Assembly (NCBI GenBank): GCA_028822845.1
Contig: JAPKCS010000002.1
Coordinates: 4,916 to 68,915 of the forward strand
Direction of reading: 5' to 3'
Length of the DNA stretch: 64,000 nt
Source: Candidatus Poseidoniaceae archaeon
GTDB taxonomy: Archaea > Thermoplasmatota > Poseidoniia > Poseidoniales > Poseidoniaceae
A program made the translations under genes and the position numbers. Under the pieces are notes generated by a model. That model was not told the DNA's origin. It did not search any database and was given only the letters and a program-made list of their open reading frames with translations. Shown here in pieces: positions 1 through 64,000 of this stretch. Positions within the stretch are counted from its first letter, which is position 1; the number at the start of each line of letters is the position of its first letter.

Positions 1-2
1 AC

Positions 3-3000
3 GCGTTCAATGGCAGTCAGACGGGCTTCTTGCCAGCAGTCAATGGCTCGTTGGAAGTGATGCAGAGTGGAAATCAAACCGCCGAACTGTCTTGGCTCAT
101 GCCAATCAACGCCCCCTACTTGCCCGCACAAATGGCATACGATGTCCAATTCTTAATGGAGGTCGAAAACACGGGCACTGGCGGTTCAATTGAGGTTCAG
201 CAAGGAGGTCCGAGTGTTTCGGTGCCGGCACACACCTCGACAGTTCATCATCGCGTGACCCATTCAGCAACATGTGTTCCAAAGGCGCAAGGAGCCACAG
301 CTCACCTTGGATCATGCAGTCTTTCACTTGTGATGAGTGGTTCATTCAACGTAAGGTTCAGCCAAGCAGTGATCGTTCCAGCACAGCAGAAGATTGTGAG
401 TGTTCTTTCTGATGAGGTGTTGAACAGCGTCATGAACGAAGTAAAAGCCGTCAATGCTTCATCTCCTGTTGTCATTCCACTCCATGTCACGACCCAATTC
501 GGGGCGGTTGCCGTCAACCTCACAGCGTTGAGTCAACCCTTGCTCGTGGACCGTATCTTGCCGATTGCACACCAACGCTGGCTGCCTGAACAATCGGTCG
601 TGTTCCACACACAACATTGGCGGGGTGATGCAAACGAACCCAGTCAAGATGCCCCGGACATTACATCGATTGAGTTGATGTTGTCACCCACCAAGCATCA
701 AGCCGATGCACTTGTCCACCTCGAAATCATCGATGCTGATTCAAGCCCTCAATTCCGTCAACTGGGCGGTGCGGCATACGCCCAGATGTTGTCGAACCTC
801 TCAAGCATCACCTGTGGCCTGAATGTGTGCAATGTCACATGGGCGATTCAAAGCACATGGGATTTCGATGACATCGATGATGTTCACGTCCTTACACATG
901 CCACTGACACCAATGGTCTCGCGACCGGTCCCGCTCATCAATACAGGCAAACCGTGTTCAATGAAGTTGAGAACGATTTGGAAGTTGTTGACTTTGTCGT
1001 CTTCGACAACACGCAACGTAACCTCAACGATTGGTCTGACCCACAATGGCCATTCCATCTGAACGCCAGTCAAAGTCTGGTTGCATCGGGTGCTGTTCGC
1101 TTCGAAGGCATAGCCCAATCCTATGTGGGCCAAGAAGAGGCGAGGGTGCGAATTGAAGCCCAAGCCGTGCCACCCGCCAACATCAGCGGCGGGGCCAACG
1201 AATGGATTGGCACACCAGTGCTGTGGTCCGAATCATGGTTTGTCGAAGTCGATGCGAACGGGGCCTTCTCGATTCCAATCGCCTCACCGTCGGTTGAAGA
1301 AGGCGTTCCCTCCGGCACCCGCATTCTCATCTCCCCTCACATTGAGCGGACTGGCCCAACCAACATTGATTCCAGCACAAGCCTCGACCACACTGCGCGT
1401 TCGAGCGATGTTCCTTTCCTCTATGATCGGGTTGCCCCCAGCACGATTTCACTCCTTGCTCTCGACCCCGGGGGCTATGCTTCAGCGGACAACCACGTCT
1501 GGATGAAAGGGCAAGATGTTGCGCTTCGCGTGACCCTTGAAGACGCTGAAGGGCTGGGGAATTCCCTTGTCCTCCACACGTGGTTAGAAGCGGAGGATGA
1601 CATCAATCTGGATGGGGTCATGGACGCAAACGAATACACGACTCAGAGTGTGACCTTCAACAGCGGGTTGACCACCGCCATCGTCGATTTACCCCTCTTA
1701 TCTTGGGCTGAAATCACCGGTGGAGCCTCTTCAGGAAGGGCGAGTGTGGTCATCAAAGCAGTCGACCTTGCTGGGAATCTGTTGGAAGGCGGGGGCGATT
1801 ATGGTGAAGCACATGACTTGGGAACGGTGCATGTCCAAGAACGGTATGACACCCTTATCGACACTGAGACCTTGATGTTTGACGCCATGAATGGCAAGCT
1901 TCTTTTGGGCCATGAACACAAATTCAGCTTTTCCATAACGGATGGCAATGGAATCAATTCCCTTGATGCAATCGAGTTCGCTCTTCTTGGAAGACAACAG
2001 AGCACCTCCTGTTTTATCGAATACCAGCCCCGTTTTGATGAAACCGTGTTCGATGAGGCATGTTTTGAACTCACGCCCTCCGTATCAATTGAGAAACAAG
2101 GTCTGCAACAAACATGGGTTGTGACAATCGCCTTCCGCCTCTCATGGGGGCTGATGGATTCGCCTCTTTCGATGGATGCCGTCCCATCATTGAAGGTGTT
2201 TGATGAAGGGCAAGATTTGGGTTTGGGACTGTCGCGTTTGACTATTTTTGCTTGGAACATGACCTCAGCATTGGAAGTGCATTCGGTTCTCTTCCAAGAC
2301 CTCACTGAACCGATTGGAGACACAACGGGAGATCATCTCTGGTTCCACCGCAATGACGTGCTCAGTTTGATTTTGACGCTGAACCACGCCGACACCGATG
2401 TCCGGGCTGAACACGTACCAGCCACCCTTTTGATCGACCTCGTTCTTTCCGATGGGGAACGTTCACGAACCTCAAACCTCACGTTTGACGAAACTGGAGT
2501 TGCAGAAACCATGATCAACATCAGCGATGATGTGGTCAAGCACAACTCTGGGTTCATCGATGTAATCATCGACGGGGCGTTCCTCGTTTATGACCATCGT
2601 TTCAACTTCACAATCGATCAAAACTCGCCGCAACTCACCGTCCCCCCAGGGACTTTGGCGATGGTCGATTCCAACAAATTGGACGAGCAGGACATCATTG
2701 TCATCTTGAGCGACCAGGAAGGTTTGGATGAGGGACCGATCATGATGCATTGGCAATTCCGACGGGTCGGTGAACCTCTTCAGGGCAGCAACGGTTCGGC
2801 CCAAATCGAGAAATCGGCAGGCGAAGGGACCACGAACACCTATGCGGGCCAAGTGAACATACAACCATCCCCTTCGGTTGTGCTTGAACGCAACGACCGT
2901 TTGGAGGTGTGGTTTTCAGCGACCGACCGTGCAGGTCGGAACATAACAGGGTACGGAACCATCGAAGCACCCTTGTCTCCTTCATTCAGATGGGTTGCTT

Positions 3001-3503
3001 TTGAACCTCGGTTTGACAACCTCGTTGTAACACCTTACCGCCCGGTGGTCGGTGAAAACATTTCGATTTTCGTTCGGGTTGCGAATGGAGGACTGCTCCC
3101 CGGCAACATCACTGTGCAGCTGCAAGATGCTGACGGACGTATCCTTGAAGCCAACACAACAGAACTCGCACCAGGCACATGGGTGGAATACACTTGGAGT
3201 TTGGAAACATGGACCACTGGAAGGTTGGGTCTCGCTGTCGTCTTGATCGATGTGACAGGAACCATCCCCCTGCCGATGGGCGAAGTTCAAGCGAATCAGC
3301 AAACCAATAACAGAGGTTTAGACACCCTTGGATTTGCTGTTTTAGTGGTCTTCCTTGCCGCAGGTGTCCTCATATTCACCCTTCATCGCCGTCAGGAAAT
3401 CCTTGCCGAGTTCACACAGAAACAAGTGGACGCAGCCCTCATTGGCCGGAGTGAACCGCCCCCTCGACCCAAAGATTTGGATGTACTTGATGAAGAGCAA
3501 TAG
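3..3503 (+). CDS. Giant secreted/surface protein (5'-truncated by window), Ig-like/CARDB-type C-terminal domain and membrane anchor
   Basis: Frame is open from base 3 (AFNGSQTGFLPAVNG...), so the true start is upstream. Acidic and beta-rich, with DxNxDG Ca-binding-like motif (DDINLDGVMDANEY), DLAGN/DRAGR motifs, CARDB-like segment (PYRPVVGENISIFVRVANGG), then a TM helix (LGFAVLVVFLAAGVLIFTL) followed by HRR. Confidence 0.75.
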   Translation, partial: AFNGSQTGFLPAVNGSLEVMQSGNQTAELSWLMPINAPYLPAQMAYDVQFLMEVENTGTGGSIEVQQGGPSVSVPAHTSTVHHRVTHSATCVPKAQGATAHLGSCSLSLVMSGSFNVRFSQAVIVPAQQKIVSVLSDEVLNSVMNEVKAVNASSPVVIPLHVTTQFGAVAVNLTALSQPLLVDRILPIAHQRWLPEQSVVFHTQHWRGDANEPSQDAPDITSIELMLSPTKHQADALVHLEIIDADSSPQFRQLGGAAYAQMLSNLSSITCGLNVCNVTWAIQSTWDFDDIDDVHVLTHATDTNGLATGPAHQYRQTVFNEVENDLEVVDFVVFDNTQRNLNDWSDPQWPFHLNASQSLVASGAVRFEGIAQSYVGQEEARVRIEAQAVPPANISGGANEWIGTPVLWSESWFVEVDANGAFSIPIASPSVEEGVPSGTRILISPHIERTGPTNIDSSTSLDHTARSSDVPFLYDRVAPSTISLLALDPGGYASADNHVWMKGQDVALRVTLEDAEGLGNSLVLHTWLEAEDDINLDGVMDANEYTTQSVTFNSGLTTAIVDLPLLSWAEITGGASSGRASVVIKAVDLAGNLLEGGGDYGEAHDLGTVHVQERYDTLIDTETLMFDAMNGKLLLGHEHKFSFSITDGNGINSLDAIEFALLGRQQSTSCFIEYQPRFDETVFDEACFELTPSVSIEKQGLQQTWVVTIAFRLSWGLMDSPLSMDAVPSLKVFDEGQDLGLGLSRLTIFAWNMTSALEVHSVLFQDLTEPIGDTTGDHLWFHRNDVLSLILTLNHADTDVRAEHVPATLLIDLVLSDGERSRTSNLTFDETGVAETMINISDDVVKHNSGFIDVIIDGAFLVYDHRFNFTIDQNSPQLTVPPGTLAMVDSNKLDEQDIIVILSDQEGLDEGPIMMHWQFRRVGEPLQGSNGSAQIEKSAGEGTTNTYAGQVNIQPSPSVVLERNDRLEVWFSATDRAGRNITGYGTIEAPLSPSFRWVAFEPRFDNLVVTPYRPVVGENISIFVRVANGGLLPGNITVQLQDADGRILEANTTELAPGTWVEYTWSLETWTTGRLGLAVVLIDVTGTIPLPMGEVQANQQTNNRGLDTLGFAVLVVFLAAGVLIFTLHRRQEILAEFTQKQVDAALIGRSEPPPRPKDLDVLDEEQ

Positions 3504-3535
3504 TCAAGAACAGGAGGTCCGAGCGGAGAACACAA

Positions 3536-3617
3536 GCCGGGGTTCCCGAGCGGTCAAAGGGGGTGGACTCAAGATCCTCTGCGTAAAGCTTCGCAGGTTC
3601 GAATCCTGCCCCCGGCA
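3536..3617 (+). tRNA. tRNA-Leu(CAA)
   Basis: Acceptor stem GCCGGGG/CCCCGGC plus A, anticodon loop CT-CAA-GA, long variable arm, T-arm GCAGG-TTCGAAT-CCTGC; CCA not encoded. Confidence 0.95.
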
Positions 3618-3934
3618 TTAATCTCCCTAAAAACGCTGTACTGCGTTCGCTTAAAGTATGAGTGAGGCCCCTTTTTCTGAGGCACTCTTCCGGCACAAAA
3701 CAAGGTCGTTTTTCCGGTCCGAACAGGGGTGGAAATCCCCACTTTTTGTCAGCCGAAGGCAGGCCATATTCTGCACTCGACCTTTCTTCTAAGCGGAAAT
3801 CCGATGCTGTGTTAGCCTCCACATTTTTGAAGGTGCATAGGCTGATTTGGATGGCAAAATTGACCGTTGAATGACGATGCAATCAGCGGGGTCGCACCCG
3901 TTCACTTGATGACGGGGTGGCGCCTGGTCGTTTC

Positions 3935-4987
3935 ATGCGAGGCGTTGCTCTTCTTCTGGTTGGGTTGCTGGTGTTTGCACCGGCTGTGTCTGCATGTGAG
4001 ACGGAAGCAGCAAATGCGCTGGCTGGCAAATTCCCTTCACCAACCGGAATCTCTCCTGACAAAGATGATTCAATCAGGGAAACCACTCGACTGGCCGGCA
4101 TCGGTCACGAAACAGCGCGTCATATGCTTTGGCGTGTTCTTTCCGGTGAACAGTTCACTGAACTTGAAATTGCTCAAGAAATCGATCGGGCCATGGTAGA
4201 AAACGGTTCAAACGCAGAATGGAAGAGCTTCGATACAATTGTGGCCAGTGGCGCCAATGGTGCGATCCCGCACGGCGATCCAGACAACAACGGGGCAGGA
4301 CCAACGTTGGTTCAGGTTGGCGATGTCGTGGTGGTTGATTTGGGGGCACGCGTGAACGATTGGGTCAGCGACGTGACTCGAACATACATTGTGGGACCAA
4401 CCACAAATGAAACAATTATCGAAGTCTATATGGCCGTTTATGATGCACAAAACCTCACCTTCCCAGTGATTGAAGCAGGTACCCCAGCGTGGTTACCTGA
4501 CGACATTGCTCGAACCCATATCGAAGAACAAGGCTATGGAGAATACTTCATCCATAGTTTGGGCCATGGCTTTGGCATCTGCGTTCACGAACCTCCGTTG
4601 CTTTCTGGAGGGACAGACGACCCCCTGTTTGGTCTGTCATACAATGAACAACCCCTCGCTGTCTGGGATGCGATCACCATCGAACCCGGGATTTACCTCG
4701 ACGGTTGGTTTGGTGTACGAATTGAAGATGACTTCTTAGTCAATCAAGAAGGTCATGAATTCCTCACGGAATCACTCCCTCGGGACCTGGACTGGTTCAT
4801 GATTGAGATTGGAGATTACGAACCACTTGAATGGCACACTGGAGAATCAATGGCTGAAGAAGAGTCAATGATCTCGGAAGTGCTCCCCTCACCCGTGAGC
4901 GGATTGGAATCGATTTTGCTTCTCACACTGGTCGGCGTTGCCTGTCATCGTCGCAATGAGGACGAGTGCCTCATCGAGTTTGAGTGA
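3935..4987 (+). CDS. Secreted M24-family (Xaa-Pro aminopeptidase-like) metallopeptidase with C-terminal membrane anchor
   Basis: Signal peptide MRGVALLLVGLLVFAPAVSA; M24 motifs SFDTIVASG, DLGAR...SDVTRT, HSLGHGFG..VHE, TIEPG, GVRIEDD; hydrophobic C-terminus followed by HRR. Confidence 0.88.
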   Translation: MRGVALLLVGLLVFAPAVSACETEAANALAGKFPSPTGISPDKDDSIRETTRLAGIGHETARHMLWRVLSGEQFTELEIAQEIDRAMVENGSNAEWKSFDTIVASGANGAIPHGDPDNNGAGPTLVQVGDVVVVDLGARVNDWVSDVTRTYIVGPTTNETIIEVYMAVYDAQNLTFPVIEAGTPAWLPDDIARTHIEEQGYGEYFIHSLGHGFGICVHEPPLLSGGTDDPLFGLSYNEQPLAVWDAITIEPGIYLDGWFGVRIEDDFLVNQEGHEFLTESLPRDLDWFMIEIGDYEPLEWHTGESMAEEESMISEVLPSPVSGLESILLLTLVGVACHRRNEDECLIEFE

Positions 4988-4990
4988 CGT

Positions 4991-5224
4991 TCACAACGGT
5001 GTTCGGATGCCCATGGCGCGCAAGACGCACCAACCTGCTCGAGCCTCAAAGATTGCAAAAGCACCACCAAAGAGTGCTCCTGCTGTGATCATCCACCAAA
5101 CGGGCCCTTGAACAACGCCTGCAAGTGTGATGGCCCCGATGAAGACTCCACCGAGTGTCCCTATGATTCCGCTTTTGAGGCGGGCTGCTTTTCCTGCAGC
5201 ATCGATGTTGCATACGAGGGCCAT
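4991..5224 (-). CDS. Small two-TM membrane protein (CNI...GWC conserved-hypothetical type)
   Basis: 77 aa, ATG start, two hydrophobic segments, fills the gap between flanking genes. Confidence 0.65.
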   Translation of the reverse strand: MALVCNIDAAGKAARLKSGIIGTLGGVFIGAITLAGVVQGPVWWMITAGALFGGAFAIFEARAGWCVLRAMGIRTPL

Positions 5225-5307
5225 GATTTCCCCTGCAGTTGAATCACTATATCAATGACTGTTTTCCAAAGGGGCGCCGTTCGTAAGGCAACAATGAGGT
5301 TTCAGAT

Positions 5308-6027
5308 TCATTTTGCTTGCAAAATAGCATCGACGAGGGGTGCGAATGTGGCCCCGTGCGGGTAAGGGGAAATGACATCTGCCGCCGCATTAACACTTTC
5401 AAACGCACCACCAACTGCCACTGACCAATGAGCAAAGTCAAACATTGGCAAATCATTAGGGGCATCACCAACACAAAGCAAATCGTTCGCAGACCAGCCC
5501 ATTTTTTCGAACATGACTTCCAACCCTGTCCCTTTGGAAAGGTGAGGTTCCATCAAATGGATTGCAAAGCCGGTTCGGACCACGGAAAGATGAGACCATT
5601 CACTGGCCTGAATGTGGTGTTGAACAGCAGCAAGATCTTCATCGGGAAACAAGCACCACTCGCTTTCACGCCAATCATTTGTCTGGATTCCGCCTGAGTC
5701 AAGCCCTTCAATGACTTCAGATAGCCACTCAGCAGCTCTCTTCGCTTCCTTGCCGTCAGCGCGTACGATGGGTCCATCCCAAGACTTGTGCCAAAGAACA
5801 CCACCGTTTTCACAACAGATTGGGCCGCTCAAGTTGAGGAAGCGCCACAGCCCATAGGTGATGGCGCGTACGTTTCCAGTGGCTAATACAACCGGTATCC
5901 CAGCAGCTTCGAGTCTTCGCAGCGATTCAACTGCACCGGTGTCCAGTTGCTTTTTCCCATCGGTGAGGGTGCCATCGATATCGACAGCGACAACCTTTGG
6001 TCGCCAACCTTTGGGAAGCCACTCCAT
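5308..6027 (-). CDS. HAD-superfamily phosphatase, archaeal phosphoglycolate phosphatase type
   Basis: Motif I DIDGTLT, motif II LATGN, ENGG, SKG and motif IV GDAPND. Confidence 0.88.
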   Translation of the reverse strand: MEWLPKGWRPKVVAVDIDGTLTDGKKQLDTGAVESLRRLEAAGIPVVLATGNVRAITYGLWRFLNLSGPICCENGGVLWHKSWDGPIVRADGKEAKRAAEWLSEVIEGLDSGGIQTNDWRESEWCLFPDEDLAAVQHHIQASEWSHLSVVRTGFAIHLMEPHLSKGTGLEVMFEKMGWSANDLLCVGDAPNDLPMFDFAHWSVAVGGAFESVNAAADVISPYPHGATFAPLVDAILQAK

Positions 6028-6141
6028 GAACCTGCGAGGAAAGAAGTAGGCGTAAAGATTCGCCTGCTAATCTCTCGCAGTTGACCTTTTGCCGAGGAGC
6101 CAAGCGTAGGCATTAATTGGGGGGGGCATCCACCGCAGGAC

Positions 6142-8844
6142 ATGGTCAGCGATGCGGATGAGGATGTCTTCCTATCGCTCGAGGAAGACAGCGCTCCAAA
6201 GCCTGCCCCTCTTGTCAAAAAAACCACATCGAGAAAGAAGCCAAAACCTGCCGTCTTATCGAAGCCAGAAAAAGAACAACCAATCTTGGATGCCGAAGTC
6301 CTTGACGCAACCATCATCGAGCAGGCGACGGGGCAATTCCAAGTGGGCTGGCCCTTGCTGGGCATGGACTGCCCTGATTGTGCCACAAAAGCGGTTCGAG
6401 CGCTTAAAACATTGAAGCAAACGGATGAAGTTCAAGTCTCAGCAACCGCTGGAACCGTCCGCTTGAAGGTTGATTTCGAACATGGCCATTTGGCTGAAGT
6501 CTCCTCTGTTCTTCGCTCGCTTGGCCACGCCCCTGATGTCGAATTTAACGAACTGGTGGGCGCCAAAGCCTCGGCAGTTGCTGCGCGAAATGGCGTTGAT
6601 CGTCGGAAGTTGGGCAAGGTGTTGCGTCAGCAACCCGGCGTGCTCGATGTCGAACTCTCTGATGATGACCGTATCATCCTACAACTGGTACCAGACGCCT
6701 CAATGGAGTTGTTTGAGAAGCGGAATCGCGCCTTAGAACACATCACTGGCACACCGCTCAAACTCGTGACAACACAGTCGGACCGGCTTCGTCCAGATCA
6801 GTGGCGCCTGATCGGCGGAGGAATTGCCCTTCCACTGCTTGCCTTGGTCATTTTAGGAGAAATCCTTGGCTGGTCGAACACCATGCTTGGTGTCATTGCA
6901 GTCCCAGGCTTGCTCATTGGTGGCTCGCAAATGTTCAAAGAAGCCATCGCAAGTCTTGCCAATCGGCAGATGGGCTTCCAAGTGCTCACCAGCCTCGCCG
7001 TCATTGGCGCGGCGATCCTCAACATGTGGGAAGAAGCCCTTATTGTCGCCATTTTGGTTGCATTCACCGCTCACCTCGAAGGTGACGCGCTGTTGCAAGC
7101 CCGAAACGCCATGCAAGGTGGACTTGACCGTTTACCCCGTAAGGCTCGCCGCCTCACCGGTGTCAAATCAACCGGTAACAAAGTCTCAGCAGCGATTATG
7201 AAAGGAAACTTCACTCTGTCAATGGCTGCTTCAGCGCCTCTTCTTGGCGCAGACGGTTGTGCGCTTCCCGATCCAAATGCAGAACATGAAGAAGTCCCCA
7301 TCGAATTGGTTCGCAATGGGGACCAGTTAGAAATCCGAAGTGGTGAATTGATTCCAGCTGACGGCACCATTGTCGAAGGCCACGGTGCACTCGACAAGGC
7401 CCCACTCACTGGTGAATCTGTTCCCGTGGAAGTGAGCAAAGGCGATCAAATTCAAGCAGGCCTTGTGTTGGCGCGCGGGCCCGTGATCATCGAAGTGACT
7501 GCAGTGGGCGATGATACTCGCCTTTCGGGTCTGATCGATGCGGTTCACACCTTCCGAGAAGAGCCACCAAAATTGCAAAACCTCATCGAACGGTTCACGG
7601 CGATCTGGGTCCCAATTGTGTTGTTTGGAGCCTTTGCGGTTTGGCAATTCATGTTCCCAGATGATTGGAAGATCATCCTCTTGCTCTGGGTTGTTGCATG
7701 CCCTTGCGCCCTGTTGTTGGCAACGCCAGTCCCACACGCCGCCGCCCTCGCCCGCTCAGCCCACATCGGTGCCATCGCTCGAGGCGGTGATGTGATCGAG
7801 CGACTTTCCAAGGTCAACCACGTTCTTTTGGATAAAACAGGAACCCTGACCTCCGGAAAACCCCGCATTGGGGAAGTGGTGATGGCGAAAGGACGCAAGA
7901 GGGACGGTGCCTTACGCTTGGCAGCAGGCCTCGAAGCACGTTCCTCGCATCCATACGCCATGTCGGTGATGGATTATGTGCGCCAAGAATCATTGGTGCC
8001 AACCAAAGTGAATGTGCTTGCAGACATTGAAGCGGGCGTTCGAGGCAAGGTTGGTGGAAAAGACGTCGCCTTCCTGCGCTATGACCGTGCAGGCGATTTG
8101 AACATCAGCGTATGCAAGGAGCTCAAGGAAGCTTATGCAGTGGCAGAATCCAAAGGGCATGGGGCCAGTCTGCTGGCCCGCGATGGAGAAGCACTTGCTC
8201 TGTTCACCTTCATACACGACGACACTCGAGATGGAAGCCACCTGCTCATTCCTTCCTTGTTCGAACGCGGTATCACGGTTGAAATCCTCTCAGGTGACAA
8301 TGAAGCGGCCGTCAAGGCGTTCGCTAAGAGCGTGGGGCTCCCTGAAGAATCAGCCCATGGTGGTCTGTCTCCAGAAGATAAGGTGAAGTGGGTTCGAGGT
8401 CGATCACAAACCAAGGTCACAATGATGGTTGGCGACGGTTTCAATGATGCAGCAGCCCTTGCTGTTGCTGATGTAGGCGTTGCCGTTGGCAGCGGTGAAA
8501 CCGTGAATTTAGAAGCCGCTGATGTGCTTGTACCAGGCGATGATCCACAGATGCTCACGGAGCTCATCGATTTGGCACGACGGGCGCAACGTATCCTTGT
8601 TGGCAACTTGATCATCACGGTCGGAATCACGCTCGCACTCGTTGGAGCCGTCATCACACAAATGTACGATCAACTTTGGGTGGGTGTCCTGATTCACGAA
8701 GCATCGGTGATTCTGGTCATCCTAAACGGTGCTCGGTTAGCAGGCTCTGAAGGCGGTGCAGCCCTGCTTCGAAACATCTTCATTTCATTGTGGCGCGATA
8801 CCAAATCAGCGTTCTCTTTGTTGCGAACACGAATTGCTTCATGA
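6142..8844 (+). CDS. P1B-type heavy-metal-translocating P-type ATPase (ZntA/CadA-like)
   Basis: HMA motif GMDCPDC, TGES, intramembrane CPC, DKTGTLT, HP, GDGFND, C-terminal HEASV. Confidence 0.95.
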   Translation: MVSDADEDVFLSLEEDSAPKPAPLVKKTTSRKKPKPAVLSKPEKEQPILDAEVLDATIIEQATGQFQVGWPLLGMDCPDCATKAVRALKTLKQTDEVQVSATAGTVRLKVDFEHGHLAEVSSVLRSLGHAPDVEFNELVGAKASAVAARNGVDRRKLGKVLRQQPGVLDVELSDDDRIILQLVPDASMELFEKRNRALEHITGTPLKLVTTQSDRLRPDQWRLIGGGIALPLLALVILGEILGWSNTMLGVIAVPGLLIGGSQMFKEAIASLANRQMGFQVLTSLAVIGAAILNMWEEALIVAILVAFTAHLEGDALLQARNAMQGGLDRLPRKARRLTGVKSTGNKVSAAIMKGNFTLSMAASAPLLGADGCALPDPNAEHEEVPIELVRNGDQLEIRSGELIPADGTIVEGHGALDKAPLTGESVPVEVSKGDQIQAGLVLARGPVIIEVTAVGDDTRLSGLIDAVHTFREEPPKLQNLIERFTAIWVPIVLFGAFAVWQFMFPDDWKIILLLWVVACPCALLLATPVPHAAALARSAHIGAIARGGDVIERLSKVNHVLLDKTGTLTSGKPRIGEVVMAKGRKRDGALRLAAGLEARSSHPYAMSVMDYVRQESLVPTKVNVLADIEAGVRGKVGGKDVAFLRYDRAGDLNISVCKELKEAYAVAESKGHGASLLARDGEALALFTFIHDDTRDGSHLLIPSLFERGITVEILSGDNEAAVKAFAKSVGLPEESAHGGLSPEDKVKWVRGRSQTKVTMMVGDGFNDAAALAVADVGVAVGSGETVNLEAADVLVPGDDPQMLTELIDLARRAQRILVGNLIITVGITLALVGAVITQMYDQLWVGVLIHEASVILVILNGARLAGSEGGAALLRNIFISLWRDTKSAFSLLRTRIAS

Positions 8845-8903
8845 AAAAAATATGACGCGGCATCTTCAAACCATAGAGTCAACTCTTCGTTCTTGGTGAG
8901 AAG

Positions 8904-9416
8904 ATGGCACGAGTACGAGCAGACCCAGTGACAGCAGCCCTCGCTCACCCAACTCGTCGAGCTGTTTACCTTGCATTATCCAATTCTGAAGAACTGAGCA
9001 CGGTTCAAATCGAAGCTCAACTCGATGTAGATCGCTACAACCTCTACCACCACATGAAGAAACTCGCCTCGCTTGGCTTGGTCGAGAACCATCGCGATCA
9101 AGGACGGGCCCGTTGGTGGCGCGTTGCTGCTCAAGTTGCTCTTCCTGAATTGCTTCATGCCATCCCATCCAACAACGTCGCTCCACCAAGCCCTATCCCC
9201 GCCTCGCTCCCTTCCACGCCTGGAACGGTATCAGCCGAGCTCCAAACCGCCGTGGACAACGGTGGCGATGTTCGAATCATCGAACTGGGCGGCTCTCGCG
9301 ATCAGGTGGGGGCGAAGAAAATGCTCGAAGTGTTAGCCCAACAGCATGGCATCATTCTCGATTTACCATGGAACTTCCTTCCAGAGAGCATCGTCCTCAT
9401 TGCAAAGAAACGCTAA
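8904..9416 (+). CDS. ArsR-like winged-helix transcriptional regulator with C-terminal extension
   Basis: ALAHPTRRAVY...NLYHHMKKLASLGLV pattern; immediately downstream of the metal ATPase. Confidence 0.8.
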   Translation: MARVRADPVTAALAHPTRRAVYLALSNSEELSTVQIEAQLDVDRYNLYHHMKKLASLGLVENHRDQGRARWWRVAAQVALPELLHAIPSNNVAPPSPIPASLPSTPGTVSAELQTAVDNGGDVRIIELGGSRDQVGAKKMLEVLAQQHGIILDLPWNFLPESIVLIAKKR

Positions 9417-9464
9417 GGTACCCTGAGTGCAAGAAATCAAGAACAAAGACACAGAGGCGAGTCC

Positions 9465-9857
9465 ATGAGCGAAGAGTCAACCGTTGAATCTCGTGTCGCA
9501 CCACCGGCGCTTAGTTGCCCTAAATGCGAAGGCATGTTACCAAGCGGCCTCGGTGATTTGCAATGCACCCTCTGCTCAGCCAAGGTCCGAATCGATCACC
9601 CGATCACCCGTCGCAAGTGGAAGGAAGAAAAAGTCGGTTGCCCTGAATGTGGTAAAGTGCTGATCGTTGGCGTTGACAAGCGACCAGCCCATCTCAAGTG
9701 TGCCTCCTGCACTCACCATTTCACCCTCACACCCAACATCCCCAAAGTGGAAATCACGTGCCCAGGTTGCGAACGTCAATTGCGTATGAAGCAGAAACCA
9801 GGTGCTCGACGAATCGATTGCCCAGCCTGCAGCACCGCCTTTAACGTCAAATTCTGA
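9465..9857 (+). CDS. Multi-zinc-ribbon protein (six CxxC pairs)
   Basis: CPKC, CTLC, CPEC, CASC, CPGC, CPAC in three repeated units. Confidence 0.8.
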   Translation: MSEESTVESRVAPPALSCPKCEGMLPSGLGDLQCTLCSAKVRIDHPITRRKWKEEKVGCPECGKVLIVGVDKRPAHLKCASCTHHFTLTPNIPKVEITCPGCERQLRMKQKPGARRIDCPACSTAFNVKF

Positions 9858-10010
9858 GCTCGGGTTGTCGATGCTTTGTCCATCTGAAAGGATGTCACTC
9901 GGCAATTGTTTGGTCGGCAAAAAACACCCCCAAAAACGCCTCCCTGCGCCCCCCGCTCGTCGCGCTCCTTATCTATGATGAGACGAGCATGAAAGACTGG
10001 ATGGGATACG

Positions 10011-12533
10011 ATGATACCGAGCGCAAGCAAGAGTACTGAGGCACTCGACGCAGCACGCAAGAAGCGTGAAAATGCGGACACAGTAGCGCTTTCAGCCCTC
10101 CGTTCACAATTCACTTCAACGGCCACCAGTTCCCTCGACCAAGCAACAATGACCTCTGCTCGATTCCGACAAGAGGAGCGCCTCCGTGCCGATCTACGAC
10201 GTGAACGCCGCCTGCGTCAACAGGCGATCACAGAACGCGTTTCAGTCATGCAAGAAGCTCTTGCAGCCGACCTTGCAGTTCAGCATGAACTGACCCTTGA
10301 TCAACTCGAAAAAGAAATGCGAGAAGCCATGGAACAGGATTTGAGCATGCTCGAGCATGACGCTCTTGCCCGTGAAGAATCCCGCATGCGCAGTGAACTC
10401 GATCTCCGACTCAACCGTCAGCTGGATTCCATGCGCGACCAGTTCGAAGTTGAACAAGACCGTCGACTCGACGAACACCGCGACCAACTCAAAGCCCAAA
10501 TCGAGGCTCAACTCCACGATGAGCACCGTCAACGTCTCGACATTCAAAAGGAACGACTATCGCTCGATTTCAACCAACAACTCCAGCACCGAATCCGTGA
10601 GATTGAAGCCGACATCCATGAGGAGATGGAACACCGCTTCACTGAAATGGAATCCAGCGAGATCTCTCGCTTAGAAGAAGGCCACAGCGCTCGCCTAGCC
10701 GAACGTGAAGAACAACTTCGCCGTGGTATTCGTACCCGCCTTGAGCAACAATTGCGCACCCGTCTAAAGCAGAGAGAGGCACGTTTGAAGTCCGAATACG
10801 AACGTCGCAGCCTTCGCTTGGAAGAGGACATTGCTGAACAACTGCAATCCGAACTTGAAGGACGCCTTCGTCAAGAGACCGACGATCTCGAAGAACGAAT
10901 GCGCGAGGATGTTGAACTCGCCATCGCTCGACGCCGTGATGAACTGCGTGTTGAAATCGAGCAGCAACTCCAAGCTCGCCACTCTGAAAGGCTTGCTGAA
11001 CGGAAGTCGAGGCTACGAGAGAAGTACGATATCACCTTCTCCAAAGCAATCGATGACATCTCTCGAACGCTCAAATCCGATGTGGAAGTCGAACTTGAAC
11101 ACCGCATGGATGAGGAATTCACCTCCTACCGCAGCGCACGAGAGGCAGAAATCCAAAACCGGCTCGCAAGGTTCCGCTACGAACGTGAAGCAGAACTACG
11201 AACGCAGCTTGAAGATCAATATGATTCGAAGAAGACCGACTGGTCCGAACGCCTCGAACTCGAATTCCAATCCCGTGAAGCATCCGCTCGCAAAGCCATC
11301 ATGTCTGAAGTGGATGCCGGCCTGCGCAATGAGCGTTTGACCTTCGAAACCGACTTGGACATGCTCAAGGAAGAAACCTCCCTTGAACTGGAAGTCGACA
11401 TGGAAGAACGCCTCAACACATTCAGGGAACGCAAGGAAGAGGAAGTCGCGGTTCAACTCGAGCGTCAACTCGACAAGCGTGAAGAGATCATGCGAAACAA
11501 AGCCCTCATCGATGTTCGAAAGCGTGAGGCTCACATTCGTGCTGAGATCGAGGCCCAACTTGGACTTAAGCGTGCAGAAATCCGCAACCGTTTGCAAGGG
11601 CTCACCGAAAAGATGGACGCCTTCAAGGAAATGGCCGAGGATAAAATGCGAGACGCAGTCACAAAGCAAGTTCAAGGCGAAATCGATAGCGAAGAAGAAG
11701 ACTATCAATCCCGAGAATCTGAATTCAACGACCTCCAATCCACCGATACACGTGCTGAGAAGCGACAGATGTGGATGCAATCCATCTCTGGTCAAAACGC
11801 TCCTGGCCAAGCATCGGCGACCATGGACCCCTCTGCTTTGGGCGCACGCCCGGATGCACTTGGTGCAGCAGCAGGACGGCCAATGCGGGGCATGCTCGCT
11901 GAACAAGCCCCTCAGCAATCCCGAATGGGACTTGCTGGCATGCGTGCCCCTTCGAGTTCCAAGCCATTGACAATGCCCGGTACTCCTCTGGTGAAGCCAA
12001 TCAAATCCCCATTGGGACCCAACAGTGCTCCAACACTGGTTCAGCCCATTCAGCCAAAGATCGTCCGAACACCGATGCAACCTGCAGGACAGTTGGTCCA
12101 GCCAAACGTAACACCGGAAATTGATGACGTGCCCTTGCCGGCTTCCGAAGTCGAAACACCAACCATCGAAGAGGCAGTACCCGAATCAACAGCAGAGTTG
12201 GAGGCAGCTGTAGCCCAAGAAATCGACGCTGTGCAAACAATCGTCGACGAACCTGCTGCTGCGGATGAAGAAACTGCTGTTATGCGCCCAATCACCACTG
12301 TGTTGACGGCTGCTGGTGAACCTGAAACGGTGAAGACCGCTTTGCTCACACCTGTGCCACAGCAACTGATGCCCAAAAAATCCCGCGGCGCTCCACCGAG
12401 CAAGAGCCGAGAAAAGGCCATGGTAGAGACTGTGGATGAGGAGAACGCCTCAACTACGACGCTCACACCGCTTCGTCGGATGACCCCGTTGAAGATCAAC
12501 AAGGTGGAAGAAGACAAAGACGAAGACGAGTGA
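10011..12533 (+). CDS. Long E/R/L-rich coiled-coil protein with disordered Pro/Thr-rich C-terminal tail
   Basis: About 590 aa of essentially proline-free charged helical sequence, then low-complexity tail; no ATPase motif, signal peptide or TM. Confidence 0.8.
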   Translation: MIPSASKSTEALDAARKKRENADTVALSALRSQFTSTATSSLDQATMTSARFRQEERLRADLRRERRLRQQAITERVSVMQEALAADLAVQHELTLDQLEKEMREAMEQDLSMLEHDALAREESRMRSELDLRLNRQLDSMRDQFEVEQDRRLDEHRDQLKAQIEAQLHDEHRQRLDIQKERLSLDFNQQLQHRIREIEADIHEEMEHRFTEMESSEISRLEEGHSARLAEREEQLRRGIRTRLEQQLRTRLKQREARLKSEYERRSLRLEEDIAEQLQSELEGRLRQETDDLEERMREDVELAIARRRDELRVEIEQQLQARHSERLAERKSRLREKYDITFSKAIDDISRTLKSDVEVELEHRMDEEFTSYRSAREAEIQNRLARFRYEREAELRTQLEDQYDSKKTDWSERLELEFQSREASARKAIMSEVDAGLRNERLTFETDLDMLKEETSLELEVDMEERLNTFRERKEEEVAVQLERQLDKREEIMRNKALIDVRKREAHIRAEIEAQLGLKRAEIRNRLQGLTEKMDAFKEMAEDKMRDAVTKQVQGEIDSEEEDYQSRESEFNDLQSTDTRAEKRQMWMQSISGQNAPGQASATMDPSALGARPDALGAAAGRPMRGMLAEQAPQQSRMGLAGMRAPSSSKPLTMPGTPLVKPIKSPLGPNSAPTLVQPIQPKIVRTPMQPAGQLVQPNVTPEIDDVPLPASEVETPTIEEAVPESTAELEAAVAQEIDAVQTIVDEPAAADEETAVMRPITTVLTAAGEPETVKTALLTPVPQQLMPKKSRGAPPSKSREKAMVETVDEENASTTTLTPLRRMTPLKINKVEEDKDEDE

Positions 12534-12609
12534 CTAACGCTTTGACTGTCATAAACCACTGATGCTGCGCATCGGCTCCTTCATATCGATTGAGGGATTG
12601 GGATAAGCC

Positions 12610-15042
12610 ATGAAGCGTTTCCTCGCTCTTCTCATCGCCTTTACAATGCTGCCTCTGGTGGCATTTGGTCCAGCTGTTGCAGCAAGCGATGTGGAACTGA
12701 TCGATGCGGGATACACGCATCAGACTTCGAATAAATTGGTTCACTGGGAGGTCATGAATGACGGGACGGTATTGACCGTCGACGTCGAGGGTAACCTCAC
12801 GGTCAATGCCTTCAGCAACGGGATACTTGTCCCTCTCTGGAACCTCGATTTGGCCGTAAGCGCCAACGGAGCGAGACTGGATGATGCCCAACTCTTGACG
12901 GCTGTTGCCCACGACGGAGGTGTGCTTGTGGTTCACATGGACCTTCAAATTGCGAACCGGAACATTTCCACTGACGCTCCAGTCAATGACATGGATTGGG
13001 ATTCCGAAGGCGACCTGTGGCTTGCGCACTTTGCAGGTCGGCGCCGTGCAGAAGAATACGCCTCTGACGGGGCGACTGGCACCTTTTCTCCACCTGTTCA
13101 AACCGGTTTCAACTCCTTCGTTGTTCTTGCTGACGGGCGAATGGCGCTGGGTGGCTACGACTCAAAAGTTCACATTTCTGACAACGGTGGTACCCTCTTG
13201 ACCACCCTCACTGAACCAGGCGGCATCATCAATGCTCTGTTCGAAGATCACGATGGCCACCTCATCGTCGGCGCAGCGAACGGAGCGATTTACCGCTATG
13301 ACACAAATTCGTGGGCGGTGGAAACCCTTGCACTTAGCCATGGCTCTTCGATTATTCACCTCGAAGAACTTGACAACAGCACCTACATCGCAGGTACCCA
13401 AAACGGAAAATTAACAATGATTGACGGGGCTACCTTTGTCGAAGGCGAAACCTACACCTCGCAGGGGGCAGTCACGGGTTCAGCCACCCCTTTCACGGGT
13501 GAGGTCTACATCGTCACCTCCTTCCTTTCCTACTCCAAGATACGCCTCTACGATCTTGACACAGACGGCGACGGCGTCACCGATACCAACGATGCCTTTC
13601 CAAATGAAATCACTCAATGGTACGATGAGGATTTGGATGGCTATGGTGACAACATCGACGGTTTCATGGGGGATCAATTCCCGAACGACGGAACTCAGTT
13701 TGTCGATGCCGATGGGGACGGTCATGGTGACAACCCAGCTGGAACAGAAGGCGACCTTTTCCCAAACAATGCTGACCAGTGGGAAGACATGGACGGCGAT
13801 GGCTACGGTGACAACGAACAGGGCCTCGACGGGGATATGTTCCCAGAGGAACCAACGCAGTGGATGGATTCAGACCTCGATGGCTACGGGAGCAACCCCA
13901 ATGGCTTGATGCCTGATGCTTGCCCAACCACGAATGGATTTTCAAAATACGACCGCTATGGGTGCTCTGACACCGACCTTGACGGTTATTCCAACCCCGA
14001 TGACGGCTTTGGTGTCGAACAAGGGGCAGATGCATTGCCATCACAAGGCACACAATGGCTCGATCAAGACGGCGATGGCTTTGGTGACAACACCACTGGC
14101 TTGCTGCCTGATGCCTGCCCTTGGGAATACGGTAACTCCACCCGTGCATGGATTCCAAACGCCACGTCGGCGAGCGGTTTCGTTGAAGTCATCTCAAATG
14201 GTTGTGAAGACCTTGATGGCGATGGTTGGGTTGATCGAACCGAATCCATTGGCATGGATACCGATCCAGATGAACACTTTGATGCCGATAAAGACGGCGT
14301 TGGTTCCAACACTGATTACGATGACAGTCGTCCGCTGGTTCAAACCGAAACGGACCACTGCATGTTGAATTTCGATGATCTTTCCGACGCCTGCATGGGT
14401 TGGCGAAGTGAAGCTTACCAATCGTACTTGTCGCGAGACAAAGACGCCAACGAAAGCGATTACTCCTATGCAGCCTGGAACGCGAGCAAGAACGCTGGCC
14501 TTCTCGACTCGGGCCTCGATGTTGACAGCAACACCCTCAAGCAAGTCATCGCCGTTGGCGGTGTTGCCTTTGCGCTCCTCTCGCTGATCATCGTTGGTGT
14601 TGGCGCCGTCAGTAAACGACGCAAGTCTCAGGCCAACATCAAAATTTACGGGACAGCCCTCCCCCCAGATAAGGGGACGAAAACAGCCTCAGTGGAAGCT
14701 TTGGAAGGCACTGCTGGTCTTTCAGCCCAAGGTGGGGTTGAATCGGACTCTGCTTGGGATGAAGACGTAGTCAGCCTCGATTTCACGGTGAATGATGAAG
14801 ACCTCAATGTCGATGATGCATCTAGCGAATCGATCGATGCTTCGACCCTCTATGGCGAAGAAGACAGCCTCGAAGCCATCGCAGGTATGCCAGCACCTGT
14901 TGCGGCCGAAGAACCACCGTCCGAACAAGCCGCAGAAGTCCCGGCAGCAGCGCCACCAATTCCAGCAACAGGTCTACCAGAGGGTTGGACCACGGACCAA
15001 TGGAAATGGTACGGACAAGAGTGGCTTGACAAGCAAAAGTGA
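12610..15042 (+). CDS. Cell-surface protein: beta-propeller, thrombospondin type-3-like DxDGDG repeats, TM helix, cytoplasmic acidic tail with Trp-rich end motif
   Basis: Signal peptide; WD40-like strands; more than 10 D-x-D-x-D-G repeats (DTDGDGVTDTNDAFP, DADGDGHGDN...); TM VIAVGGVAFALLSLIIVGVGAV-SKRRK; terminal GLPEGWTTDQWKWYGQEWL. Confidence 0.85.
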   Translation: MKRFLALLIAFTMLPLVAFGPAVAASDVELIDAGYTHQTSNKLVHWEVMNDGTVLTVDVEGNLTVNAFSNGILVPLWNLDLAVSANGARLDDAQLLTAVAHDGGVLVVHMDLQIANRNISTDAPVNDMDWDSEGDLWLAHFAGRRRAEEYASDGATGTFSPPVQTGFNSFVVLADGRMALGGYDSKVHISDNGGTLLTTLTEPGGIINALFEDHDGHLIVGAANGAIYRYDTNSWAVETLALSHGSSIIHLEELDNSTYIAGTQNGKLTMIDGATFVEGETYTSQGAVTGSATPFTGEVYIVTSFLSYSKIRLYDLDTDGDGVTDTNDAFPNEITQWYDEDLDGYGDNIDGFMGDQFPNDGTQFVDADGDGHGDNPAGTEGDLFPNNADQWEDMDGDGYGDNEQGLDGDMFPEEPTQWMDSDLDGYGSNPNGLMPDACPTTNGFSKYDRYGCSDTDLDGYSNPDDGFGVEQGADALPSQGTQWLDQDGDGFGDNTTGLLPDACPWEYGNSTRAWIPNATSASGFVEVISNGCEDLDGDGWVDRTESIGMDTDPDEHFDADKDGVGSNTDYDDSRPLVQTETDHCMLNFDDLSDACMGWRSEAYQSYLSRDKDANESDYSYAAWNASKNAGLLDSGLDVDSNTLKQVIAVGGVAFALLSLIIVGVGAVSKRRKSQANIKIYGTALPPDKGTKTASVEALEGTAGLSAQGGVESDSAWDEDVVSLDFTVNDEDLNVDDASSESIDASTLYGEEDSLEAIAGMPAPVAAEEPPSEQAAEVPAAAPPIPATGLPEGWTTDQWKWYGQEWLDKQK

Positions 15043-15062
15043 TTCAATTCACTTGAACAGTC

Positions 15063-15317
15063 TCAACGCCAAACAATCGGTAAAGCATCTCGAAGAGCGC
15101 CTAATTCCTCACCGGTGTACACTGGCTTTCCGTCCTTCTTCAGGGTGTTCATAATCAGCCATAACACACCGTTCCAGGCAAGAGGGCGAGCAAAGATTTC
15201 GACATAGCCACATGCGGCTGCTTGGAGGAGTTTTCCTTCGTCGGTGTTCTCACTGAACAAGGCACGTACCAAATTACGAGCATCAAACTCGTAGCCAGGT
15301 GGTCGCCATTCCATCAT
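15063..15317 (-). CDS. Small protein resembling a truncated/degenerate PIN-domain N-terminus
   Basis: YEFDARNLVRALFS resembles the PIN beta1-alpha1 (xxDTNvlvxal); only 84 aa; starts 4 bp after the stop of the upstream RHH gene. Confidence 0.55.
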   Translation of the reverse strand: MMEWRPPGYEFDARNLVRALFSENTDEGKLLQAAACGYVEIFARPLAWNGVLWLIMNTLKKDGKPVYTGEELGALRDALPIVWR

Positions 15318-15321
15318 GGGA

Positions 15322-15549
15322 TCACACCTTGAATGGAGCGAGGTTCAAACGATCGACCAGGTGTTCGACTTCAACATCTGCAACGGCTTTCATCCGTTCT
15401 CGTAATGTTTCAATTTCGCCGTCCATTTTAGCAATTTTATGAGCCCGAACGATGTCAGTGAGCAATTCATTGACACTCTTGTGCCCACTTGTGCTCCGCA
15501 TGGTGTTCAACTGACGTCGAACTTCGTAACTCACACTTACAGAGGTCAT
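15322..15549 (-). CDS. Ribbon-helix-helix DNA-binding protein
   Basis: TSVSVS (alternating beta strand)-YEVRRQLNTMR-STSGHK-SVNELLTDIV matches the RHH pattern; GGTGA SD precedes ATG 15549 (alternative start 15564). Confidence 0.7.
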   Translation of the reverse strand: MTSVSVSYEVRRQLNTMRSTSGHKSVNELLTDIVRAHKIAKMDGEIETLRERMKAVADVEVEHLVDRLNLAPFKV

Positions 15550-15673
15550 TCCTTCACCTGTCATCGCAATCCCTGCTCATGACTGCGTTGTTTAGGCTAC
15601 TTAACCCCCGCGAAGGAAGCGTTGCTGAATCGAGCGGTTTGAGACCCTTCACCAGCCGTCCAAGGCCTGATTT

Positions 15674-16633
15674 TCACTGCTTGTTCTTTTGCAGAAGAAG
15701 GCGCGGTTCTTCATTCACGCCGAATTCTCGGCGCATTTCTTGCACCCTTTGGTGAAATTCTTTTGCCAGAGTCCAGTATTCGAGGGAACCTGCACCTGCA
15801 CCTGAATTGGTTGGTTTGTTGAGCAGAACTGTTGGTGCTCCACTCCAGGGTGCTTCTGCAACCTTGACTAACCTACGAACAGTGGTTTTAAACAACTTAT
15901 TCGGCATTTTCTTGTTGACTTCATCGCAAACATGCCGACTGAGTTTTGATCGAGCATCAACCATGGTCATGGCAATTCCGAAAATTTTCAAGTTGCGGTT
16001 GATGCGTCGTTGAATCATTTTGATTGAGTTCATCAGCATACTGAATCCTTCGAGTGCGTAATACTCTGCCTGAACAGGGACCATGACCCAGTTGGCGGCA
16101 CACATGGCGTTGATGGACAAGAGTCCCAATGAGGGTGGAGTGTCGATGATGATGTAGTCGAATTCATCGATGATCGGCATCAAAGCTTCCCGCAGTCGGG
16201 TCTCACGGCCAATTTTGTGACTCAATTCAATCTCAGCACCTGAGAGATGAATGTCACTGGGAAGGAGCCACAAATGACCAACTGAGACGTTATCCGGTGC
16301 CTTCTTGTTGTTGTTGCGCATGCTCCAAGCATCCTGCATTGATTCGGTGAGTTCCTCGGGACCGATGAGGTATTCTTCCATCAGTGGAAGGTCTTCACCG
16401 GAATCGTTGGTGAGTAAATCATAGGAGGTTTTCTTGACGTTTTTCTTTTCAACACCAAACGAAGTGGCACAGTTTCCCTGCGGATCTAAATCGATCAGCA
16501 ACACCTTGGCCTTTGGAAGTCCCTGGCGAGGTGACCCCTTGGCAAGTGCTGCAGCTAGGTTCACTGCAGTGGTTGTTTTTGCACAGCCACCCTTTTGATT
16601 TGCAACGGCTATAACCATCTTGTATGGGTTCAT
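15674..16633 (-). CDS. parA: ParA/Soj-family ATPase
   Basis: IAVANQKGGCAKTTT, LIDLDPQGN, IIIDTPPSLG, VPVQAEYYALEG; strong SD GAGGAGGTGA before ATG 16633. Confidence 0.93.
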   Translation of the reverse strand: MNPYKMVIAVANQKGGCAKTTTAVNLAAALAKGSPRQGLPKAKVLLIDLDPQGNCATSFGVEKKNVKKTSYDLLTNDSGEDLPLMEEYLIGPEELTESMQDAWSMRNNNKKAPDNVSVGHLWLLPSDIHLSGAEIELSHKIGRETRLREALMPIIDEFDYIIIDTPPSLGLLSINAMCAANWVMVPVQAEYYALEGFSMLMNSIKMIQRRINRNLKIFGIAMTMVDARSKLSRHVCDEVNKKMPNKLFKTTVRRLVKVAEAPWSGAPTVLLNKPTNSGAGAGSLEYWTLAKEFHQRVQEMRREFGVNEEPRLLLQKNKQ

Positions 16634-16703
16634 CTTTTCACCTCCTCGTACATGTTGAGGAGAGGGGTTCTCCCCTTTGAATGCAACCACAGCGGTTCAA
16701 ACT

Positions 16704-17714
16704 TCAAGCCGGTTGGATGACGGGTACTGGGACTTCCGAGAGGATCTTCCTCACGATGTGCATGCCAGTAATGCCCCGAATCTTTGCTTCAGGCTTCATG
16801 TTGATACGGTGGGAAATGATCTGCAAAGCGATGCCTTTGATGTCGTCTGGAATGACATAGTTTCGTCCAGCGATTGCAGCAGCAGCACGTCCAGTCTTGA
16901 ACAAAGACTGGGATGCACGAGGCGAAGCGCCGTTGGTAACTCGGTGATCTTCACGTGTTCGCTGAACGATTTCAACGATGTAGGAGAGGATGGCTGGGTC
17001 AACATGAACTGTTTCCAAGGCTTTTTGCATGGCAACCACCTTCTTTGGCGAGGTGATTTGCAGAACATCGTGGCCGTCCTTTCCGCGCAACTTCCGTCGT
17101 GCTAGGATTGCTTTTTCTTCAGCTCGGTCAGGGTAGCCCATGCTCATCTTCATCAAGAATCGGTCCATTTGTGCCTCAGGGAGAGGGTAGGTTCCTTCTT
17201 GTTCGATAGGATTCTGAGTTGCGATAACGACGAACGGTGCTGGTAGTTTGTGGGTGATACCCTCAATCGTCACTTGCTTTTCTTCCATGGCTTCTAGGAG
17301 AGCAGCTTGCGTCTTTGGCGGTGCACGGTTAATCTCGTCTGCCAGCAGAACGTTGGAGAACAAAGGACCGGCTCGCAGCTTGAATTCTCCTTCCTTTTGA
17401 TCGTACATGTAGGTCCCCATGATGTCGGAGGGGAGCAAATCGGGGGTGAATTGGACTCGCTTGAACTTGCAGCCGAGTGCTTGTGCAAACGTGTTTGCCA
17501 ACAGGGTCTTTGCCAAACCTGGGAAATCTTCCAGCAGTATGTTGCCGTTTGACAAAATACCGACGGTAACCCGTCGCAGGTTCTCGTTCTTACCGATGAT
17601 GACCTTGCTGACTTCGTTCATTAAACTGTTTGAAATGGCCGAAACAGTACCAATCAAATCTTGAGTTCCGGGGTTTTGACCCATTGCGGGTGCTGCTGTG
17701 AATCCTGCTTCCAT
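16704..17714 (-). CDS. moxR: MoxR-family AAA+ ATPase
   Basis: LLEDFPGLAKT, RVQFTPDLLPSDI, LADEINRAPPKTQAALLEAMEE, ATQNPIEQEGTYPLPEAQMDRF. Confidence 0.95.
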   Translation of the reverse strand: MEAGFTAAPAMGQNPGTQDLIGTVSAISNSLMNEVSKVIIGKNENLRRVTVGILSNGNILLEDFPGLAKTLLANTFAQALGCKFKRVQFTPDLLPSDIMGTYMYDQKEGEFKLRAGPLFSNVLLADEINRAPPKTQAALLEAMEEKQVTIEGITHKLPAPFVVIATQNPIEQEGTYPLPEAQMDRFLMKMSMGYPDRAEEKAILARRKLRGKDGHDVLQITSPKKVVAMQKALETVHVDPAILSYIVEIVQRTREDHRVTNGASPRASQSLFKTGRAAAAIAGRNYVIPDDIKGIALQIISHRINMKPEAKIRGITGMHIVRKILSEVPVPVIQPA

Positions 17715-17825
17715 GTTGAAGGCCTCCAAAGGACAAGTAACCAACCCCACCCTTCCATATATGAATGTGAGGGGGTCGCAAGTCAACAATGTGTCAGCCG
17801 TTTGCGTTTTCGACACCAACACTCA

Positions 17826-19748
17826 TCAGCGGCCCCAGAAGTGATTTTCCTTCCGGTGCAATCGAATTAATTCATCAAGAATTTCCTGTTCGATGGGATT
17901 GAGATCAATTTTTTTGAGTCGCTTTGCGTGCATTTCAGGGACATCAACATAGAATTCGTCCAATTCCTCGATGTGTCGCCCAACCGTTGGGCCCTTGATC
18001 GCTACCGCCACCTCGTCGCCTTGATTTGCTTCTTTGACTTCCTCTGATTCTCTGGTACGTAGGCTCTTGATTTGGCCAACGGGGGTGCCATCGAGCTTCA
18101 TCAGACGTTGTCCGATGTGAACACGCCCGCCAATGACTCGCATGCCGACGATGGCAGGGCCCTTTGCTCGGAATGTGTGATCCTTCAGATAGAGCAGCCG
18201 ACCAGGGTAGACAAGCGACTCGCGAAGTTCAGCAGCAAGCCGCTCTGCGGTTTCTTCCCGCCATGCTTCGTAAGCATCGAGCACGTGATAGATGATGCTG
18301 CCAGTGAAGAATTTGATATCTGAATCTTCGGCCTGGAGTTGTTCTGCAACTTCCGTGTTGCCTTTGACCGAAAACCCGAGGATCACCTTGTTGAGTGGAT
18401 CTTGAGCAGAATGTGCCATCAGGATGTCACGCTTGTTGACGGGGCCAACTGTGGCTTGGCGCACGGGGATTTTTAATTTGGCCAATTCGAAACCAAGTGC
18501 CTCCAATCCACCAACGGTGTCCGCCTTGATGACGACGCCCTTGCGTTCCTCTTCTGCACCTCTGCAGGGTCCCTTTTTGGTGTGGTCTTTGAATTGGACC
18601 CGTGGGAACACTTCTGAGCATTTCGAACACATGATTGGCATGGTGTCGAAAATAGCACGCCATTCTTTGCGAATAGCGGCTTCTGCGTTGGTTCGCTCTT
18701 CAGGAGTGTTCGCAAGGTAGAGCGTGGTCCCTGGAATTGTGTTTTCTAAATTCGGTGCAACGATTTTGACACCGCAAGCAGCCTCGACCCGATCAAAGTT
18801 GACCCAGCGCTTTCCAGCATCTCGCATTTCAGCCATGCCCTTCGGACGCTTGAGTCCCTTGATGTGGGTCGAAAAGGGTCCATCGTTGGCTGCGAGCATG
18901 ATGGTGTCACCAACGTTGAGATCACCTCGGTAGAGGATGACATCGATGGTTTTCCCCATGCCAATCTCCTCTCGCATTTCCAAAACGGTTCCTTCCGCAG
19001 CGCCGAGGGTGTCGGTGAGTCGGTCTTCGAGGAAACGTTCAGCCAAGCCGACGGTAACGGCAAGAAGGTCTTGCAAACCTTCACCGTCTTTTGCCGACAT
19101 TGGCACAAAGGCTACATTTTGACGGAAGTCACGGATTTGGTCGTACCGTTCGATGTTGAAACCATGCTCCGAAAATTGACTAAGCATCTTCCAATACCGA
19201 TCTTCGAACAGGGATTGGACGTCTTCGCGTTGCTCTTTGAACGAATCCATGAACGAACGACCAGATGTTGTTCGCCAACCGTGTATTCGGTCGATCTTAT
19301 TTCCGGCAATGACGAATGGAGTGCGTGTTTCTTTGAGGGTTTTGAGGCTCTCGATGGTTTGAGGCCGGAGCCCTTCCATGATGTCAACGACAAGGATTGC
19401 AATATCAGACACTGAGCCACCACGGTTCCTCAAACTGACGAAGGAGTGGTGCCCAGGCGTGTCGATAAACAGCAATCCGGGTGACTTGAATTTCTTTCCG
19501 CCAAGCATGGCTTCGCAGGTTTTGTTGAGCACATCAGCAGGCACCTCAGTGGCACCGATGTGTTGGGTGATGCCGCCAGCTTCACGGTTCATCACGCTGG
19601 CTTGACGTTCGCTACCAACGGAACGAACCAAATCGAGGACGCTGGTTTTCCCGTGGTCAACGTGACCGAGAACGGAAACAATTGGCTGGCGGTTATGGCC
19701 TCGCTCAATGGTGCTCTCATCTGGAGAATCCGGTTCGGTTTCGTCCAT
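17826..19748 (-). CDS. infB: Translation initiation factor aIF5B (IF-2)
   Basis: RQPIVSVLGHVDHGKT, EAGGITQHIGA, FIDTPGH, NKID; GGTGA SD before ATG 19748. Confidence 0.96.
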   Translation of the reverse strand: MDETEPDSPDESTIERGHNRQPIVSVLGHVDHGKTSVLDLVRSVGSERQASVMNREAGGITQHIGATEVPADVLNKTCEAMLGGKKFKSPGLLFIDTPGHHSFVSLRNRGGSVSDIAILVVDIMEGLRPQTIESLKTLKETRTPFVIAGNKIDRIHGWRTTSGRSFMDSFKEQREDVQSLFEDRYWKMLSQFSEHGFNIERYDQIRDFRQNVAFVPMSAKDGEGLQDLLAVTVGLAERFLEDRLTDTLGAAEGTVLEMREEIGMGKTIDVILYRGDLNVGDTIMLAANDGPFSTHIKGLKRPKGMAEMRDAGKRWVNFDRVEAACGVKIVAPNLENTIPGTTLYLANTPEERTNAEAAIRKEWRAIFDTMPIMCSKCSEVFPRVQFKDHTKKGPCRGAEEERKGVVIKADTVGGLEALGFELAKLKIPVRQATVGPVNKRDILMAHSAQDPLNKVILGFSVKGNTEVAEQLQAEDSDIKFFTGSIIYHVLDAYEAWREETAERLAAELRESLVYPGRLLYLKDHTFRAKGPAIVGMRVIGGRVHIGQRLMKLDGTPVGQIKSLRTRESEEVKEANQGDEVAVAIKGPTVGRHIEELDEFYVDVPEMHAKRLKKIDLNPIEQEILDELIRLHRKENHFWGR

Positions 19749-19783
19749 ATCATCACCTTTTGAACCCCGCATCGGGGTGGTAC

Positions 19784-20230
19784 TCACTCGTAGACCCAAG
19801 CGGTGATCGTTTGATCCCATTCCATCAGGCCCTCTGGGAACCATAGGCCGAGCTCGAAGGCTGCGGTTTCGGGAGCATCAGAGCCGTGAATCATGTTGAA
19901 GCCCATGTCCATGCCAAAGTCGCCTCGGATGGTTCCTGGGTTTGCTTCGCGACCATTGGTTGCTCCGATGAGGGTGCGTGCTACGGTGATGGCGTCTTTG
20001 CCAGACCAAGCCATACAGACAACAGGGCCAGAGGTTACGAATTTGATGAGCCCGGGGTAGAATGGGCGTTCATTGTGAACTTCGTAGTGGGTTTCTGCGA
20101 TCTCTTGGCTGGGGACGACGGATTTCAGACCGACGAGTTTGAGCCCTTTTCGCTCAAATCTTCCCATAATTTCTGCTATTAGTCCTCGTTGTACGCCGTC
20201 AGGCTTGATCATAACATATGTCGTTTCCAT
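19784..20230 (-). CDS. ndk: Nucleoside-diphosphate kinase
   Basis: [26 protein letters not shown]. Confidence 0.97.
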
Positions 20231-20341
20231 GGAGTTCACCAAACCGTCCGACTGGACCCCCCTTTATGAGCCATACGGCCCTTCGGAGTTTTGAGATTGT
20301 CTCCGCTTATGCGGAATGTTTGCTTTATTCAGGAGATGAAC

Positions 20342-20533
20342 TCACTGAATACCGCCCTTCACGAAGTGGCGAGTCCACTTGACGCGACGGGAGTTTCGCT
20401 TGAGCTTCAGCATGTTCTTGCGAGCCTTGGAGTTCTTGAACCACATGACGCTTCCGTCACGGCGCACGTACATCATGCCCGTGCCTGGTTCGATCTCTTC
20501 ACCGGAAAAAGTACAGATTCTACGTTCTGGCAT
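20342..20533 (-). CDS. rpl24e: 50S ribosomal protein L24e
   Basis: CTFSGEEIEPGTGMMYVRRDG...VKWT. Confidence 0.96.
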   Translation of the reverse strand: MPERRICTFSGEEIEPGTGMMYVRRDGSVMWFKNSKARKNMLKLKRNSRRVKWTRHFVKGGIQ

Positions 20534-20538
20534 ACACT

Positions 20539-20763
20539 TCACCTCGAGTTGAGCTTACGGGCTTCACGACCGGTGTCTTTCAACATCAAAATGTCGCCGA
20601 CACGTATTGGACCGAGGACGTTGCGGGAGATAATTCGCCCGACGTCTCGTGGATTAGCTGCATCGTTCACACGGACTTTGACTTGAGTTGCTTCGCCGGT
20701 CATGCCAGTACGTCCGACAATTTCGACGACTTCAGCAGGCCATCCGTTGAGTTCTTCGCTCAT
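20539..20763 (-). CDS. rps28e: 30S ribosomal protein S28e
   Basis: [15 protein letters not shown]...[13 protein letters not shown]. Confidence 0.96.
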
Positions 20764-20787
20764 GTATTTCGCCTCCAAACTTCAGGT

Positions 20788-21159
20788 TCAAGCCTTGAGT
20801 GCGTTAAGCAAATCAACGACTTCGGTGAACTTTTCTTGAGCGCCTTTGGTAATTTCCATGACTGCAATGGATGCTGTCTTCACTCCGTCAGGAAGACCGG
20901 CTTCCTTAGCGAGGTATTCTTGAGAAGGCACGTAGCCGTATGGAATGCCTTTTTCTTCACAAATCAATGGAATGTGGGCAAGGAGTTCAGGTGGGTTGAC
21001 ATCAACTGCGAGAACAATGAATTGGGCAGTACCGCGTTCTGCGGTCTTGGTCACTTCATTGCTGCCCTTCTTCAGGCGGCCAGTGTTGTTGGCTTGCAGC
21101 ATGTCATAGATCTTGTCAGATACTTCTTCAGGTTGTTCAAATCGCACGTGTACACTCAT
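20788..21159 (-). CDS. rpl7ae: 50S ribosomal protein L7Ae
   Basis: KKGSNEVTKTAERG, DVNPPELLAHIPLICEEKGIPY; conserved rpl7ae-rps28e-rpl24e-ndk-infB order. Confidence 0.96.
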   Translation of the reverse strand: MSVHVRFEQPEEVSDKIYDMLQANNTGRLKKGSNEVTKTAERGTAQFIVLAVDVNPPELLAHIPLICEEKGIPYGYVPSQEYLAKEAGLPDGVKTASIAVMEITKGAQEKFTEVVDLLNALKA

Positions 21160-21211
21160 TGGATATCACATCTTCCTCATGTTAAGGCATTCCAAGCGCA
21201 GAACCGCGCGG

Positions 21212-21218
21212 ATATAAA
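21212..21218 (-). promoter_or_regulatory. Putative TATA box of the rpl7ae operon
   Basis: TTTATAT on the minus strand, about 55 nt upstream of the rpl7ae ATG in an otherwise GC-richer spacer. Confidence 0.5.
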
Positions 21219-21306
21219 CACGACGGAAGGATAAGGCAGATCTCAAACAGGGAAACGGTGCAGTAAACAGCCCTATTCATCTTCTTAATCGCCGTACTGA
21301 GTGGTA

Positions 21307-22251
21307 TTAATCCCATTCGAGGGTGGCGAATAATTCCTTGACGCCCCGGGCAAGTGCCGGACCTCCGGATATGACATCGCGGGGGTTGGCGAGGGAGCCG
21401 GTTGCATGGACTCCGTCAACGTAACGAATCAGTCGAGCAATCGCCCCTCCTGTGAACAAACCGTGGGAACACGCGGCGTGAACTTCGATGGCTCCTTGGC
21501 TGCGCAGAGCTTCGGCCGCACGGCAAATGGTTCCCCCTGTTGCAATCATATCATCAACAATGGCGACAATCTTGCCATCAACATCCAAATCCTTGGCTTT
21601 GTGGATGATGGTGTGAGCGTCGATCCGGGTCTTCTCTAGGTATGAGAACTCACAGTCAATGGTTTTGGCAACTTCAGAGGCACGCTCGATGGCCCCTTTG
21701 TCAGGCGAGAGAATAAAGTCAGGATTGACGGTCTCTTGGAGGTGCTTTGCTAATTCAGGCATAGCGGAGGTGAAGGCTACCGGGACGGGAAGGTCCTGGA
21801 GCACTTTAGGTGCATGCAGATCAAACACAATGATGCCATCGCACCGGGAGGCAAGGAGGTGCCCAATGGCCCTCGCCGAAATTGCTTCACCTGGCTTGAA
21901 CCGTTTGTCCTGTCGAGAATATCCGAAATATGGGATGGCAAGCAGGGTTCCGGGGCCTACATCTTCCAATTGTTGAGGTCCAATTTCACGCAAATTGGCT
22001 AAATTGCCTTTGCGTACGTCATTGATTGCCTCCAGCATCAACAATGTTTCGACAATTCCAGAGTCGGGGAATGTGTTTGAGACCAAGACGACGGGTTCTT
22101 TTCGTACGGCGTCGATCACTTCGGACGGAATTCGAATGTAGCCCTCAGAGTCGGGAAAACGCCGAGTTTCGAGGGAGTGATGTTCCCAACCAAGGGTTTC
22201 TGCAAGTTGTGACGCCAAGAGGCGTGCGTTGCTGCCTGACAAGACGACCAT
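21307..22251 (-). CDS. prs: Ribose-phosphate pyrophosphokinase
   Basis: RFPDSEGY, PYFGYSRQD, DLH, PDKGA, IVDDMIATGGT. Confidence 0.95.
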   Translation of the reverse strand: MVVLSGSNARLLASQLAETLGWEHHSLETRRFPDSEGYIRIPSEVIDAVRKEPVVLVSNTFPDSGIVETLLMLEAINDVRKGNLANLREIGPQQLEDVGPGTLLAIPYFGYSRQDKRFKPGEAISARAIGHLLASRCDGIIVFDLHAPKVLQDLPVPVAFTSAMPELAKHLQETVNPDFILSPDKGAIERASEVAKTIDCEFSYLEKTRIDAHTIIHKAKDLDVDGKIVAIVDDMIATGGTICRAAEALRSQGAIEVHAACSHGLFTGGAIARLIRYVDGVHATGSLANPRDVISGGPALARGVKELFATLEWD

Positions 22252-22395
22252 GTTCTCCCTCGTAATGAGCCCCAGCGCCGGACCTTCATGTTCTTTGCGA
22301 GTGATGGAAGGTTGACTATTCACTCCAATTCGGGCAAGATCACTTGGTGTATTGGCTCCCAGTGATGCGGACAAGCCAGAGTATTGTGGAGAGAG

Positions 22396-22469
22396 TGCGC
22401 GAGGCAGGACTTGAACCTGCGGCCTCCCGGTTATCAGCCGGGTGCTCTAACCGACTAAGCTACCCGCGC
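22396..22469 (-). tRNA. tRNA-Ile(GAT)
   Basis: Reverse complement folds as GCGCGGG...CCCGG-CT-GAT-AA-CCGGG...GCAGG-TTCAAGT-CCTGC-CTCGCGC-A. Confidence 0.95.
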
Positions 22470-22545
22470 AACTGCAAACCCGCCGACTCACCCCCCCGTC
22501 ATAAGATTGACGGCGTGGCGAATGTCGGAATCCTTGTGCTTGGAA

Positions 22546-23145
22546 TCACTCGCTTTCGTCGTCCATCTCGTTGATGGTGATGTATGAAGGCAAGGTCAGT
22601 ACCTTGTCGAAGGTTCGAGAGAGCACGACTTCGTCGAGGCGCTCTCGTGTTCGCGAAAAGGCAGTGATTGGGACGCGAAGCTGAGCTTCGACTCCGAATT
22701 CCTTTTGGATGCTGACTCGGGTTTGGACAATGACGCCCTTGTATGTGCGCTTTACTTTGAACAGATCTGTAATGACTCCAATTTCGCGTCCTTGATTGTC
22801 GAGGACAGCTCGGTCAAGCATTTCATCAGGTGCGTACAACTTTTCGTCGATGCGCACGGTGTCTCGCCATCGGCGTTGCAGTTCTCGCATGGATTTCGAT
22901 AGTTTCACAGTTCCATCCGTTCGGATGCTGTGGACCAGTTCTTTTGGCAAAGGTGCCAATTCAGCAGGCTTACGCATAAATTCGTCTGCGATGCCGGCAT
23001 CCACTTGAATCCGCATGGATCGCACACGGGCTTCGTTAGGATGGTGGCGTTCTCCTACGATCGTTCCTACTTTCTTATCATTCACGTACACATCTCTCTG
23101 GAGTAGCTCCTGGATGTCATATTTGTCGTTCGGCATTTTTCCCAT
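22546..23145 (-). CDS. Tandem PRC-barrel domain protein
   Basis: Two PRC-like openings: ELLQRDVYVNDKKVGTI and EMLDRAVLDNQGREIGVITDL. Confidence 0.72.
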   Translation of the reverse strand: MGKMPNDKYDIQELLQRDVYVNDKKVGTIVGERHHPNEARVRSMRIQVDAGIADEFMRKPAELAPLPKELVHSIRTDGTVKLSKSMRELQRRWRDTVRIDEKLYAPDEMLDRAVLDNQGREIGVITDLFKVKRTYKGVIVQTRVSIQKEFGVEAQLRVPITAFSRTRERLDEVVLSRTFDKVLTLPSYITINEMDDESE

Positions 23146-23636
23146 CTCGTTGTGCCGGGGTGTGCCCGACTTATCCTCGCCTTTCCTTGAAGGGCTTTAT
23201 ACTCTTTCCCGATTTTAAAGTGATTTCCAATTGAGTTTGTCGTATAATCGACTTGAGTTCCAATTGAAATTCACACAAACTTTCAATTTTAGCCGATGTC
23301 GTATAATTTTCTTTTCAATATGAATTCATTTCTAATTCTAGGGAGCCAGGGCCTGGATGGTACGTTGGAATATTTTGATCTTCGAATGCTGCTCATTTAA
23401 TCTATATTTCAATTGCAGAGGTGGAAATAACTCAGTGTTGACACAAGGATATTTATTTGAGAATGGGGATTCATTCTGGTTGTTTTATCGTAGGATCGAC
23501 TCAGCTTGATTCAAGAAAGTAAAACAACGATTCCAATTAAAAATTACATTTTCCAATTGGAAACCTGAGTAAATATTTAGTTTCTGATGGCGTATAATTC
23601 TTACATTCCTACAGGTGTGAGAGGTGACATCCTCGA
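23146..23636. other. AT-rich non-coding island with repeats; candidate replication origin or centromere-like locus
   Basis: Longest and most AT-rich ORF-free stretch in the window; TTCCAATTG at about 23225 and 23258, TTTCAATTG at about 23407, TTCCAATTA at 23531, perfect palindrome TTTCCAATTGGAAA 23550-23563; CGTATAAT at 23241, 23300, 23591. Confidence 0.55.
23534..23559. repeat. Paired AATT-palindrome site A (in AT-rich island)
   Basis: CAATTA-AAAATTACATTTTC-CAATTG, 20-bp period. Confidence 0.65.
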
Positions 23637-23669
23637 TTGGTTGATGTGTCAGTGGCGGTTGGTTTGTCC

Positions 23670-24533
23670 ATGCCTCATACCCAAACCGTCCATTTGTGCG
23701 GCGAGGCTTCCTCGCTTACATTCGGTTTGATTGAACGCTTGTTGCGCACGGAAGTGCACATCGTGCTGGAAGATGATCTGCATGAACGGGTGTGTGGTGC
23801 TTATGCGACCGATCTTGAGTACAGGCAAGCGCCGGTGTCCTGTTCAAGCGATGTGGCTTTGGCTTCAGGACACCGTGTGTTCCTGCTGGGTCTTGGGCCA
23901 TTGGCTGGGAGTGCTAAGGCTAGATCACGGTTTGATGTCGATGGTTCAGAGCTTATTCTTGTCACACCCCAGGGCGTGGATGTTCCCGCGGCAATGGATT
24001 GGGTCGATGCTCACGTAACGGTCCATGACATGCTGCCAATGCGCACCGATTCGATCTGGATGCCAACTGCCCTTACCAGCTGGGCTGATGGGATGTCTGT
24101 CGGGAACTTTGCACCTCCCGAAGGTGATGAACACCACTGGTGGGTGAGTGAAATCGATGTTGCAGACGCCCTCGTACGCCTGTCGCTCAGCGCCCAACCG
24201 TTCCCTAAGTCATGCAAGATGTCTGGTCGACGGTCGTGGCCAGTTAAGCAAACCCATGAGGAGTTTCAGTTGTTGTATCAACGGACAATGGCAGGGAAGA
24301 CAGGTGTTTTTGGTGTTCAAGAACTCACGGCAGCTCCAACGCCTCATATTGAACTGCAGTCATTGATGGTCACTGACGCGACGCCGATGAGCATCTCAGT
24401 GAACCGTCAAGACCGTCCCGATTTATCGCCTGTTCACGACGCATTGCATGCCGCAGATGGTGATGGCTGGCGTCCCCTTGTACCGGTTCGCACTGCTCTT
24501 ATGCATTGCCTGGTAGGCTTGCTCGGTGCTTGA
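23670..24533 (+). CDS. Hypothetical protein, possibly a degenerate extended-SDR/epimerase-like fold
   Basis: Long ORF filling the gap; WWVSEIDVADALVRL recalls the epimerase 'vhVxDvAxA' motif; no intact GxxGxxG. Confidence 0.55.
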   Translation: MPHTQTVHLCGEASSLTFGLIERLLRTEVHIVLEDDLHERVCGAYATDLEYRQAPVSCSSDVALASGHRVFLLGLGPLAGSAKARSRFDVDGSELILVTPQGVDVPAAMDWVDAHVTVHDMLPMRTDSIWMPTALTSWADGMSVGNFAPPEGDEHHWWVSEIDVADALVRLSLSAQPFPKSCKMSGRRSWPVKQTHEEFQLLYQRTMAGKTGVFGVQELTAAPTPHIELQSLMVTDATPMSISVNRQDRPDLSPVHDALHAADGDGWRPLVPVRTALMHCLVGLLGA

Positions 24534-25982
24534 TCATACAAGCGTTTGAGCGCCGCCGGCAGGTAGGACCGTCAAATCAGTGACGTTGCCGAAAAGGGTC
24601 GGGCCGGACATGAACGTGCCCATGATTCCGGTGTCGCCACTTGGGTTGTGGGAAAGCGAGAGCCACGGTCGTCCATAGGCATCGATTTGCATGTCAATGA
24701 AGTCTCCAAAGCCACCGCATCGCTCGTAACCACAGGTGGGACTTGCGCTGTCGAGTGGATCATTGCCCGCATTGAGCTGAACCGTTGTGATCAATGGTGT
24801 TTCGTTGAAAGCATCGGTGATCACTGAGATGTAACCATGCCAGATGCCATCGCCTTCGGTACCGATGTAGCCGAAAGCGACCCGGCCGGGGTCGCCAGCA
24901 ATGACCACTGGGAAGCCTGTTCCTTCGAGGTGATCAGGGCCGACCATGATCGCTTCAGACCATGTGTTTGCATCGTCAATGGAGTATGAAAAGTAAGGCA
25001 TGTTGTCGTTGCCCATCCACATGGCATAGACGTTGCTTTCAGTGTCGGTGTCCACTTGTGCCTCTTCTGCGTTCCACGTATCGGCTGTTCCCGATGCCTC
25101 GGTAGGCAAGGGGTGTTCAGACCATGTAAGGGCTCCATCCTCTGTTTTGTACATCGAATAACCGGTGCCTTCACAGCCGATTTGTCCGCGATAGAAGTTT
25201 CCATTATCGGCACCGATCAGGTGGGCCGATAACCCTCCACTTTGGCAATCAACGGGTGCTCCTGGCAGTTCAGGTCCCCATGTGAGTCCACCATCTTGGC
25301 TCTGGGAGCACAAGGGTGCGGGGTAGTTGCCATTGATGCAAAACACCCAGAGGGTCTCATGCAAGATGCCGCCATAGGGTGAGGAAGCAATCGTTTGATG
25401 ATCCTGCACCGAGTAAGATGTAGCGACGGATGGGCCGAACCATGAATCGCCTTCATCATCGCTCCATTCGACGGTCATGCCGAGCAGTGCGTGCATATCG
25501 AACTTCATGATGCGGTCCGTCCAAGGGTCGACATAGACGTAAGGATCATTCGAGTTGGCCACAGGAAGGACGGGGCCGTAGACGTTCTGGCAACTGAAAT
25601 CACTCAAACTTGTCATCTCAATCATGTTGCTGCATTGAACGATTGCGGTCGACCCTGAAGGGCCATTGCCGTAACTCGTGAAGTAGATGTTGTCGGTTGA
25701 GGTGATGCCCATGGTTGGCTCGAAGGTTGAAAACCCAGTGGCATAGTATGTCCCTTCGCTGAAGAAAGGCACATTGCTTCCTCCAAGCGCTGAAGTGTTG
25801 TTCATGGCATTGATTCCACCCGGGTAATGGTACCAGGTGCTGTTGCCCAAACTCTGTTCAAAGGAAAAGAATCCATCGTCTTCATTTTCCATGCCCGTTG
25901 AATCCTCTGTGCCAAAGCAGCCGGCAAGAGGCATAAGGGTCATCAGAGCAGCCATCATCAATGCCATTTGTTTGTTATTCAT
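24534..25982 (-). CDS. Lipoprotein with BNR/Asp-box repeats (sialidase-like beta-propeller)
   Basis: Lipobox PLAGC; Asp-boxes WSDDEGDSW, QSQDGGLTW, KTEDGALTW, YSIDDANTW. Confidence 0.8.
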   Translation of the reverse strand: MNNKQMALMMAALMTLMPLAGCFGTEDSTGMENEDDGFFSFEQSLGNSTWYHYPGGINAMNNTSALGGSNVPFFSEGTYYATGFSTFEPTMGITSTDNIYFTSYGNGPSGSTAIVQCSNMIEMTSLSDFSCQNVYGPVLPVANSNDPYVYVDPWTDRIMKFDMHALLGMTVEWSDDEGDSWFGPSVATSYSVQDHQTIASSPYGGILHETLWVFCINGNYPAPLCSQSQDGGLTWGPELPGAPVDCQSGGLSAHLIGADNGNFYRGQIGCEGTGYSMYKTEDGALTWSEHPLPTEASGTADTWNAEEAQVDTDTESNVYAMWMGNDNMPYFSYSIDDANTWSEAIMVGPDHLEGTGFPVVIAGDPGRVAFGYIGTEGDGIWHGYISVITDAFNETPLITTVQLNAGNDPLDSASPTCGYERCGGFGDFIDMQIDAYGRPWLSLSHNPSGDTGIMGTFMSGPTLFGNVTDLTVLPAGGAQTLV

Positions 25983-27019
25983 GCTTTTTCACCTCGTACA
26001 AAGATATCTGCACCAATCAGTGGAAGAAGGACACTTGCATCCCCTTCGACGCAAACATGAGGGGCTTCAGGGCGCATTTTACCCCACGAGATCGCTTCTC
26101 GTAGGCGGGCGCCTGACAAACTCCCATCGTGTTCGGGTGCGGTTGTAATGTAAACTGCAGAATCAAGTCCGCCACGGTATTGGTTCCACCAAATGACGTG
26201 ATGTTTGGAAATGCCTCCGCCAATCATGAGGGCGTTGGACACACCAACGTCCCATGTCATGTCGCTCATGACCTGTTCGTCGGCGAGGGTATCGATGTGG
26301 AAGTCCCTGTGCTTTTGTCGCAGCATAAACAACTGTGCACCAATCGATCCATCAGTGATGCCTGGGATGACGATGGGAATCTTGTGCTTGTATGCCCAGT
26401 AAATGATTGAGTCAGGGGTGCCAATACGCTTGCCAAGTTCCCATACCAAATGTATGGATCCAAATCCAAGCCAAGCATCAGCTCCTGTTTTTCCGGTTTC
26501 CTTCAAGCGGTCTTGGTACATCTCTTCAAGCACGGGTGTGAGGACCTCTTCGATGATTTCGCCGTAGGACGAATTAGGAACAATCACGTTACCAAGGCGC
26601 ATGAGTGAGTGTTCACCGAGTTCAACATCATCAAGCTCAAACGAGCCGTGATAGTAATGCTTGTGGGAACGGGCGATGTCGTGGTCGAGCATACCGCAGG
26701 TGGTTGAAACAACATTGAACATGCGTTGCTTGAGTGCTTCGACAAAGAACCCACGGGTTCCAGTTGCACACAAACAAGCAGGGAAGGAGAGCCAATTGCA
26801 GACCTTTCCTGAATCCCCGTCCACAGCATCAATTTCCGCTTTCATGTCGAGAATGATGTCCCTGGCCATGGCCAGTTTCGTTGCCGTAAATCCGCCTGCA
26901 GTGGCCATTTGGTCGATCAAGGATTGTGGGTTCGATAATTCATGGAAGGCGTAGTCCACAACCGGGACATCGAACTCATCGGGGTGAATCGCCATAAAAT
27001 GTCCACTTGCGTTCTCCAC
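25979..27019 (-). CDS. dys: Deoxyhypusine synthase
   Basis: GGFTA, RLGNVIVP, PGITDGSIG, IGGGISKHH, DGSLSGARLREAISWGK. Confidence 0.95.
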   Translation of the reverse strand: MENASGHFMAIHPDEFDVPVVDYAFHELSNPQSLIDQMATAGGFTATKLAMARDIILDMKAEIDAVDGDSGKVCNWLSFPACLCATGTRGFFVEALKQRMFNVVSTTCGMLDHDIARSHKHYYHGSFELDDVELGEHSLMRLGNVIVPNSSYGEIIEEVLTPVLEEMYQDRLKETGKTGADAWLGFGSIHLVWELGKRIGTPDSIIYWAYKHKIPIVIPGITDGSIGAQLFMLRQKHRDFHIDTLADEQVMSDMTWDVGVSNALMIGGGISKHHVIWWNQYRGGLDSAVYITTAPEHDGSLSGARLREAISWGKMRPEAPHVCVEGDASVLLPLIGADIFVRGEKA

Positions 27020-27058
27020 ATGAACCTGCCCACCGAGGCCACACCCGTAGGGTGTGCG

Positions 27059-29503
27059 TCACACCTGCTGCAATTCAAAGATGCGGTCTCTCAAACGAGC
27101 AGCTTCTTCGAAATCGAGGTTCTTGGCCGCTACCTGCATCGCTGACTTGAGTTCCTTCAGCAGATCTTCAATCTGGGCTGGCGAAAGCGACCTTGGGCCA
27201 TCTATTCCAGAACTTTCTAATTGCGAATTCGATTTTCCAATTGAGTTTTCTAGACTTTCGCCAGTCGAGCCATCTTGGCCTGTCCCCGAGCCCCAGGACC
27301 CGGCGCCAAGATTCAGGTTTTGAGCCCAATCGCCATCTTTCCGTCCGCCTTTCTTTGCCACAAGACGCCGACTCCCATCTTTCGAACTCGAGGTCCCTGC
27401 GATCAAATCATCAATGTCAGAATTCATCTTAGGCAGTTCTTTGACGATGCTTCTCGGCGTGATGTTGTTGGCCACATTGTAAGCATGTTGTCGTTCCCGA
27501 CGTTCCAGTGTTTGGGTGATTGCGGCCTTCATTGCCTTCGAGATCCCATCGGCATAGAGGATCACATGGCCATTGAGGTTTCTCGCCGCCCGTCCAATTG
27601 TTTGGAGAAGGCTTCGCTCGTTCCTTAGGAAGCCTTGCCGGTCAGCATCAAAGATAGCAACAAGGCTCACTTCGGGAAGGTCCAATCCTTCCCGGAGCAG
27701 GTTGATGCCAACAATGACATCGATGTGGCCGATTCGCAAAGCGCTGATGATTTCAGTGCGTTCGATGGTATCGATTTCAGAATGGAGGTGATGGGCTTTG
27801 ATCCCCATTCGGTTGAGGTATGCGGCAACTTCCTCGGCGAATTTGATTGTTAAAACGGTGACAAGGGTCCGTTCCCCATCGCTTATGCGACCGTTAATTT
27901 CACTCAACAAATCTGCCATTTGTCCACTTGTCGGCCGCACTTCAATCTCAGGGTCAAGCAATCCAGTTGGCCGGATCTCCATCTTGGCAATGCCTTCGAT
28001 GTGTTGGACCATGTGGTAGAGTGATTCACTGTCTGGGTGCTTCTTTTCTAAATCACGAGGGCCAGCTCCACCGCCGGATTGGGCATGCAGCAGGCCAGAT
28101 GGTAGAGGTTGATTGGTGATCTCGCAGAGGTGGCGCAATTCCCGCTCACCCGGCGTTGCAGACACGTAGACCATTTGCGGAACCAGTTTTTGAAATTCTG
28201 GGATCTTGAGGGGCCGATTATCTGCTGCAGTCGGGAGTCTGAATCCAAAATCAATCAGGCTTTCCTTTCTCGAACGGTCCCCGTAATACATCCCTCCAAC
28301 TTGGGGCAGCGTCACGTGAGATTCATCCATAATGACGAGGAACTTGGTCGGGTCGCCGTGGAACTGTTTGGCGCAAGCAGCAAAGAAGTCCAGCAAACAA
28401 TGGGGCCGTTGCCCTCTCTTTCGACCATCGAAGTGGAGGGAATAATTCTCGATGGATTGGCAGTGGCCAATTTCACGGATCATTTCCAGATCGTAACGGG
28501 TGCGTTGTTCAATTCGATGCCTTTCCAATTCCCGCCCTTCACTGGCAAAATGCGCGACCCTGTCATCGAGTTCATCTTCAATTGAGACCAATGCTGCCTC
28601 AAGACGCTCGGGACTTGTCATGTAGAATTCCCGGGGGTGTATCCAAGCTTCATCAAGCGCATCGAGCACTTCCCATGTGACTGGGTCGCAGACTGACACT
28701 TTGATGATGCCATTGAAGTCGAATTGAATTCGTAGAGGATCGTCCCTGCTTGGCATCCACACATCGACAACCTCGCCTCGTACACGGCAATCGCCCCTGG
28801 TAAGGTCGGTTGTGGTTCGCTTGTATTGGAGGGTGATGAGTTCGCGTAGCAAATCACTTGTCTCGATTTCTTGACCCACATGCACTCGAACATGGTATTC
28901 GAGGAATGTTTCAGGCGGGTTGAGCCCGTAAATGCATGAGACGGAGGACACGATCACGCAATCGGGTCGTGTGACCAGCGATGCTATTGTGGCAAACCGC
29001 TCCTGTTCGATGCGTTCATTGACTGACAGTTCTTTTTCGATGTACATGTCTCGTTTCGACAAGTAGGCCTCAGGCTGATAGTAATCATAGTGGGAGACGT
29101 AATAATCAACAGCATTCTCTGGAAAGTAACCTGCCATTTCGTGGTACAACTGCCTTGCTAAGGTTTTGTTATGGCTGATGATGAGTGTTGGAATGTTGAG
29201 TTTTTGGATCACCTGTGCCATGGCGTAGGTTTTCCCACTGCCAGTAACGCCCAGCAACACACAGCGTTCTTGTCCATTTTCCAATTGAGTAATCAATTTT
29301 TCAATTGCTTTAGGCTGGTCTCCAGAAGGTTCGAATTTCGAATGAAGCACCAAACGCTTTACTTCGGGATTGAGGTGTTCAAGAGCGGCTCCTTCGAGGG
29401 CTCGTGAAATGTCAAAGGGATCACGTTCTTCGAGATCTGATTCATCGATTTCCATGTTCGCAAGATCTTCAAAGGCACCATCATTGTCCCATTCTTTGAC
29501 CAT
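27059..29503 (-). CDS. uvrB: Excinuclease ABC subunit B
   Basis: PSGDQPKAI, LGVTGSGKT, HNKTLARQLY, YYQPEAY, DESH, GINLLREGLDLPEV, QTIGRAARN, C-terminal UVR motif LDFEEAARLRD. Confidence 0.97.
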   Translation of the reverse strand: MVKEWDNDGAFEDLANMEIDESDLEERDPFDISRALEGAALEHLNPEVKRLVLHSKFEPSGDQPKAIEKLITQLENGQERCVLLGVTGSGKTYAMAQVIQKLNIPTLIISHNKTLARQLYHEMAGYFPENAVDYYVSHYDYYQPEAYLSKRDMYIEKELSVNERIEQERFATIASLVTRPDCVIVSSVSCIYGLNPPETFLEYHVRVHVGQEIETSDLLRELITLQYKRTTTDLTRGDCRVRGEVVDVWMPSRDDPLRIQFDFNGIIKVSVCDPVTWEVLDALDEAWIHPREFYMTSPERLEAALVSIEDELDDRVAHFASEGRELERHRIEQRTRYDLEMIREIGHCQSIENYSLHFDGRKRGQRPHCLLDFFAACAKQFHGDPTKFLVIMDESHVTLPQVGGMYYGDRSRKESLIDFGFRLPTAADNRPLKIPEFQKLVPQMVYVSATPGERELRHLCEITNQPLPSGLLHAQSGGGAGPRDLEKKHPDSESLYHMVQHIEGIAKMEIRPTGLLDPEIEVRPTSGQMADLLSEINGRISDGERTLVTVLTIKFAEEVAAYLNRMGIKAHHLHSEIDTIERTEIISALRIGHIDVIVGINLLREGLDLPEVSLVAIFDADRQGFLRNERSLLQTIGRAARNLNGHVILYADGISKAMKAAITQTLERRERQHAYNVANNITPRSIVKELPKMNSDIDDLIAGTSSSKDGSRRLVAKKGGRKDGDWAQNLNLGAGSWGSGTGQDGSTGESLENSIGKSNSQLESSGIDGPRSLSPAQIEDLLKELKSAMQVAAKNLDFEEAARLRDRIFELQQV
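27218..27243. repeat. Paired AATT-palindrome site B (inside uvrB C-terminal linker)
   Basis: TAATTG-CGAATTCGATTTTC-CAATTG, 20-bp period. Confidence 0.6.
29282..29307. repeat. Paired AATT-palindrome site C (inside uvrB 5' part)
   Basis: CAATTG-AGTAATCAATTTTT-CAATTG, 20-bp period. Confidence 0.62.
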
Positions 29504-29562
29504 GCGAGATGCCTCCTTCAGATTGTGCTTAACTGGACCCTATACAAGGCTGTTGAACGAAG

Positions 29563-30333
29563 TCAGGGTAAGTACAACCCACCGTTTACATGCAGCACAG
29601 CACCGGTGATGTAGTTTGAATCCGGACCGACTAAGAACGATATTGTGTTTGCCATGTCTTCAGGACTGCCTACCCTTTTGAGTGGGACCTCTTGTTCACG
29701 TTGCTGTCGCTTTTCGCTCGAATCCCCTGCTAAGATGTCGGTGTCAACAAATCCTGGAGCGAGCACATTGACTCGTTTTCCTTCTGGGCCAACCGCTTGC
29801 GCCAACGAGCGAGCCCATGTGGACAAAGCCGCTTTTGATGCAGCATAGTCCGCTCCATGAGGTGAACCGCGAGTACCAAGTTGAGAGCCAACGACAACCA
29901 TTCGAGCATTGCTGGTAAGGTGGGGCTGAACGGCTTTCCATACGGCGACAGCTCCCTCGAAATTGACCGCCATTGTCCGACGCAAATTATCCATCGACAT
30001 ATCGGTGGCTGAAATGCGATCATAGGTGCCGTGGTTCAACACCAGCGCATCGATTCCCCGTGCCATCCAGGGGTGAATCCCCAACAAACCGACTTCGCCA
30101 CCGTCTGAACAATCGACCTTGACGGCGAGTGCATCGTCGCCTCGTTCACGGATTTCATCGACCACCATTTCGGCAGGTTTGGACGAGAGGTTGTAGGTGA
30201 GGAGGACATCATATCCATCAGCGGCAAGGCGTTTGGCGGTAGCGGCTCCAATGCCACGCCCCCCTCCGGTGATCAACGCCACAGGTCTGGACATGCCCTT
30301 GCGTCGAGGTTGCTGGTGATAATTACGACCCAT
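29563..30333 (-). CDS. Short-chain dehydrogenase/reductase (FabG-like)
   Basis: ALITGGGRGIG, YAASK, RVNVLAPGFVDT, VNGG; start may be the later Met (MSRPV). Confidence 0.92.
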   Translation of the reverse strand: MGRNYHQQPRRKGMSRPVALITGGGRGIGAATAKRLAADGYDVLLTYNLSSKPAEMVVDEIRERGDDALAVKVDCSDGGEVGLLGIHPWMARGIDALVLNHGTYDRISATDMSMDNLRRTMAVNFEGAVAVWKAVQPHLTSNARMVVVGSQLGTRGSPHGADYAASKAALSTWARSLAQAVGPEGKRVNVLAPGFVDTDILAGDSSEKRQQREQEVPLKRVGSPEDMANTISFLVGPDSNYITGAVLHVNGGLYLP

Positions 30334-30426
30334 GTGCGGACCAATTCAATTTTTCCAAAATCAATGACGAAGGATTACAACCGGGTCAAAGGAGAGATAC
30401 ATATCTCTAGAATTCGTAATGGAGAC

Positions 30427-30600
30427 ATGTTCATGATCGGCGAAGATCTTGAAACCACGGAAGACTGGAACGCAGTTCGATTGGCAAAGGGCATGGCTTA
30501 CGCTGACGAGAACCCTGAAGTCGTGCTTCCTGGATTTACGGCAGCACTCGGTATCATCTCGATGCTCGGTGCAGCACTCCTTGTTCGCAAGAACGAGTGA
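30427..30600 (+). CDS. Very small protein consisting mostly of a PGF-CTERM sorting signal
   Basis: ...NPEVVLPGFTAALGIISMLGAALLVRKNE = PGF, TM helix, basic tail; ATG 30427 preceded by GGAGA; start uncertain. Confidence 0.6.
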   Translation: MFMIGEDLETTEDWNAVRLAKGMAYADENPEVVLPGFTAALGIISMLGAALLVRKNE

Positions 30601-30694
30601 ACCCGTTTTACGGTGAACACACTGAGGCGCGTTGGCCTTGTGAAAGCAGGGTCAACGTGCTTCGGTTACAACGAGCACTGCAGAGAGGCTGGGT

Positions 30695-31075
30695 TCACTC
30701 TTCGAGGAATTGAGCGAGTTGTGGTGCCTGCCAGCCTTCAGGCTTGAGCACCTTTCCGTCTTCTCTGCGGATGACCTTTCCATCAACCAATTTCGCCATG
30801 TTTGAACGGTGGACTTCGTTAAATGCATCATCATAGATGTGTTGCATGCCGTGATTGATGACGGTACCAGCAAGAATGTAACCGATATCAGCAAGCGCAT
30901 CGAGCACTTCGACCATGTCGCCTGCACGTGCAGCCTCTGCATACTCTTCGACTTCTTCACGCAACAATTTGATTCGTAGTTCAATCATTTCTTCCGTGCC
31001 GAGTCCTGGACGATCGAGCTTAGGGATGTCAAAGGCTTCATTGAATTCGAGCAGCGATGTGACCATTGGGTTCAT
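30695..31075 (-). CDS. MazG-like all-alpha NTP pyrophosphohydrolase
   Basis: LLREEVEEY, EVLDALADIGY, EVHRSNMAK, REDGKVLKP. Confidence 0.88.
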   Translation of the reverse strand: MNPMVTSLLEFNEAFDIPKLDRPGLGTEEMIELRIKLLREEVEEYAEAARAGDMVEVLDALADIGYILAGTVINHGMQHIYDDAFNEVHRSNMAKLVDGKVIRREDGKVLKPEGWQAPQLAQFLEE

Positions 31076-31127
31076 GCATTGCCCTCAGTGCGCTCGGCCC
31101 TTGAACGTTGCAGGGTGGGTTGTTGAA

Positions 31128-32036
31128 TCAAACCATGGCTTGAGTTGGTTCCATTAGCATCACTGCCACGAGCAGAACCCACCCAGTCAACATGGATGTA
31201 CGAAACAGTGTGGTTTGGAAATCATTCCACTGGAGGCGACGTTGGATGACGACGATGTTGATGATGGCCATTGCACCTGCTGCAACCAGGAAGAAAGGCT
31301 CTGACATCGGATTGGCTATGGCGAAGCATGCAAACCAGCCAAACGTGAGTTGAATCGATGTGCGAGTCGTGACCTCATCGCCAAACTGTGAGGGAAATGA
31401 ATGGATGCCATTTTCCTTGTCACTTTTAGCGTCCATTCGTGCGTAATTTAGATCGAAGGCTGCAATCCAAAGGGCAACCCCGAGTGCGATGAAAAAGACC
31501 GCCGGATACCACCCTGTGCCCGTAATCGCACTCCATCCAAGGGAGTCTGCGGCGACTGCAATCCAAGCCCCGGCGGGAGCCAGTCCCAGGCAGAGGCCAA
31601 GCCAGAAATGGCACAACCAGGTGTAGCGCTTCAGGTAGGGGTAGACGACAAAAACCACAACGGGGAGCCAGGCCATCATCAATGCAACTTCATTGAGCAT
31701 GCCCGCGCTCACCAGCAGCATACAGAGGAACACACCACAGAGGGTCCATGCGGTCTTCATTGACATCGATCCCGAAGCGAGATGACGCCCGGCTGTCCGG
31801 GGATTCTCGGCGTCTACTTCTCTGTCGATGATGCGGTTTAGACCCATGGCAAGTCCACGGGCACCAACGGCTGCAATGAGGATCCAAGCAAGGTCTGGAG
31901 CAATCCAGTCAAACATGCCGCTTTGTTGGTCTGCGACGAATTCGTTGTGGGCGAGAATGTAACCAATCAGGACAAAGGGCAACGAGAAGAGGGTGTGTTC
32001 TATTTTGATGAAAGAAAGAACCTGTTTGATGTCCAT
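31128..32036 (-). CDS. UbiA-family prenyltransferase (MqnP-like)
   Basis: IKIEHTLFSLPF, NRIIDREVDAENPRT, YPYLKR, FDLNYARMD..SD; start overlaps the ubiD-like stop. Confidence 0.9.
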   Translation of the reverse strand: MDIKQVLSFIKIEHTLFSLPFVLIGYILAHNEFVADQQSGMFDWIAPDLAWILIAAVGARGLAMGLNRIIDREVDAENPRTAGRHLASGSMSMKTAWTLCGVFLCMLLVSAGMLNEVALMMAWLPVVVFVVYPYLKRYTWLCHFWLGLCLGLAPAGAWIAVAADSLGWSAITGTGWYPAVFFIALGVALWIAAFDLNYARMDAKSDKENGIHSFPSQFGDEVTTRTSIQLTFGWFACFAIANPMSEPFFLVAAGAMAIINIVVIQRRLQWNDFQTTLFRTSMLTGWVLLVAVMLMEPTQAMV

Positions 32037-34021
32037 TAAGCCTTGCCTCCAAAGGAAAGATGCGCTGGCCATTGGTACTTAGCAAGTTCCGGATGTTTAG
32101 CGACCTTTTCCAAGGTTTCCTGACTGTGGAGGGTGATTGAGGGCCATCGGCGGACGCCATGTTTCTTTGACGGTATCGGCGTTGTCGCATCCCAACACAG
32201 TCGCGCTCGCTTGTTATCGAACGAGAGGCCACGTCCGACGTCGAAACGGGAGGTCAGCTGCCAGAGCAAGCGTCTGCGGGCTTTCTCACAGTGAAGGTCA
32301 AGATCATTGTTTGTGATGAAAAGCCATCGGAGCGAAGATTCGGAGTCCAATTGCCAAATCGATTTTTTCAATTGGAGAATTGTCTTCTTCCTTTTTGATT
32401 CTGCCCGGTCATTCGAGGTCTCTGACCCTTCCTCAGGTGTTGGCGACCCTTCGATGTCCACGGTGACAACCATGATGCTCCCTCGTAACATTCGTGCGTC
32501 TGCGACCCCCTCCATCGAGAGAACATCTTCGAGTTGATCGAATGAAGGAGGCTCAATTCCTCCTTGTCGCCATGCAGGCGTGAACTGACTGTATGACCCC
32601 TCAAGGGGTGGTTGCGGAGACCGGGGGTCACTCGCAGGCAATGAAGTGGCATCGATCAGCAGTTTGCTGTGGACGTTTTCATACGGACTTGCGGCCTCAA
32701 GGGAATCGGCAACCATCCCGTCGAGAACGATGATATCGGTTGCGATGTCCACTTTTCGATTGAGGGCATCCAACAAAGCATCGAGGTCTTTCGGATCTTG
32801 CTTTTCATCGACTGCTATGATGGTTTTTAGGAACATCATTTGGCCCGCCCCGAGCAAACCAATTGCGGTCTTTCGACCTTGGCGAGGGTAACGCTGTTTT
32901 GAAGCCACAACTGCGAGGTTGTGAAACCCTGTCTCCATTGGGAGATGAACGCTCTTGACGTCACGGTGCTGGAAATTGAGAACCGGCGAGAATTGCTGCC
33001 CAATTGCTTCACCAAGGTGACCGTCCTCCATAGGTGGAAGTCCAACAATGGTCGCAGCGAGCATGGCATCTTTGCGGCACGTGATTGCCGTTACATGCAT
33101 CACTGGGTATTGGCCGGTCAATGAATAAAATCCAAAATGGTCTCCAAATGGGCCTTCGAGCCGAGTTTTTCCTGGAATGCAATAGCCTTCAATGATGATG
33201 TCAGCTTCTGCGGGCACCATGAGGTCCTGAGTCAGTGCTTTGGTGATCGGTAATGATTTCCTGCCGAGGATACCAGCAAATTGGTATTCTGTGAGGTTGT
33301 CTGGTAAAGGGGAAATTGCTGCAAAGATGAGTTCTGGTGGGCCCCCCATGCAAATTGCCACTGGCATTCGTACTTCTTTTCCGGAGGCCTCAGCTGCTGC
33401 TGCGTGTTCGGCACCGTGTTTGTGAATTTGCCAGTGCAAGCCGATTTCCTTCGGACCGAACACTTGTGCCCGGTACATACCGAGGTTGTGTTCTCCATTC
33501 TTTGGGTTCTTTGTGACCACCAATGGAAGGGTGACGAATGGGCCACCATCTTTTGGCCATGTCGTCGGGATTGGGAGGCGGGTCAAATCAGTTGGCAGAC
33601 GAATTCGTTGTGCATTGCCCTTTCGCTTCTTTTTGGGCGGCATGGCCAATGCATCTCGGAGCAAGGGCAACGCTTTCCATGGCTTCCGCATGAAGAGACC
33701 GATGTCTGGTTTCATCATAGCAACCATTCGATCACCAACCTCTGTTGGATGGCTGGCCCCAAGCGCTCGCATTGTCCTGTCTTGACCTCCAAACAGGTTC
33801 ATCGCTAGTGGGATCGAGCTGATGGTCCCGTCAGGCAAGCGTGGTTGTTCGAAGACAACAGCAGGACCGTCATTTTTGACCAACAAGTCTGCGATGGCTC
33901 CCGCTTCGAATTTGACATCAACTGGCCTATCGATGCGCAGCACCTCCCCTCGTTGCTCGAGATGCTCGAGCCACCGCTTGGAAGTTCGCCAGGCCACGAA
34001 GATGCGTAGGGTGGCCTTCAT
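32036..34021 (-). CDS. UbiD-family decarboxylase (menaquinone-pathway MqnL-like), with duplicated C-terminal domain
   Basis: DGGPFVT, NLGMYR, EGPFGDHFGFY, PPMED; KLLIDAT and RLCWDAT repeats; start uncertain. Confidence 0.9.
   Translation of the reverse strand: MKATLRIFVAWRTSKRWLEHLEQRGEVLRIDRPVDVKFEAGAIADLLVKNDGPAVVFEQPRLPDGTISSIPLAMNLFGGQDRTMRALGASHPTEVGDRMVAMMKPDIGLFMRKPWKALPLLRDALAMPPKKKRKGNAQRIRLPTDLTRLPIPTTWPKDGGPFVTLPLVVTKNPKNGEHNLGMYRAQVFGPKEIGLHWQIHKHGAEHAAAAEASGKEVRMPVAICMGGPPELIFAAISPLPDNLTEYQFAGILGRKSLPITKALTQDLMVPAEADIIIEGYCIPGKTRLEGPFGDHFGFYSLTGQYPVMHVTAITCRKDAMLAATIVGLPPMEDGHLGEAIGQQFSPVLNFQHRDVKSVHLPMETGFHNLAVVASKQRYPRQGRKTAIGLLGAGQMMFLKTIIAVDEKQDPKDLDALLDALNRKVDIATDIIVLDGMVADSLEAASPYENVHSKLLIDATSLPASDPRSPQPPLEGSYSQFTPAWRQGGIEPPSFDQLEDVLSMEGVADARMLRGSIMVVTVDIEGSPTPEEGSETSNDRAESKRKKTILQLKKSIWQLDSESSLRWLFITNNDLDLHCEKARRRLLWQLTSRFDVGRGLSFDNKRARLCWDATTPIPSKKHGVRRWPSITLHSQETLEKVAKHPELAKYQWPAHLSFGGKA
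32348..32374. repeat. Paired AATT-palindrome site D (inside ubiD-like gene)
   Basis: CAATTG-CCAAATCGATTTTTT-CAATTG, 21-bp period. Confidence 0.58.
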
Positions 34022-34093
34022 TTGAACCGTCGTATTTCTGCTAAGGATTTTTTTAGAACAGGTCGGGGGCCTGATACATGCATTGATAGGCAC

Positions 34094-34585
34094 ATGGTCG
34101 TGTTACGAGGTATGCTTAGGGGACTTTTCGCACTTACTTGCCTGGTGCTCATGTCAACTTCTGTTGCCGGAGTCACTGCTACAGATGAATCTGATGTCAT
34201 CATCACTGTGGACAGCACAACCTTGCGGTTCAGTCCTTCTGAAATCACCCTCACAGAGGGCCAAGCCGTCCGCTTCATGTGGAGCGGCCAAGCCTTACCC
34301 CACAACGCCGTCGCAGATGATGGCTTGTTTGAATCGGGTGAACCGGCCCGAGATGTCGATTACAGGTTTGTGTTCGAAGTTGGCACTGCAGGCACGCACA
34401 CCTTCGTCTGTGAACCGCATGAAAGCGTCGGCATGGTCGGTACGATCACCGTCGAAGCAGCCCCTGTTGAGGTTGTTGAAGAAATCGAGGAGCCACCCGT
34501 CGAAGAAACTCCTTCATTGTCCTTCATGAGCAGCATAATTGTGACCGCCTTCGCAGCAGTGTTTGCTTCTCGTCGCACCGAATAA
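34094..34585 (+). CDS. Blue-copper (plastocyanin/halocyanin-like) protein with C-terminal anchor
   Basis: Signal peptide; type-1 Cu ligands PHN...CEPHESVGM; C-terminal TPSLSF, TM helix, RR. Confidence 0.9.
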   Translation: MVVLRGMLRGLFALTCLVLMSTSVAGVTATDESDVIITVDSTTLRFSPSEITLTEGQAVRFMWSGQALPHNAVADDGLFESGEPARDVDYRFVFEVGTAGTHTFVCEPHESVGMVGTITVEAAPVEVVEEIEEPPVEETPSLSFMSSIIVTAFAAVFASRRTE

Positions 34586-34637
34586 AGCAAGCGAACCAAC
34601 CGTTTGCTTCATGGGCTTCCCCCAACTCAAGGATACC

Positions 34638-35876
34638 ATGGGCGAAGCAGCGCAACAGTGCGATGTCTTGGTCATCGGTGCCGGTCCAGGGGGCGGTTCC
34701 GCTGGCTTGCATGCCGCAAGGGCCGGTTTGAAGACAATTATCGTCGAAGCCGATCCAGAAGTCGGAACCCCGGTTCACTGCGGTGAATGCCTCAGCCATT
34801 TGGCTGTGGAAAACCTCGATCTTGAAATTCCAGATCATGTCAAAGCGCTCGATGTTACGGGTATTCGTGTGATCTTTCCAGACGGCACAGAGAAACTGTT
34901 AACTGAAAAGGGCTATGTGTTGGAAAAGCACCTTTTTGAACGTTGGTTGTGCGATGAAGCAGGAAAAGAAGGGGCCACACTTCTCCTTCACCATCGCGTG
35001 ACCTCCATGGAGCGAGTTTTGAATAGCGAAAATCAATTTTCATATTGGAAAATTGATGGGAAAGGAGACGGCTTCCCTATCGAATGCAAAGCGGTGATTG
35101 ATGCATCAGGCGTTTCAGGTGCAGCATCAAAACTTCTTGATATGGGCACAGAGGTCGAAGTTATTGCAGGATTCCAGTATGAGATGTTGGATGTCCCAAA
35201 CGACGGCTACCTTGATTTCTATCTGTGGCCAAAATACTCCCCTCATGGCTATGTTTGGATGATTCCAAAAGCGGGTGGCAGAGCAAACGTAGGCTTGGTC
35301 ACCACCGATAAACGAGGTGCCATCAAGTACCTCAACTCCTTCATCGAAGACACCTACTTGGACGGGAAACCAACCGTCAATCCGCCATGGCGTGCGAATG
35401 GTGTCAAAGTACGACCCTTTGGTGGTACGATTCCGATCTCTGGACCGCGTTCTCGCACAGTTGCAGACGGTGTGATCCTTGTTGGCGACGCAGCTGGATT
35501 TACCTCGCCGCTGTTCGAAGGTGGCTCTCATTTGGCCCTCTGGTCTGGTCGGGAAGCAGCTCAAACAATTGCCAAAGCGCTTTCAGAAGGCAACATGTCA
35601 GAAAAACGCCTCTTAGCCTATCAACGAGCATGGAAGAAACGCTTCCCACCGTACCATAAAATTCTCAAAGGTAAAACTGCACTGTATGATTTGACCGATG
35701 AAGAAATGTCAGTGATGGCGAAATGCCTTCCAGAGGAACTTGGCAACATGACGCCTCTGCAAAAAATCGGTATTGGTCTGAAAATACTGGTTCGCAAACC
35801 GATCCTCCTCACCAAACGAGTGATTCCTGTTCTCCTTTCCTTCGGTTATTCTCGAGCCAAGCATTTCGGCTGGTGA
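34638..35876 (+). CDS. Geranylgeranyl reductase-family flavoprotein
   Basis: DVLVIGAGPGG, PVHCGE, PHGYVWMIPK, LVGDAAGFTSPLFEGG. Confidence 0.9.
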   Translation: MGEAAQQCDVLVIGAGPGGGSAGLHAARAGLKTIIVEADPEVGTPVHCGECLSHLAVENLDLEIPDHVKALDVTGIRVIFPDGTEKLLTEKGYVLEKHLFERWLCDEAGKEGATLLLHHRVTSMERVLNSENQFSYWKIDGKGDGFPIECKAVIDASGVSGAASKLLDMGTEVEVIAGFQYEMLDVPNDGYLDFYLWPKYSPHGYVWMIPKAGGRANVGLVTTDKRGAIKYLNSFIEDTYLDGKPTVNPPWRANGVKVRPFGGTIPISGPRSRTVADGVILVGDAAGFTSPLFEGGSHLALWSGREAAQTIAKALSEGNMSEKRLLAYQRAWKKRFPPYHKILKGKTALYDLTDEEMSVMAKCLPEELGNMTPLQKIGIGLKILVRKPILLTKRVIPVLLSFGYSRAKHFGW

Positions 35877-35895
35877 AAGGCGCTTTTACTTCGGA

Positions 35896-38505
35896 ATGTC
35901 CTTGAAGGATGCCCTTTGGTCTCACAGCATGTGGGGGGTAACATTGTGGCTGGCCATCATTGCGGCTGCCGTGTTGGTTTTTCGCCCTCTTATCCATGAA
36001 CGTTCCAAAGCCTCATCTTTGGTGTTGCATGCTTTGCTCCTGGTTCCGTTCATAGCCCTTGCCAGTCGGTTTTTGGTCAACGACACCAGCATCCAACACG
36101 TCGTTGCTTACGGAGGCGCTGCTCTCCCGCTAAAGTACCGATTTGCAGCCACATGGGCAGCCCGCGAAGGGCCTTTGCTGCTTTGGGTGGCTTGGATGAC
36201 GATCTTGGCCTGGTTGTGGCATCGACCCATGGCCAATGAATCCGAAGCCACTCACACCCTTCGCCTCCGCCTTATTCACGGATTCAGCCTCTTGGTGCTT
36301 CTCAACGCTCAGACCCTTGATCCATTCAAGGCAGCCTCGCCTTACTTCGTGGGTCGCGGCCTGAATGAATTGCTTCAAACCGACCTCATGGTCATACACC
36401 CGCCTCTGATTTTCTTAGCCTATTCTTTTTGTTTGCACGCCAGCGCTATCGCCTTTTCTTCAATGTTCACCGATGCGAATGGAATCAAAGATCGAATGCT
36501 GACGACCGTTCGCCCCGGTTTGTTTGTCGCCACCCTTGGCATTGGCCTTGGAGGGCTGTGGGCTTACCTCATCCTCGATTGGGGTGGCTATTGGGCCTGG
36601 GATCCTGTTGAGACGGGATCGTTCTTGCCATGGCTTGCGCTTGTTCTTCTTGCTCACCTCCGCACTCGACCGGGGAAGACAAGCGATACAGCATGGATTG
36701 GAGGTGGGCTCGCTGCGGGTGGATTGGCGTTATTTGCCACCCTCGTCACACGTGCTGGTGGCGTTTGGGCTTCATCTGTTCACACCTTTGTCGCATCGGA
36801 CGAGGGGACCGCTCCAACGGATGCCTTCTCACGTATGGTGCTGCTGAAAAACGATACCTTTGCCGGCGTTGAAGTGATGTCATACCTGATTCTTTTGCTG
36901 CTCTTTGTCGGTCTCTGGGTCCAGCACCAACGAGCACGGGGTTCAACCGAACCGTCCATGCGAGGGGCTTGGCTGTTTGTACTTCCGTTGGTCGGTGCCA
37001 CAATCGGTATGCTTGGTAGCCTTGGAGATGGGACCTCAATTCTTCCAGGGTCTGATGTTTATGCCTTCCTTCCGAGTGCAGCTTTCCCATTGTTGCTTTT
37101 GCTTCCTCTCACAGTGGATGTATTCACTCGGCAACGTACGCCAATCGAGGTGAAAGGTGGCTGGAGTTATCAGTCGATGATTCAAAAAACGGCTCAGTCG
37201 GCATCCTCACAATCTGTCGTGACCTTGTTCAGCCTCCTGCTGTTCTTTGTCGGCATCACGTTGTTGTCTGAAAATGTATTCTTCGGAGCACTTGCGCTGT
37301 TGTTCTTCACGCCTCTCTTCTTTGCTCCCGATGCCACCAAGGCTTGGCCGTGGGCTGCTGCAGGTGTTATGCTGAGCCTCTCGGGTGCATGGGCTGAGTT
37401 GGTGACTGTGCTCACTGCAGGTGTCACCATGCTCTTGTTCGTAGCCCCATGGCTGTTCGCTTCAGAAACCGAGACGAAATCAAAATCATTTTCGTTGTTC
37501 GAAAGAAAAAACCAGATGCAGATTGCTCTTTGGGCATCCGTTGTTCTGGTTGGCATGTACCTTGTCTTGACCCTCGTGTTGCTTTTGGCCAGCATCGATG
37601 CGGTGAATTTTGACGCCCACGAAGTCTATGGCACACCGTTCATTCTTGCCTTTGCTTCTGCAATGGTGGTTTACACCGGACGCAAGGGCGATTCGGTACG
37701 GACCGCATGGCTCGTTCTTGGCACCCTCGTCGTCTCCTTTGTTCTCGCCATCTGGCAACCTGAAGCGTTTGGCATGGATGCAGATACAACCGTGTCCTCT
37801 CTGATTGTGCGTGGGACCTTGGCTTGGTTGATGTTGCCAATGCTGTTCGTAATCGTGCTTCCTTTGATTCGAGAGGTCCATGGCCAGCGAACTCGGAAAT
37901 CAAAGCAGCCTCTATGGCGTCGAATTCCCTTTGGGGCCCACGTGGTCCACATCGGCCTTGTGTTGCTGTTGATCGGGCACGTCTACACCACCGTTCTCGT
38001 CGACCGAGGGGATGCAAGTCATCGCATCACCATGATTCGCGATGAAGTGGTTATTGACGGTAATTACGGCTATGAATTCAATGGTCTTCGCTTCCAGTCT
38101 GATGATCTTGAGGTTGGCGACGGCTATGTGGGGGTTCAAATCACCGTGTATGAGCTTGAAAATGGTGCAATTGGGGACAGAATCGGTGAAGTGGAACCCG
38201 GTATGATTCGGTTCGACACAACGGCCACCGCTCGCTCTGAAGTCGATACCTTGACGCGTTGGAGCGGCGACATTGTGTTCATTTTTGATGGAAGCCAAGC
38301 CGCTGGTCTGATGACTCAAGCGGTTGAAGGCGGCGAAGCTTCGGTTCAGACCGTGCGCGTGACCGTCTACGACCTGCCTGCTTCGCATTCGGTGTGGCTC
38401 GGCTGGACGACGATGCTCATCGGTATGGCGATTGTTGTGGCGGGGGATGTCAGCAAAAACAAGAGCCTGCGCCAATATTCTACTGAATCTAATGCCGAAG
38501 AGTAA
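35896..38505 (+). CDS. ccmF: Cytochrome c biogenesis heme lyase CcmF
   Basis: WAAREGPLLLW, GLNELLQ, IHPP, WAY...WGGYWAWDPVE, SVHTF, HIG. Confidence 0.9.
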   Translation: MSLKDALWSHSMWGVTLWLAIIAAAVLVFRPLIHERSKASSLVLHALLLVPFIALASRFLVNDTSIQHVVAYGGAALPLKYRFAATWAAREGPLLLWVAWMTILAWLWHRPMANESEATHTLRLRLIHGFSLLVLLNAQTLDPFKAASPYFVGRGLNELLQTDLMVIHPPLIFLAYSFCLHASAIAFSSMFTDANGIKDRMLTTVRPGLFVATLGIGLGGLWAYLILDWGGYWAWDPVETGSFLPWLALVLLAHLRTRPGKTSDTAWIGGGLAAGGLALFATLVTRAGGVWASSVHTFVASDEGTAPTDAFSRMVLLKNDTFAGVEVMSYLILLLLFVGLWVQHQRARGSTEPSMRGAWLFVLPLVGATIGMLGSLGDGTSILPGSDVYAFLPSAAFPLLLLLPLTVDVFTRQRTPIEVKGGWSYQSMIQKTAQSASSQSVVTLFSLLLFFVGITLLSENVFFGALALLFFTPLFFAPDATKAWPWAAAGVMLSLSGAWAELVTVLTAGVTMLLFVAPWLFASETETKSKSFSLFERKNQMQIALWASVVLVGMYLVLTLVLLLASIDAVNFDAHEVYGTPFILAFASAMVVYTGRKGDSVRTAWLVLGTLVVSFVLAIWQPEAFGMDADTTVSSLIVRGTLAWLMLPMLFVIVLPLIREVHGQRTRKSKQPLWRRIPFGAHVVHIGLVLLLIGHVYTTVLVDRGDASHRITMIRDEVVIDGNYGYEFNGLRFQSDDLEVGDGYVGVQITVYELENGAIGDRIGEVEPGMIRFDTTATARSEVDTLTRWSGDIVFIFDGSQAAGLMTQAVEGGEASVQTVRVTVYDLPASHSVWLGWTTMLIGMAIVVAGDVSKNKSLRQYSTESNAEE

Positions 38506-38575
38506 GCCAAGGCCTCTCCAATGGAATTATCAAGGGGGCGACGGTCGCCGGACTACCCGAAAGGGAGGTATTACC

Positions 38576-39445
38576 ATGGATGATGGAACAATTATACACG
38601 TCGATTATGAACTCTACAACAATGAAACAGGTGACCTCATCGAGACCACCCGTGAAGCAGTCGCCAAGGAACATGAGGCTCATCAAGAGAGCCGGACCTA
38701 CGAACCAATGGTTTGCGTCGTCGGTGGCGGGCAACTCATTCCAGGCTTCGATAAAGCCCTCGGAGAAGCAAAGAAAGGAAAGGAAACTGAAATCGTCATC
38801 GAACCAGCAGAAGCTTACGGTGAAAAGGACATTTCTCAAATTGAAACCATCAGCATCGACAAATTGATGCGTGCTGTGCAGGATCCAAACGCTCTCTACA
38901 TCGGTGCTCCAGTCACCATCGGTAACCGCCAAGGCTACCTTTCGTACCTCGCTGCTGGCCGTGCCCGCATCGACTACAATCACCCAATGGCTGGAAAGTC
39001 CCTCAAGTATTCATTCAACGTCGTTGATGTTGTTGAAGGAAAGGAAGACCAAGTGGTCGCTCTCCTCCAAGCAAACACCGGCCACAGTGGTTTCGAAGTC
39101 AGTTTCGATGGCGAAGATTTGCTCATCGTACTTCCTCAAACAATGCTGTTCGATACCAACGCCGCTATGCTCAAATTCCGTTTGGTCACAACCATTCGGG
39201 ACGCAGTCGAATGCGGAAAAGTCTCGTTCATTGAAGTCCACGAACCTCGTGGATTCGGTGTTGAAGAAGACGACCACGACCACGACCACGATCACGACCA
39301 TGACCACGACCATGGACACGATCACGGTGAAGACCTTTCATCCCTTTCAGTTGCTCAACTCAAGGAACGCTGCAAAGCTGCCGGCCTCCCAGTCGGTGGC
39401 AAGAAAGCAGACCTCGTTGCTCGACTTTCTCAAGAAGAAGAGTGA
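38576..39445 (+). CDS. Archaeal long FKBP-type PPIase (SlyD-like) with His/Asp tract and C-terminal SAP domain
   Basis: GQLIPGFDKAL, PAEAYG, IDYNHPMAGK; (DH)n tract; LSSLSVAQLKERCKAAGLPVGGKKADLVARL. Confidence 0.92.
   Translation: MDDGTIIHVDYELYNNETGDLIETTREAVAKEHEAHQESRTYEPMVCVVGGGQLIPGFDKALGEAKKGKETEIVIEPAEAYGEKDISQIETISIDKLMRAVQDPNALYIGAPVTIGNRQGYLSYLAAGRARIDYNHPMAGKSLKYSFNVVDVVEGKEDQVVALLQANTGHSGFEVSFDGEDLLIVLPQTMLFDTNAAMLKFRLVTTIRDAVECGKVSFIEVHEPRGFGVEEDDHDHDHDHDHDHDHGHDHGEDLSSLSVAQLKERCKAAGLPVGGKKADLVARLSQEEE
39272..39325 (+). repeat. In-frame GAY-CAY hexamer repeat encoding the Asp-His tract
   Basis: GACCAC GACCAC GACCAC GATCAC GACCAT GACCAC GACCAT GGACAC GATCAC. Confidence 0.85.
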
Positions 39446-39527
39446 ACTCGTGGGCCGCCTGGCCTACTTTCACCCTGATTCCCAAAGAACATTGAGGATG
39501 ATCCATACCCTAGGTTGAGGCACAAAC

Positions 39528-40913
39528 ATGTCAAGCACAGCACTCAATGACCACTTGGAAAGCGCCGATGCTGCTTTGCCTGATTCAGCATATTCCGGTG
39601 CTGAGAAAATAGCCATTTGGGCCGTCCTTGTGTTGATTGCCACCATTGTCACTGGACTTGTTCTGGCCAATGAAGCAGTTTGGGATGAAGGTCTGAAACC
39701 CATTGTATGGGATCCAATTGTCAAAGACGCCGGCGTTGCAGGTGATGCCGGCTATTCGCCTCAGAACACTGCCATTTACACCGGTTCGATGCTTGTCTGC
39801 GTCGTGATTCTTCAAGCGTTGTTCCGTCGCGTCGGGGTCCCTTGTGACGACCGTATGACTGTGGCGCTCGTCGCCTGGGTTTGCCTCGCTCCCGTCCTTC
39901 GTGTTCTCGAAGATGCAGATTTCTTTACCAGTGAAATGGATGTCTTATTCATCTCACCACTGATTCATCTTCACCTTGCAGCATGGCTCATTTTCATCGC
40001 TGTCCTCTCGCAGTGGATCGCCGGTCAGTGGGATGGGGCAACAACCGACCGTGAAGAAAACAAGATCAGGGTTGCCTTGCTTCCGATCCTCATGATCACC
40101 TTGCTCTTCCACTGGGGTTTTCTGTATCTACCCGCTTACATCGGGCATGAAGGCATCGGTTTCTTTTGGATTCTGTTAGGATCGGTGGCCTCATTTGTGG
40201 TGCTGATTGCGGTTCTACTGAAGACTCGAAACTGGCCTGCAATGACCCGTGGTATGCTTTCATTTGGCTCGGCTGCTGTCGTACTTGGACTTGGCCATTG
40301 GGCGCAATTCCTCGCAACACCATGGGCTCAGGAAAGTTCCCGAGTCCTCGAAACCACTCCAATCTGGCCTTTGTTCATCGTCTTAGGTTTGCCCGCATTG
40401 GTTTGCTTCGTTCTCTATACCTTCGGCATCGAAGATCTGAGGCAATTGAAACTCTGCGGCTATGATGCCGGAGTTTTGCCAGAGGGGGTGCGTCTAACCA
40501 CGTGGGAAGACGCAGGGGACCTTGTGAAGACTCACCCAGTGTCCTTGCTTTCACGGAAGGGTCTGCTGGCAACACCTATGGTTTTGGCCATGGTGTTCGG
40601 TCAACTCTGCGATGGATTTGCTACGATGGTTGGCATCGATTCATTTGGTTACGGTGAAAAGCATCCCGTAAGCAACGAAGTGATTCAACTCGGTGGGCGC
40701 ATCAATGATTCAGTGGGGATCGAATACGGAGAGGGTGCTTGGTTCTTCACGTTGGTAAAAATCGCCTTGATTGGTGCAATCGTTTGGCTCTTTGCAGAGA
40801 TGCGGGTCGAGCAACGTCAACGCCATCTTCGCCTTCTGATCGTATTGGCTGTCCTTATTGTCGGTCTTGCACCAGGCTTACGGGACATTGGACGATTGAC
40901 CCTTGGCGTTTGA
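39528..40913 (+). CDS. DUF63-like archaeal polytopic membrane protein
   Basis: GYSPQNTAIY, LRVLEDA, LFISPLI, QLCDGFAT, YGEKHPV, GLAPGLRD. Confidence 0.78.
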   Translation: MSSTALNDHLESADAALPDSAYSGAEKIAIWAVLVLIATIVTGLVLANEAVWDEGLKPIVWDPIVKDAGVAGDAGYSPQNTAIYTGSMLVCVVILQALFRRVGVPCDDRMTVALVAWVCLAPVLRVLEDADFFTSEMDVLFISPLIHLHLAAWLIFIAVLSQWIAGQWDGATTDREENKIRVALLPILMITLLFHWGFLYLPAYIGHEGIGFFWILLGSVASFVVLIAVLLKTRNWPAMTRGMLSFGSAAVVLGLGHWAQFLATPWAQESSRVLETTPIWPLFIVLGLPALVCFVLYTFGIEDLRQLKLCGYDAGVLPEGVRLTTWEDAGDLVKTHPVSLLSRKGLLATPMVLAMVFGQLCDGFATMVGIDSFGYGEKHPVSNEVIQLGGRINDSVGIEYGEGAWFFTLVKIALIGAIVWLFAEMRVEQRQRHLRLLIVLAVLIVGLAPGLRDIGRLTLGV

Positions 40914-40981
40914 TGCCGACGACGCCTCAGTTGTAATAGGGTTAAATGTCGCCCCTGCCTGCCTTCAAACGAGGGGTGGAA

Positions 40982-42592
40982 ATGGACCGATTACCAACAC
41001 GAGTCAATCGAGCCGACCCCGACTTTGCTGAGCGCAAGTCATTCAACGCTCAACTGATCGATACACTCCGTGAAAGATTGAACGTCGCTTCCATGGGTGG
41101 CGGCGGTAAATACGTCGACCGTCATCGCAGTCGAGGGAAGCTTCTGGCCCGTGAGCGAATCGAACACATCATCGACCCGGGAACGGCCTTTTTGGAATTA
41201 TCTCCATTGGCTGCTTTTGAATTGTATGACGGTCGAGCACACTCTGCTGGCATCGTCACGGGTGTAGGAATGGTCCACGGCCGAGAATGCCTCTTTGTCG
41301 CCAACGATGCGACCGTCAAGGGCGGTTCATACTATCCGATGACCGTGAAAAAGCATATTCGGGCTCAAACCGTTGCCCATGAGAACAACCTTCCATGCAT
41401 CTACCTCGTTGATTCAGGTGGAGCGTTTCTGCCAATGCAGGATGAGGTGTTTCCCGACATTGGCCATTTCGGTAGGATTTTCCGCAACCAAGCACGAATG
41501 TCTGGTGATAAAATTCCACAGATCGCTGCCGTCCTTGGCTCATGCACTGCTGGTGGAGCATATGTTCCTGCAATGTCGGATGAATCGATCATTGTCAAGG
41601 GCAATGGAACCATTTTCTTAGCGGGGCCTCCTTTGGTCAAAGCCGCTACCGGAGAGGAAGTGAGCGCAGAAGAACTCGGAGGTGCCGAAGTTCACACCGT
41701 TCAATCAGGCGTTGCTGATCATTTTGCAGAAGATGAAGCCGAAGCGTTGCGCATGGTACGGAATGTTGTCGAAAACATCGGTCCACGGACACTTGCCCCT
41801 GCTGCCAGCGCCCCTGTCGAAGCACCAGCCCATGAGGTCGAAGACCTTCTTGGCCTGATTCCAAGCGATAACCGAACACCCGTGGACATAAAGGAAATCA
41901 TCGGCCGAATCGTCGACGGTTCACGGTTCCATGAATTCAAAGCCCGGTATGGTACAACACTGGTGTGCGGCTTCGCTCACATCCACGGGCACAAGGTCGG
42001 TGTTGTCGCCAACAACGGCATTTTGTTTTCAGAATCCTCTCTCAAGGGCGCACACTTCGTCGAATTGTGCGGCCAGCGTGGCATTCCCCTCGTGTTCTTG
42101 CAGAACATCACCGGATTCATGGTCGGGAAGGCGTATGAGGCAGGAGGCATCGCTAAAGATGGTGCAAAACTTGTCACTGCGGTTTCCTGTGTCAACGTCC
42201 CAAAGTTCACTGTGATCATTGGTGGGTCCCATGGGGCTGGCAACTACGGCATGTGCGGTAGGGCGTTTGATCCTCGGTTCTTGTTCATGTGGCCAAACAG
42301 CCGAATCTCTGTCATGGGGGGTCCCCAAGCAGCCGATGTTCTCACCACGGTCAAGCAAGACCAACGCGCTAGAGAAGGCCTCGAACCCATGATGGGTGAA
42401 GAACTCGAGTCGTTCCGTGCCCCAATTCTTGAGCAGTACGAAACTGAAGGAAGCCCATACTATTCCACAGCACGCCTTTGGGACGATGGCATCATCGATC
42501 CAAGAGACACCAGGGATGTGCTTGGCTTGTGCATTGCAGCCGCCCGAAATGCACCTTTGCCAAACGACCGATTCGGCGTTTTCCGTATGTGA
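40982..42592 (+). CDS. 3-methylcrotonyl-CoA carboxylase beta (carboxyltransferase) subunit, LiuB-like
   Basis: [39 protein letters not shown], terminal FGVFRM. Confidence 0.92.
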
Positions 42593-42599
42593 TGAACGC

Positions 42600-42625
42600 T
42601 AATTGAAAAATCAAAAAAGCAATTG
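42600..42625. repeat. Paired AATT-palindrome site E (intergenic, inside carboxylase operon)
   Basis: TAATTG-AAAAATCAAAAAAG-CAATTG, 20-bp period; fills most of the 44-bp spacer. Confidence 0.62.
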
Positions 42626-42636
42626 GAGAATTTACG

Positions 42637-43494
42637 ATGATAACCATGGAAAACCCTCCCGCAACTGAACTGGTGACCATGACCATTGATGGGTCCCGCG
42701 CCAACCTTTTGCTCAACCGAGAGGGGAAATTCAACGCCCTCAATGTTCAACTCATCACCGAGTTGTGCGACCTTTTGGATTGGACGGCAGCCCGGAGTTC
42801 CGGAGCGCTTGATTCGCTGAACGATGTCAACGGCACCCCCTACCTCCGCACGCTTGTTGTCTCCGGGGCGGGCCGACATTTCTGTGCAGGTGCGGACATC
42901 AACATGATGCGCGATGCTGGTGCGAACACTCCTGAAGAAAACCGAGCGGACTCAAAACGGTTGGATCGTCTGTTCAACAGCCTCTGGTCCCACCCGTGTT
43001 TCACCGTTGGCGCCATCCAAGGCGTTGCCCTGGGTGGTGGCGCTGGATTGGTGGCTTGTATGGACCATGTCATTGCAACGAAAAACGTCAAACTTGCCCT
43101 TTCGGAGGGGAAACTCGGTATTCTTCCTGCTGTGATTGGCCCCTATGTTTACCGCCGTCTCGGTTCCGCCTGCTTCCGTCGTCTTGCCATGCAAGCGAGC
43201 AAGATTGGTTCCGAAGAAGCTCTCCGAACCGGGTTCATCGAACACGTCGTAGAATCCGTCGACGATCTCGAAGGTGCGGTCCAAACCCTTCTGGATGAAG
43301 TGCTCACCACAGGGCCTAGCGCCGTGACCTTGGCCAAAGAATTGACCCTCAATTTTGATCGCTGGAGCAGTTCAGATGAAGCTCTGCGAGACTGGACCCT
43401 TGATTTTACCAGCAAGATGCGTGGTTCCAATGAAGGGCAAGAAGGCTTGTCTTCTTTCCTTGAGAAGCGTTCAGCCAACTGGAAACCCGAATGA
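42637..43494 (+). CDS. Enoyl-CoA hydratase (methylglutaconyl-CoA hydratase, LiuC-like)
   Basis: LNR..KFNALN, FCAGADI, ALGGGAGL, SEGKLGILPAVI, EGQEGLSSFLEKR; gene context. Confidence 0.88.
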   Translation: MITMENPPATELVTMTIDGSRANLLLNREGKFNALNVQLITELCDLLDWTAARSSGALDSLNDVNGTPYLRTLVVSGAGRHFCAGADINMMRDAGANTPEENRADSKRLDRLFNSLWSHPCFTVGAIQGVALGGGAGLVACMDHVIATKNVKLALSEGKLGILPAVIGPYVYRRLGSACFRRLAMQASKIGSEEALRTGFIEHVVESVDDLEGAVQTLLDEVLTTGPSAVTLAKELTLNFDRWSSSDEALRDWTLDFTSKMRGSNEGQEGLSSFLEKRSANWKPE

Positions 43495-43506
43495 GGAGTT
43501 GATTCA

Positions 43507-45012
43507 ATGGTCAGCAAGGTCTTGGTTGCAAACCGAGGGGAAATCGCATGTCGAATTCTCCGAGCATGCAACGAGGCAGGGCTCGCCAGCGTTGCCATTT
43601 ATGCAGCGAATGATGCTGATTCGATGTTCCTTGAACTCGCCGACCAAGCGGTCCTGCTCGAAGGTGAAACGATTGGGGAGACCTACCTCGACCAACAGCA
43701 AATCTTAGCCATCGCCAAGGCCACAGGGGCAGATGCAATTCATCCAGGGTTCGGTTTCCTTTCAGAACGAGCAGACTTCGCTCGAGCTGTTGGTGAAGCC
43801 GGCCTGCAATGGGTCGGACCAAGCCCCGAAGCAATTGAGCAAATGGGCGACAAGATGACCGCTCGCATCACGATGAGGGCTGCAGGTGTCCCCGTGATCC
43901 CTGGAGAAGAAATTGAACAGGAAGAAGAAGCAGAAGCGCTGGCCGCAATCGAGTCTGCTTCCCATCGTGTTGGCTACCCCTTGCTCCTCAAGGCCTCTTC
44001 GGGTGGCGGGGGTAAAGGCATGCGTGCCGTACATTCACCTGAGGATTTGATTGAATCCGCCAAAGGTGCGCGTCGTGAAGCAATCGCAGCATTTGGCGAT
44101 GGACGCGTTTACATCGAACGTCTGCTCACAGGATCAAAGCATGTAGAAATTCAAGTTCTTGCCGACCGTCATGGTCGCACCGTCCATCTTGGCGAGCGTG
44201 AATGCAGTGTGCAACGGCGCCATCAGAAGGTGTTCGAAGAAGCGCCCTGCGCCACGATGACTCCAGACCTTCGTGAGGCGATGGGTCAAGCAGCTGTTGC
44301 GGCAGCAGAAGCCGTCAATTACGAAGGTGCGGGTACAGTGGAGTTTTTGCTTGCATCCACGGGCGAGTTTTTCTTTTTGGAAATGAACACACGAATCCAA
44401 GTTGAACACCCTGTGACCGAACTCGTTACCGGCGTTGATTTGGTCAGAGAGCAACTTCGAATCGCTGCTGGTGAACCCATGTCGTGTGGCCCGCTGATGA
44501 TGCGTGGTCATGCGATTGAAGTCCGTCTCTATGCCGAAGACCCGGAAAATAATTTCCTACCTGCCATTGGTCCTTTAGCGGTGTTCCGCCCTCCTGAAGG
44601 TCCAGGTGTTCGTCTTGACACCGGCGTGCGTGAGGGTGATTCAGTCACCCCAAATTACGATCCAATGTTGGCGAAATTGATTGTCTGGGCGCCTTCAAGA
44701 GCAGAAGCGCTCCAACGCATGCGTCGAGCATTGGATGAGTTTGTTGTTCTTGGAACAACCACAAACATCCGATTCCTACGTGAACTCTGTGATGAACCAG
44801 AAGTTGTTACTGGTCAAACCGACACCACCACAATCGACCGTTTGTGGCCCGATGGGTGGCATCCATCCGTGCCTCGTTCAATTGAAGATGCAGCCTTGAT
44901 GAGCGCAGCCGTTGGTGAAAGCGCTGGCCTCCATCGAACAGTATCTGTCGTGGCTGGAAGTTCCTCTGGTCCAGTGAGTCCCTTTGCCACCCTTCACCGG
45001 AGGTTTCCGTGA
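43507..45012 (+). CDS. Biotin carboxylase subunit of acyl-CoA carboxylase
   Basis: VLVANRGEIA, HPGFGFLSE, GGGGKGMR, ECSVQRRHQK, EMNTRIQVEHPVTE, YDPMLAK. Confidence 0.95.
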   Translation: MVSKVLVANRGEIACRILRACNEAGLASVAIYAANDADSMFLELADQAVLLEGETIGETYLDQQQILAIAKATGADAIHPGFGFLSERADFARAVGEAGLQWVGPSPEAIEQMGDKMTARITMRAAGVPVIPGEEIEQEEEAEALAAIESASHRVGYPLLLKASSGGGGKGMRAVHSPEDLIESAKGARREAIAAFGDGRVYIERLLTGSKHVEIQVLADRHGRTVHLGERECSVQRRHQKVFEEAPCATMTPDLREAMGQAAVAAAEAVNYEGAGTVEFLLASTGEFFFLEMNTRIQVEHPVTELVTGVDLVREQLRIAAGEPMSCGPLMMRGHAIEVRLYAEDPENNFLPAIGPLAVFRPPEGPGVRLDTGVREGDSVTPNYDPMLAKLIVWAPSRAEALQRMRRALDEFVVLGTTTNIRFLRELCDEPEVVTGQTDTTTIDRLWPDGWHPSVPRSIEDAALMSAAVGESAGLHRTVSVVAGSSSGPVSPFATLHRRFP

Positions 45013-45476
45013 TGCATCACCAATTCAGAAGTCCGGAGGGACCAATTGAGGTGACCGTGGCGAAGCAAGGAGAATCTTGGTACCTTGGTTCGCTTGAAGC
45101 AACGCCCATGCCAGACGGGCGTCTTCGTATCCTCAATGATGACGGGACGGTCATGTTTGCCCACCTCGTCAAAGTTGGCGATGTGTGGTGGGTTCACGTC
45201 GACGGTCATACGTTCAAGTTGGAACGGGTTGAACCAGGAGCTTCTGATACCGATGATGGCGGGGGCTTGACTGCTCCAATGCCTGGAAAGGTTTTGCAAG
45301 TGCTTGTGGATGTTGGACAAACGGTGTCATCTGGGACCACGCTCATGGTTCTTGAAGCGATGAAGATGGAACACCGAATCGTCGCAGCCAGCGATGGAAC
45401 CGTCACTGCAGTTCACTTCGGTGCAGGTGATCAAGTCGAACAAGGCGTTGCCCTATTGGCGCTCGAAGAATCATGA
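45012..45476 (+). CDS. Biotin carboxyl carrier protein with N-terminal BT-like domain
   Basis: APMPGKV...LEAMKMEH; start overlaps the biotin carboxylase stop (GTGATG). Confidence 0.9.
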   Translation: MHHQFRSPEGPIEVTVAKQGESWYLGSLEATPMPDGRLRILNDDGTVMFAHLVKVGDVWWVHVDGHTFKLERVEPGASDTDDGGGLTAPMPGKVLQVLVDVGQTVSSGTTLMVLEAMKMEHRIVAASDGTVTAVHFGAGDQVEQGVALLALEES

Positions 45477-46352
45477 GTTGGCTGTTCGCCAATCGCCTGA
45501 GGCAATGACGACAGCGTCGTCCATGGTGCCGCTGTAAATGTAGGTCCACGCCCAAACCTTTTCGCCATCAACTTCGATTTCCATTAGTGTGCGTTGGAAC
45601 AATGAATCAGCGGAATCAAATCCATAGAAGCCTTCGACGCGGTCAAGCGATTGAAGGCCGAGAAATACATTGCTCAGTTCGTGCACTTCACCCAACACCC
45701 GTCCTTTGGGTTGTGTTAGCATGCCAGGGTAAGCACCCAGGTGATACAGTGTACCGGGAGCATCTGCCTTCCGATGGCCTTTGGTGGTGTGTTGAACTAA
45801 TGTTTCGTAACGAACTTCATCTTGCATCAATGTGCCATAGACAAAGAGATGCTTTACGGGATAAGAATAGTCTAAGTTTTCAATTGCGTTTTTTAAATCT
45901 TCAATTGGAAGTTTTCTTTTATTCAGTCCGCCCTCAATAAGGCTGACATAATACGAAGTGGGGGGCACATACTCGCCTTGTTTGGCAGGTTGAAGTCGAT
46001 AGGTGATGGCTTCAATTGATGACCCATCAGGCAAAAGGACGTTCACAGATGTTCTTCGGTAGGTGTTCGGATGGCCTTCCTTACGATCCATGTTGGCAAT
46101 TGCCTTCTCAGTCAAAGAAAACAGAACACCAGGGACCGCATGACCGCATCCAGCAGGGACCACATCTGCAGCCCCGCCTTCCCTTCGGAACGACCGATAG
46201 TGAAATTTCAATCGATGATCGGGCAACCAGCACGGTCCAAGTTCGACAACGCCGGACGGATCAACGCCTTTTTCCTCACACCAGATGTTCCAATCATCGA
46301 TGTCAAGGTTGGAGCCGTATCCAAAATACAGGGTCAAGTTATCTTCCGCCAT
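45471..46352 (-). CDS. Tandem gamma-glutamylcyclotransferase (GGCT/AIG2-like) domain protein
   Basis: YFGYGSNL...MDRKEG and LFVYGTLM...LDRVEG...SGDW. Confidence 0.85.
   Translation of the reverse strand: MAEDNLTLYFGYGSNLDIDDWNIWCEEKGVDPSGVVELGPCWLPDHRLKFHYRSFRREGGAADVVPAGCGHAVPGVLFSLTEKAIANMDRKEGHPNTYRRTSVNVLLPDGSSIEAITYRLQPAKQGEYVPPTSYYVSLIEGGLNKRKLPIEDLKNAIENLDYSYPVKHLFVYGTLMQDEVRYETLVQHTTKGHRKADAPGTLYHLGAYPGMLTQPKGRVLGEVHELSNVFLGLQSLDRVEGFYGFDSADSLFQRTLMEIEVDGEKVWAWTYIYSGTMDDAVVIASGDWRTANS
45881..45907. repeat. Paired AATT-palindrome site F (in GGCT interdomain region)
   Basis: CAATTG-CGTTTTTTAAATCTT-CAATTG, 21-bp period. Confidence 0.55.
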
Positions 46353-46391
46353 CAAAGTTAGAAGCCCTCAACGGTATATCAAACCGTTCGC

Positions 46392-47684
46392 TCAGCCCCA
46401 TTGACAAGGTTCGAGAACGGTTTGTCCGCCCATCAATGGTTGAAGGACTTCAGGTACATTCACTCGTCCATCTTCTCGTTGGTTTTGTTCCATGATCGCG
46501 ACCAAGGCCCGAGAAGTGGCGACTGCGGTCGAATTTAGGGTGTGTGCAATTGGCTGGGCTGCGTGACCAGGTTGGCCATAGCGGATCTGCAATCGGTTGG
46601 CTTGGTAATCTGTGCAGTTCGAACACGATACAATTTCTTTGTACTGATGTGCACCAGGAATCCATGCCTCAAGGTCGTACTTACGAGCTGCGACCGTCCC
46701 CATGTCTCCCGTACAGATGTTGACCACTTCGTAATGCATCCCAAGAGCGTCCCACAAATCGACGCAATTCTTCAGCAGTTCTTCCTGCAATGCCCACGAT
46801 TGTTCTGGCTTTGCGATGATGATCTGTTCGATTTTGGTGAATTGGTGGACTCGCCAGATGCCCATGTCCGATTGGCCATGCGATCCGACTTCCCTGCGGA
46901 AGCACGGTGATACACCGACGATACGAAGGGGAAGGTCTGCCTCAGGAATTGTTTCATTCATGAACATCGCAGTCAAGGGGTGTTCTGCCGTTGCGATCAT
47001 GTAGAAGTTGTCTGGCTCCACACCGTACATCACTGTTTCAAAATCTGCGAGGTCTGTGACGCCTTCATACGCCTCTCGGTTCATCATGAGGGGTGGTTGA
47101 ACGAAGGTGTAACCCCGTGCACGGATAAAGTCAACAGCGTACTGCTGAAGGGCGAGTTCTAACCTCGCAAGGTCTCCTTTGAGAAAGAAGAAACGACTGC
47201 CTGCAATCTTAGCTGCACGCTTGAGGTCGACCCATTTATTCATCTCAATGAGTTCATTATGAGTTCGTGCCTCAAAGGTGAACTCCGGTTTTACCCCATG
47301 CACGCTGTGGACGGTGTTGCCAGATTCATCAGCCCCTTCTGGGACATCTTCGTGGAGGATGTTTGGGATGCGCATTCGGAGGCGATCTCGCTCTGCTACC
47401 GCTTCCTCAGTTTGTTTTTCAAGCTCGGTAATTTGAGCCCCTAAGTCAGCCACCTCTGCCAGTATTCGTTGTGCAGCGGCTTGATCACCTGATTTCTTTG
47501 CCGCTCCAATACCACGTGCAGCAGCGTTCTTTGTCGCACGAAGTTGGTTTGTCTCGTGTTGAAGGTTGATCCATGTTTGATCTAATTCAATGACACTGTC
47601 GATGTGATTGTGGGGGATGCCACGCTTGTCGTGGTCCTTTCGGATCACTTCTGGAGTTGTTCTGAACATGTTGATGTCGAGCAT
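46392..47684 (-). CDS. serS: Serine--tRNA ligase
   Basis: MLDI, IATAEHP, CFRRE, RVHQFTKIEQ, SCSNCTDYQA, HTLNST. Confidence 0.97.
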   Translation of the reverse strand: MLDINMFRTTPEVIRKDHDKRGIPHNHIDSVIELDQTWINLQHETNQLRATKNAAARGIGAAKKSGDQAAAQRILAEVADLGAQITELEKQTEEAVAERDRLRMRIPNILHEDVPEGADESGNTVHSVHGVKPEFTFEARTHNELIEMNKWVDLKRAAKIAGSRFFFLKGDLARLELALQQYAVDFIRARGYTFVQPPLMMNREAYEGVTDLADFETVMYGVEPDNFYMIATAEHPLTAMFMNETIPEADLPLRIVGVSPCFRREVGSHGQSDMGIWRVHQFTKIEQIIIAKPEQSWALQEELLKNCVDLWDALGMHYEVVNICTGDMGTVAARKYDLEAWIPGAHQYKEIVSCSNCTDYQANRLQIRYGQPGHAAQPIAHTLNSTAVATSRALVAIMEQNQREDGRVNVPEVLQPLMGGQTVLEPCQWG

Positions 47685-47695
47685 ACTAAATCACC

Positions 47696-49900
47696 TCAGA
47701 ACGAAATTCCAAATTCAAAAATAGCTGAACCAACGAAGATGTAGCCGCCGATGATGTAGCCGAGGATCGAACCACCATTGAGGAGCGGTAGCCCAGCTTG
47801 TGCCTTGCCACGGGCGACATAGGTCATCAGTGCAAAATAGCCGAAGATACCACCGATGAGGGTGGAAATGGCCACGGCGAAAGCACCGCTATGGTCAAGC
47901 CACTGCGCAGCGGAAAGGACCAGCATGCCAGGGAAAATGACATCGCCAAGACCCATGAACATAGCATTCTTGCCCTTCTTCTTTTTCTTCGGGGCGTTCT
48001 TACCCGGAGGAGCGGGAGGTGCGTTCTTGTCTCGCATTGTTGTGGTCTCTTCAACAAAGGAGTAGCCCTTTTCCTGAGGTGCAACAAGAAGGATTGGAAG
48101 CCGCAAATTGATCATGGTATCCGCTAAATCGAGCATGTGCTTTGATTTGTACACTGCCCAAGCATCATAAATTGCTGCAGCGATCATGAACACGATGATC
48201 AGGGTCGGTACAAACGCCACTCCAAGCATCACGATGACACCAGAACCAACGAGGACACCGACGGTGTTGACGACGTACCATTCGCTGTGGAGGTACAAGA
48301 GAACCATCAGCACAAGTGCGACAAGAACACCAAGGATTAGCGGTGCATCGTACATTTGAAGTCCACTCACAACATCCATATCTGGCGTAATCACGCCCGT
48401 TTCTACTGAAACAAGCCCGTTCTCATACATGGCATTGAAATGGGTTGCTCCGTCTTCATCCATGGAAAACCAACCTGTTTGGAAACCGTCTTTGACATCC
48501 AAACTAATTTTATCCAAAAGGGAAGTTGTCCACAACCAATGTGCCTGATCTTGGGTGGTAATGAGCATGTCAGTGTAGCCTGAAGCATCTCGGTCCGAAA
48601 GGCGGACGGATTGGATGGAATCTCCGAAACCAAGCAACTTCATGCCAATTTGTTCGGAGAAGGCGGGGTCAAGGCTTGCGTTCCATTCGAAACCTCTGAC
48701 GTCGCCATTTTCTTCACCTAGGAGGATCAATCCCTCAGTAGAGGATTGATTTTCAAGGGTTGATTCCGACCACGGTGAGAGCCCAAAGTCAGCTGAAGTG
48801 ATGTTGCTCGTAGCGTTGTGTTGGAACAACACGGTTGCGAAGTTGTTGACTTCAGGGAAGTTTGGATCGAAGGCTGGTGCTGTTTCCTCGAGCAAGATTA
48901 CAACGGCCATGTCCGGAGTGGCAATCAACACTTTGTCCTCATCGAGGACTTCGGCATGAAGGGTCATAATGTGCGCATCAAGGCCCGTCGGAAGTCGCCA
49001 TGTCGCTTGTTTCACCATCAGTCCAGGGTTGTCTTCAAAGGTGTTGAAGCGGTGAAGGAAACTACCTTCATCAACGATGTATATGGCTCCATTCGTATGG
49101 AAGGCAAGCATGCAAGCTGTACCAATTTCGGGGAGGTATTGCGAGTAGTTTTCCCCGTCTTCATTTGTTGCAAATTCGTGGCATGCGAAGGAATCGATTG
49201 TTTCTCCAGTACCAGCATCGACGTACCACACCCATGCACCGTTGGCAAATGTGAACACATCATCGTCGATCGTGGCTTGAATACGGTCGCCGTCCCCTGC
49301 TGGATAGCGTTCATGGCTGTTGATCCATGCTGGCGTGTCACTGGACATGTTATGGCCTTGGTAGAAGCTGACATTGTCGCCCCATGTACCGGATCCACCC
49401 GTCAATTGGGTCATGAGATGCCCGTCAAGACCTGCATGTCCGAGCAGTGATGCATCATACGTTTCTGTTGTTTCAACAGCATATGGCTCAGAGTCGAGGT
49501 CAATCATGACCATGTGAGCCAATGGAACGGTTGAATACATCAAGGCAAGGGCAAGGACGCCCATGATACCGTATTTGATGACCCAGTCTTTCTTGTATTT
49601 GGCGAGGGCCAAGATACAGGCAGTAAAAATGAAGATCATGACCAATTCAAGAGCGATGTAACGGACTTGTGTGGCACCAGATTCGCCAAATGCATGCAGC
49701 CCAGCCACGTCATACCACGGGCGAATGAACAGAGATATAGCAATGGTTAGGATGAACATCCCCATCATACCGAGCATGGAGACCATCTGCTCCTTCATGA
49801 GGTAAAACAGGCTGTCCTCTCGACGAAGTTCAGCTTGAACCGCCTCGAATTCTTTTGACACCTTTTTCGAGGGGGCGGAGGGCATCTTTTCTTCGCTCAT
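47696..49900 (-). CDS. Presenilin/signal-peptide-peptidase-like GxGD intramembrane aspartyl protease with large soluble insertion
   Basis: AIYDAWAVYKSKHM..LA, MGLGDVIFP, QAGLPLLN; roughly 380-aa acidic non-membrane insert in the N-terminal TM region. Confidence 0.88.
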   Translation of the reverse strand: MSEEKMPSAPSKKVSKEFEAVQAELRREDSLFYLMKEQMVSMLGMMGMFILTIAISLFIRPWYDVAGLHAFGESGATQVRYIALELVMIFIFTACILALAKYKKDWVIKYGIMGVLALALMYSTVPLAHMVMIDLDSEPYAVETTETYDASLLGHAGLDGHLMTQLTGGSGTWGDNVSFYQGHNMSSDTPAWINSHERYPAGDGDRIQATIDDDVFTFANGAWVWYVDAGTGETIDSFACHEFATNEDGENYSQYLPEIGTACMLAFHTNGAIYIVDEGSFLHRFNTFEDNPGLMVKQATWRLPTGLDAHIMTLHAEVLDEDKVLIATPDMAVVILLEETAPAFDPNFPEVNNFATVLFQHNATSNITSADFGLSPWSESTLENQSSTEGLILLGEENGDVRGFEWNASLDPAFSEQIGMKLLGFGDSIQSVRLSDRDASGYTDMLITTQDQAHWLWTTSLLDKISLDVKDGFQTGWFSMDEDGATHFNAMYENGLVSVETGVITPDMDVVSGLQMYDAPLILGVLVALVLMVLLYLHSEWYVVNTVGVLVGSGVIVMLGVAFVPTLIIVFMIAAAIYDAWAVYKSKHMLDLADTMINLRLPILLVAPQEKGYSFVEETTTMRDKNAPPAPPGKNAPKKKKKGKNAMFMGLGDVIFPGMLVLSAAQWLDHSGAFAVAISTLIGGIFGYFALMTYVARGKAQAGLPLLNGGSILGYIIGGYIFVGSAIFEFGISF

Positions 49901-50036
49901 GTTAACTCGGAGTTCGCGTTTGCATATCAGTATGGTGTATCTCAACGCCCCCTACGGGGGCGGATAAACTGCTTGTCAAGACAAGGCAAGAGGCTATTCA
50001 CCAAAGGCGGCGTCGAGCAACAGGAGGGGGTTTGGA

Positions 50037-51326
50037 TTGAGCGATGCAAGGGTTTGGCTCGAAGCCACAAAAAAGCGAGGTATGGCGCTTGGTCTTAAGC
50101 ACACAAAGACCGTCCTGGATCGCCTTCAATTGGCCCACCGGCCTGCGCATATCCTCCATGTTGCAGGCAGCAACGGAAAGGGCACAGTATGCGCTTTGAT
50201 GGCAGGTTCGCTGACAATTTCGAACATCTCGAACCTGCTCTTCACTTCACCTCATTTGATTCGAGTGGAGGAACGGATTCGGGTGAACGGTGTTCCTGTT
50301 GGTTCAGAACAGTTTGAAAGAGCCCTCCTCGCAGTTCATGACGCATCGATTGTTCACCCTGAAGTTCGCTTGACCTTTTTCGAAGTCACCTACCTAGCAG
50401 CGATGCATTGCGCCAGCGATTCTGGCGTCGAAGTCCTGATTCTAGAAACAGGATTGGGTGGACGAAAAGATGCCACAAGGTCGGGTCCAGCAACAGCATC
50501 GCTGGTGACGGCGATCAGCACGGAGCACCGTGATATTCTGGGCGGTGACTTGGCCCAAATTGCTCGAGAAAAGGTGGCGATTGCTCGACCTGGCTGCCCG
50601 ATCCTTCTCCGAAAACCTCAGGATGCATTGGTTGAACAAGCCATGCGTGGCGAAGTGGCCATGGCAGGCCAAACCGAACTTGGAGAAACCCCTGGAAAGG
50701 CGTTTGAGACCTTTGTTGCAATCGACGCATCAACATCGGTACGCAGGGAGGCTCTGGTGTTGGCAGATGCGCTGTTTGCTGCTGTTGGCTTACCGACAGA
50801 AGGCTTGGAGAAAGCCTACTCTCAAGTCAATTGGCCTGCCCGCTTCCAAGACATCTCTTCACACTCATCTGGTTCTCATCCCTACCTGTTGGACGCAGCG
50901 CATAATCCATCAGGGTTGCAACGGGTCCTTGCCCAATTGGAACAGCGCATCAAAGTTGCATCGGAGGCGGAAGGGCAAGGTTGGAGTCTCCTTTTCGGCA
51001 CTTCACCTCAACATGATCTTGCTTCTTTTTGCCAACCTTTGATGACCCTTTGTGCACGTTATCCACCTCGACAAATTGTCCTCACTGAGCCGCAAGGCGG
51101 TCGGTACCCTGCAGTTTCGAATGCTACTTTGCACGCACTGACATGGCCTTGCAGCACTGTGACTCCAATCGCCCTACCAAGCGATGCAGTCGAGCACTTC
51201 TCAACCCAAGCCCCAGAGAATGTTGGGTTAATCATCAGCCTCGGTTCCCTGTACATGCAAGGGAATCTGCTTGAATGCTTTGGGCACACCAGCGATGAAC
51301 ACCTGTCGTTGCTGGCGAAGCAATGA
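50037..51326 (+). CDS. folC: Folylpolyglutamate/dihydrofolate synthase
   Basis: HVAGSNGKG, FTSPHL..VEERI, TFFE, ETGLGGRKDAT, WPARF, LDAAHNP. Confidence 0.9.
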   Translation: MSDARVWLEATKKRGMALGLKHTKTVLDRLQLAHRPAHILHVAGSNGKGTVCALMAGSLTISNISNLLFTSPHLIRVEERIRVNGVPVGSEQFERALLAVHDASIVHPEVRLTFFEVTYLAAMHCASDSGVEVLILETGLGGRKDATRSGPATASLVTAISTEHRDILGGDLAQIAREKVAIARPGCPILLRKPQDALVEQAMRGEVAMAGQTELGETPGKAFETFVAIDASTSVRREALVLADALFAAVGLPTEGLEKAYSQVNWPARFQDISSHSSGSHPYLLDAAHNPSGLQRVLAQLEQRIKVASEAEGQGWSLLFGTSPQHDLASFCQPLMTLCARYPPRQIVLTEPQGGRYPAVSNATLHALTWPCSTVTPIALPSDAVEHFSTQAPENVGLIISLGSLYMQGNLLECFGHTSDEHLSLLAKQ

Positions 51327-51360
51327 TAGCAAGCACCGCTGTGTGCGGGTTGGTGAGCCA

Positions 51361-51810
51361 ATGAGCAACAAGTGGGATCAGCGTTTTATTGACCTTGCTA
51401 AGCACCTCTCCGGATGGAGCAAAGATCCATCCACAAAGGTTGGTTGTGTTGTCGTCGGTGAAGATCGAGAAATCCGTTCGACTGGCTTCAATGGCTTCCC
51501 GCGTGGGATCAGCGATGATAACGAACGCTTGACCAACCGAGAAAAAAAGTATCCATTGATCTGCCACGCTGAAGAAAACGCCATCATGCATGCTGCGCGC
51601 ATCGGGGTTTCGCTCAAAGGCAGCAGTGCTTTTGTGACGTGGCCTCCATGTTCCAGATGCGCTCGCTCACTTATTCAAGCAGGAATCAGAGAGGTCGTGT
51701 ATCCAACACCAGAGAACATTCCTGAACGCTGGTTGGATGATTTCGAAACTTCGAATGGTATGCTCTTAGAAGCAGGTTTGGTCGTTCGAACAGTCGACCA
51801 AGCGGTCTGA
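51361..51810 (+). CDS. dCMP deaminase family protein
   Basis: SKDPSTKVG, TGFNGFPRG, HAEENA, PCSRC. Confidence 0.92.
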   Translation: MSNKWDQRFIDLAKHLSGWSKDPSTKVGCVVVGEDREIRSTGFNGFPRGISDDNERLTNREKKYPLICHAEENAIMHAARIGVSLKGSSAFVTWPPCSRCARSLIQAGIREVVYPTPENIPERWLDDFETSNGMLLEAGLVVRTVDQAV

Positions 51811-51857
51811 ACCCCTCCAACCGAGGGTTTCATGCACCCATAGCCAAACGTCCTGCT

Positions 51858-52808
51858 ATGTGGGGTTATACGCGGGTGCTGTGCCTCACCGCCCTGCTGC
51901 TGATGTCCGGTTGTGTCACACCCACTGTGCCTCTTGACAGGGTGGAAGACGACACACCAATGGTGGATGAAGATGCATGCAATGGCTTGGTCGTCTTGTG
52001 CGCTCGAATGTATGATGAAGTCACCTTCCCTGAAACCCACAATGCCTTTTCGACCCACGATGACGGAATTTTCTATCCAGCTGCGAACCATCAAACCGGT
52101 TTGCTGGCCCAATGGAACGCTGGAATGAGAGCGTTCATGATCGATACCCATTACGAAACCCTTGGCGATGAACGCGTTGAAACTGTCCGTCTCTGCCATG
52201 GCGATGATGATCGTGGCTTCAGTCCCTGCACCTATGGAAATGTAGACGCTGAGTCTTGGTTGAGCCAACTGAAAGGACTGATGGACGGCTCACCAAACGA
52301 TGTTGTCACCTTGCTTGTTGAGAACTATGTTCAACCAGATCACCTTCAAGTCGTGTTTGAAAATGCAGCAATGTACGACCGTGCGTTTGTTCATTCCATG
52401 AACGACCCTTGGCCAACGCTGGGCGAATTGATCGCTGATCAGACACCGCTTGTTGTGTTCTGGGAACAAGGGCCCGATTTGGCTCATCCTTGGATTCATG
52501 ACTTCCTTACCCACAGTTGGACCACCAATTTCGCAGAGGAGAACACTGAGGACATGAACTGCGACCCACTTCGTGGTGATCCGGAGCAAGAAGTCTATCA
52601 CATGAACAACTGGTTGCGGGGCCCTCTTGGTCTTTCAGATCCAAGCCGTGGTTCTGAAGCAAATGACGTTGACTTCTTGATTGAACGTGCAACTGAATGC
52701 TGGATTCAACATGGAAAGCGCCCAACCTTCATCGCTGTTGACTGGTGGGAAGACGGCGATGTCGTGGCCGCAGCCCTCGCCCTGAATCAAATGGATTCAC
52801 CTGTTTAA
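51858..52808 (+). CDS. Lipoprotein with PI-PLC-like phosphodiesterase domain
   Basis: Lipobox LMSGC; THNAF, Q.NAGMRAFMIDTH, LCHG, NDVVTLLVE, PTFIAVDW. Confidence 0.8.
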   Translation: MWGYTRVLCLTALLLMSGCVTPTVPLDRVEDDTPMVDEDACNGLVVLCARMYDEVTFPETHNAFSTHDDGIFYPAANHQTGLLAQWNAGMRAFMIDTHYETLGDERVETVRLCHGDDDRGFSPCTYGNVDAESWLSQLKGLMDGSPNDVVTLLVENYVQPDHLQVVFENAAMYDRAFVHSMNDPWPTLGELIADQTPLVVFWEQGPDLAHPWIHDFLTHSWTTNFAEENTEDMNCDPLRGDPEQEVYHMNNWLRGPLGLSDPSRGSEANDVDFLIERATECWIQHGKRPTFIAVDWWEDGDVVAAALALNQMDSPV

Positions 52809-55800
52809 GCCCAAAACCTGCGGGTTCGGGCGTATTCGATTTCAGCGTTGTGAATGGCTTCCAGCAACCCTTCCATGTTGTTGCGCTGGACCTTTCGTAA
52901 CAAGCGTTGAGCGGTTGCTTCACCCACGCCTCTGCCCATCAAACAAACCACCGCTTCATAGCCTCGATTTTGAACAATAGCTGCGTTTTTCATCATTCGC
53001 CCCTGATCTTTTTCATCTTCCGATGCAACCCATCCTTCGAGCATGCTCTGCATGCCTTCTCGGGCGCATGCAAGCATGGTGCCGGAACACTTTGAGCATC
53101 GTTTGATGTCCTTTATTTCATTGAATCGAGCCACTCGGAACCTTCGAATGTTCTTGCATCGAAGGCAGCATAGGACTGCACGTTCATTGACCAGGCGAGT
53201 TTTCAATTTTTCACGAACGGCGGCGTTGTCCCAATTGGGCAGCAGTAAATCCCTGCTTGAACGGTTGGAAACGCCCATTGGGCCGCTCGCCGATACTTCG
53301 AGCACAATCAAGCCTGTTTGAATGGCGTGCAACACATCGCGTGCTCCGAGAACATCCATGCGTTCGTGGAATAATTTGTCGAGCACTTCCTCCATGACGA
53401 CGGTGCCACGGTACTTTCGAAGCAAGGCTTGAAGGTTGATTTTCCGGGGGTCAACACCATGCCTCAGGATGCCAAACGTCTTGGCCACTTGGGCAAACCT
53501 CCAACGGACCTGCCTTGAATTTGGCAATGTTACGCTCAGCAGACCTTGCAATGCATCAGGCGGTGTTTCTTTCAGCCATCCTATGATGTGTTCAGCATGT
53601 ATGTCGCCAGTTTGCAGGCTGATTCGGGTTGGTTCATTGACCAAACGCCCCCACTTTCCCGTTTTGGTCGAAGCCATTGCCATGAGGAAATGGCCAAGCG
53701 CTTCATTGATTCGAGAACCGTGGCAGGAGTTGATGACGATTGCATCATCGCGTTCCTCAATGGTCATTTTCCGGTCGGTCGCTAGCACGCCTGTGGCTTC
53801 AAGATGGTTGGTAATCGTTTCAGCCATCATGCCCAATGCTTCGTCATCGATGGGGTGTTCTTGAAGGGTTGAATTCCGGCCCGCAAAGAGTGCATTGACG
53901 TCAATCGCATCCGATGTGTCCTCGAGGTCCGATTCGTACAAACCGAGGTCTTCTGCGACCAAATGCCGCAAGCGTCCAATGTCCCTAGCGATGGCTTTTG
54001 GGACCGGCGGTAATTCGCCAACCCATTGAGGGGCATTGGCTTGGTCAGAAACTGGCGTGACAAGAAGTTCTGACTGTTCGGGGTCAGCATCAATGATCAT
54101 CCATGTGCGCCCCGCCATGACAAATTGTCTTCGGTGCCCATCGTCGTCTTCACCGCTGTCATTGAGGGACAGAACAAACGCCTCGTCGACGTTTCCAAGG
54201 GTCCGACGCGTGACGGCATCCCGGACTCGGTAGGATTGCTTATCGGGGATCATCGAGAGGTGATTGCTCACCCATTGGCGCGTACGACCTGCGGTTGAGA
54301 ACCATCCCTTGGCGAACAGTTCGGGAACAGGAACCTCGAGGGATTTGATTTCCTTTGAAATTTCTTCTTCAGGGACATTGTACCTGGGGCGCTCTTCCGG
54401 TAAGGTCAATTTTTTGGCCAGGGCTTCGGCTTGAGCGAGCGCGTAGACCTTTGCAGGCCACCTGTACCATGGGACTTCCTTTGGATCGGGTGTGTGGCGG
54501 ATGATCCAACTGTCAGCGAGAACCTTGAGGATTGCTTCGGTGTCATGGCGGTTCCAACCTTGGAATTGACTGGCATTGCCAATGATTTCAGTTGCCGTAT
54601 CGATGGGAACAGCATTGTGAGAGTGGGCCATCAAGACCAGTTGATTGGCAACCACGGTTTTTGGACGGTCGCGCCATTCCACAGGTTCGATTTCGCCAAA
54701 AATGGCTCGGCGAGCAACAACGGCTCCTTCGGCGATTTCATCAGCATCCCAGGCGAGCAAATGACCACGGCCGACACCACCTAATCGGTGATCTGCTCGT
54801 CCAACCCGTTGCAACATTCGGTCAACAGAGCGAGGGCTTTTGACTTGGATAATGCGTTGAATCTTTCCAACATCGATTCCAAGTTCAAGGCTTGATGTGC
54901 ACACCAGTCCGGCAAGATCACCTGCTCTTAACCGGTCTTCCATGTCTTGGCGTGTCTCGGCTGCAAGTGAACCATGGTGAACCCCAATTTGGACATCAGG
55001 AGCCATTGTTTGGAGTCTGTTCGCGATGGTTTCAGCATCGTTTCTGCTGTTGACGAACACCAAACACGGAGGTTCGGTTCGAAGAACTTGAATCAAGCGT
55101 CGGAAACTGGCGTGAACCCGTGGCGTGACGCCGAGTTCGATCCCACCGACTTCGTCTTCAGCAAGCGGTTGAGCGCATTCAACGGTGATTTCTGTGCTGC
55201 GGTCTCCCATTGCGATGATGGCTTCTCCTCGTTTAGGGGAAAGCCATTTGGCAACAGCTTCAGGATTCCCAACCGTTGCTGAAAGTCCAATACGTTGTAC
55301 GGTTCGTCCGGAAAGTGCCTCCAATCGAGCAAGACCGAGGGACAATTGCCAACCCCGTTCACTGGCAGCCAAATCATGCACTTCGTCGATGATGACAGCA
55401 CGGACGCTTCCCAACAGTTTTCGCAGGTTTTTCCCTGTGAACATCAATTGGAATGTCTCAGGAGTGGTGACAAGCAAGTGCGGTGGTTTCCGGGTCTGCC
55501 TCGCTCGTTCGCTTTGAGTCGTGTCGCCGTGACGCAACCCAATTTTGAGGCCAACAGCACCGGCGATTTCTTCCAGTCTTCGGTCAACGTCTCGGTTGAG
55601 TGCTCGCAACGGCGTGATGTAGAGAATAGCCAACGGATCCCATGCTTCACTTAGGCAGCGATGGAGCATAGGTAGGACGGCTGTAAGGGTCTTTCCAGAG
55701 CCTGTTGGTGCGACAATGATGCGGTCTTCGCCTGCGCACAATTCTGGTAAAGCTGCTGTTTGAACGGGTGTCGGTACCCAACCACGCTCTTCGAGGGAAT

Positions 55801-55840
55801 CAGCGAGGCGTTTGTCGAGGATTGAAAACACACCAGACAT
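52805..55840 (-). CDS. lhr: Lhr-like SF2 helicase with C-terminal Zn finger
   Basis: APTGSGKT, ITPLRALNRD, TTPET, DEVH, LSAT, HHGSL, SSLELGID, QRVGRA; CLRC...CSKC. Confidence 0.92.
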   Translation of the reverse strand: MSGVFSILDKRLADSLEERGWVPTPVQTAALPELCAGEDRIIVAPTGSGKTLTAVLPMLHRCLSEAWDPLAILYITPLRALNRDVDRRLEEIAGAVGLKIGLRHGDTTQSERARQTRKPPHLLVTTPETFQLMFTGKNLRKLLGSVRAVIIDEVHDLAASERGWQLSLGLARLEALSGRTVQRIGLSATVGNPEAVAKWLSPKRGEAIIAMGDRSTEITVECAQPLAEDEVGGIELGVTPRVHASFRRLIQVLRTEPPCLVFVNSRNDAETIANRLQTMAPDVQIGVHHGSLAAETRQDMEDRLRAGDLAGLVCTSSLELGIDVGKIQRIIQVKSPRSVDRMLQRVGRADHRLGGVGRGHLLAWDADEIAEGAVVARRAIFGEIEPVEWRDRPKTVVANQLVLMAHSHNAVPIDTATEIIGNASQFQGWNRHDTEAILKVLADSWIIRHTPDPKEVPWYRWPAKVYALAQAEALAKKLTLPEERPRYNVPEEEISKEIKSLEVPVPELFAKGWFSTAGRTRQWVSNHLSMIPDKQSYRVRDAVTRRTLGNVDEAFVLSLNDSGEDDDGHRRQFVMAGRTWMIIDADPEQSELLVTPVSDQANAPQWVGELPPVPKAIARDIGRLRHLVAEDLGLYESDLEDTSDAIDVNALFAGRNSTLQEHPIDDEALGMMAETITNHLEATGVLATDRKMTIEERDDAIVINSCHGSRINEALGHFLMAMASTKTGKWGRLVNEPTRISLQTGDIHAEHIIGWLKETPPDALQGLLSVTLPNSRQVRWRFAQVAKTFGILRHGVDPRKINLQALLRKYRGTVVMEEVLDKLFHERMDVLGARDVLHAIQTGLIVLEVSASGPMGVSNRSSRDLLLPNWDNAAVREKLKTRLVNERAVLCCLRCKNIRRFRVARFNEIKDIKRCSKCSGTMLACAREGMQSMLEGWVASEDEKDQGRMMKNAAIVQNRGYEAVVCLMGRGVGEATAQRLLRKVQRNNMEGLLEAIHNAEIEYARTRRFWA

Positions 55841-55940
55841 ACTCTCCTCACCCTCTTCGAGTGGTCCTCGTGCCGACCTCTTTTGAGGATTTGCAGTGCC
55901 CCATGGATGGTGAGTTCAACGAAAAACGGTGGACTGGTCT

Positions 55941-58900
55941 TCAGTCGTCATCGAATTCGTCTTCATCCTCTTGGTCTTCTTCCTCTTCCCAATCTTCTTC
56001 TTCTTCAAAGAGGCCTTTGCTGTGGTCGATGCTTGTGCGAGCGGCAATGGTAGCAACGCCAATCAAGACGAAGATGGATGTAACTACGAAGATCCAAATC
56101 AACGGGTTTTCTCGTGGAGAGTCGAACCAGCCAAGGTACATTGGGTAGGCGAGTTCAACAGAATGCTCGGCGCTGTTGTCATCATCGTTGACTTCGACAA
56201 TCAGATTGTCTCGGTCCACTACGACACGCAAGCGATCGACGCTTGTGGCCTTCCAAGTGGAGGTGACCTCGATGATTTCACCAGAGTCAATACCGGCTAA
56301 TGTGATTTCATCAAACGGTTCGTCCTCATTGCCAGCATAGAAACTGACCTTGAATGGAGCGTTGGTATCGCCGCCTGTGTTGATCACCTTGGCGGTGACA
56401 TCGACGCTTGAGCCAGGCGAGACGTGGTCATCAGAAAGATCGATTGAACGAACCCGCAACTCTGGTCCAACAGCACCCAATCGAATCCATTGCCGTTCAA
56501 AGTCAGTGTCATCGACAGCGAGTTCGGGCACAGGGCTTGCTTCAGAGTTGGACACGACTGGGAATTGGTTGCCTGCCGCATCGTAGCCGCTGACATAGAA
56601 GCCAACAAAGTCGCCGACTTGAGGTGTGATACGCCCACCGTCTGTGAGGTCAACAGCACCTGTCCAAATGACATTCTGTCCTTCTTGTTGCATACCGAGC
56701 AGGGTTGATCCAGCCCCGATGGTCACCGTTCGGGTCGCATCACGCATGACCCAGTGGACCATTTGCCTCGAACCCGTAAGATCGGCATCTTCTGTGCCGT
56801 GAAATTCAACAGGGACAAAGGTTAGGTCATTGTTAGCAGAGATATCGATGATGTTGAGCGGACTTGTTCGCTTTACTACGCGTGGTGCAGCATCATCCAC
56901 AGTGACTTGGAGTGTGGTTGATACCAACGTACCTGTCATGTCTTCACCGCGTCCGGGGATGTTGGTGATCGAGATTAAGCAGGTCCGGGTCGGCGATGAT
57001 TGAAGGGTGCTTGCAGCTGAAAGAGGCACTTCAACAGAGTATTCACCTTGGGCGGTGAGGGAACCATCGCTCCACATTTTCTCTCCATCAAACACTTCGA
57101 CAAGGATACCGACGTCCCGAGGTGCAGGTACGCTGCTCCCCTCATAGACCACAGTTCCAGTGAATGCGAGCCGGTCATCCTTACGAACACGGCTGCCGTC
57201 AGCGACCTGTCCTGTGCGGGGTTCACTGATGTCTTCGACCAAGTAATCACTCGGAGCCAACATCAGATCATTTTCAACTCGGAAGGTGTGTTCCAGAAGC
57301 AAAATTCGGTCTTCATAGGGAGACCCTCGTTCTTTGTAAATCAAAGCGACATCACCCATTTCTTCATCAGGCCAATCCCATCCAATTTCAAAGTGGAAGG
57401 CCAATTGTATCCATGGTAGACCAGATTCATTCGTGGTTTCATGCATAGCACTGGACGACATCAAGGTGATGAAGTCACTTTCAGACCAGAAGGTGTCGTT
57501 CATGCCCGAATAGGAGATGCGTTGTGCATCCCTCAACGGGTTCGGTCCTTCAAAGTCAAAGACAAGGGAAATGTGTTCGAAATCAATGGCGGTGTTGGCG
57601 TCAATGAAACCAAGCGTGATCGTTTGTTCCATGCCTGCAAAAATCGGGGCATTGTCTTGGTGACCAACCCACTCCAGTCCGGTGTATACTGCACTGGAAT
57701 CCTTGCGTGTTCGGAAGGTTGCATCATCGCGGTCGAACCCAGCTTCTGATTCAAACATCATGACTTCATCATCGTTGCCAATGGCGGAAAAGAACAACGA
57801 ATTACCAGCTTGGTCGCCACCGGACCAGAAGTAGGACACACGGCCCATGTTTGGGTTTCGTGAATGGTCGATGGTTGTGATGAACCACTTGTTCTTGGCT
57901 TCAGAGGTGTTGTGCACGCTCTTGAGAGCATATTCTTGAGGGTCTGCTTCACCGTTTCTGTTGGTGTCGTGATCTGCTTCAACCCAATACATCAGGTCGA
58001 GGCTCATCGGATGGCCAACATCGTCATTGACCATGACTTTGATTTCTTGCTGAGTGCTTGCCGCTTCATAGCCATCGTCAACAGGTGCGTTGTCCATTCG
58101 CTCAGGTGAGGTCGCATCGACCTTGTAGGTGCGTTGCCAATCGCTGTTGGAGGCCATCACATGGGTCGGGTCGCGTTCATTGTAGGTCTGTACCTCATAG
58201 GTCAAGCCGTCGGGAACATCAATTTCTGGAAGGTCGATTCCGATGAAGAACGTACCGTTGTTGTTGGTGGTGTCGCGTGCCGTGCTTTCCACCCAACCGT
58301 TTCGAGAAATGCGAACGTCAAAAGCGCTGTCTTTCGGTGCGTCTTCTGTGTTTTGGAACCACATTGCTCCTTGGAAGTAGAGGGTTTCTCCTGCTGCAAC
58401 CCATGTGTTGTCAGGTACATCATCCATGGTAAGTTGACCATCATTGTCCCTCACCTTGAGCCAACCGAGGCCGAAACTACGGTTGACTTCCATTGTGTAA
58501 TCGCTGAGTAAATCAAGCGGTGAATAGCCTGCAGAGCCACTGTTGTCGAGGCATCCAGTCTTGAACCGGACTGCATTTTGATCAGGGAATTCAGACGTTA
58601 CGTGGAACACCCAGTGGATTTCAAGGATTCCGTTATTTTCTGCCGACCATGAACTTGCATCCATTTCGATGTAATCTTCAGGGTCGTTTGGATCAGGGAA
58701 GATGTCCCCGTTCTGCCAGGTCATGGTTGGGTTCTTGGCGATGGAATTGGTTTGTAGGGTAAGTGTGGCTTCAGCCATGTTCGTTGCGTCTTCACCGATG
58801 ATGTGCCGGGTGACGACTTCGTATGGTTGAAGGCGCTCATGGAGCACTTCGCCAACTGGTATTTGGATGTCAAGATTGATGGTATTGACGGTGTAGGTGA

Positions 58901-61079
58901 TCGAGAACGATTCCAGCGTCAGCACTCCAGAAGATGCAGAGACCAAACCAATCGAAAGATTAGCGATCCCGGCCCCGGTGTCAGGAATCCGGTCGTTCAG
59001 GCATTTGAGGAGGTTGTTGACTCCGGAAGAAACCGTTTGGTCTGTCACCGTGATTGGGCCAAGTAAGGCGCCGTCAGCTGCAGGTTTCTTCCAACAGGTT
59101 GGCGTTGTCCAAACGTTTTTGTCAGGATCGAGTAAACCACCAATTTCAATCCCTGATTCTTCTGGTGCATCAGCGTGCTGAGCGATGATAATGTTCGAAA
59201 CCGAGGGGGTGTTTTGGGAATTTGAGGTGGACAATTCAACCCGTAGGCACATGTAGTAACCCGTTGGGCTGAGTGTTTTGGTTTGACCAGATTGTGCCGT
59301 CGTCCAGGATTGAACACCAGCACTTCCAGATGTACAAATCGAAGAAGAGGAATAGCCATAGTTGATCTTCATCGAGGTCCCAGATGGGACAGTTGCGTTC
59401 CAAGAAATCGTGGCAGCGACTGTGCTTTTGACTCCACTTCCCACATATTGATTGACGTACATGTATGCCGAACTCACATACGAAGTGGTGTATTCGATTC
59501 CAATGCCATCTAAAATCGGGGTGGCTGTTGTGGTTCCATTCAGCGTTGCCCGCCAGAGCAGGTTCTGTGTTGCGGTCGGGAATGTTATGCTTTGGCCGGC
59601 AGAGACATGTCGCCAGGTGCTGCCACCGTCGTTGGACAAATCCACATCGATGCTGGTGCCGCTTGGTAGGTAGCCAATGATTCCACTCACCTTGTATTCT
59701 GAAATCGGTTTGGAAATCAAGATTGCTGCACCCTCAATCATGTTCGAGGTTGATGTTGGTGTTCGAGCGTCATACAAAGCCCCGTCACCGTGGCTGTATA
59801 TTTTGTGCCGAGATGAACTTGAACAGTATGTTGTGCTGTAGTATGAGCAAGCAAAGCTAAGTTTGCCATCACCGGCTTCAACAAGGCCGTAGTGGCCTCC
59901 TTCTTGAATCGGTAGAACGCCCATATGTTCAATGAAATTTCCGTTGAAAGTCAGGTAGTGGTGGTAACTGTCGTAACTGTAGCCAACGCCGCTCTGGTAA
60001 GTTTGATCGTATTCATTGTACACAATGGTTGGGTAATTGACCACAAGCCCTGCGCCGTATTGTGTGGGGATGGTCGAGGATGATCCAAGCGTCCATGTAC
60101 CGTTGACAGAGGTTGGTGAATTCTTGTTCACCTCGTTCAGGTAGTGAGCCCTTGCGGAGTAGCTGTAGGTTGAAACCCACATTTTCCCTGTTGATTCATC
60201 GATGTCCACACCGGTGACATAATTTGGACTGAACGACCAAGATCGCTCACATCGCCATTGCAGCCCATCTTTGTCCCCGTCGTTGTTGGTGTCAATTCCA
60301 CGAACGGTCCATTTTGTCAAGTAATAATACGAATTGTGGGCGGTGTAGACTGTGTTTCCATCCACGGTTGCATCGGTCATTCGGTAATACTGGCTCGCAG
60401 TGCATCCGTTGGTGTTGACATCAACGCTTGCCGTCCCGAGATAAGCGCCGGTTGTGGCGTTGACCCGGAGGATCACTGGCACGCTGTACAAACCAGAGGA
60501 AGTGTAGCGCATGACGTGGTATTCATCACCCACTTGCACGACGACTCCGATGTAATTCCAGCCAGCAGTGGTGCTTACGCTGAGGGTTGGGAATGTCTTG
60601 GTCAAACCGGTGTAGCCTTGGTCACCATTGGCGATGAATTGCCCTGTTGTGTTTTGCACTGCAGAGTCTTTTGACTGGACTTGTTGGGTTCGGCCCATGT
60701 CAAGATCGGCGAGGGATGGATTGCCTTTCAGTTCCAGTTGCTGAGAATCCACGTTAATTTGATTCCGGCTGCCCGAGGTGAAAGGAGACGGTCCACTTCC
60801 AACCCACGCGCCATCACCAGAACCACCGAAATGGCTGTCAGTGGTGAAGTTGGTGTACGTGGTTTTGCTTGCATCACCGCGCAGTCTGAACTCTGCTCCG
60901 GTCACTTCCGCTCCGAACGGTATCGAGAGATCACCGGCGGTGCCGTTCCCACTGCCGCTAAACGTCTTGCTGTACGTGGTCGTACCGTTCTGAAATTGCG
61001 TCTCAGTGGTCGCTCCAGCAGCAATTGGTGCCATCAAAGAAGTGAGGAAAATTAGGGTTAGAAATAATGCTTTTTGCAT
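55941..61079 (-). CDS. Giant secreted surface protein (about 1710 aa) with CARDB domain, TM anchor and acidic tail
   Basis: Signal peptide MQKALFLTLIFLTSLMAPIAAGA; Ser/Thr/Tyr-rich N-terminal half; CARDB-like VVVDRDNLIVEVNDDDNS; TM then E/D tail. Confidence 0.85.
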   Translation of the reverse strand: MQKALFLTLIFLTSLMAPIAAGATTETQFQNGTTTYSKTFSGSGNGTAGDLSIPFGAEVTGAEFRLRGDASKTTYTNFTTDSHFGGSGDGAWVGSGPSPFTSGSRNQINVDSQQLELKGNPSLADLDMGRTQQVQSKDSAVQNTTGQFIANGDQGYTGLTKTFPTLSVSTTAGWNYIGVVVQVGDEYHVMRYTSSGLYSVPVILRVNATTGAYLGTASVDVNTNGCTASQYYRMTDATVDGNTVYTAHNSYYYLTKWTVRGIDTNNDGDKDGLQWRCERSWSFSPNYVTGVDIDESTGKMWVSTYSYSARAHYLNEVNKNSPTSVNGTWTLGSSSTIPTQYGAGLVVNYPTIVYNEYDQTYQSGVGYSYDSYHHYLTFNGNFIEHMGVLPIQEGGHYGLVEAGDGKLSFACSYYSTTYCSSSSRHKIYSHGDGALYDARTPTSTSNMIEGAAILISKPISEYKVSGIIGYLPSGTSIDVDLSNDGGSTWRHVSAGQSITFPTATQNLLWRATLNGTTTATPILDGIGIEYTTSYVSSAYMYVNQYVGSGVKSTVAATISWNATVPSGTSMKINYGYSSSSICTSGSAGVQSWTTAQSGQTKTLSPTGYYMCLRVELSTSNSQNTPSVSNIIIAQHADAPEESGIEIGGLLDPDKNVWTTPTCWKKPAADGALLGPITVTDQTVSSGVNNLLKCLNDRIPDTGAGIANLSIGLVSASSGVLTLESFSITYTVNTINLDIQIPVGEVLHERLQPYEVVTRHIIGEDATNMAEATLTLQTNSIAKNPTMTWQNGDIFPDPNDPEDYIEMDASSWSAENNGILEIHWVFHVTSEFPDQNAVRFKTGCLDNSGSAGYSPLDLLSDYTMEVNRSFGLGWLKVRDNDGQLTMDDVPDNTWVAAGETLYFQGAMWFQNTEDAPKDSAFDVRISRNGWVESTARDTTNNNGTFFIGIDLPEIDVPDGLTYEVQTYNERDPTHVMASNSDWQRTYKVDATSPERMDNAPVDDGYEAASTQQEIKVMVNDDVGHPMSLDLMYWVEADHDTNRNGEADPQEYALKSVHNTSEAKNKWFITTIDHSRNPNMGRVSYFWSGGDQAGNSLFFSAIGNDDEVMMFESEAGFDRDDATFRTRKDSSAVYTGLEWVGHQDNAPIFAGMEQTITLGFIDANTAIDFEHISLVFDFEGPNPLRDAQRISYSGMNDTFWSESDFITLMSSSAMHETTNESGLPWIQLAFHFEIGWDWPDEEMGDVALIYKERGSPYEDRILLLEHTFRVENDLMLAPSDYLVEDISEPRTGQVADGSRVRKDDRLAFTGTVVYEGSSVPAPRDVGILVEVFDGEKMWSDGSLTAQGEYSVEVPLSAASTLQSSPTRTCLISITNIPGRGEDMTGTLVSTTLQVTVDDAAPRVVKRTSPLNIIDISANNDLTFVPVEFHGTEDADLTGSRQMVHWVMRDATRTVTIGAGSTLLGMQQEGQNVIWTGAVDLTDGGRITPQVGDFVGFYVSGYDAAGNQFPVVSNSEASPVPELAVDDTDFERQWIRLGAVGPELRVRSIDLSDDHVSPGSSVDVTAKVINTGGDTNAPFKVSFYAGNEDEPFDEITLAGIDSGEIIEVTSTWKATSVDRLRVVVDRDNLIVEVNDDDNSAEHSVELAYPMYLGWFDSPRENPLIWIFVVTSIFVLIGVATIAARTSIDHSKGLFEEEEDWEEEEDQEDEDEFDDD

Positions 61080-61210
61080 GAAAATCACCAGTTGTCCCTC
61101 AATGGGCCTTCGGCCCACCCCCGCCAAAGCATTTCAACTTCGCCCCGTCTTGTCACATCAGGAAGGAAGCCTCAAGAAGTTGTGGGGTGCATGTCTCATC
61201 AGGGCGAAGC

Positions 61211-61597
61211 ATGGTACTTGGTATGATTTCAAAATGGTGGGCTGCACAACATGGACGTCAATTGGGTTACGCAGCCACTGCTTCTGGGGCCTCAGGTATT
61301 CTCTTTTTGTTGTGTGCCAGTCAGGTGCTTTTCCTACAAAACGACTCTTCATACGGTAGTTTTACCGGCGGCGCCATCGGTTTGGGTGTGTTCTCCGGAA
61401 TGTTCCTCTTGATCACGTTGCCAGAATTCCTCAACTTACGCGGCCATGCTTTGCTGCTTGAAGAGTTGCACCAAATCGATTCGACGTCCGAACTTCGGCG
61501 AAGAAAAGCAGAGGGCGATGAATCTGCGAGCGCCCTCGGTGCAGGTCATGAAGCATCGTGGACAGCATTCCTTGAAAGCAAGGGACTCCGACGGTGA
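61211..61597 (+). CDS. Small two-TM membrane protein
   Basis: Two hydrophobic helices; stop overlaps the start of the signal peptidase gene. Confidence 0.65.
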   Translation: MVLGMISKWWAAQHGRQLGYAATASGASGILFLLCASQVLFLQNDSSYGSFTGGAIGLGVFSGMFLLITLPEFLNLRGHALLLEELHQIDSTSELRRRKAEGDESASALGAGHEASWTAFLESKGLRR

Positions 61598-62610
61598 GTC
61601 AGAGGGGAGCACCGTTGAAGCGAAACGATCCATTGTCCTCGTTGTTGCGCGAAATGGTCCTCGCTGCCGGCATGATTGGTATTTTGGTGTTAGGGCTGTA
61701 CGCCCACACAGGCTCAATGCCACCCCTTGTCGTCGTTGAATCCTCATCAATGATTCATGAAGAGAACGGAGCCGTAGGCAGCATCGACGCTGGCGATTTG
61801 GTGCTCGTTCACAATCAGCCAATGAGCACCGTGGTTACCTTCGCTGAAGCAAGCGATCCTTCACACCCTGATTATGGGTACGAGCAACACGGCATGGCCG
61901 GTGATGTGATTATTTACGATAAAAATGGCGAAGGTGGTACACCGATTATTCATCGTGCAATCCTCGAAGTCGTCGCTCAGCTGACACAATCTCCTGACCG
62001 AGACGTTGCTGCCGATGCACCAAGCACGGCCCATTGCCCAGATGGAGGGAGTTACGATGATTCGCTTCTTGATCTCGATGGCGGGCTCGGCACATGTGTG
62101 TTGACATGGAATGTTCCAGGGACTGATGTTGTCAACGCTTCAAGCATCTCGGTGGCATTTGACGGCGTTCAGGCTGGCTATTACGACTGTGATCGCATGA
62201 CCCATGCCAACGTCGAACCGTACCTCGTGGTCTGGAACTGGACCCCTTCACAAGCAGGTTTGGTGACCTTGGGCGATAACAACAACTGCTCCGTTGATCA
62301 AGGCTCAATGGTGGTGAACGGCTCGGTCGGTGTTCACAGCGCATCCGGTGTCGTTCGACCGATTCGAGATTCCTGGTTGATCGGTGTCGCTGGTGGCGAA
62401 TTACCATGGCTTGGCACCGTCAAATTAGCCTTGAACGTCGATCCAGCATCGCCAGGCACAATCTATGTCCCAAATTCATCCTATCTTGCCCTGTTCATCT
62501 TGGTTTCAGGCGTGCTCCTCGCCCCGATGGCATTGGAACCATTGCTTCGTCGAATCATAAAAGGCGCGCCGGAAATAAAATTGGCGGCTGATGAACTCGA
62601 AGAAGAGTGA
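61594..62610 (+). CDS. Signal peptidase I (S26, archaeal Sec11-type) with insertions
   Basis: TM then VVVESSSM (Ser), GDLV, IIHRA (His), TLGDNN, PWLG. Confidence 0.88.
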   Translation: MSQRGAPLKRNDPLSSLLREMVLAAGMIGILVLGLYAHTGSMPPLVVVESSSMIHEENGAVGSIDAGDLVLVHNQPMSTVVTFAEASDPSHPDYGYEQHGMAGDVIIYDKNGEGGTPIIHRAILEVVAQLTQSPDRDVAADAPSTAHCPDGGSYDDSLLDLDGGLGTCVLTWNVPGTDVVNASSISVAFDGVQAGYYDCDRMTHANVEPYLVVWNWTPSQAGLVTLGDNNNCSVDQGSMVVNGSVGVHSASGVVRPIRDSWLIGVAGGELPWLGTVKLALNVDPASPGTIYVPNSSYLALFILVSGVLLAPMALEPLLRRIIKGAPEIKLAADELEEE

Positions 62611-63348
62611 TCAAGAAGCCAAAGCTTCGTGCAGGTTGAGTTCACGTCGAGCCACAGCGAGGGCTAATTTTGTCGAAATTGTTATTCGGCCTTGGCTCAA
62701 TTTCCGGCTCTGTCGTTGAATTTCTTTCAGTTCTCCCATCGTGGGAGAAATACTGCGCTGTTCCCACACCCGCAAGCCCACTAACAGGGCGATGCGGACA
62801 GCCGATACGACGTGATTATGGCGCAGCAATCCTTTCGAAGTCTTTGCTTCATCAACCTGTTCGACCAACAAACCCTCTGCAAGGCATTCGTTGATGATGT
62901 GGTCTCGAAGAAGAGGGGCGCCATCACCGATTCGAATCACGGTGGATGCGTGGTGCACTGCCTTTTCGATGCTACGAATGTGGCCGACCACATCCCCGAC
63001 AGATTCCAGTTGAGCCATACCCAACAACACGCCATCGCCCATCCATGCCACACCAGGGCGCGGTCCAGGATCAACTCCAAAGGTCAATTCATGGATTTGA
63101 TGAACGCCACGAAGGTGTTGAATGGCCCGCTCGACAGCGCCATCGATTGATTCGATGGTTGCAGCCACCGGCAGGCCCTCATTGCCCCGCTCAGAGGTTT
63201 CGAGTTCCGTGGCCATCCATACGGTATCGCCGTACGGGAGCGGTGCGTGATAATCGAGGAGGTCGAATTTGATGCCTCGTTGCTTGAGGGTTTGCATCAG
63301 CTGAAACGCCAATCGGAAATCCGTCGTTCGGACCGCAAGCCTCGCCAC
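62611..63348 (-). CDS. Hypothetical protein with RNase H-like (RuvC/YqgF-type) motif
   Basis: FGVDPGPRPGVAW, IRIGDG, VDEAKTS, SAVRIA; GTG start at 63348 is inferred because the upstream frame overlaps hjc. Confidence 0.6.
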   Translation of the reverse strand: MARLAVRTTDFRLAFQLMQTLKQRGIKFDLLDYHAPLPYGDTVWMATELETSERGNEGLPVAATIESIDGAVERAIQHLRGVHQIHELTFGVDPGPRPGVAWMGDGVLLGMAQLESVGDVVGHIRSIEKAVHHASTVIRIGDGAPLLRDHIINECLAEGLLVEQVDEAKTSKGLLRHNHVVSAVRIALLVGLRVWEQRSISPTMGELKEIQRQSRKLSQGRITISTKLALAVARRELNLHEALAS

Positions 63349-63478
63349 ACTGGTGCAACAGCAGAGGAGGTTCAAGGAAGTTTGCGCATTTTGGTGACGT
63401 TCGGGATGATCTCTTCTGGCCGTGTAGGGTGGGACTTTCTCCGAAGTCATCAAGAACGATTGACATTGATGAGCCACT

Positions 63479-64000
63479 GTGTCCAGCCAGTATGAACGGG
63501 AGTTGAGACAGGTGCTCGCTGGGGTGAATAAGGGTGTTGAAGCCGTCATCCGTTCGTGCACTCTCGCAGAAAAGGAACGCATGCGTTTGGTTCTCGGTCG
63601 GCCTTTTTTGGTCGTACGTGCTGCTGGTTCGGGCATGGAGGGGACTGGAGATTTACTTGTTCTTCGTGGCGATATGTGTTTTCCCATTGAGGTGAAAAGC
63701 ACCAAAGCAAACAAACTCTATCTTTCTGGGAGGACCAAGCATCAGTACGATGCAATGGTCAATGAAGGCGAACGCTGCCATCTGATGCCCTTGTACGCTC
63801 ATCGCCTGAAAGGGGTCCGCGGTGATTCGTGGCGGATTTTCCGTGTTGAGACATCAAACCTTACCGGACGGTTGAGGCAATTGGAAAAATGGATCCCGCC
63901 CTTTCCCAAAACGAGAACCGGCTCCAACTACCTCAATTGGGAAGATGGTATGCCATTGAATCAACTTGTAGCATTGCTTTGCTCCAAAGCGGGTTCTGAT
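63479..64000 (+). CDS. hjc: Holliday junction resolvase Hjc (3'-truncated; absent from the ORF track)
   Basis: Manual translation from GTG 63479: SSQYERELRQVL...FLVVRAAGSG..GTGDLLVLR...PIEVKS (PD-(D/E)xK); frame open to the window end. Confidence 0.85.
   Translation, partial: MSSQYERELRQVLAGVNKGVEAVIRSCTLAEKERMRLVLGRPFLVVRAAGSGMEGTGDLLVLRGDMCFPIEVKSTKANKLYLSGRTKHQYDAMVNEGERCHLMPLYAHRLKGVRGDSWRIFRVETSNLTGRLRQLEKWIPPFPKTRTGSNYLNWEDGMPLNQLVALLCSKAGSD

Follow-up and report, generated by a model that had tools for sequence, protein, structure and literature searches.

The genome of Candidatus Poseidoniaceae archaeon contains a set of bipartite DNA sites, each a 26- to 27-bp near-palindrome in which two CAATTG boxes flank a 14- to 15-bp AT-rich spacer with a central TYRA. 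Copies number about 10 per genome and lie mostly within unrelated genes, at places common to many species of these uncultured marine archaea (Poseidoniales). Our sequence comparisons support these sites as a DNA-level element of a protein-binding type, neither peptide repeats nor products of chance, and by analogy with the Sulfolobus SegAB system, we lean toward viewing them as segS/parS-like centromere sites bound by a small ParA-linked protein. The window analyzed here comprises 64,000 nt (assembly GCA_028822845.1, JAPKCS010000002.1, positions 4,916-68,915 of the forward strand) and belongs to contig C1 of a 1.92-Mb genome that is 92% complete.

All six sites described in an earlier note on this DNA were present with the positions and sequences it reported. 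Site A (CAATTA-N14-CAATTG, 23534..23559; PWM score, 38.1 bits) is located in a conserved 490-bp intergenic island (23146..23636), the layout of which is common to the relatives G009, G016, G032, and G045. The island also carries single boxes (CAATTG at 23228, 23261, and 23410 and CAATTT at 23285) and three GTCGTATAAT-like elements. The orthologues of site A have 20-bp spacing in G009 and G045 and boxes 31 bp apart in G016 and G032. CAATTG boxes at 20 to 21 bp are separated by two DNA turns, and the 31- to 33-bp spacing at the island again places them on one DNA face. Two sites are within uvrB: site B (TAATTG-N14-CAATTG, 27218..27243; aa 754-762) in a variable linker before the UVR domain and site C (CAATTG-N14-CAATTG, 29282..29307; aa 66-74) in codons for AIEKLITQL. 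Site D (CAATTG-N15-CAATTG, 32348..32374) is in the C-terminal extension of a UbiD-family gene (aa 574-582), and site F (CAATTG-N15-CAATTG, 45881..45907) is inside a GGACT/AIG2-like gene (aa 150-159). Site E (TAATTG-N14-CAATTG, 42600..42625; PWM score, 29.9) occupies a 44-bp gap between carboxyl-transferase and enoyl-CoA-hydratase genes and ends 11 bp upstream of the ATG at 42637. Two further sites, G and H, are intragenic and intergenic, respectively, with H in a divergent promoter region.

Among the weaker copies that had been proposed, the one at 35021 is a degenerate but real site, which we call D' (GAATAG-N15-ATATTG, 35021..35047; inside a geranylgeranyl-reductase-like gene). It scored 17.0 with the PWM and has mostly better orthologues in four relatives (G016, 24.2; G032, 29.6; G045, 29.2; G009, 11.1). 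The proposed copies at 30342 (-6.6) and 15411 (-6.4) fall near the 99th percentile of scores for random neighborhoods and are not supported. Sites B, C, and F start at codon offset 1, a phase shared by G, and site D starts at offset 0, so that the element occurs in two codon phases as well as in intergenic DNA. The statement in the earlier note that B and C are out of frame with each other is therefore wrong. The peptides encoded at B, C, F, and G are similar, of the type xI[EG]K..xQL.

The 60 YAATTR hexamers in the window formed start-to-start pairs at 20 bp (n = 4) and 21 bp (n = 2), and the only other pairs within 80 bp were one at 33 bp and one at 56 bp. Ten such pairs were present in the whole genome (seven at 20 bp and three at 21 bp), with 7/10 on C1 and 6/10 in the window. 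An AT-rich spacer consensus is common to 9/10; we rejected the tenth pair, C9:8477, as a genuine site, since its spacer is GC-rich and looks like chance. A PWM trained solely on 19 sites from four other genomes identified six N14 sites in this genome at 29.9 to 44.3 bits (in the window, five; elsewhere, C1:114146 and C9:12180) and also a C30 site at 22.8 bits. Apart from those sites, the scan of this genome returned nothing of at least 12 bits, and triplet-shuffled genomes gave 0 to 1 matches (5 shuffles). The site set is discrete, with matches at 23 to 44 bits and a gap between 12 and 22. When synonymous codons were shuffled within genes (60 shuffles, with three C1 sites kept fixed as "intergenic"), C1 had a mean of 3.17 and a maximum of 5 pairs versus 7 observed, and the whole genome had 6.17 +/- 1.43 pairs (maximum, 12) versus 10 observed, a modest excess. 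The codon-preserving control suggested in the earlier note bears out an excess on C1 and a smaller one genome-wide. The raw genome pair count alone is not decisive; localization, spacer consensus, and conservation are.

We analyzed codon entropy in uvrB across 28 species with 69-78% nucleotide identity and in ubiD across 26 species. All 15 of the lowest-entropy windows among 658 in uvrB overlap site C or B, with site C lowest (0.13 bits) and site B second lowest (0.23 bits), whereas the gene averages 1.38 bits. The 12 lowest windows listed for ubiD, of 513 in all, lie over site D (0.50 versus a mean of 1.43 bits). Nowhere else in uvrB or ubiD are synonymous positions as constrained as at the motif sites (B, C, and D), and the element is under DNA-level selection. 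The suspicion that D might reflect a peptide repeat does not hold, because codon choice is frozen exactly over the site. Both boxes are CAATTG at site C in 28/28 uvrB orthologues and at site B in 20/28, the latter with 21 distinct spacers and indel-rich flanks. At site D, box 1 is CAATTG in 24/26 ubiD orthologues and box 2 in 23/26. Of the 16 loci orthologous to site F, 7 retain two CAATTG boxes, and the other 9 have CTATTG or CAATAG at one box. Site E has orthologues in G016, G032, and G009 (32.2 bits). Boxes are thus retained while spacers and flanking peptides vary among orthologues, site positions are conserved across families, and the conserved features of the spacer are the central TYRA and A/T tracts. 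Depending on the copy, 12 to 26 of the 26 positions are self-complementary, with G045:C3:244060 a perfect palindrome (26/26); at E-type sites, A-runs flank the center on both sides, and compensating changes are absent.

Four near-complete relatives have these sites throughout the 139 to 158 kb separating the parA operon from the main orc1/cdc6 gene. This interval, about 7% of the genome, contains 6/11 exact-pattern sites in G009, 6/9 in G016, 7/12 in G032, and 5/16 in G045. In the window genome, G003, G004, and G009, parA and the small gene downstream of it are 8 kb from site A, and in G020, G022, and G027, which belong to other genera and also carry the small gene, consensus-type sites occur 8 to 33 kb from the operon. 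The small gene was not found with this query in G023, G024, G026, G029, and G030, which have 0 to 1 pattern matches, or in G025 (GC content of 0.38 in the stretch read), which has scattered matches with random spacers only. Most genomes without the small gene are GC-rich, so that few pairs would be expected by chance in any case, and the co-occurrence of small gene and sites may trace back to just one or two events in evolution. In a genome with about 90% coding sequence, three to four of approximately nine sites lie between genes, and some abut promoter-like elements. The earlier note had proposed binding sites for a chromosome-organizing protein; few, discrete, clustered DNA-level elements support that proposal in part. 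Orc1/Cdc6 as the binder is not favored, because the region upstream of orc1 contains no CAATTG pair. We also found no repeated origin recognition boxes at orc1, and GC skew was uninformative for the position of the replication origin.

The parA gene (15674..16690, minus strand; conserved start MNPYKM at 16633) encodes a Soj/ParA-type deviant Walker A ATPase (Pfam AAA_31, 2.9e-53). ParA is 319 to 338 aa long, with an insertion relative to Soj structures, and is nearer bacterial Soj than SegA among PDB matches (8ray ParA, 1e-53; Thermus Soj, 2.5e-42; Sulfolobus SegA [7dut], 1.8e-16). Directly after parA, with a 109-bp gap, is an 80-aa gene encoding the candidate site-binding partner (15322..15564, minus strand; the span had been given as 15322-15549). 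The earlier note had called it an RHH gene and had omitted parA from that finding. A third operon gene of 84 aa (15063..15317, minus strand) has homologues after the small gene in G019, G020, G021, and G027, and Pfam and NCBIfam searches with its product gave no match. Homologues of the 80-aa gene were found only in Poseidoniales, and their N-terminal MTSVSVS[YF]ExRRxLN does not vary between families, even in proteins just 40-48% identical to the window copy. Assignment of the 80-aa protein to the ribbon-helix-helix (RHH) fold would follow from sub-threshold leads: its distant profile matches (profile-profile probability, 99.4%) have VAPB_antitox, RHH_1, Arc, and DUF7557 matches of their own, likewise below threshold; its Atlas neighbors include RHH_1 and VAPB_antitox clusters; and weak top Foldseek matches of its model are mostly NikR, ParD, and PrpA, plus two MatP chains. 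Only about six residues precede the putative strand, so the protein lacks a flexible N-terminal tail like those with which SegB and ParG activate the ATPase.

Sulfolobus SegB is an RHH protein and partner of the ParA-type ATPase SegA, and it is reported to bind TCTAGA-S-TCTAGA, a 13-bp palindrome, at 39 to 49 sites (PMC12284271, PMC8682754), more than 80% of them intragenic and the strongest cluster near segAB (PMC12284271). As in SegAB, a small gene here comes after a ParA-type ATPase gene and encodes a candidate site-specific binder, a palindromic hexamer occurs twice in the motif, no ParB was found, and tens or fewer discrete sites, mostly in unrelated genes, are densest near the operon. 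Several features differ from SegAB. Sequence searches matched the 80-aa protein to no PDB chain, and the putative RHH of this protein occupies the extreme N terminus. The boxes are 20 to 21 rather than 7 bp apart, the sites number about 10 rather than 32 to 49, no site is upstream of the operon, and the genes do not overlap. Bacterial ParABS (ParB/Spo0J CTPase with a 16-bp palindromic parS) shares a Soj-like ParA, site positions conserved between species, and a handful of palindromic, often intragenic sites grouped to one side of a replication-initiator gene. However, we found no ParB_N domain in this 92%-complete genome, the candidate binder is an 80-aa protein rather than an HTH CTPase clamp, and the 26- to 27-bp site is bipartite. 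Type Ib systems (ParF-ParG of TP228 and delta-omega of pSM19035) are described as a Walker-type ParA with a small RHH-type centromere-binding protein and short repeated boxes (PMC8682754). ParA is likewise paired here with a small, probably dimeric, candidate RHH-type protein, but the locus is chromosomal, ParA is large, the sites extend over about 140 kb rather than forming an upstream array, and an N-terminal activating tail is not evident. MatP of enterobacteria, an RHH and coiled-coil protein, binds 23 matS sites, 13-bp palindromes of the Ter macrodomain. A small, candidate RHH-containing protein and dispersed palindromic sites marking one chromosomal domain recall MatP/matS, but MatP works without ParA, the domain here adjoins orc1/cdc6 rather than the terminus, and the Foldseek matches to two MatP-matS chains are not significant (E, 5.7 to 7.9).

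Considering alternatives, it is possible but rather unlikely that the sites are bound by another protein, such as a nucleoid-associated protein or global regulator encoded elsewhere, with operon proximity due to neighborhood coincidence and shared ancestry. The 80-aa protein is only a candidate, co-occurrence involves few independent lineages, and the operon's own control region has no site; however, the cluster starts 8 kb from the operon in every genome checked, three other genera included, the putative DNA-reading strand is invariant wherever the boxes are, and palindromic 6-bp boxes suit RHH-type dimers. We give a lower probability to the 80-aa protein acting on these sites purely as a transcriptional regulator, through operators, roadblocks, or internal promoters of a local regulon. 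The intergenic sites and abutting promoter-like elements also fit a transcription factor: A, E, and H are intergenic, E shortly precedes a start codon, H lies between divergent genes, and island boxes are 5 to 14 bp before the GTCGTATAAT-like elements. Isoprenoid or lipid functions account for several hosts or neighbors (UbiD, UbiA, GGR-like gene, carboxylase, and ECH), and many RHH proteins are repressors. Against this, B, C, D, D', F, and G are intragenic, some 150 to 300 codons from any gene start, host functions are mixed (uvrB, the GGACT-like gene, and a gene adjoining that for deoxyhypusine synthase), and the operon partner is a ParA ATPase in a genome where ParB was not found. Regulation and partition are also compatible, as ParG, omega, and SegB do both.

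The remaining explanations appear very improbable. CAATTG could be a type II-like methylation palindrome, with one-face pairs read near the origin by a SeqA-like hemimethylation sensor; SeqA has the same one-face requirement for GATC pairs, both spacings seen here satisfy it, and the window shows no avoidance of CAATTG (48 observed versus 34 expected). No methylase or reader was identified, and methylation alone does not explain the conserved spacer. Similarly remote is a transcript hairpin, which the perfect and near-perfect palindromes would permit; the widely varying self-complementarity and uncompensated A-runs of E-type sites contradict it, as do the lack of an Rfam family match and of stem-preserving covariation across orthologues, and the invariant parts are two self-palindromic boxes, the mark of double-stranded recognition. 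We consider it least credible that the sites arose by chance or as by-products of amphipathic-helix peptides (QL..QL and IE..IE) and AT-rich codon preference, despite the modest excess over synonymous shuffles and the shared phase and peptides of B, C, F, and G. In two genes, codon choice is frozen precisely over the sites and nowhere else, which contradicts this explanation; moreover, D is in the other phase, A, E, and H are noncoding, B persists in a variable, indel-rich linker, and positions are kept across families.

For the centromere reading itself, counterevidence includes the site placement, with none directly upstream of or within the operon and the nearest 8 kb away, unlike segS and type Ib centromeres; the absence of Pfam, NCBIfam, or PDB sequence matches for the 80-aa protein; its all-helical AF2 monomer model (no strand; mean pLDDT, 69.5) with no Foldseek match with an E value below 1; and the degraded site F box in 9/16 species. 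In its favor, the N-terminal invariance of the 80-aa protein matches the invariance of the boxes. We infer that this protein is the binder, with a putative RHH fold, a presumed contact with ParA, and a likely role in segregation. One dimer would bind each palindromic CAATTG box, recognizing it through an N-terminal beta-ribbon formed by the invariant T-S-V-S-V-S-Y. Boxes two helical turns apart would place both dimers on one DNA face, and the intervening AT-rich DNA, flexible at its central pyrimidine-purine step, may allow the two dimers to work as a single unit. Approximately 10 such complexes over about 140 kb, from the parA operon to orc1/cdc6, would then provide a handle for nucleoid-bound ParA-ATP on this region that may serve chromosome segregation, local compaction, or both.

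All six paired sites of the earlier note (sites A to F, at 23534, 27218, 29282, 32348, 42600, and 45881) were found in the DNA at these coordinates and with the sequences described. The window contains 60 YAATTR hexamers, and between 1 and 80 bp the start-to-start distances among them were confined to 20 bp (four times), 21 bp (twice), 33 bp (once), and 56 bp (once). The window spans positions 4916-68915 of contig C1. Across the whole genome assembly (1.92 Mb in 57 contigs), we detected ten pairs at 20 or 21 bp, with seven on contig C1 (six of these in the window), two on C9, and one on C30. Nine of the ten shared an AT-rich spacer; the pair at C9:8477 has a GC-rich spacer and probably arose by chance. 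We also considered CAATTG pairs 33 and 58 bp apart elsewhere in the genome as further copies, and set them aside because their unrelated, mixed-GC spacers look like chance.

Alignment of 25 copies with a 14-bp spacer (N14) and eight with a 15-bp spacer (N15), from this genome and four near-complete relatives (G009, G016, G032, and G045), gave the consensus (t)TTY-CAATTG-rrAAWTYRAWTTTy-CAATTG-Raa. Spacer position 6 was T in 25 of 25 copies and position 9 was A in 24 of 25, with Y and R at positions 7 and 8, so that a TYRA step occupies the center of symmetry. In one copy, G045:C3:244060, all 26 bp are palindromic. The element is composed of two self-palindromic hexamers two helical turns apart that flank a symmetric AT-rich core. 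A position weight matrix (PWM) trained on 19 foreign sites, and on none from this genome, scored its N14 sites at 29.9 to 44.3 bits and the C30 site at 22.8 bits, with no other match of at least 12 bits in this genome and 0 to 1 matches in triplet-shuffled genomes; an N15 variant scored sites D and F at ~33. The copies form a discrete set. Outside the window, site G (C1:114119-114171) is accompanied by a third CAATTG box, located 27 bp upstream. Since box distances of 27 and 47 bp each recurred four times in four foreign regions, site G represents a conserved three-box unit. Its host is a 292-aa ORF, in which it shares the codon phase of site B and encodes SIEDSKIQLE.

Sites B and C had been described as repeating out of codon frame; instead, we found both at codon offset 1, as is F, with only D at offset 0. 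In translation, the sites read SIGKSNSQLE (B), AIEKLITQLE (C), QLKKSIWQL (D), and PIEDLKNAIE (F). Among three weaker copies reported previously, those at 30342 (score of -6.6) and 15411 (-6.4) fall at about the 99th percentile for random neighborhoods and are not retained. The third, at 35021 (site D'), is a real site in decay, with a PWM score of 17.0 and orthologues scoring 24.2 (G016), 29.6 (G032), 29.2 (G045), and 11.1 (G009). For a codon-preserving control, synonymous codons were shuffled 60 times within 1372 crudely called genes, with three C1 sites kept fixed because the gene caller had placed them outside genes. C1 retained a mean of 3.17 pairs (maximum 5) versus the 7 observed, and the genome retained 6.17 ± 1.43 (maximum 12) versus 10 observed. 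An excess over codon-shuffled sequence thus holds for C1 and is only modest for the whole genome, so that the case rests on localization, the common spacer, and conservation.

Host genes were identified with Pfam. Sites B and C lie in uvrB (27059-29503, minus strand), and site D lies in a UbiD-family gene (32036-34093, minus strand) whose ORF extends ~200 aa past the end of UbiD_C (residue 482 of 685), with the site in this unannotated C-terminal extension. Site D' is hosted by a geranylgeranyl-reductase-like gene and site F by a GGACT/AIG2-like gene, and site E occupies a 44-bp gap in an operon encoding a carboxylase and an enoyl-CoA hydratase. Site A is in an intergenic island of 490 bp (23146-23636). 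Separately, in the first ~50 codons of uvrB we observed a conserved extension of the protein (…WDDDGAFE…) before the usual GDQP..AI..L start of the family, and most orthologues share it.

The element pattern was present in all 18 sampled genomes of the same genus (1 to 17 matches per strand, versus 0 to 4 for a reversed control pattern), and its matches occupy orthologous positions. The distance between sites B and C is exactly 2064 bp in G004, G009, G016, and G032. For uvrB, we collected 30 loci with 69 to 78% nucleotide identity, left out one containing N, and codon-aligned 29 ORFs. Both boxes of site C were intact in 28 of 28 sequences around 10 distinct spacers, and both boxes of site B in 20 of 28, with a one-base variant in the others, 21 distinct spacers, and variable flanks rich in indels. 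A codon-entropy scan covered 724 columns in 658 ten-codon windows. Against a gene mean of 1.38 bits, entropy fell to 0.13 bits at site C and 0.23 bits at site B, and each of the 15 lowest windows overlapped one of these two sites. For ubiD, 30 loci yielded 27 usable ORFs, of which 26 span site D; the 12 lowest listed of 513 windows sit over this site (0.50 versus a mean of 1.43 bits), whose first box was intact in 24 of 26 sequences and second box in 23 of 26. Site F is less stable than B, C, and D, as both boxes were kept in 7 of 16 orthologous loci and one box was CTATTG or CAATAG in the other 9. For all three intragenic sites that were scanned, synonymous constraint is stronger at the site than anywhere else in its host gene. 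This constraint rules out chance and also peptide repeats. We consider it highly likely that the element is a real, conserved DNA element of a protein-binding type.

Besides site A, the intergenic island contains one CAATTT and three CAATTG boxes, together with three GTCGTATAAT-like elements (23236-23253, 23295-23308, and 23586-23599). Each of the latter is downstream of a CAATTG-type box, the first two by 5 to 14 bp, and all are conserved in the four near-complete relatives, which keep the island layout. The GTCGTATAAT-like elements look like TATA/BRE-like promoter elements. In G016 and G032, the spacing at site A is 31 bp instead of 20 bp, a distance at which both boxes remain on one DNA face. 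RNA contigs from four metatranscriptome runs do not cover 23346-24308, which has no bearing on transcription there. A gene flanking the island (22546-23145, minus strand) encodes a 199-aa protein with a weak PRC-barrel match below the cutoff (E of 0.0056) and no NCBIfam match; proteins of the PRC-barrel type take part in cell division in archaea. In two studies, contigs from RNA libraries end at 23136, where this gene has a second in-frame ATG, a weak hint of a leaderless start at that position.

The sites are concentrated on one side of a replication initiator gene. The window contains no orc1/cdc6 gene; this genome carries its main orc1/cdc6 on C9 at 38130 (426 bits) and another on C49. The parA Walker motif and the main orc1 are separated by 142 kb in G009, 158 kb in G016, 150 kb in G032, and ~139 kb in G045, an interval of ~7% of the genome. 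Unique exact-pattern sites fell within this interval in 6 of 11 cases in G009, 6 of 9 in G016, 7 of 12 in G032, and 5 of 16 in G045, where one more lies 30 kb beyond orc1. A relaxed scan added orthologues of sites E, F, and the intergenic site H as well as D', giving ~ten sites per interval. In G009, G016, and G032, the sites lie 25 to 150 kb from the main orc1/cdc6 on one side only. Beyond the interval, most sites have spacers of mixed GC content; one of these outside sites is a conserved N15 site (C30:67482 in this genome). The sites at C1:114146 and C9:12180 are counterparts of the two orc1-nearest sites of the relatives, the latter 26 kb from orc1 in this genome. GC skew, computed to place the origin, was weak, with no clear turning point.

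The orc1 upstream regions examined contained no CAATTG pair, and the single ORB-like match upstream of orc1 in this genome was not conserved in the relatives. On these grounds we rejected archaeal origin recognition boxes, which are repeated around an AT-rich unwinding element beside orc1/cdc6, as the class of the element, and Orc1/Cdc6 is not our first choice as a binder since its own upstream regions are without the motif. We also noted a non-coding element of ~45 nt with GACATGCTTATGAGGGGGACTCGGACT at C9:~37990-38040, ~90 nt before the main orc1/cdc6 start, which is near-identical in this genome and the four relatives, unlike the remaining upstream region. Possible identities are a leader element and an Orc-binding box with a G-string. 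Rfam detected two tRNAs in the window and nothing else.

The most plausible binder is encoded in the parA operon. The parA gene (15674-16690, minus strand) specifies a ParA/Soj-type ATPase (Pfam AAA_31, 2.9e-53; CbiA, 8.5e-20) that matched PDB chains of ParA (8ray, 1e-53), Thermus Soj (2.5e-42), and Sulfolobus SegA (7dut, 1.8e-16). PDB Soj/ParA chains align to it in two stretches, which implies an insertion of ~60 residues after Walker A (query ~75-138) that is absent from solved Soj structures. After a 109-bp gap follows a co-oriented gene for an 80-aa protein (15322-15564, minus strand) and, directly after it, one for an 84-aa protein (15063-15317, minus strand), which may be a third operon component, as its homologues hold the equivalent place in other genera (G020, G021, G027, and G019). 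Parts of parA and of the 80-aa and 84-aa genes were covered, with at least 95% identity, by metatranscriptome contigs from four runs in three studies, a kind of RNA-library evidence that cannot prove transcription.

The 80-aa protein had 268 relatives in a collection of 5.8 billion proteins, the named ones all from Poseidoniales and a few annotated as "predicted CopG family," and its profile matched only 49 cluster representatives among 1.84 billion proteins. The family is restricted to Poseidoniales and a few distant archaeal relatives; a single-protein scan of the latter gave one weak locus with ParA absent nearby and was uninformative. The first 23 residues are nearly invariant, and MTSVSVS[YF]ExRRxLN is also invariant in homologues from other genera at 40 to 48% identity. 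We read its sequence pattern, in which a polar/hydrophobic alternation (T-S-V-S-V-S-Y) precedes a helix, G-x-x-S, and a second helix, as that of a ribbon-helix-helix (RHH) protein. The protein had no match in Pfam, NCBIfam, or the PDB, and its sequence and profile gave chance-level PDB matches only (designed repeat proteins and others). Proteins found as distant hits of its profile carry sub-threshold domain matches (VAPB_antitox, 1.4e-5; RHH_1, 0.003; Arc; and DUF7557), in agreement with an RHH fold, and the 99.4% homology obtained when hhalign compared the family with these proteins is partly circular because the same profile had found them. Neighbors of the protein in the Atlas include RHH_1 and VAPB_antitox clusters. 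Its AF2 monomer was all-helical with the strand absent (pLDDT of 69.5), and Foldseek against the PDB gave nothing at E <1, with weak best matches (E of 2 to 9) that were mostly the RHH proteins NikR, ParD, and PrpA along with two MatP chains. Taken together, the leads make an RHH fold likely, with the all-helical model speaking against it. A complex prediction for ParA and the 80-aa protein scored 0.00, which is uninformative either way.

Each of the 10 genera sampled from the order had ParA (28 of 31 genomes), and the small gene was found in 21 of the 31 genomes. Within the genus, 15 of 18 genomes had the small gene and the three misses are 69 to 83% complete; outside it, we found the gene in both genomes of another genus, g2, and in G020, G022, and G027, the latter three with consensus-type sites 8 to 33 kb from the operon. 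We did not find it in G023, G024, G025, G026, G029, or G030. In the five small-gene-less genomes with parA located, other genes follow parA, and in G028 parA is located at a contig end. The small-gene-less genomes other than G025 gave 0 to 1 pattern matches; G025 (GC of 0.38 in the stretch read) had scattered matches with unrelated spacers. This distribution fits a motif that goes with the small protein rather than with ParA alone, on evidence limited to few lineages and including three stretches read at a GC of 0.56 to 0.62, where chance pairs are rare anyway. In G025 (locus L083, G025:C5:5700-8100), whose genus is without the small gene, a 261-aa ORF follows parA and contains an SPPY motif, which we take to be DNA-methyltransferase-like.

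Considering the operon, the distribution of the small gene, and the position of the sites, we lean modestly toward the element being a centromere-like target of the ParA-linked small protein. A different protein might bind the sites instead, and the PWM scan of C1 found none closer to the parA operon than site A, 8 kb away; we regard this alternative as unlikely. Alternatively, the small protein might bind the sites and act only as a regulator, as the promoter-like elements beside the island boxes could suggest; with most sites inside genes, we consider this still more improbable. The centromere-like reading prompts comparison with Sulfolobus SegB, an RHH protein whose gene follows that of the ParA-type SegA, as described in PMC12284271 and PMC8682754. 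According to these, SegB targets TCTAGA-S-TCTAGA at 39 to 49 sites in S. solfataricus and 32 to 35 in S. acidocaldarius, more than 80% of them intragenic with the strongest cluster near segAB, and its N-terminal tail stimulates SegA.

The Poseidoniales system appears to resemble SegAB in outline and to fall outside that family on several points. Like SegAB, it has a ParA-type Walker ATPase gene, an adjacent co-oriented small gene, and palindromic sites that are mostly intragenic and clustered near the operon. In contrast, its ATPase is closer to bacterial Soj/ParA than to SegA, its 80-aa protein lacks both SegB homology and an N-terminal tail, its motif differs from TCTAGA-S-TCTAGA in sequence and spacing, no site is directly upstream of the parA operon, and parA and the small gene do not overlap. 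Nor is it a ParABS system, because no ParB was detected: PF02195 (ParB_N, the CTPase domain) had 0 matches in this genome, which is 92% complete. In type Ib plasmid partition, centromere repeats are arrayed by the par operon, whereas here the sites are dispersed, and the 80-aa protein has ~6 residues before its putative strand instead of a flexible N-terminal activating tail; since the system is chromosomal, its sites dispersed, and its ParA large, it is not of this type. Literature listings and a term search of PMC6461757 revealed no account of ParA, of segregation sites, or of a CAATTG motif in Marine Group II; the supplements of PMC12284271 list Euryarchaeota with SegB orthologues and may bear on whether Poseidoniales were covered.

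A bolder reading, which we consider less likely than not, is a hybrid chromosome-partition system in which a bacterial-type Soj ATPase would work without ParB. A lineage-specific 80-aa RHH-type adaptor would bind, two dimers at a time, to about ten bipartite CAATTG sites, evolutionarily fixed within housekeeping genes, that would mark a ~140-kb centromere domain by orc1/cdc6. The multi-box island, beside the gene with the weak PRC-barrel match, may couple segregation to division-gene expression.

Poseidoniales, or Marine Group II, are abundant, uncultured archaea, and comparative genomics is the sole way in for organisms that cannot be cultured. To our knowledge, experimental understanding of archaeal chromosome segregation comes almost only from Sulfolobales. 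The sites clearly illustrate how a DNA code with a regulatory or structural role can take precedence over synonymous codon choice in conserved genes, and they could mark the origin-proximal region in assembling and orienting Marine Group II genomes. The hybrid system, if real, would add to SegAB a second family of ParA adaptors, unrelated to the first, from another archaeal phylum and with a centromere code of its own.
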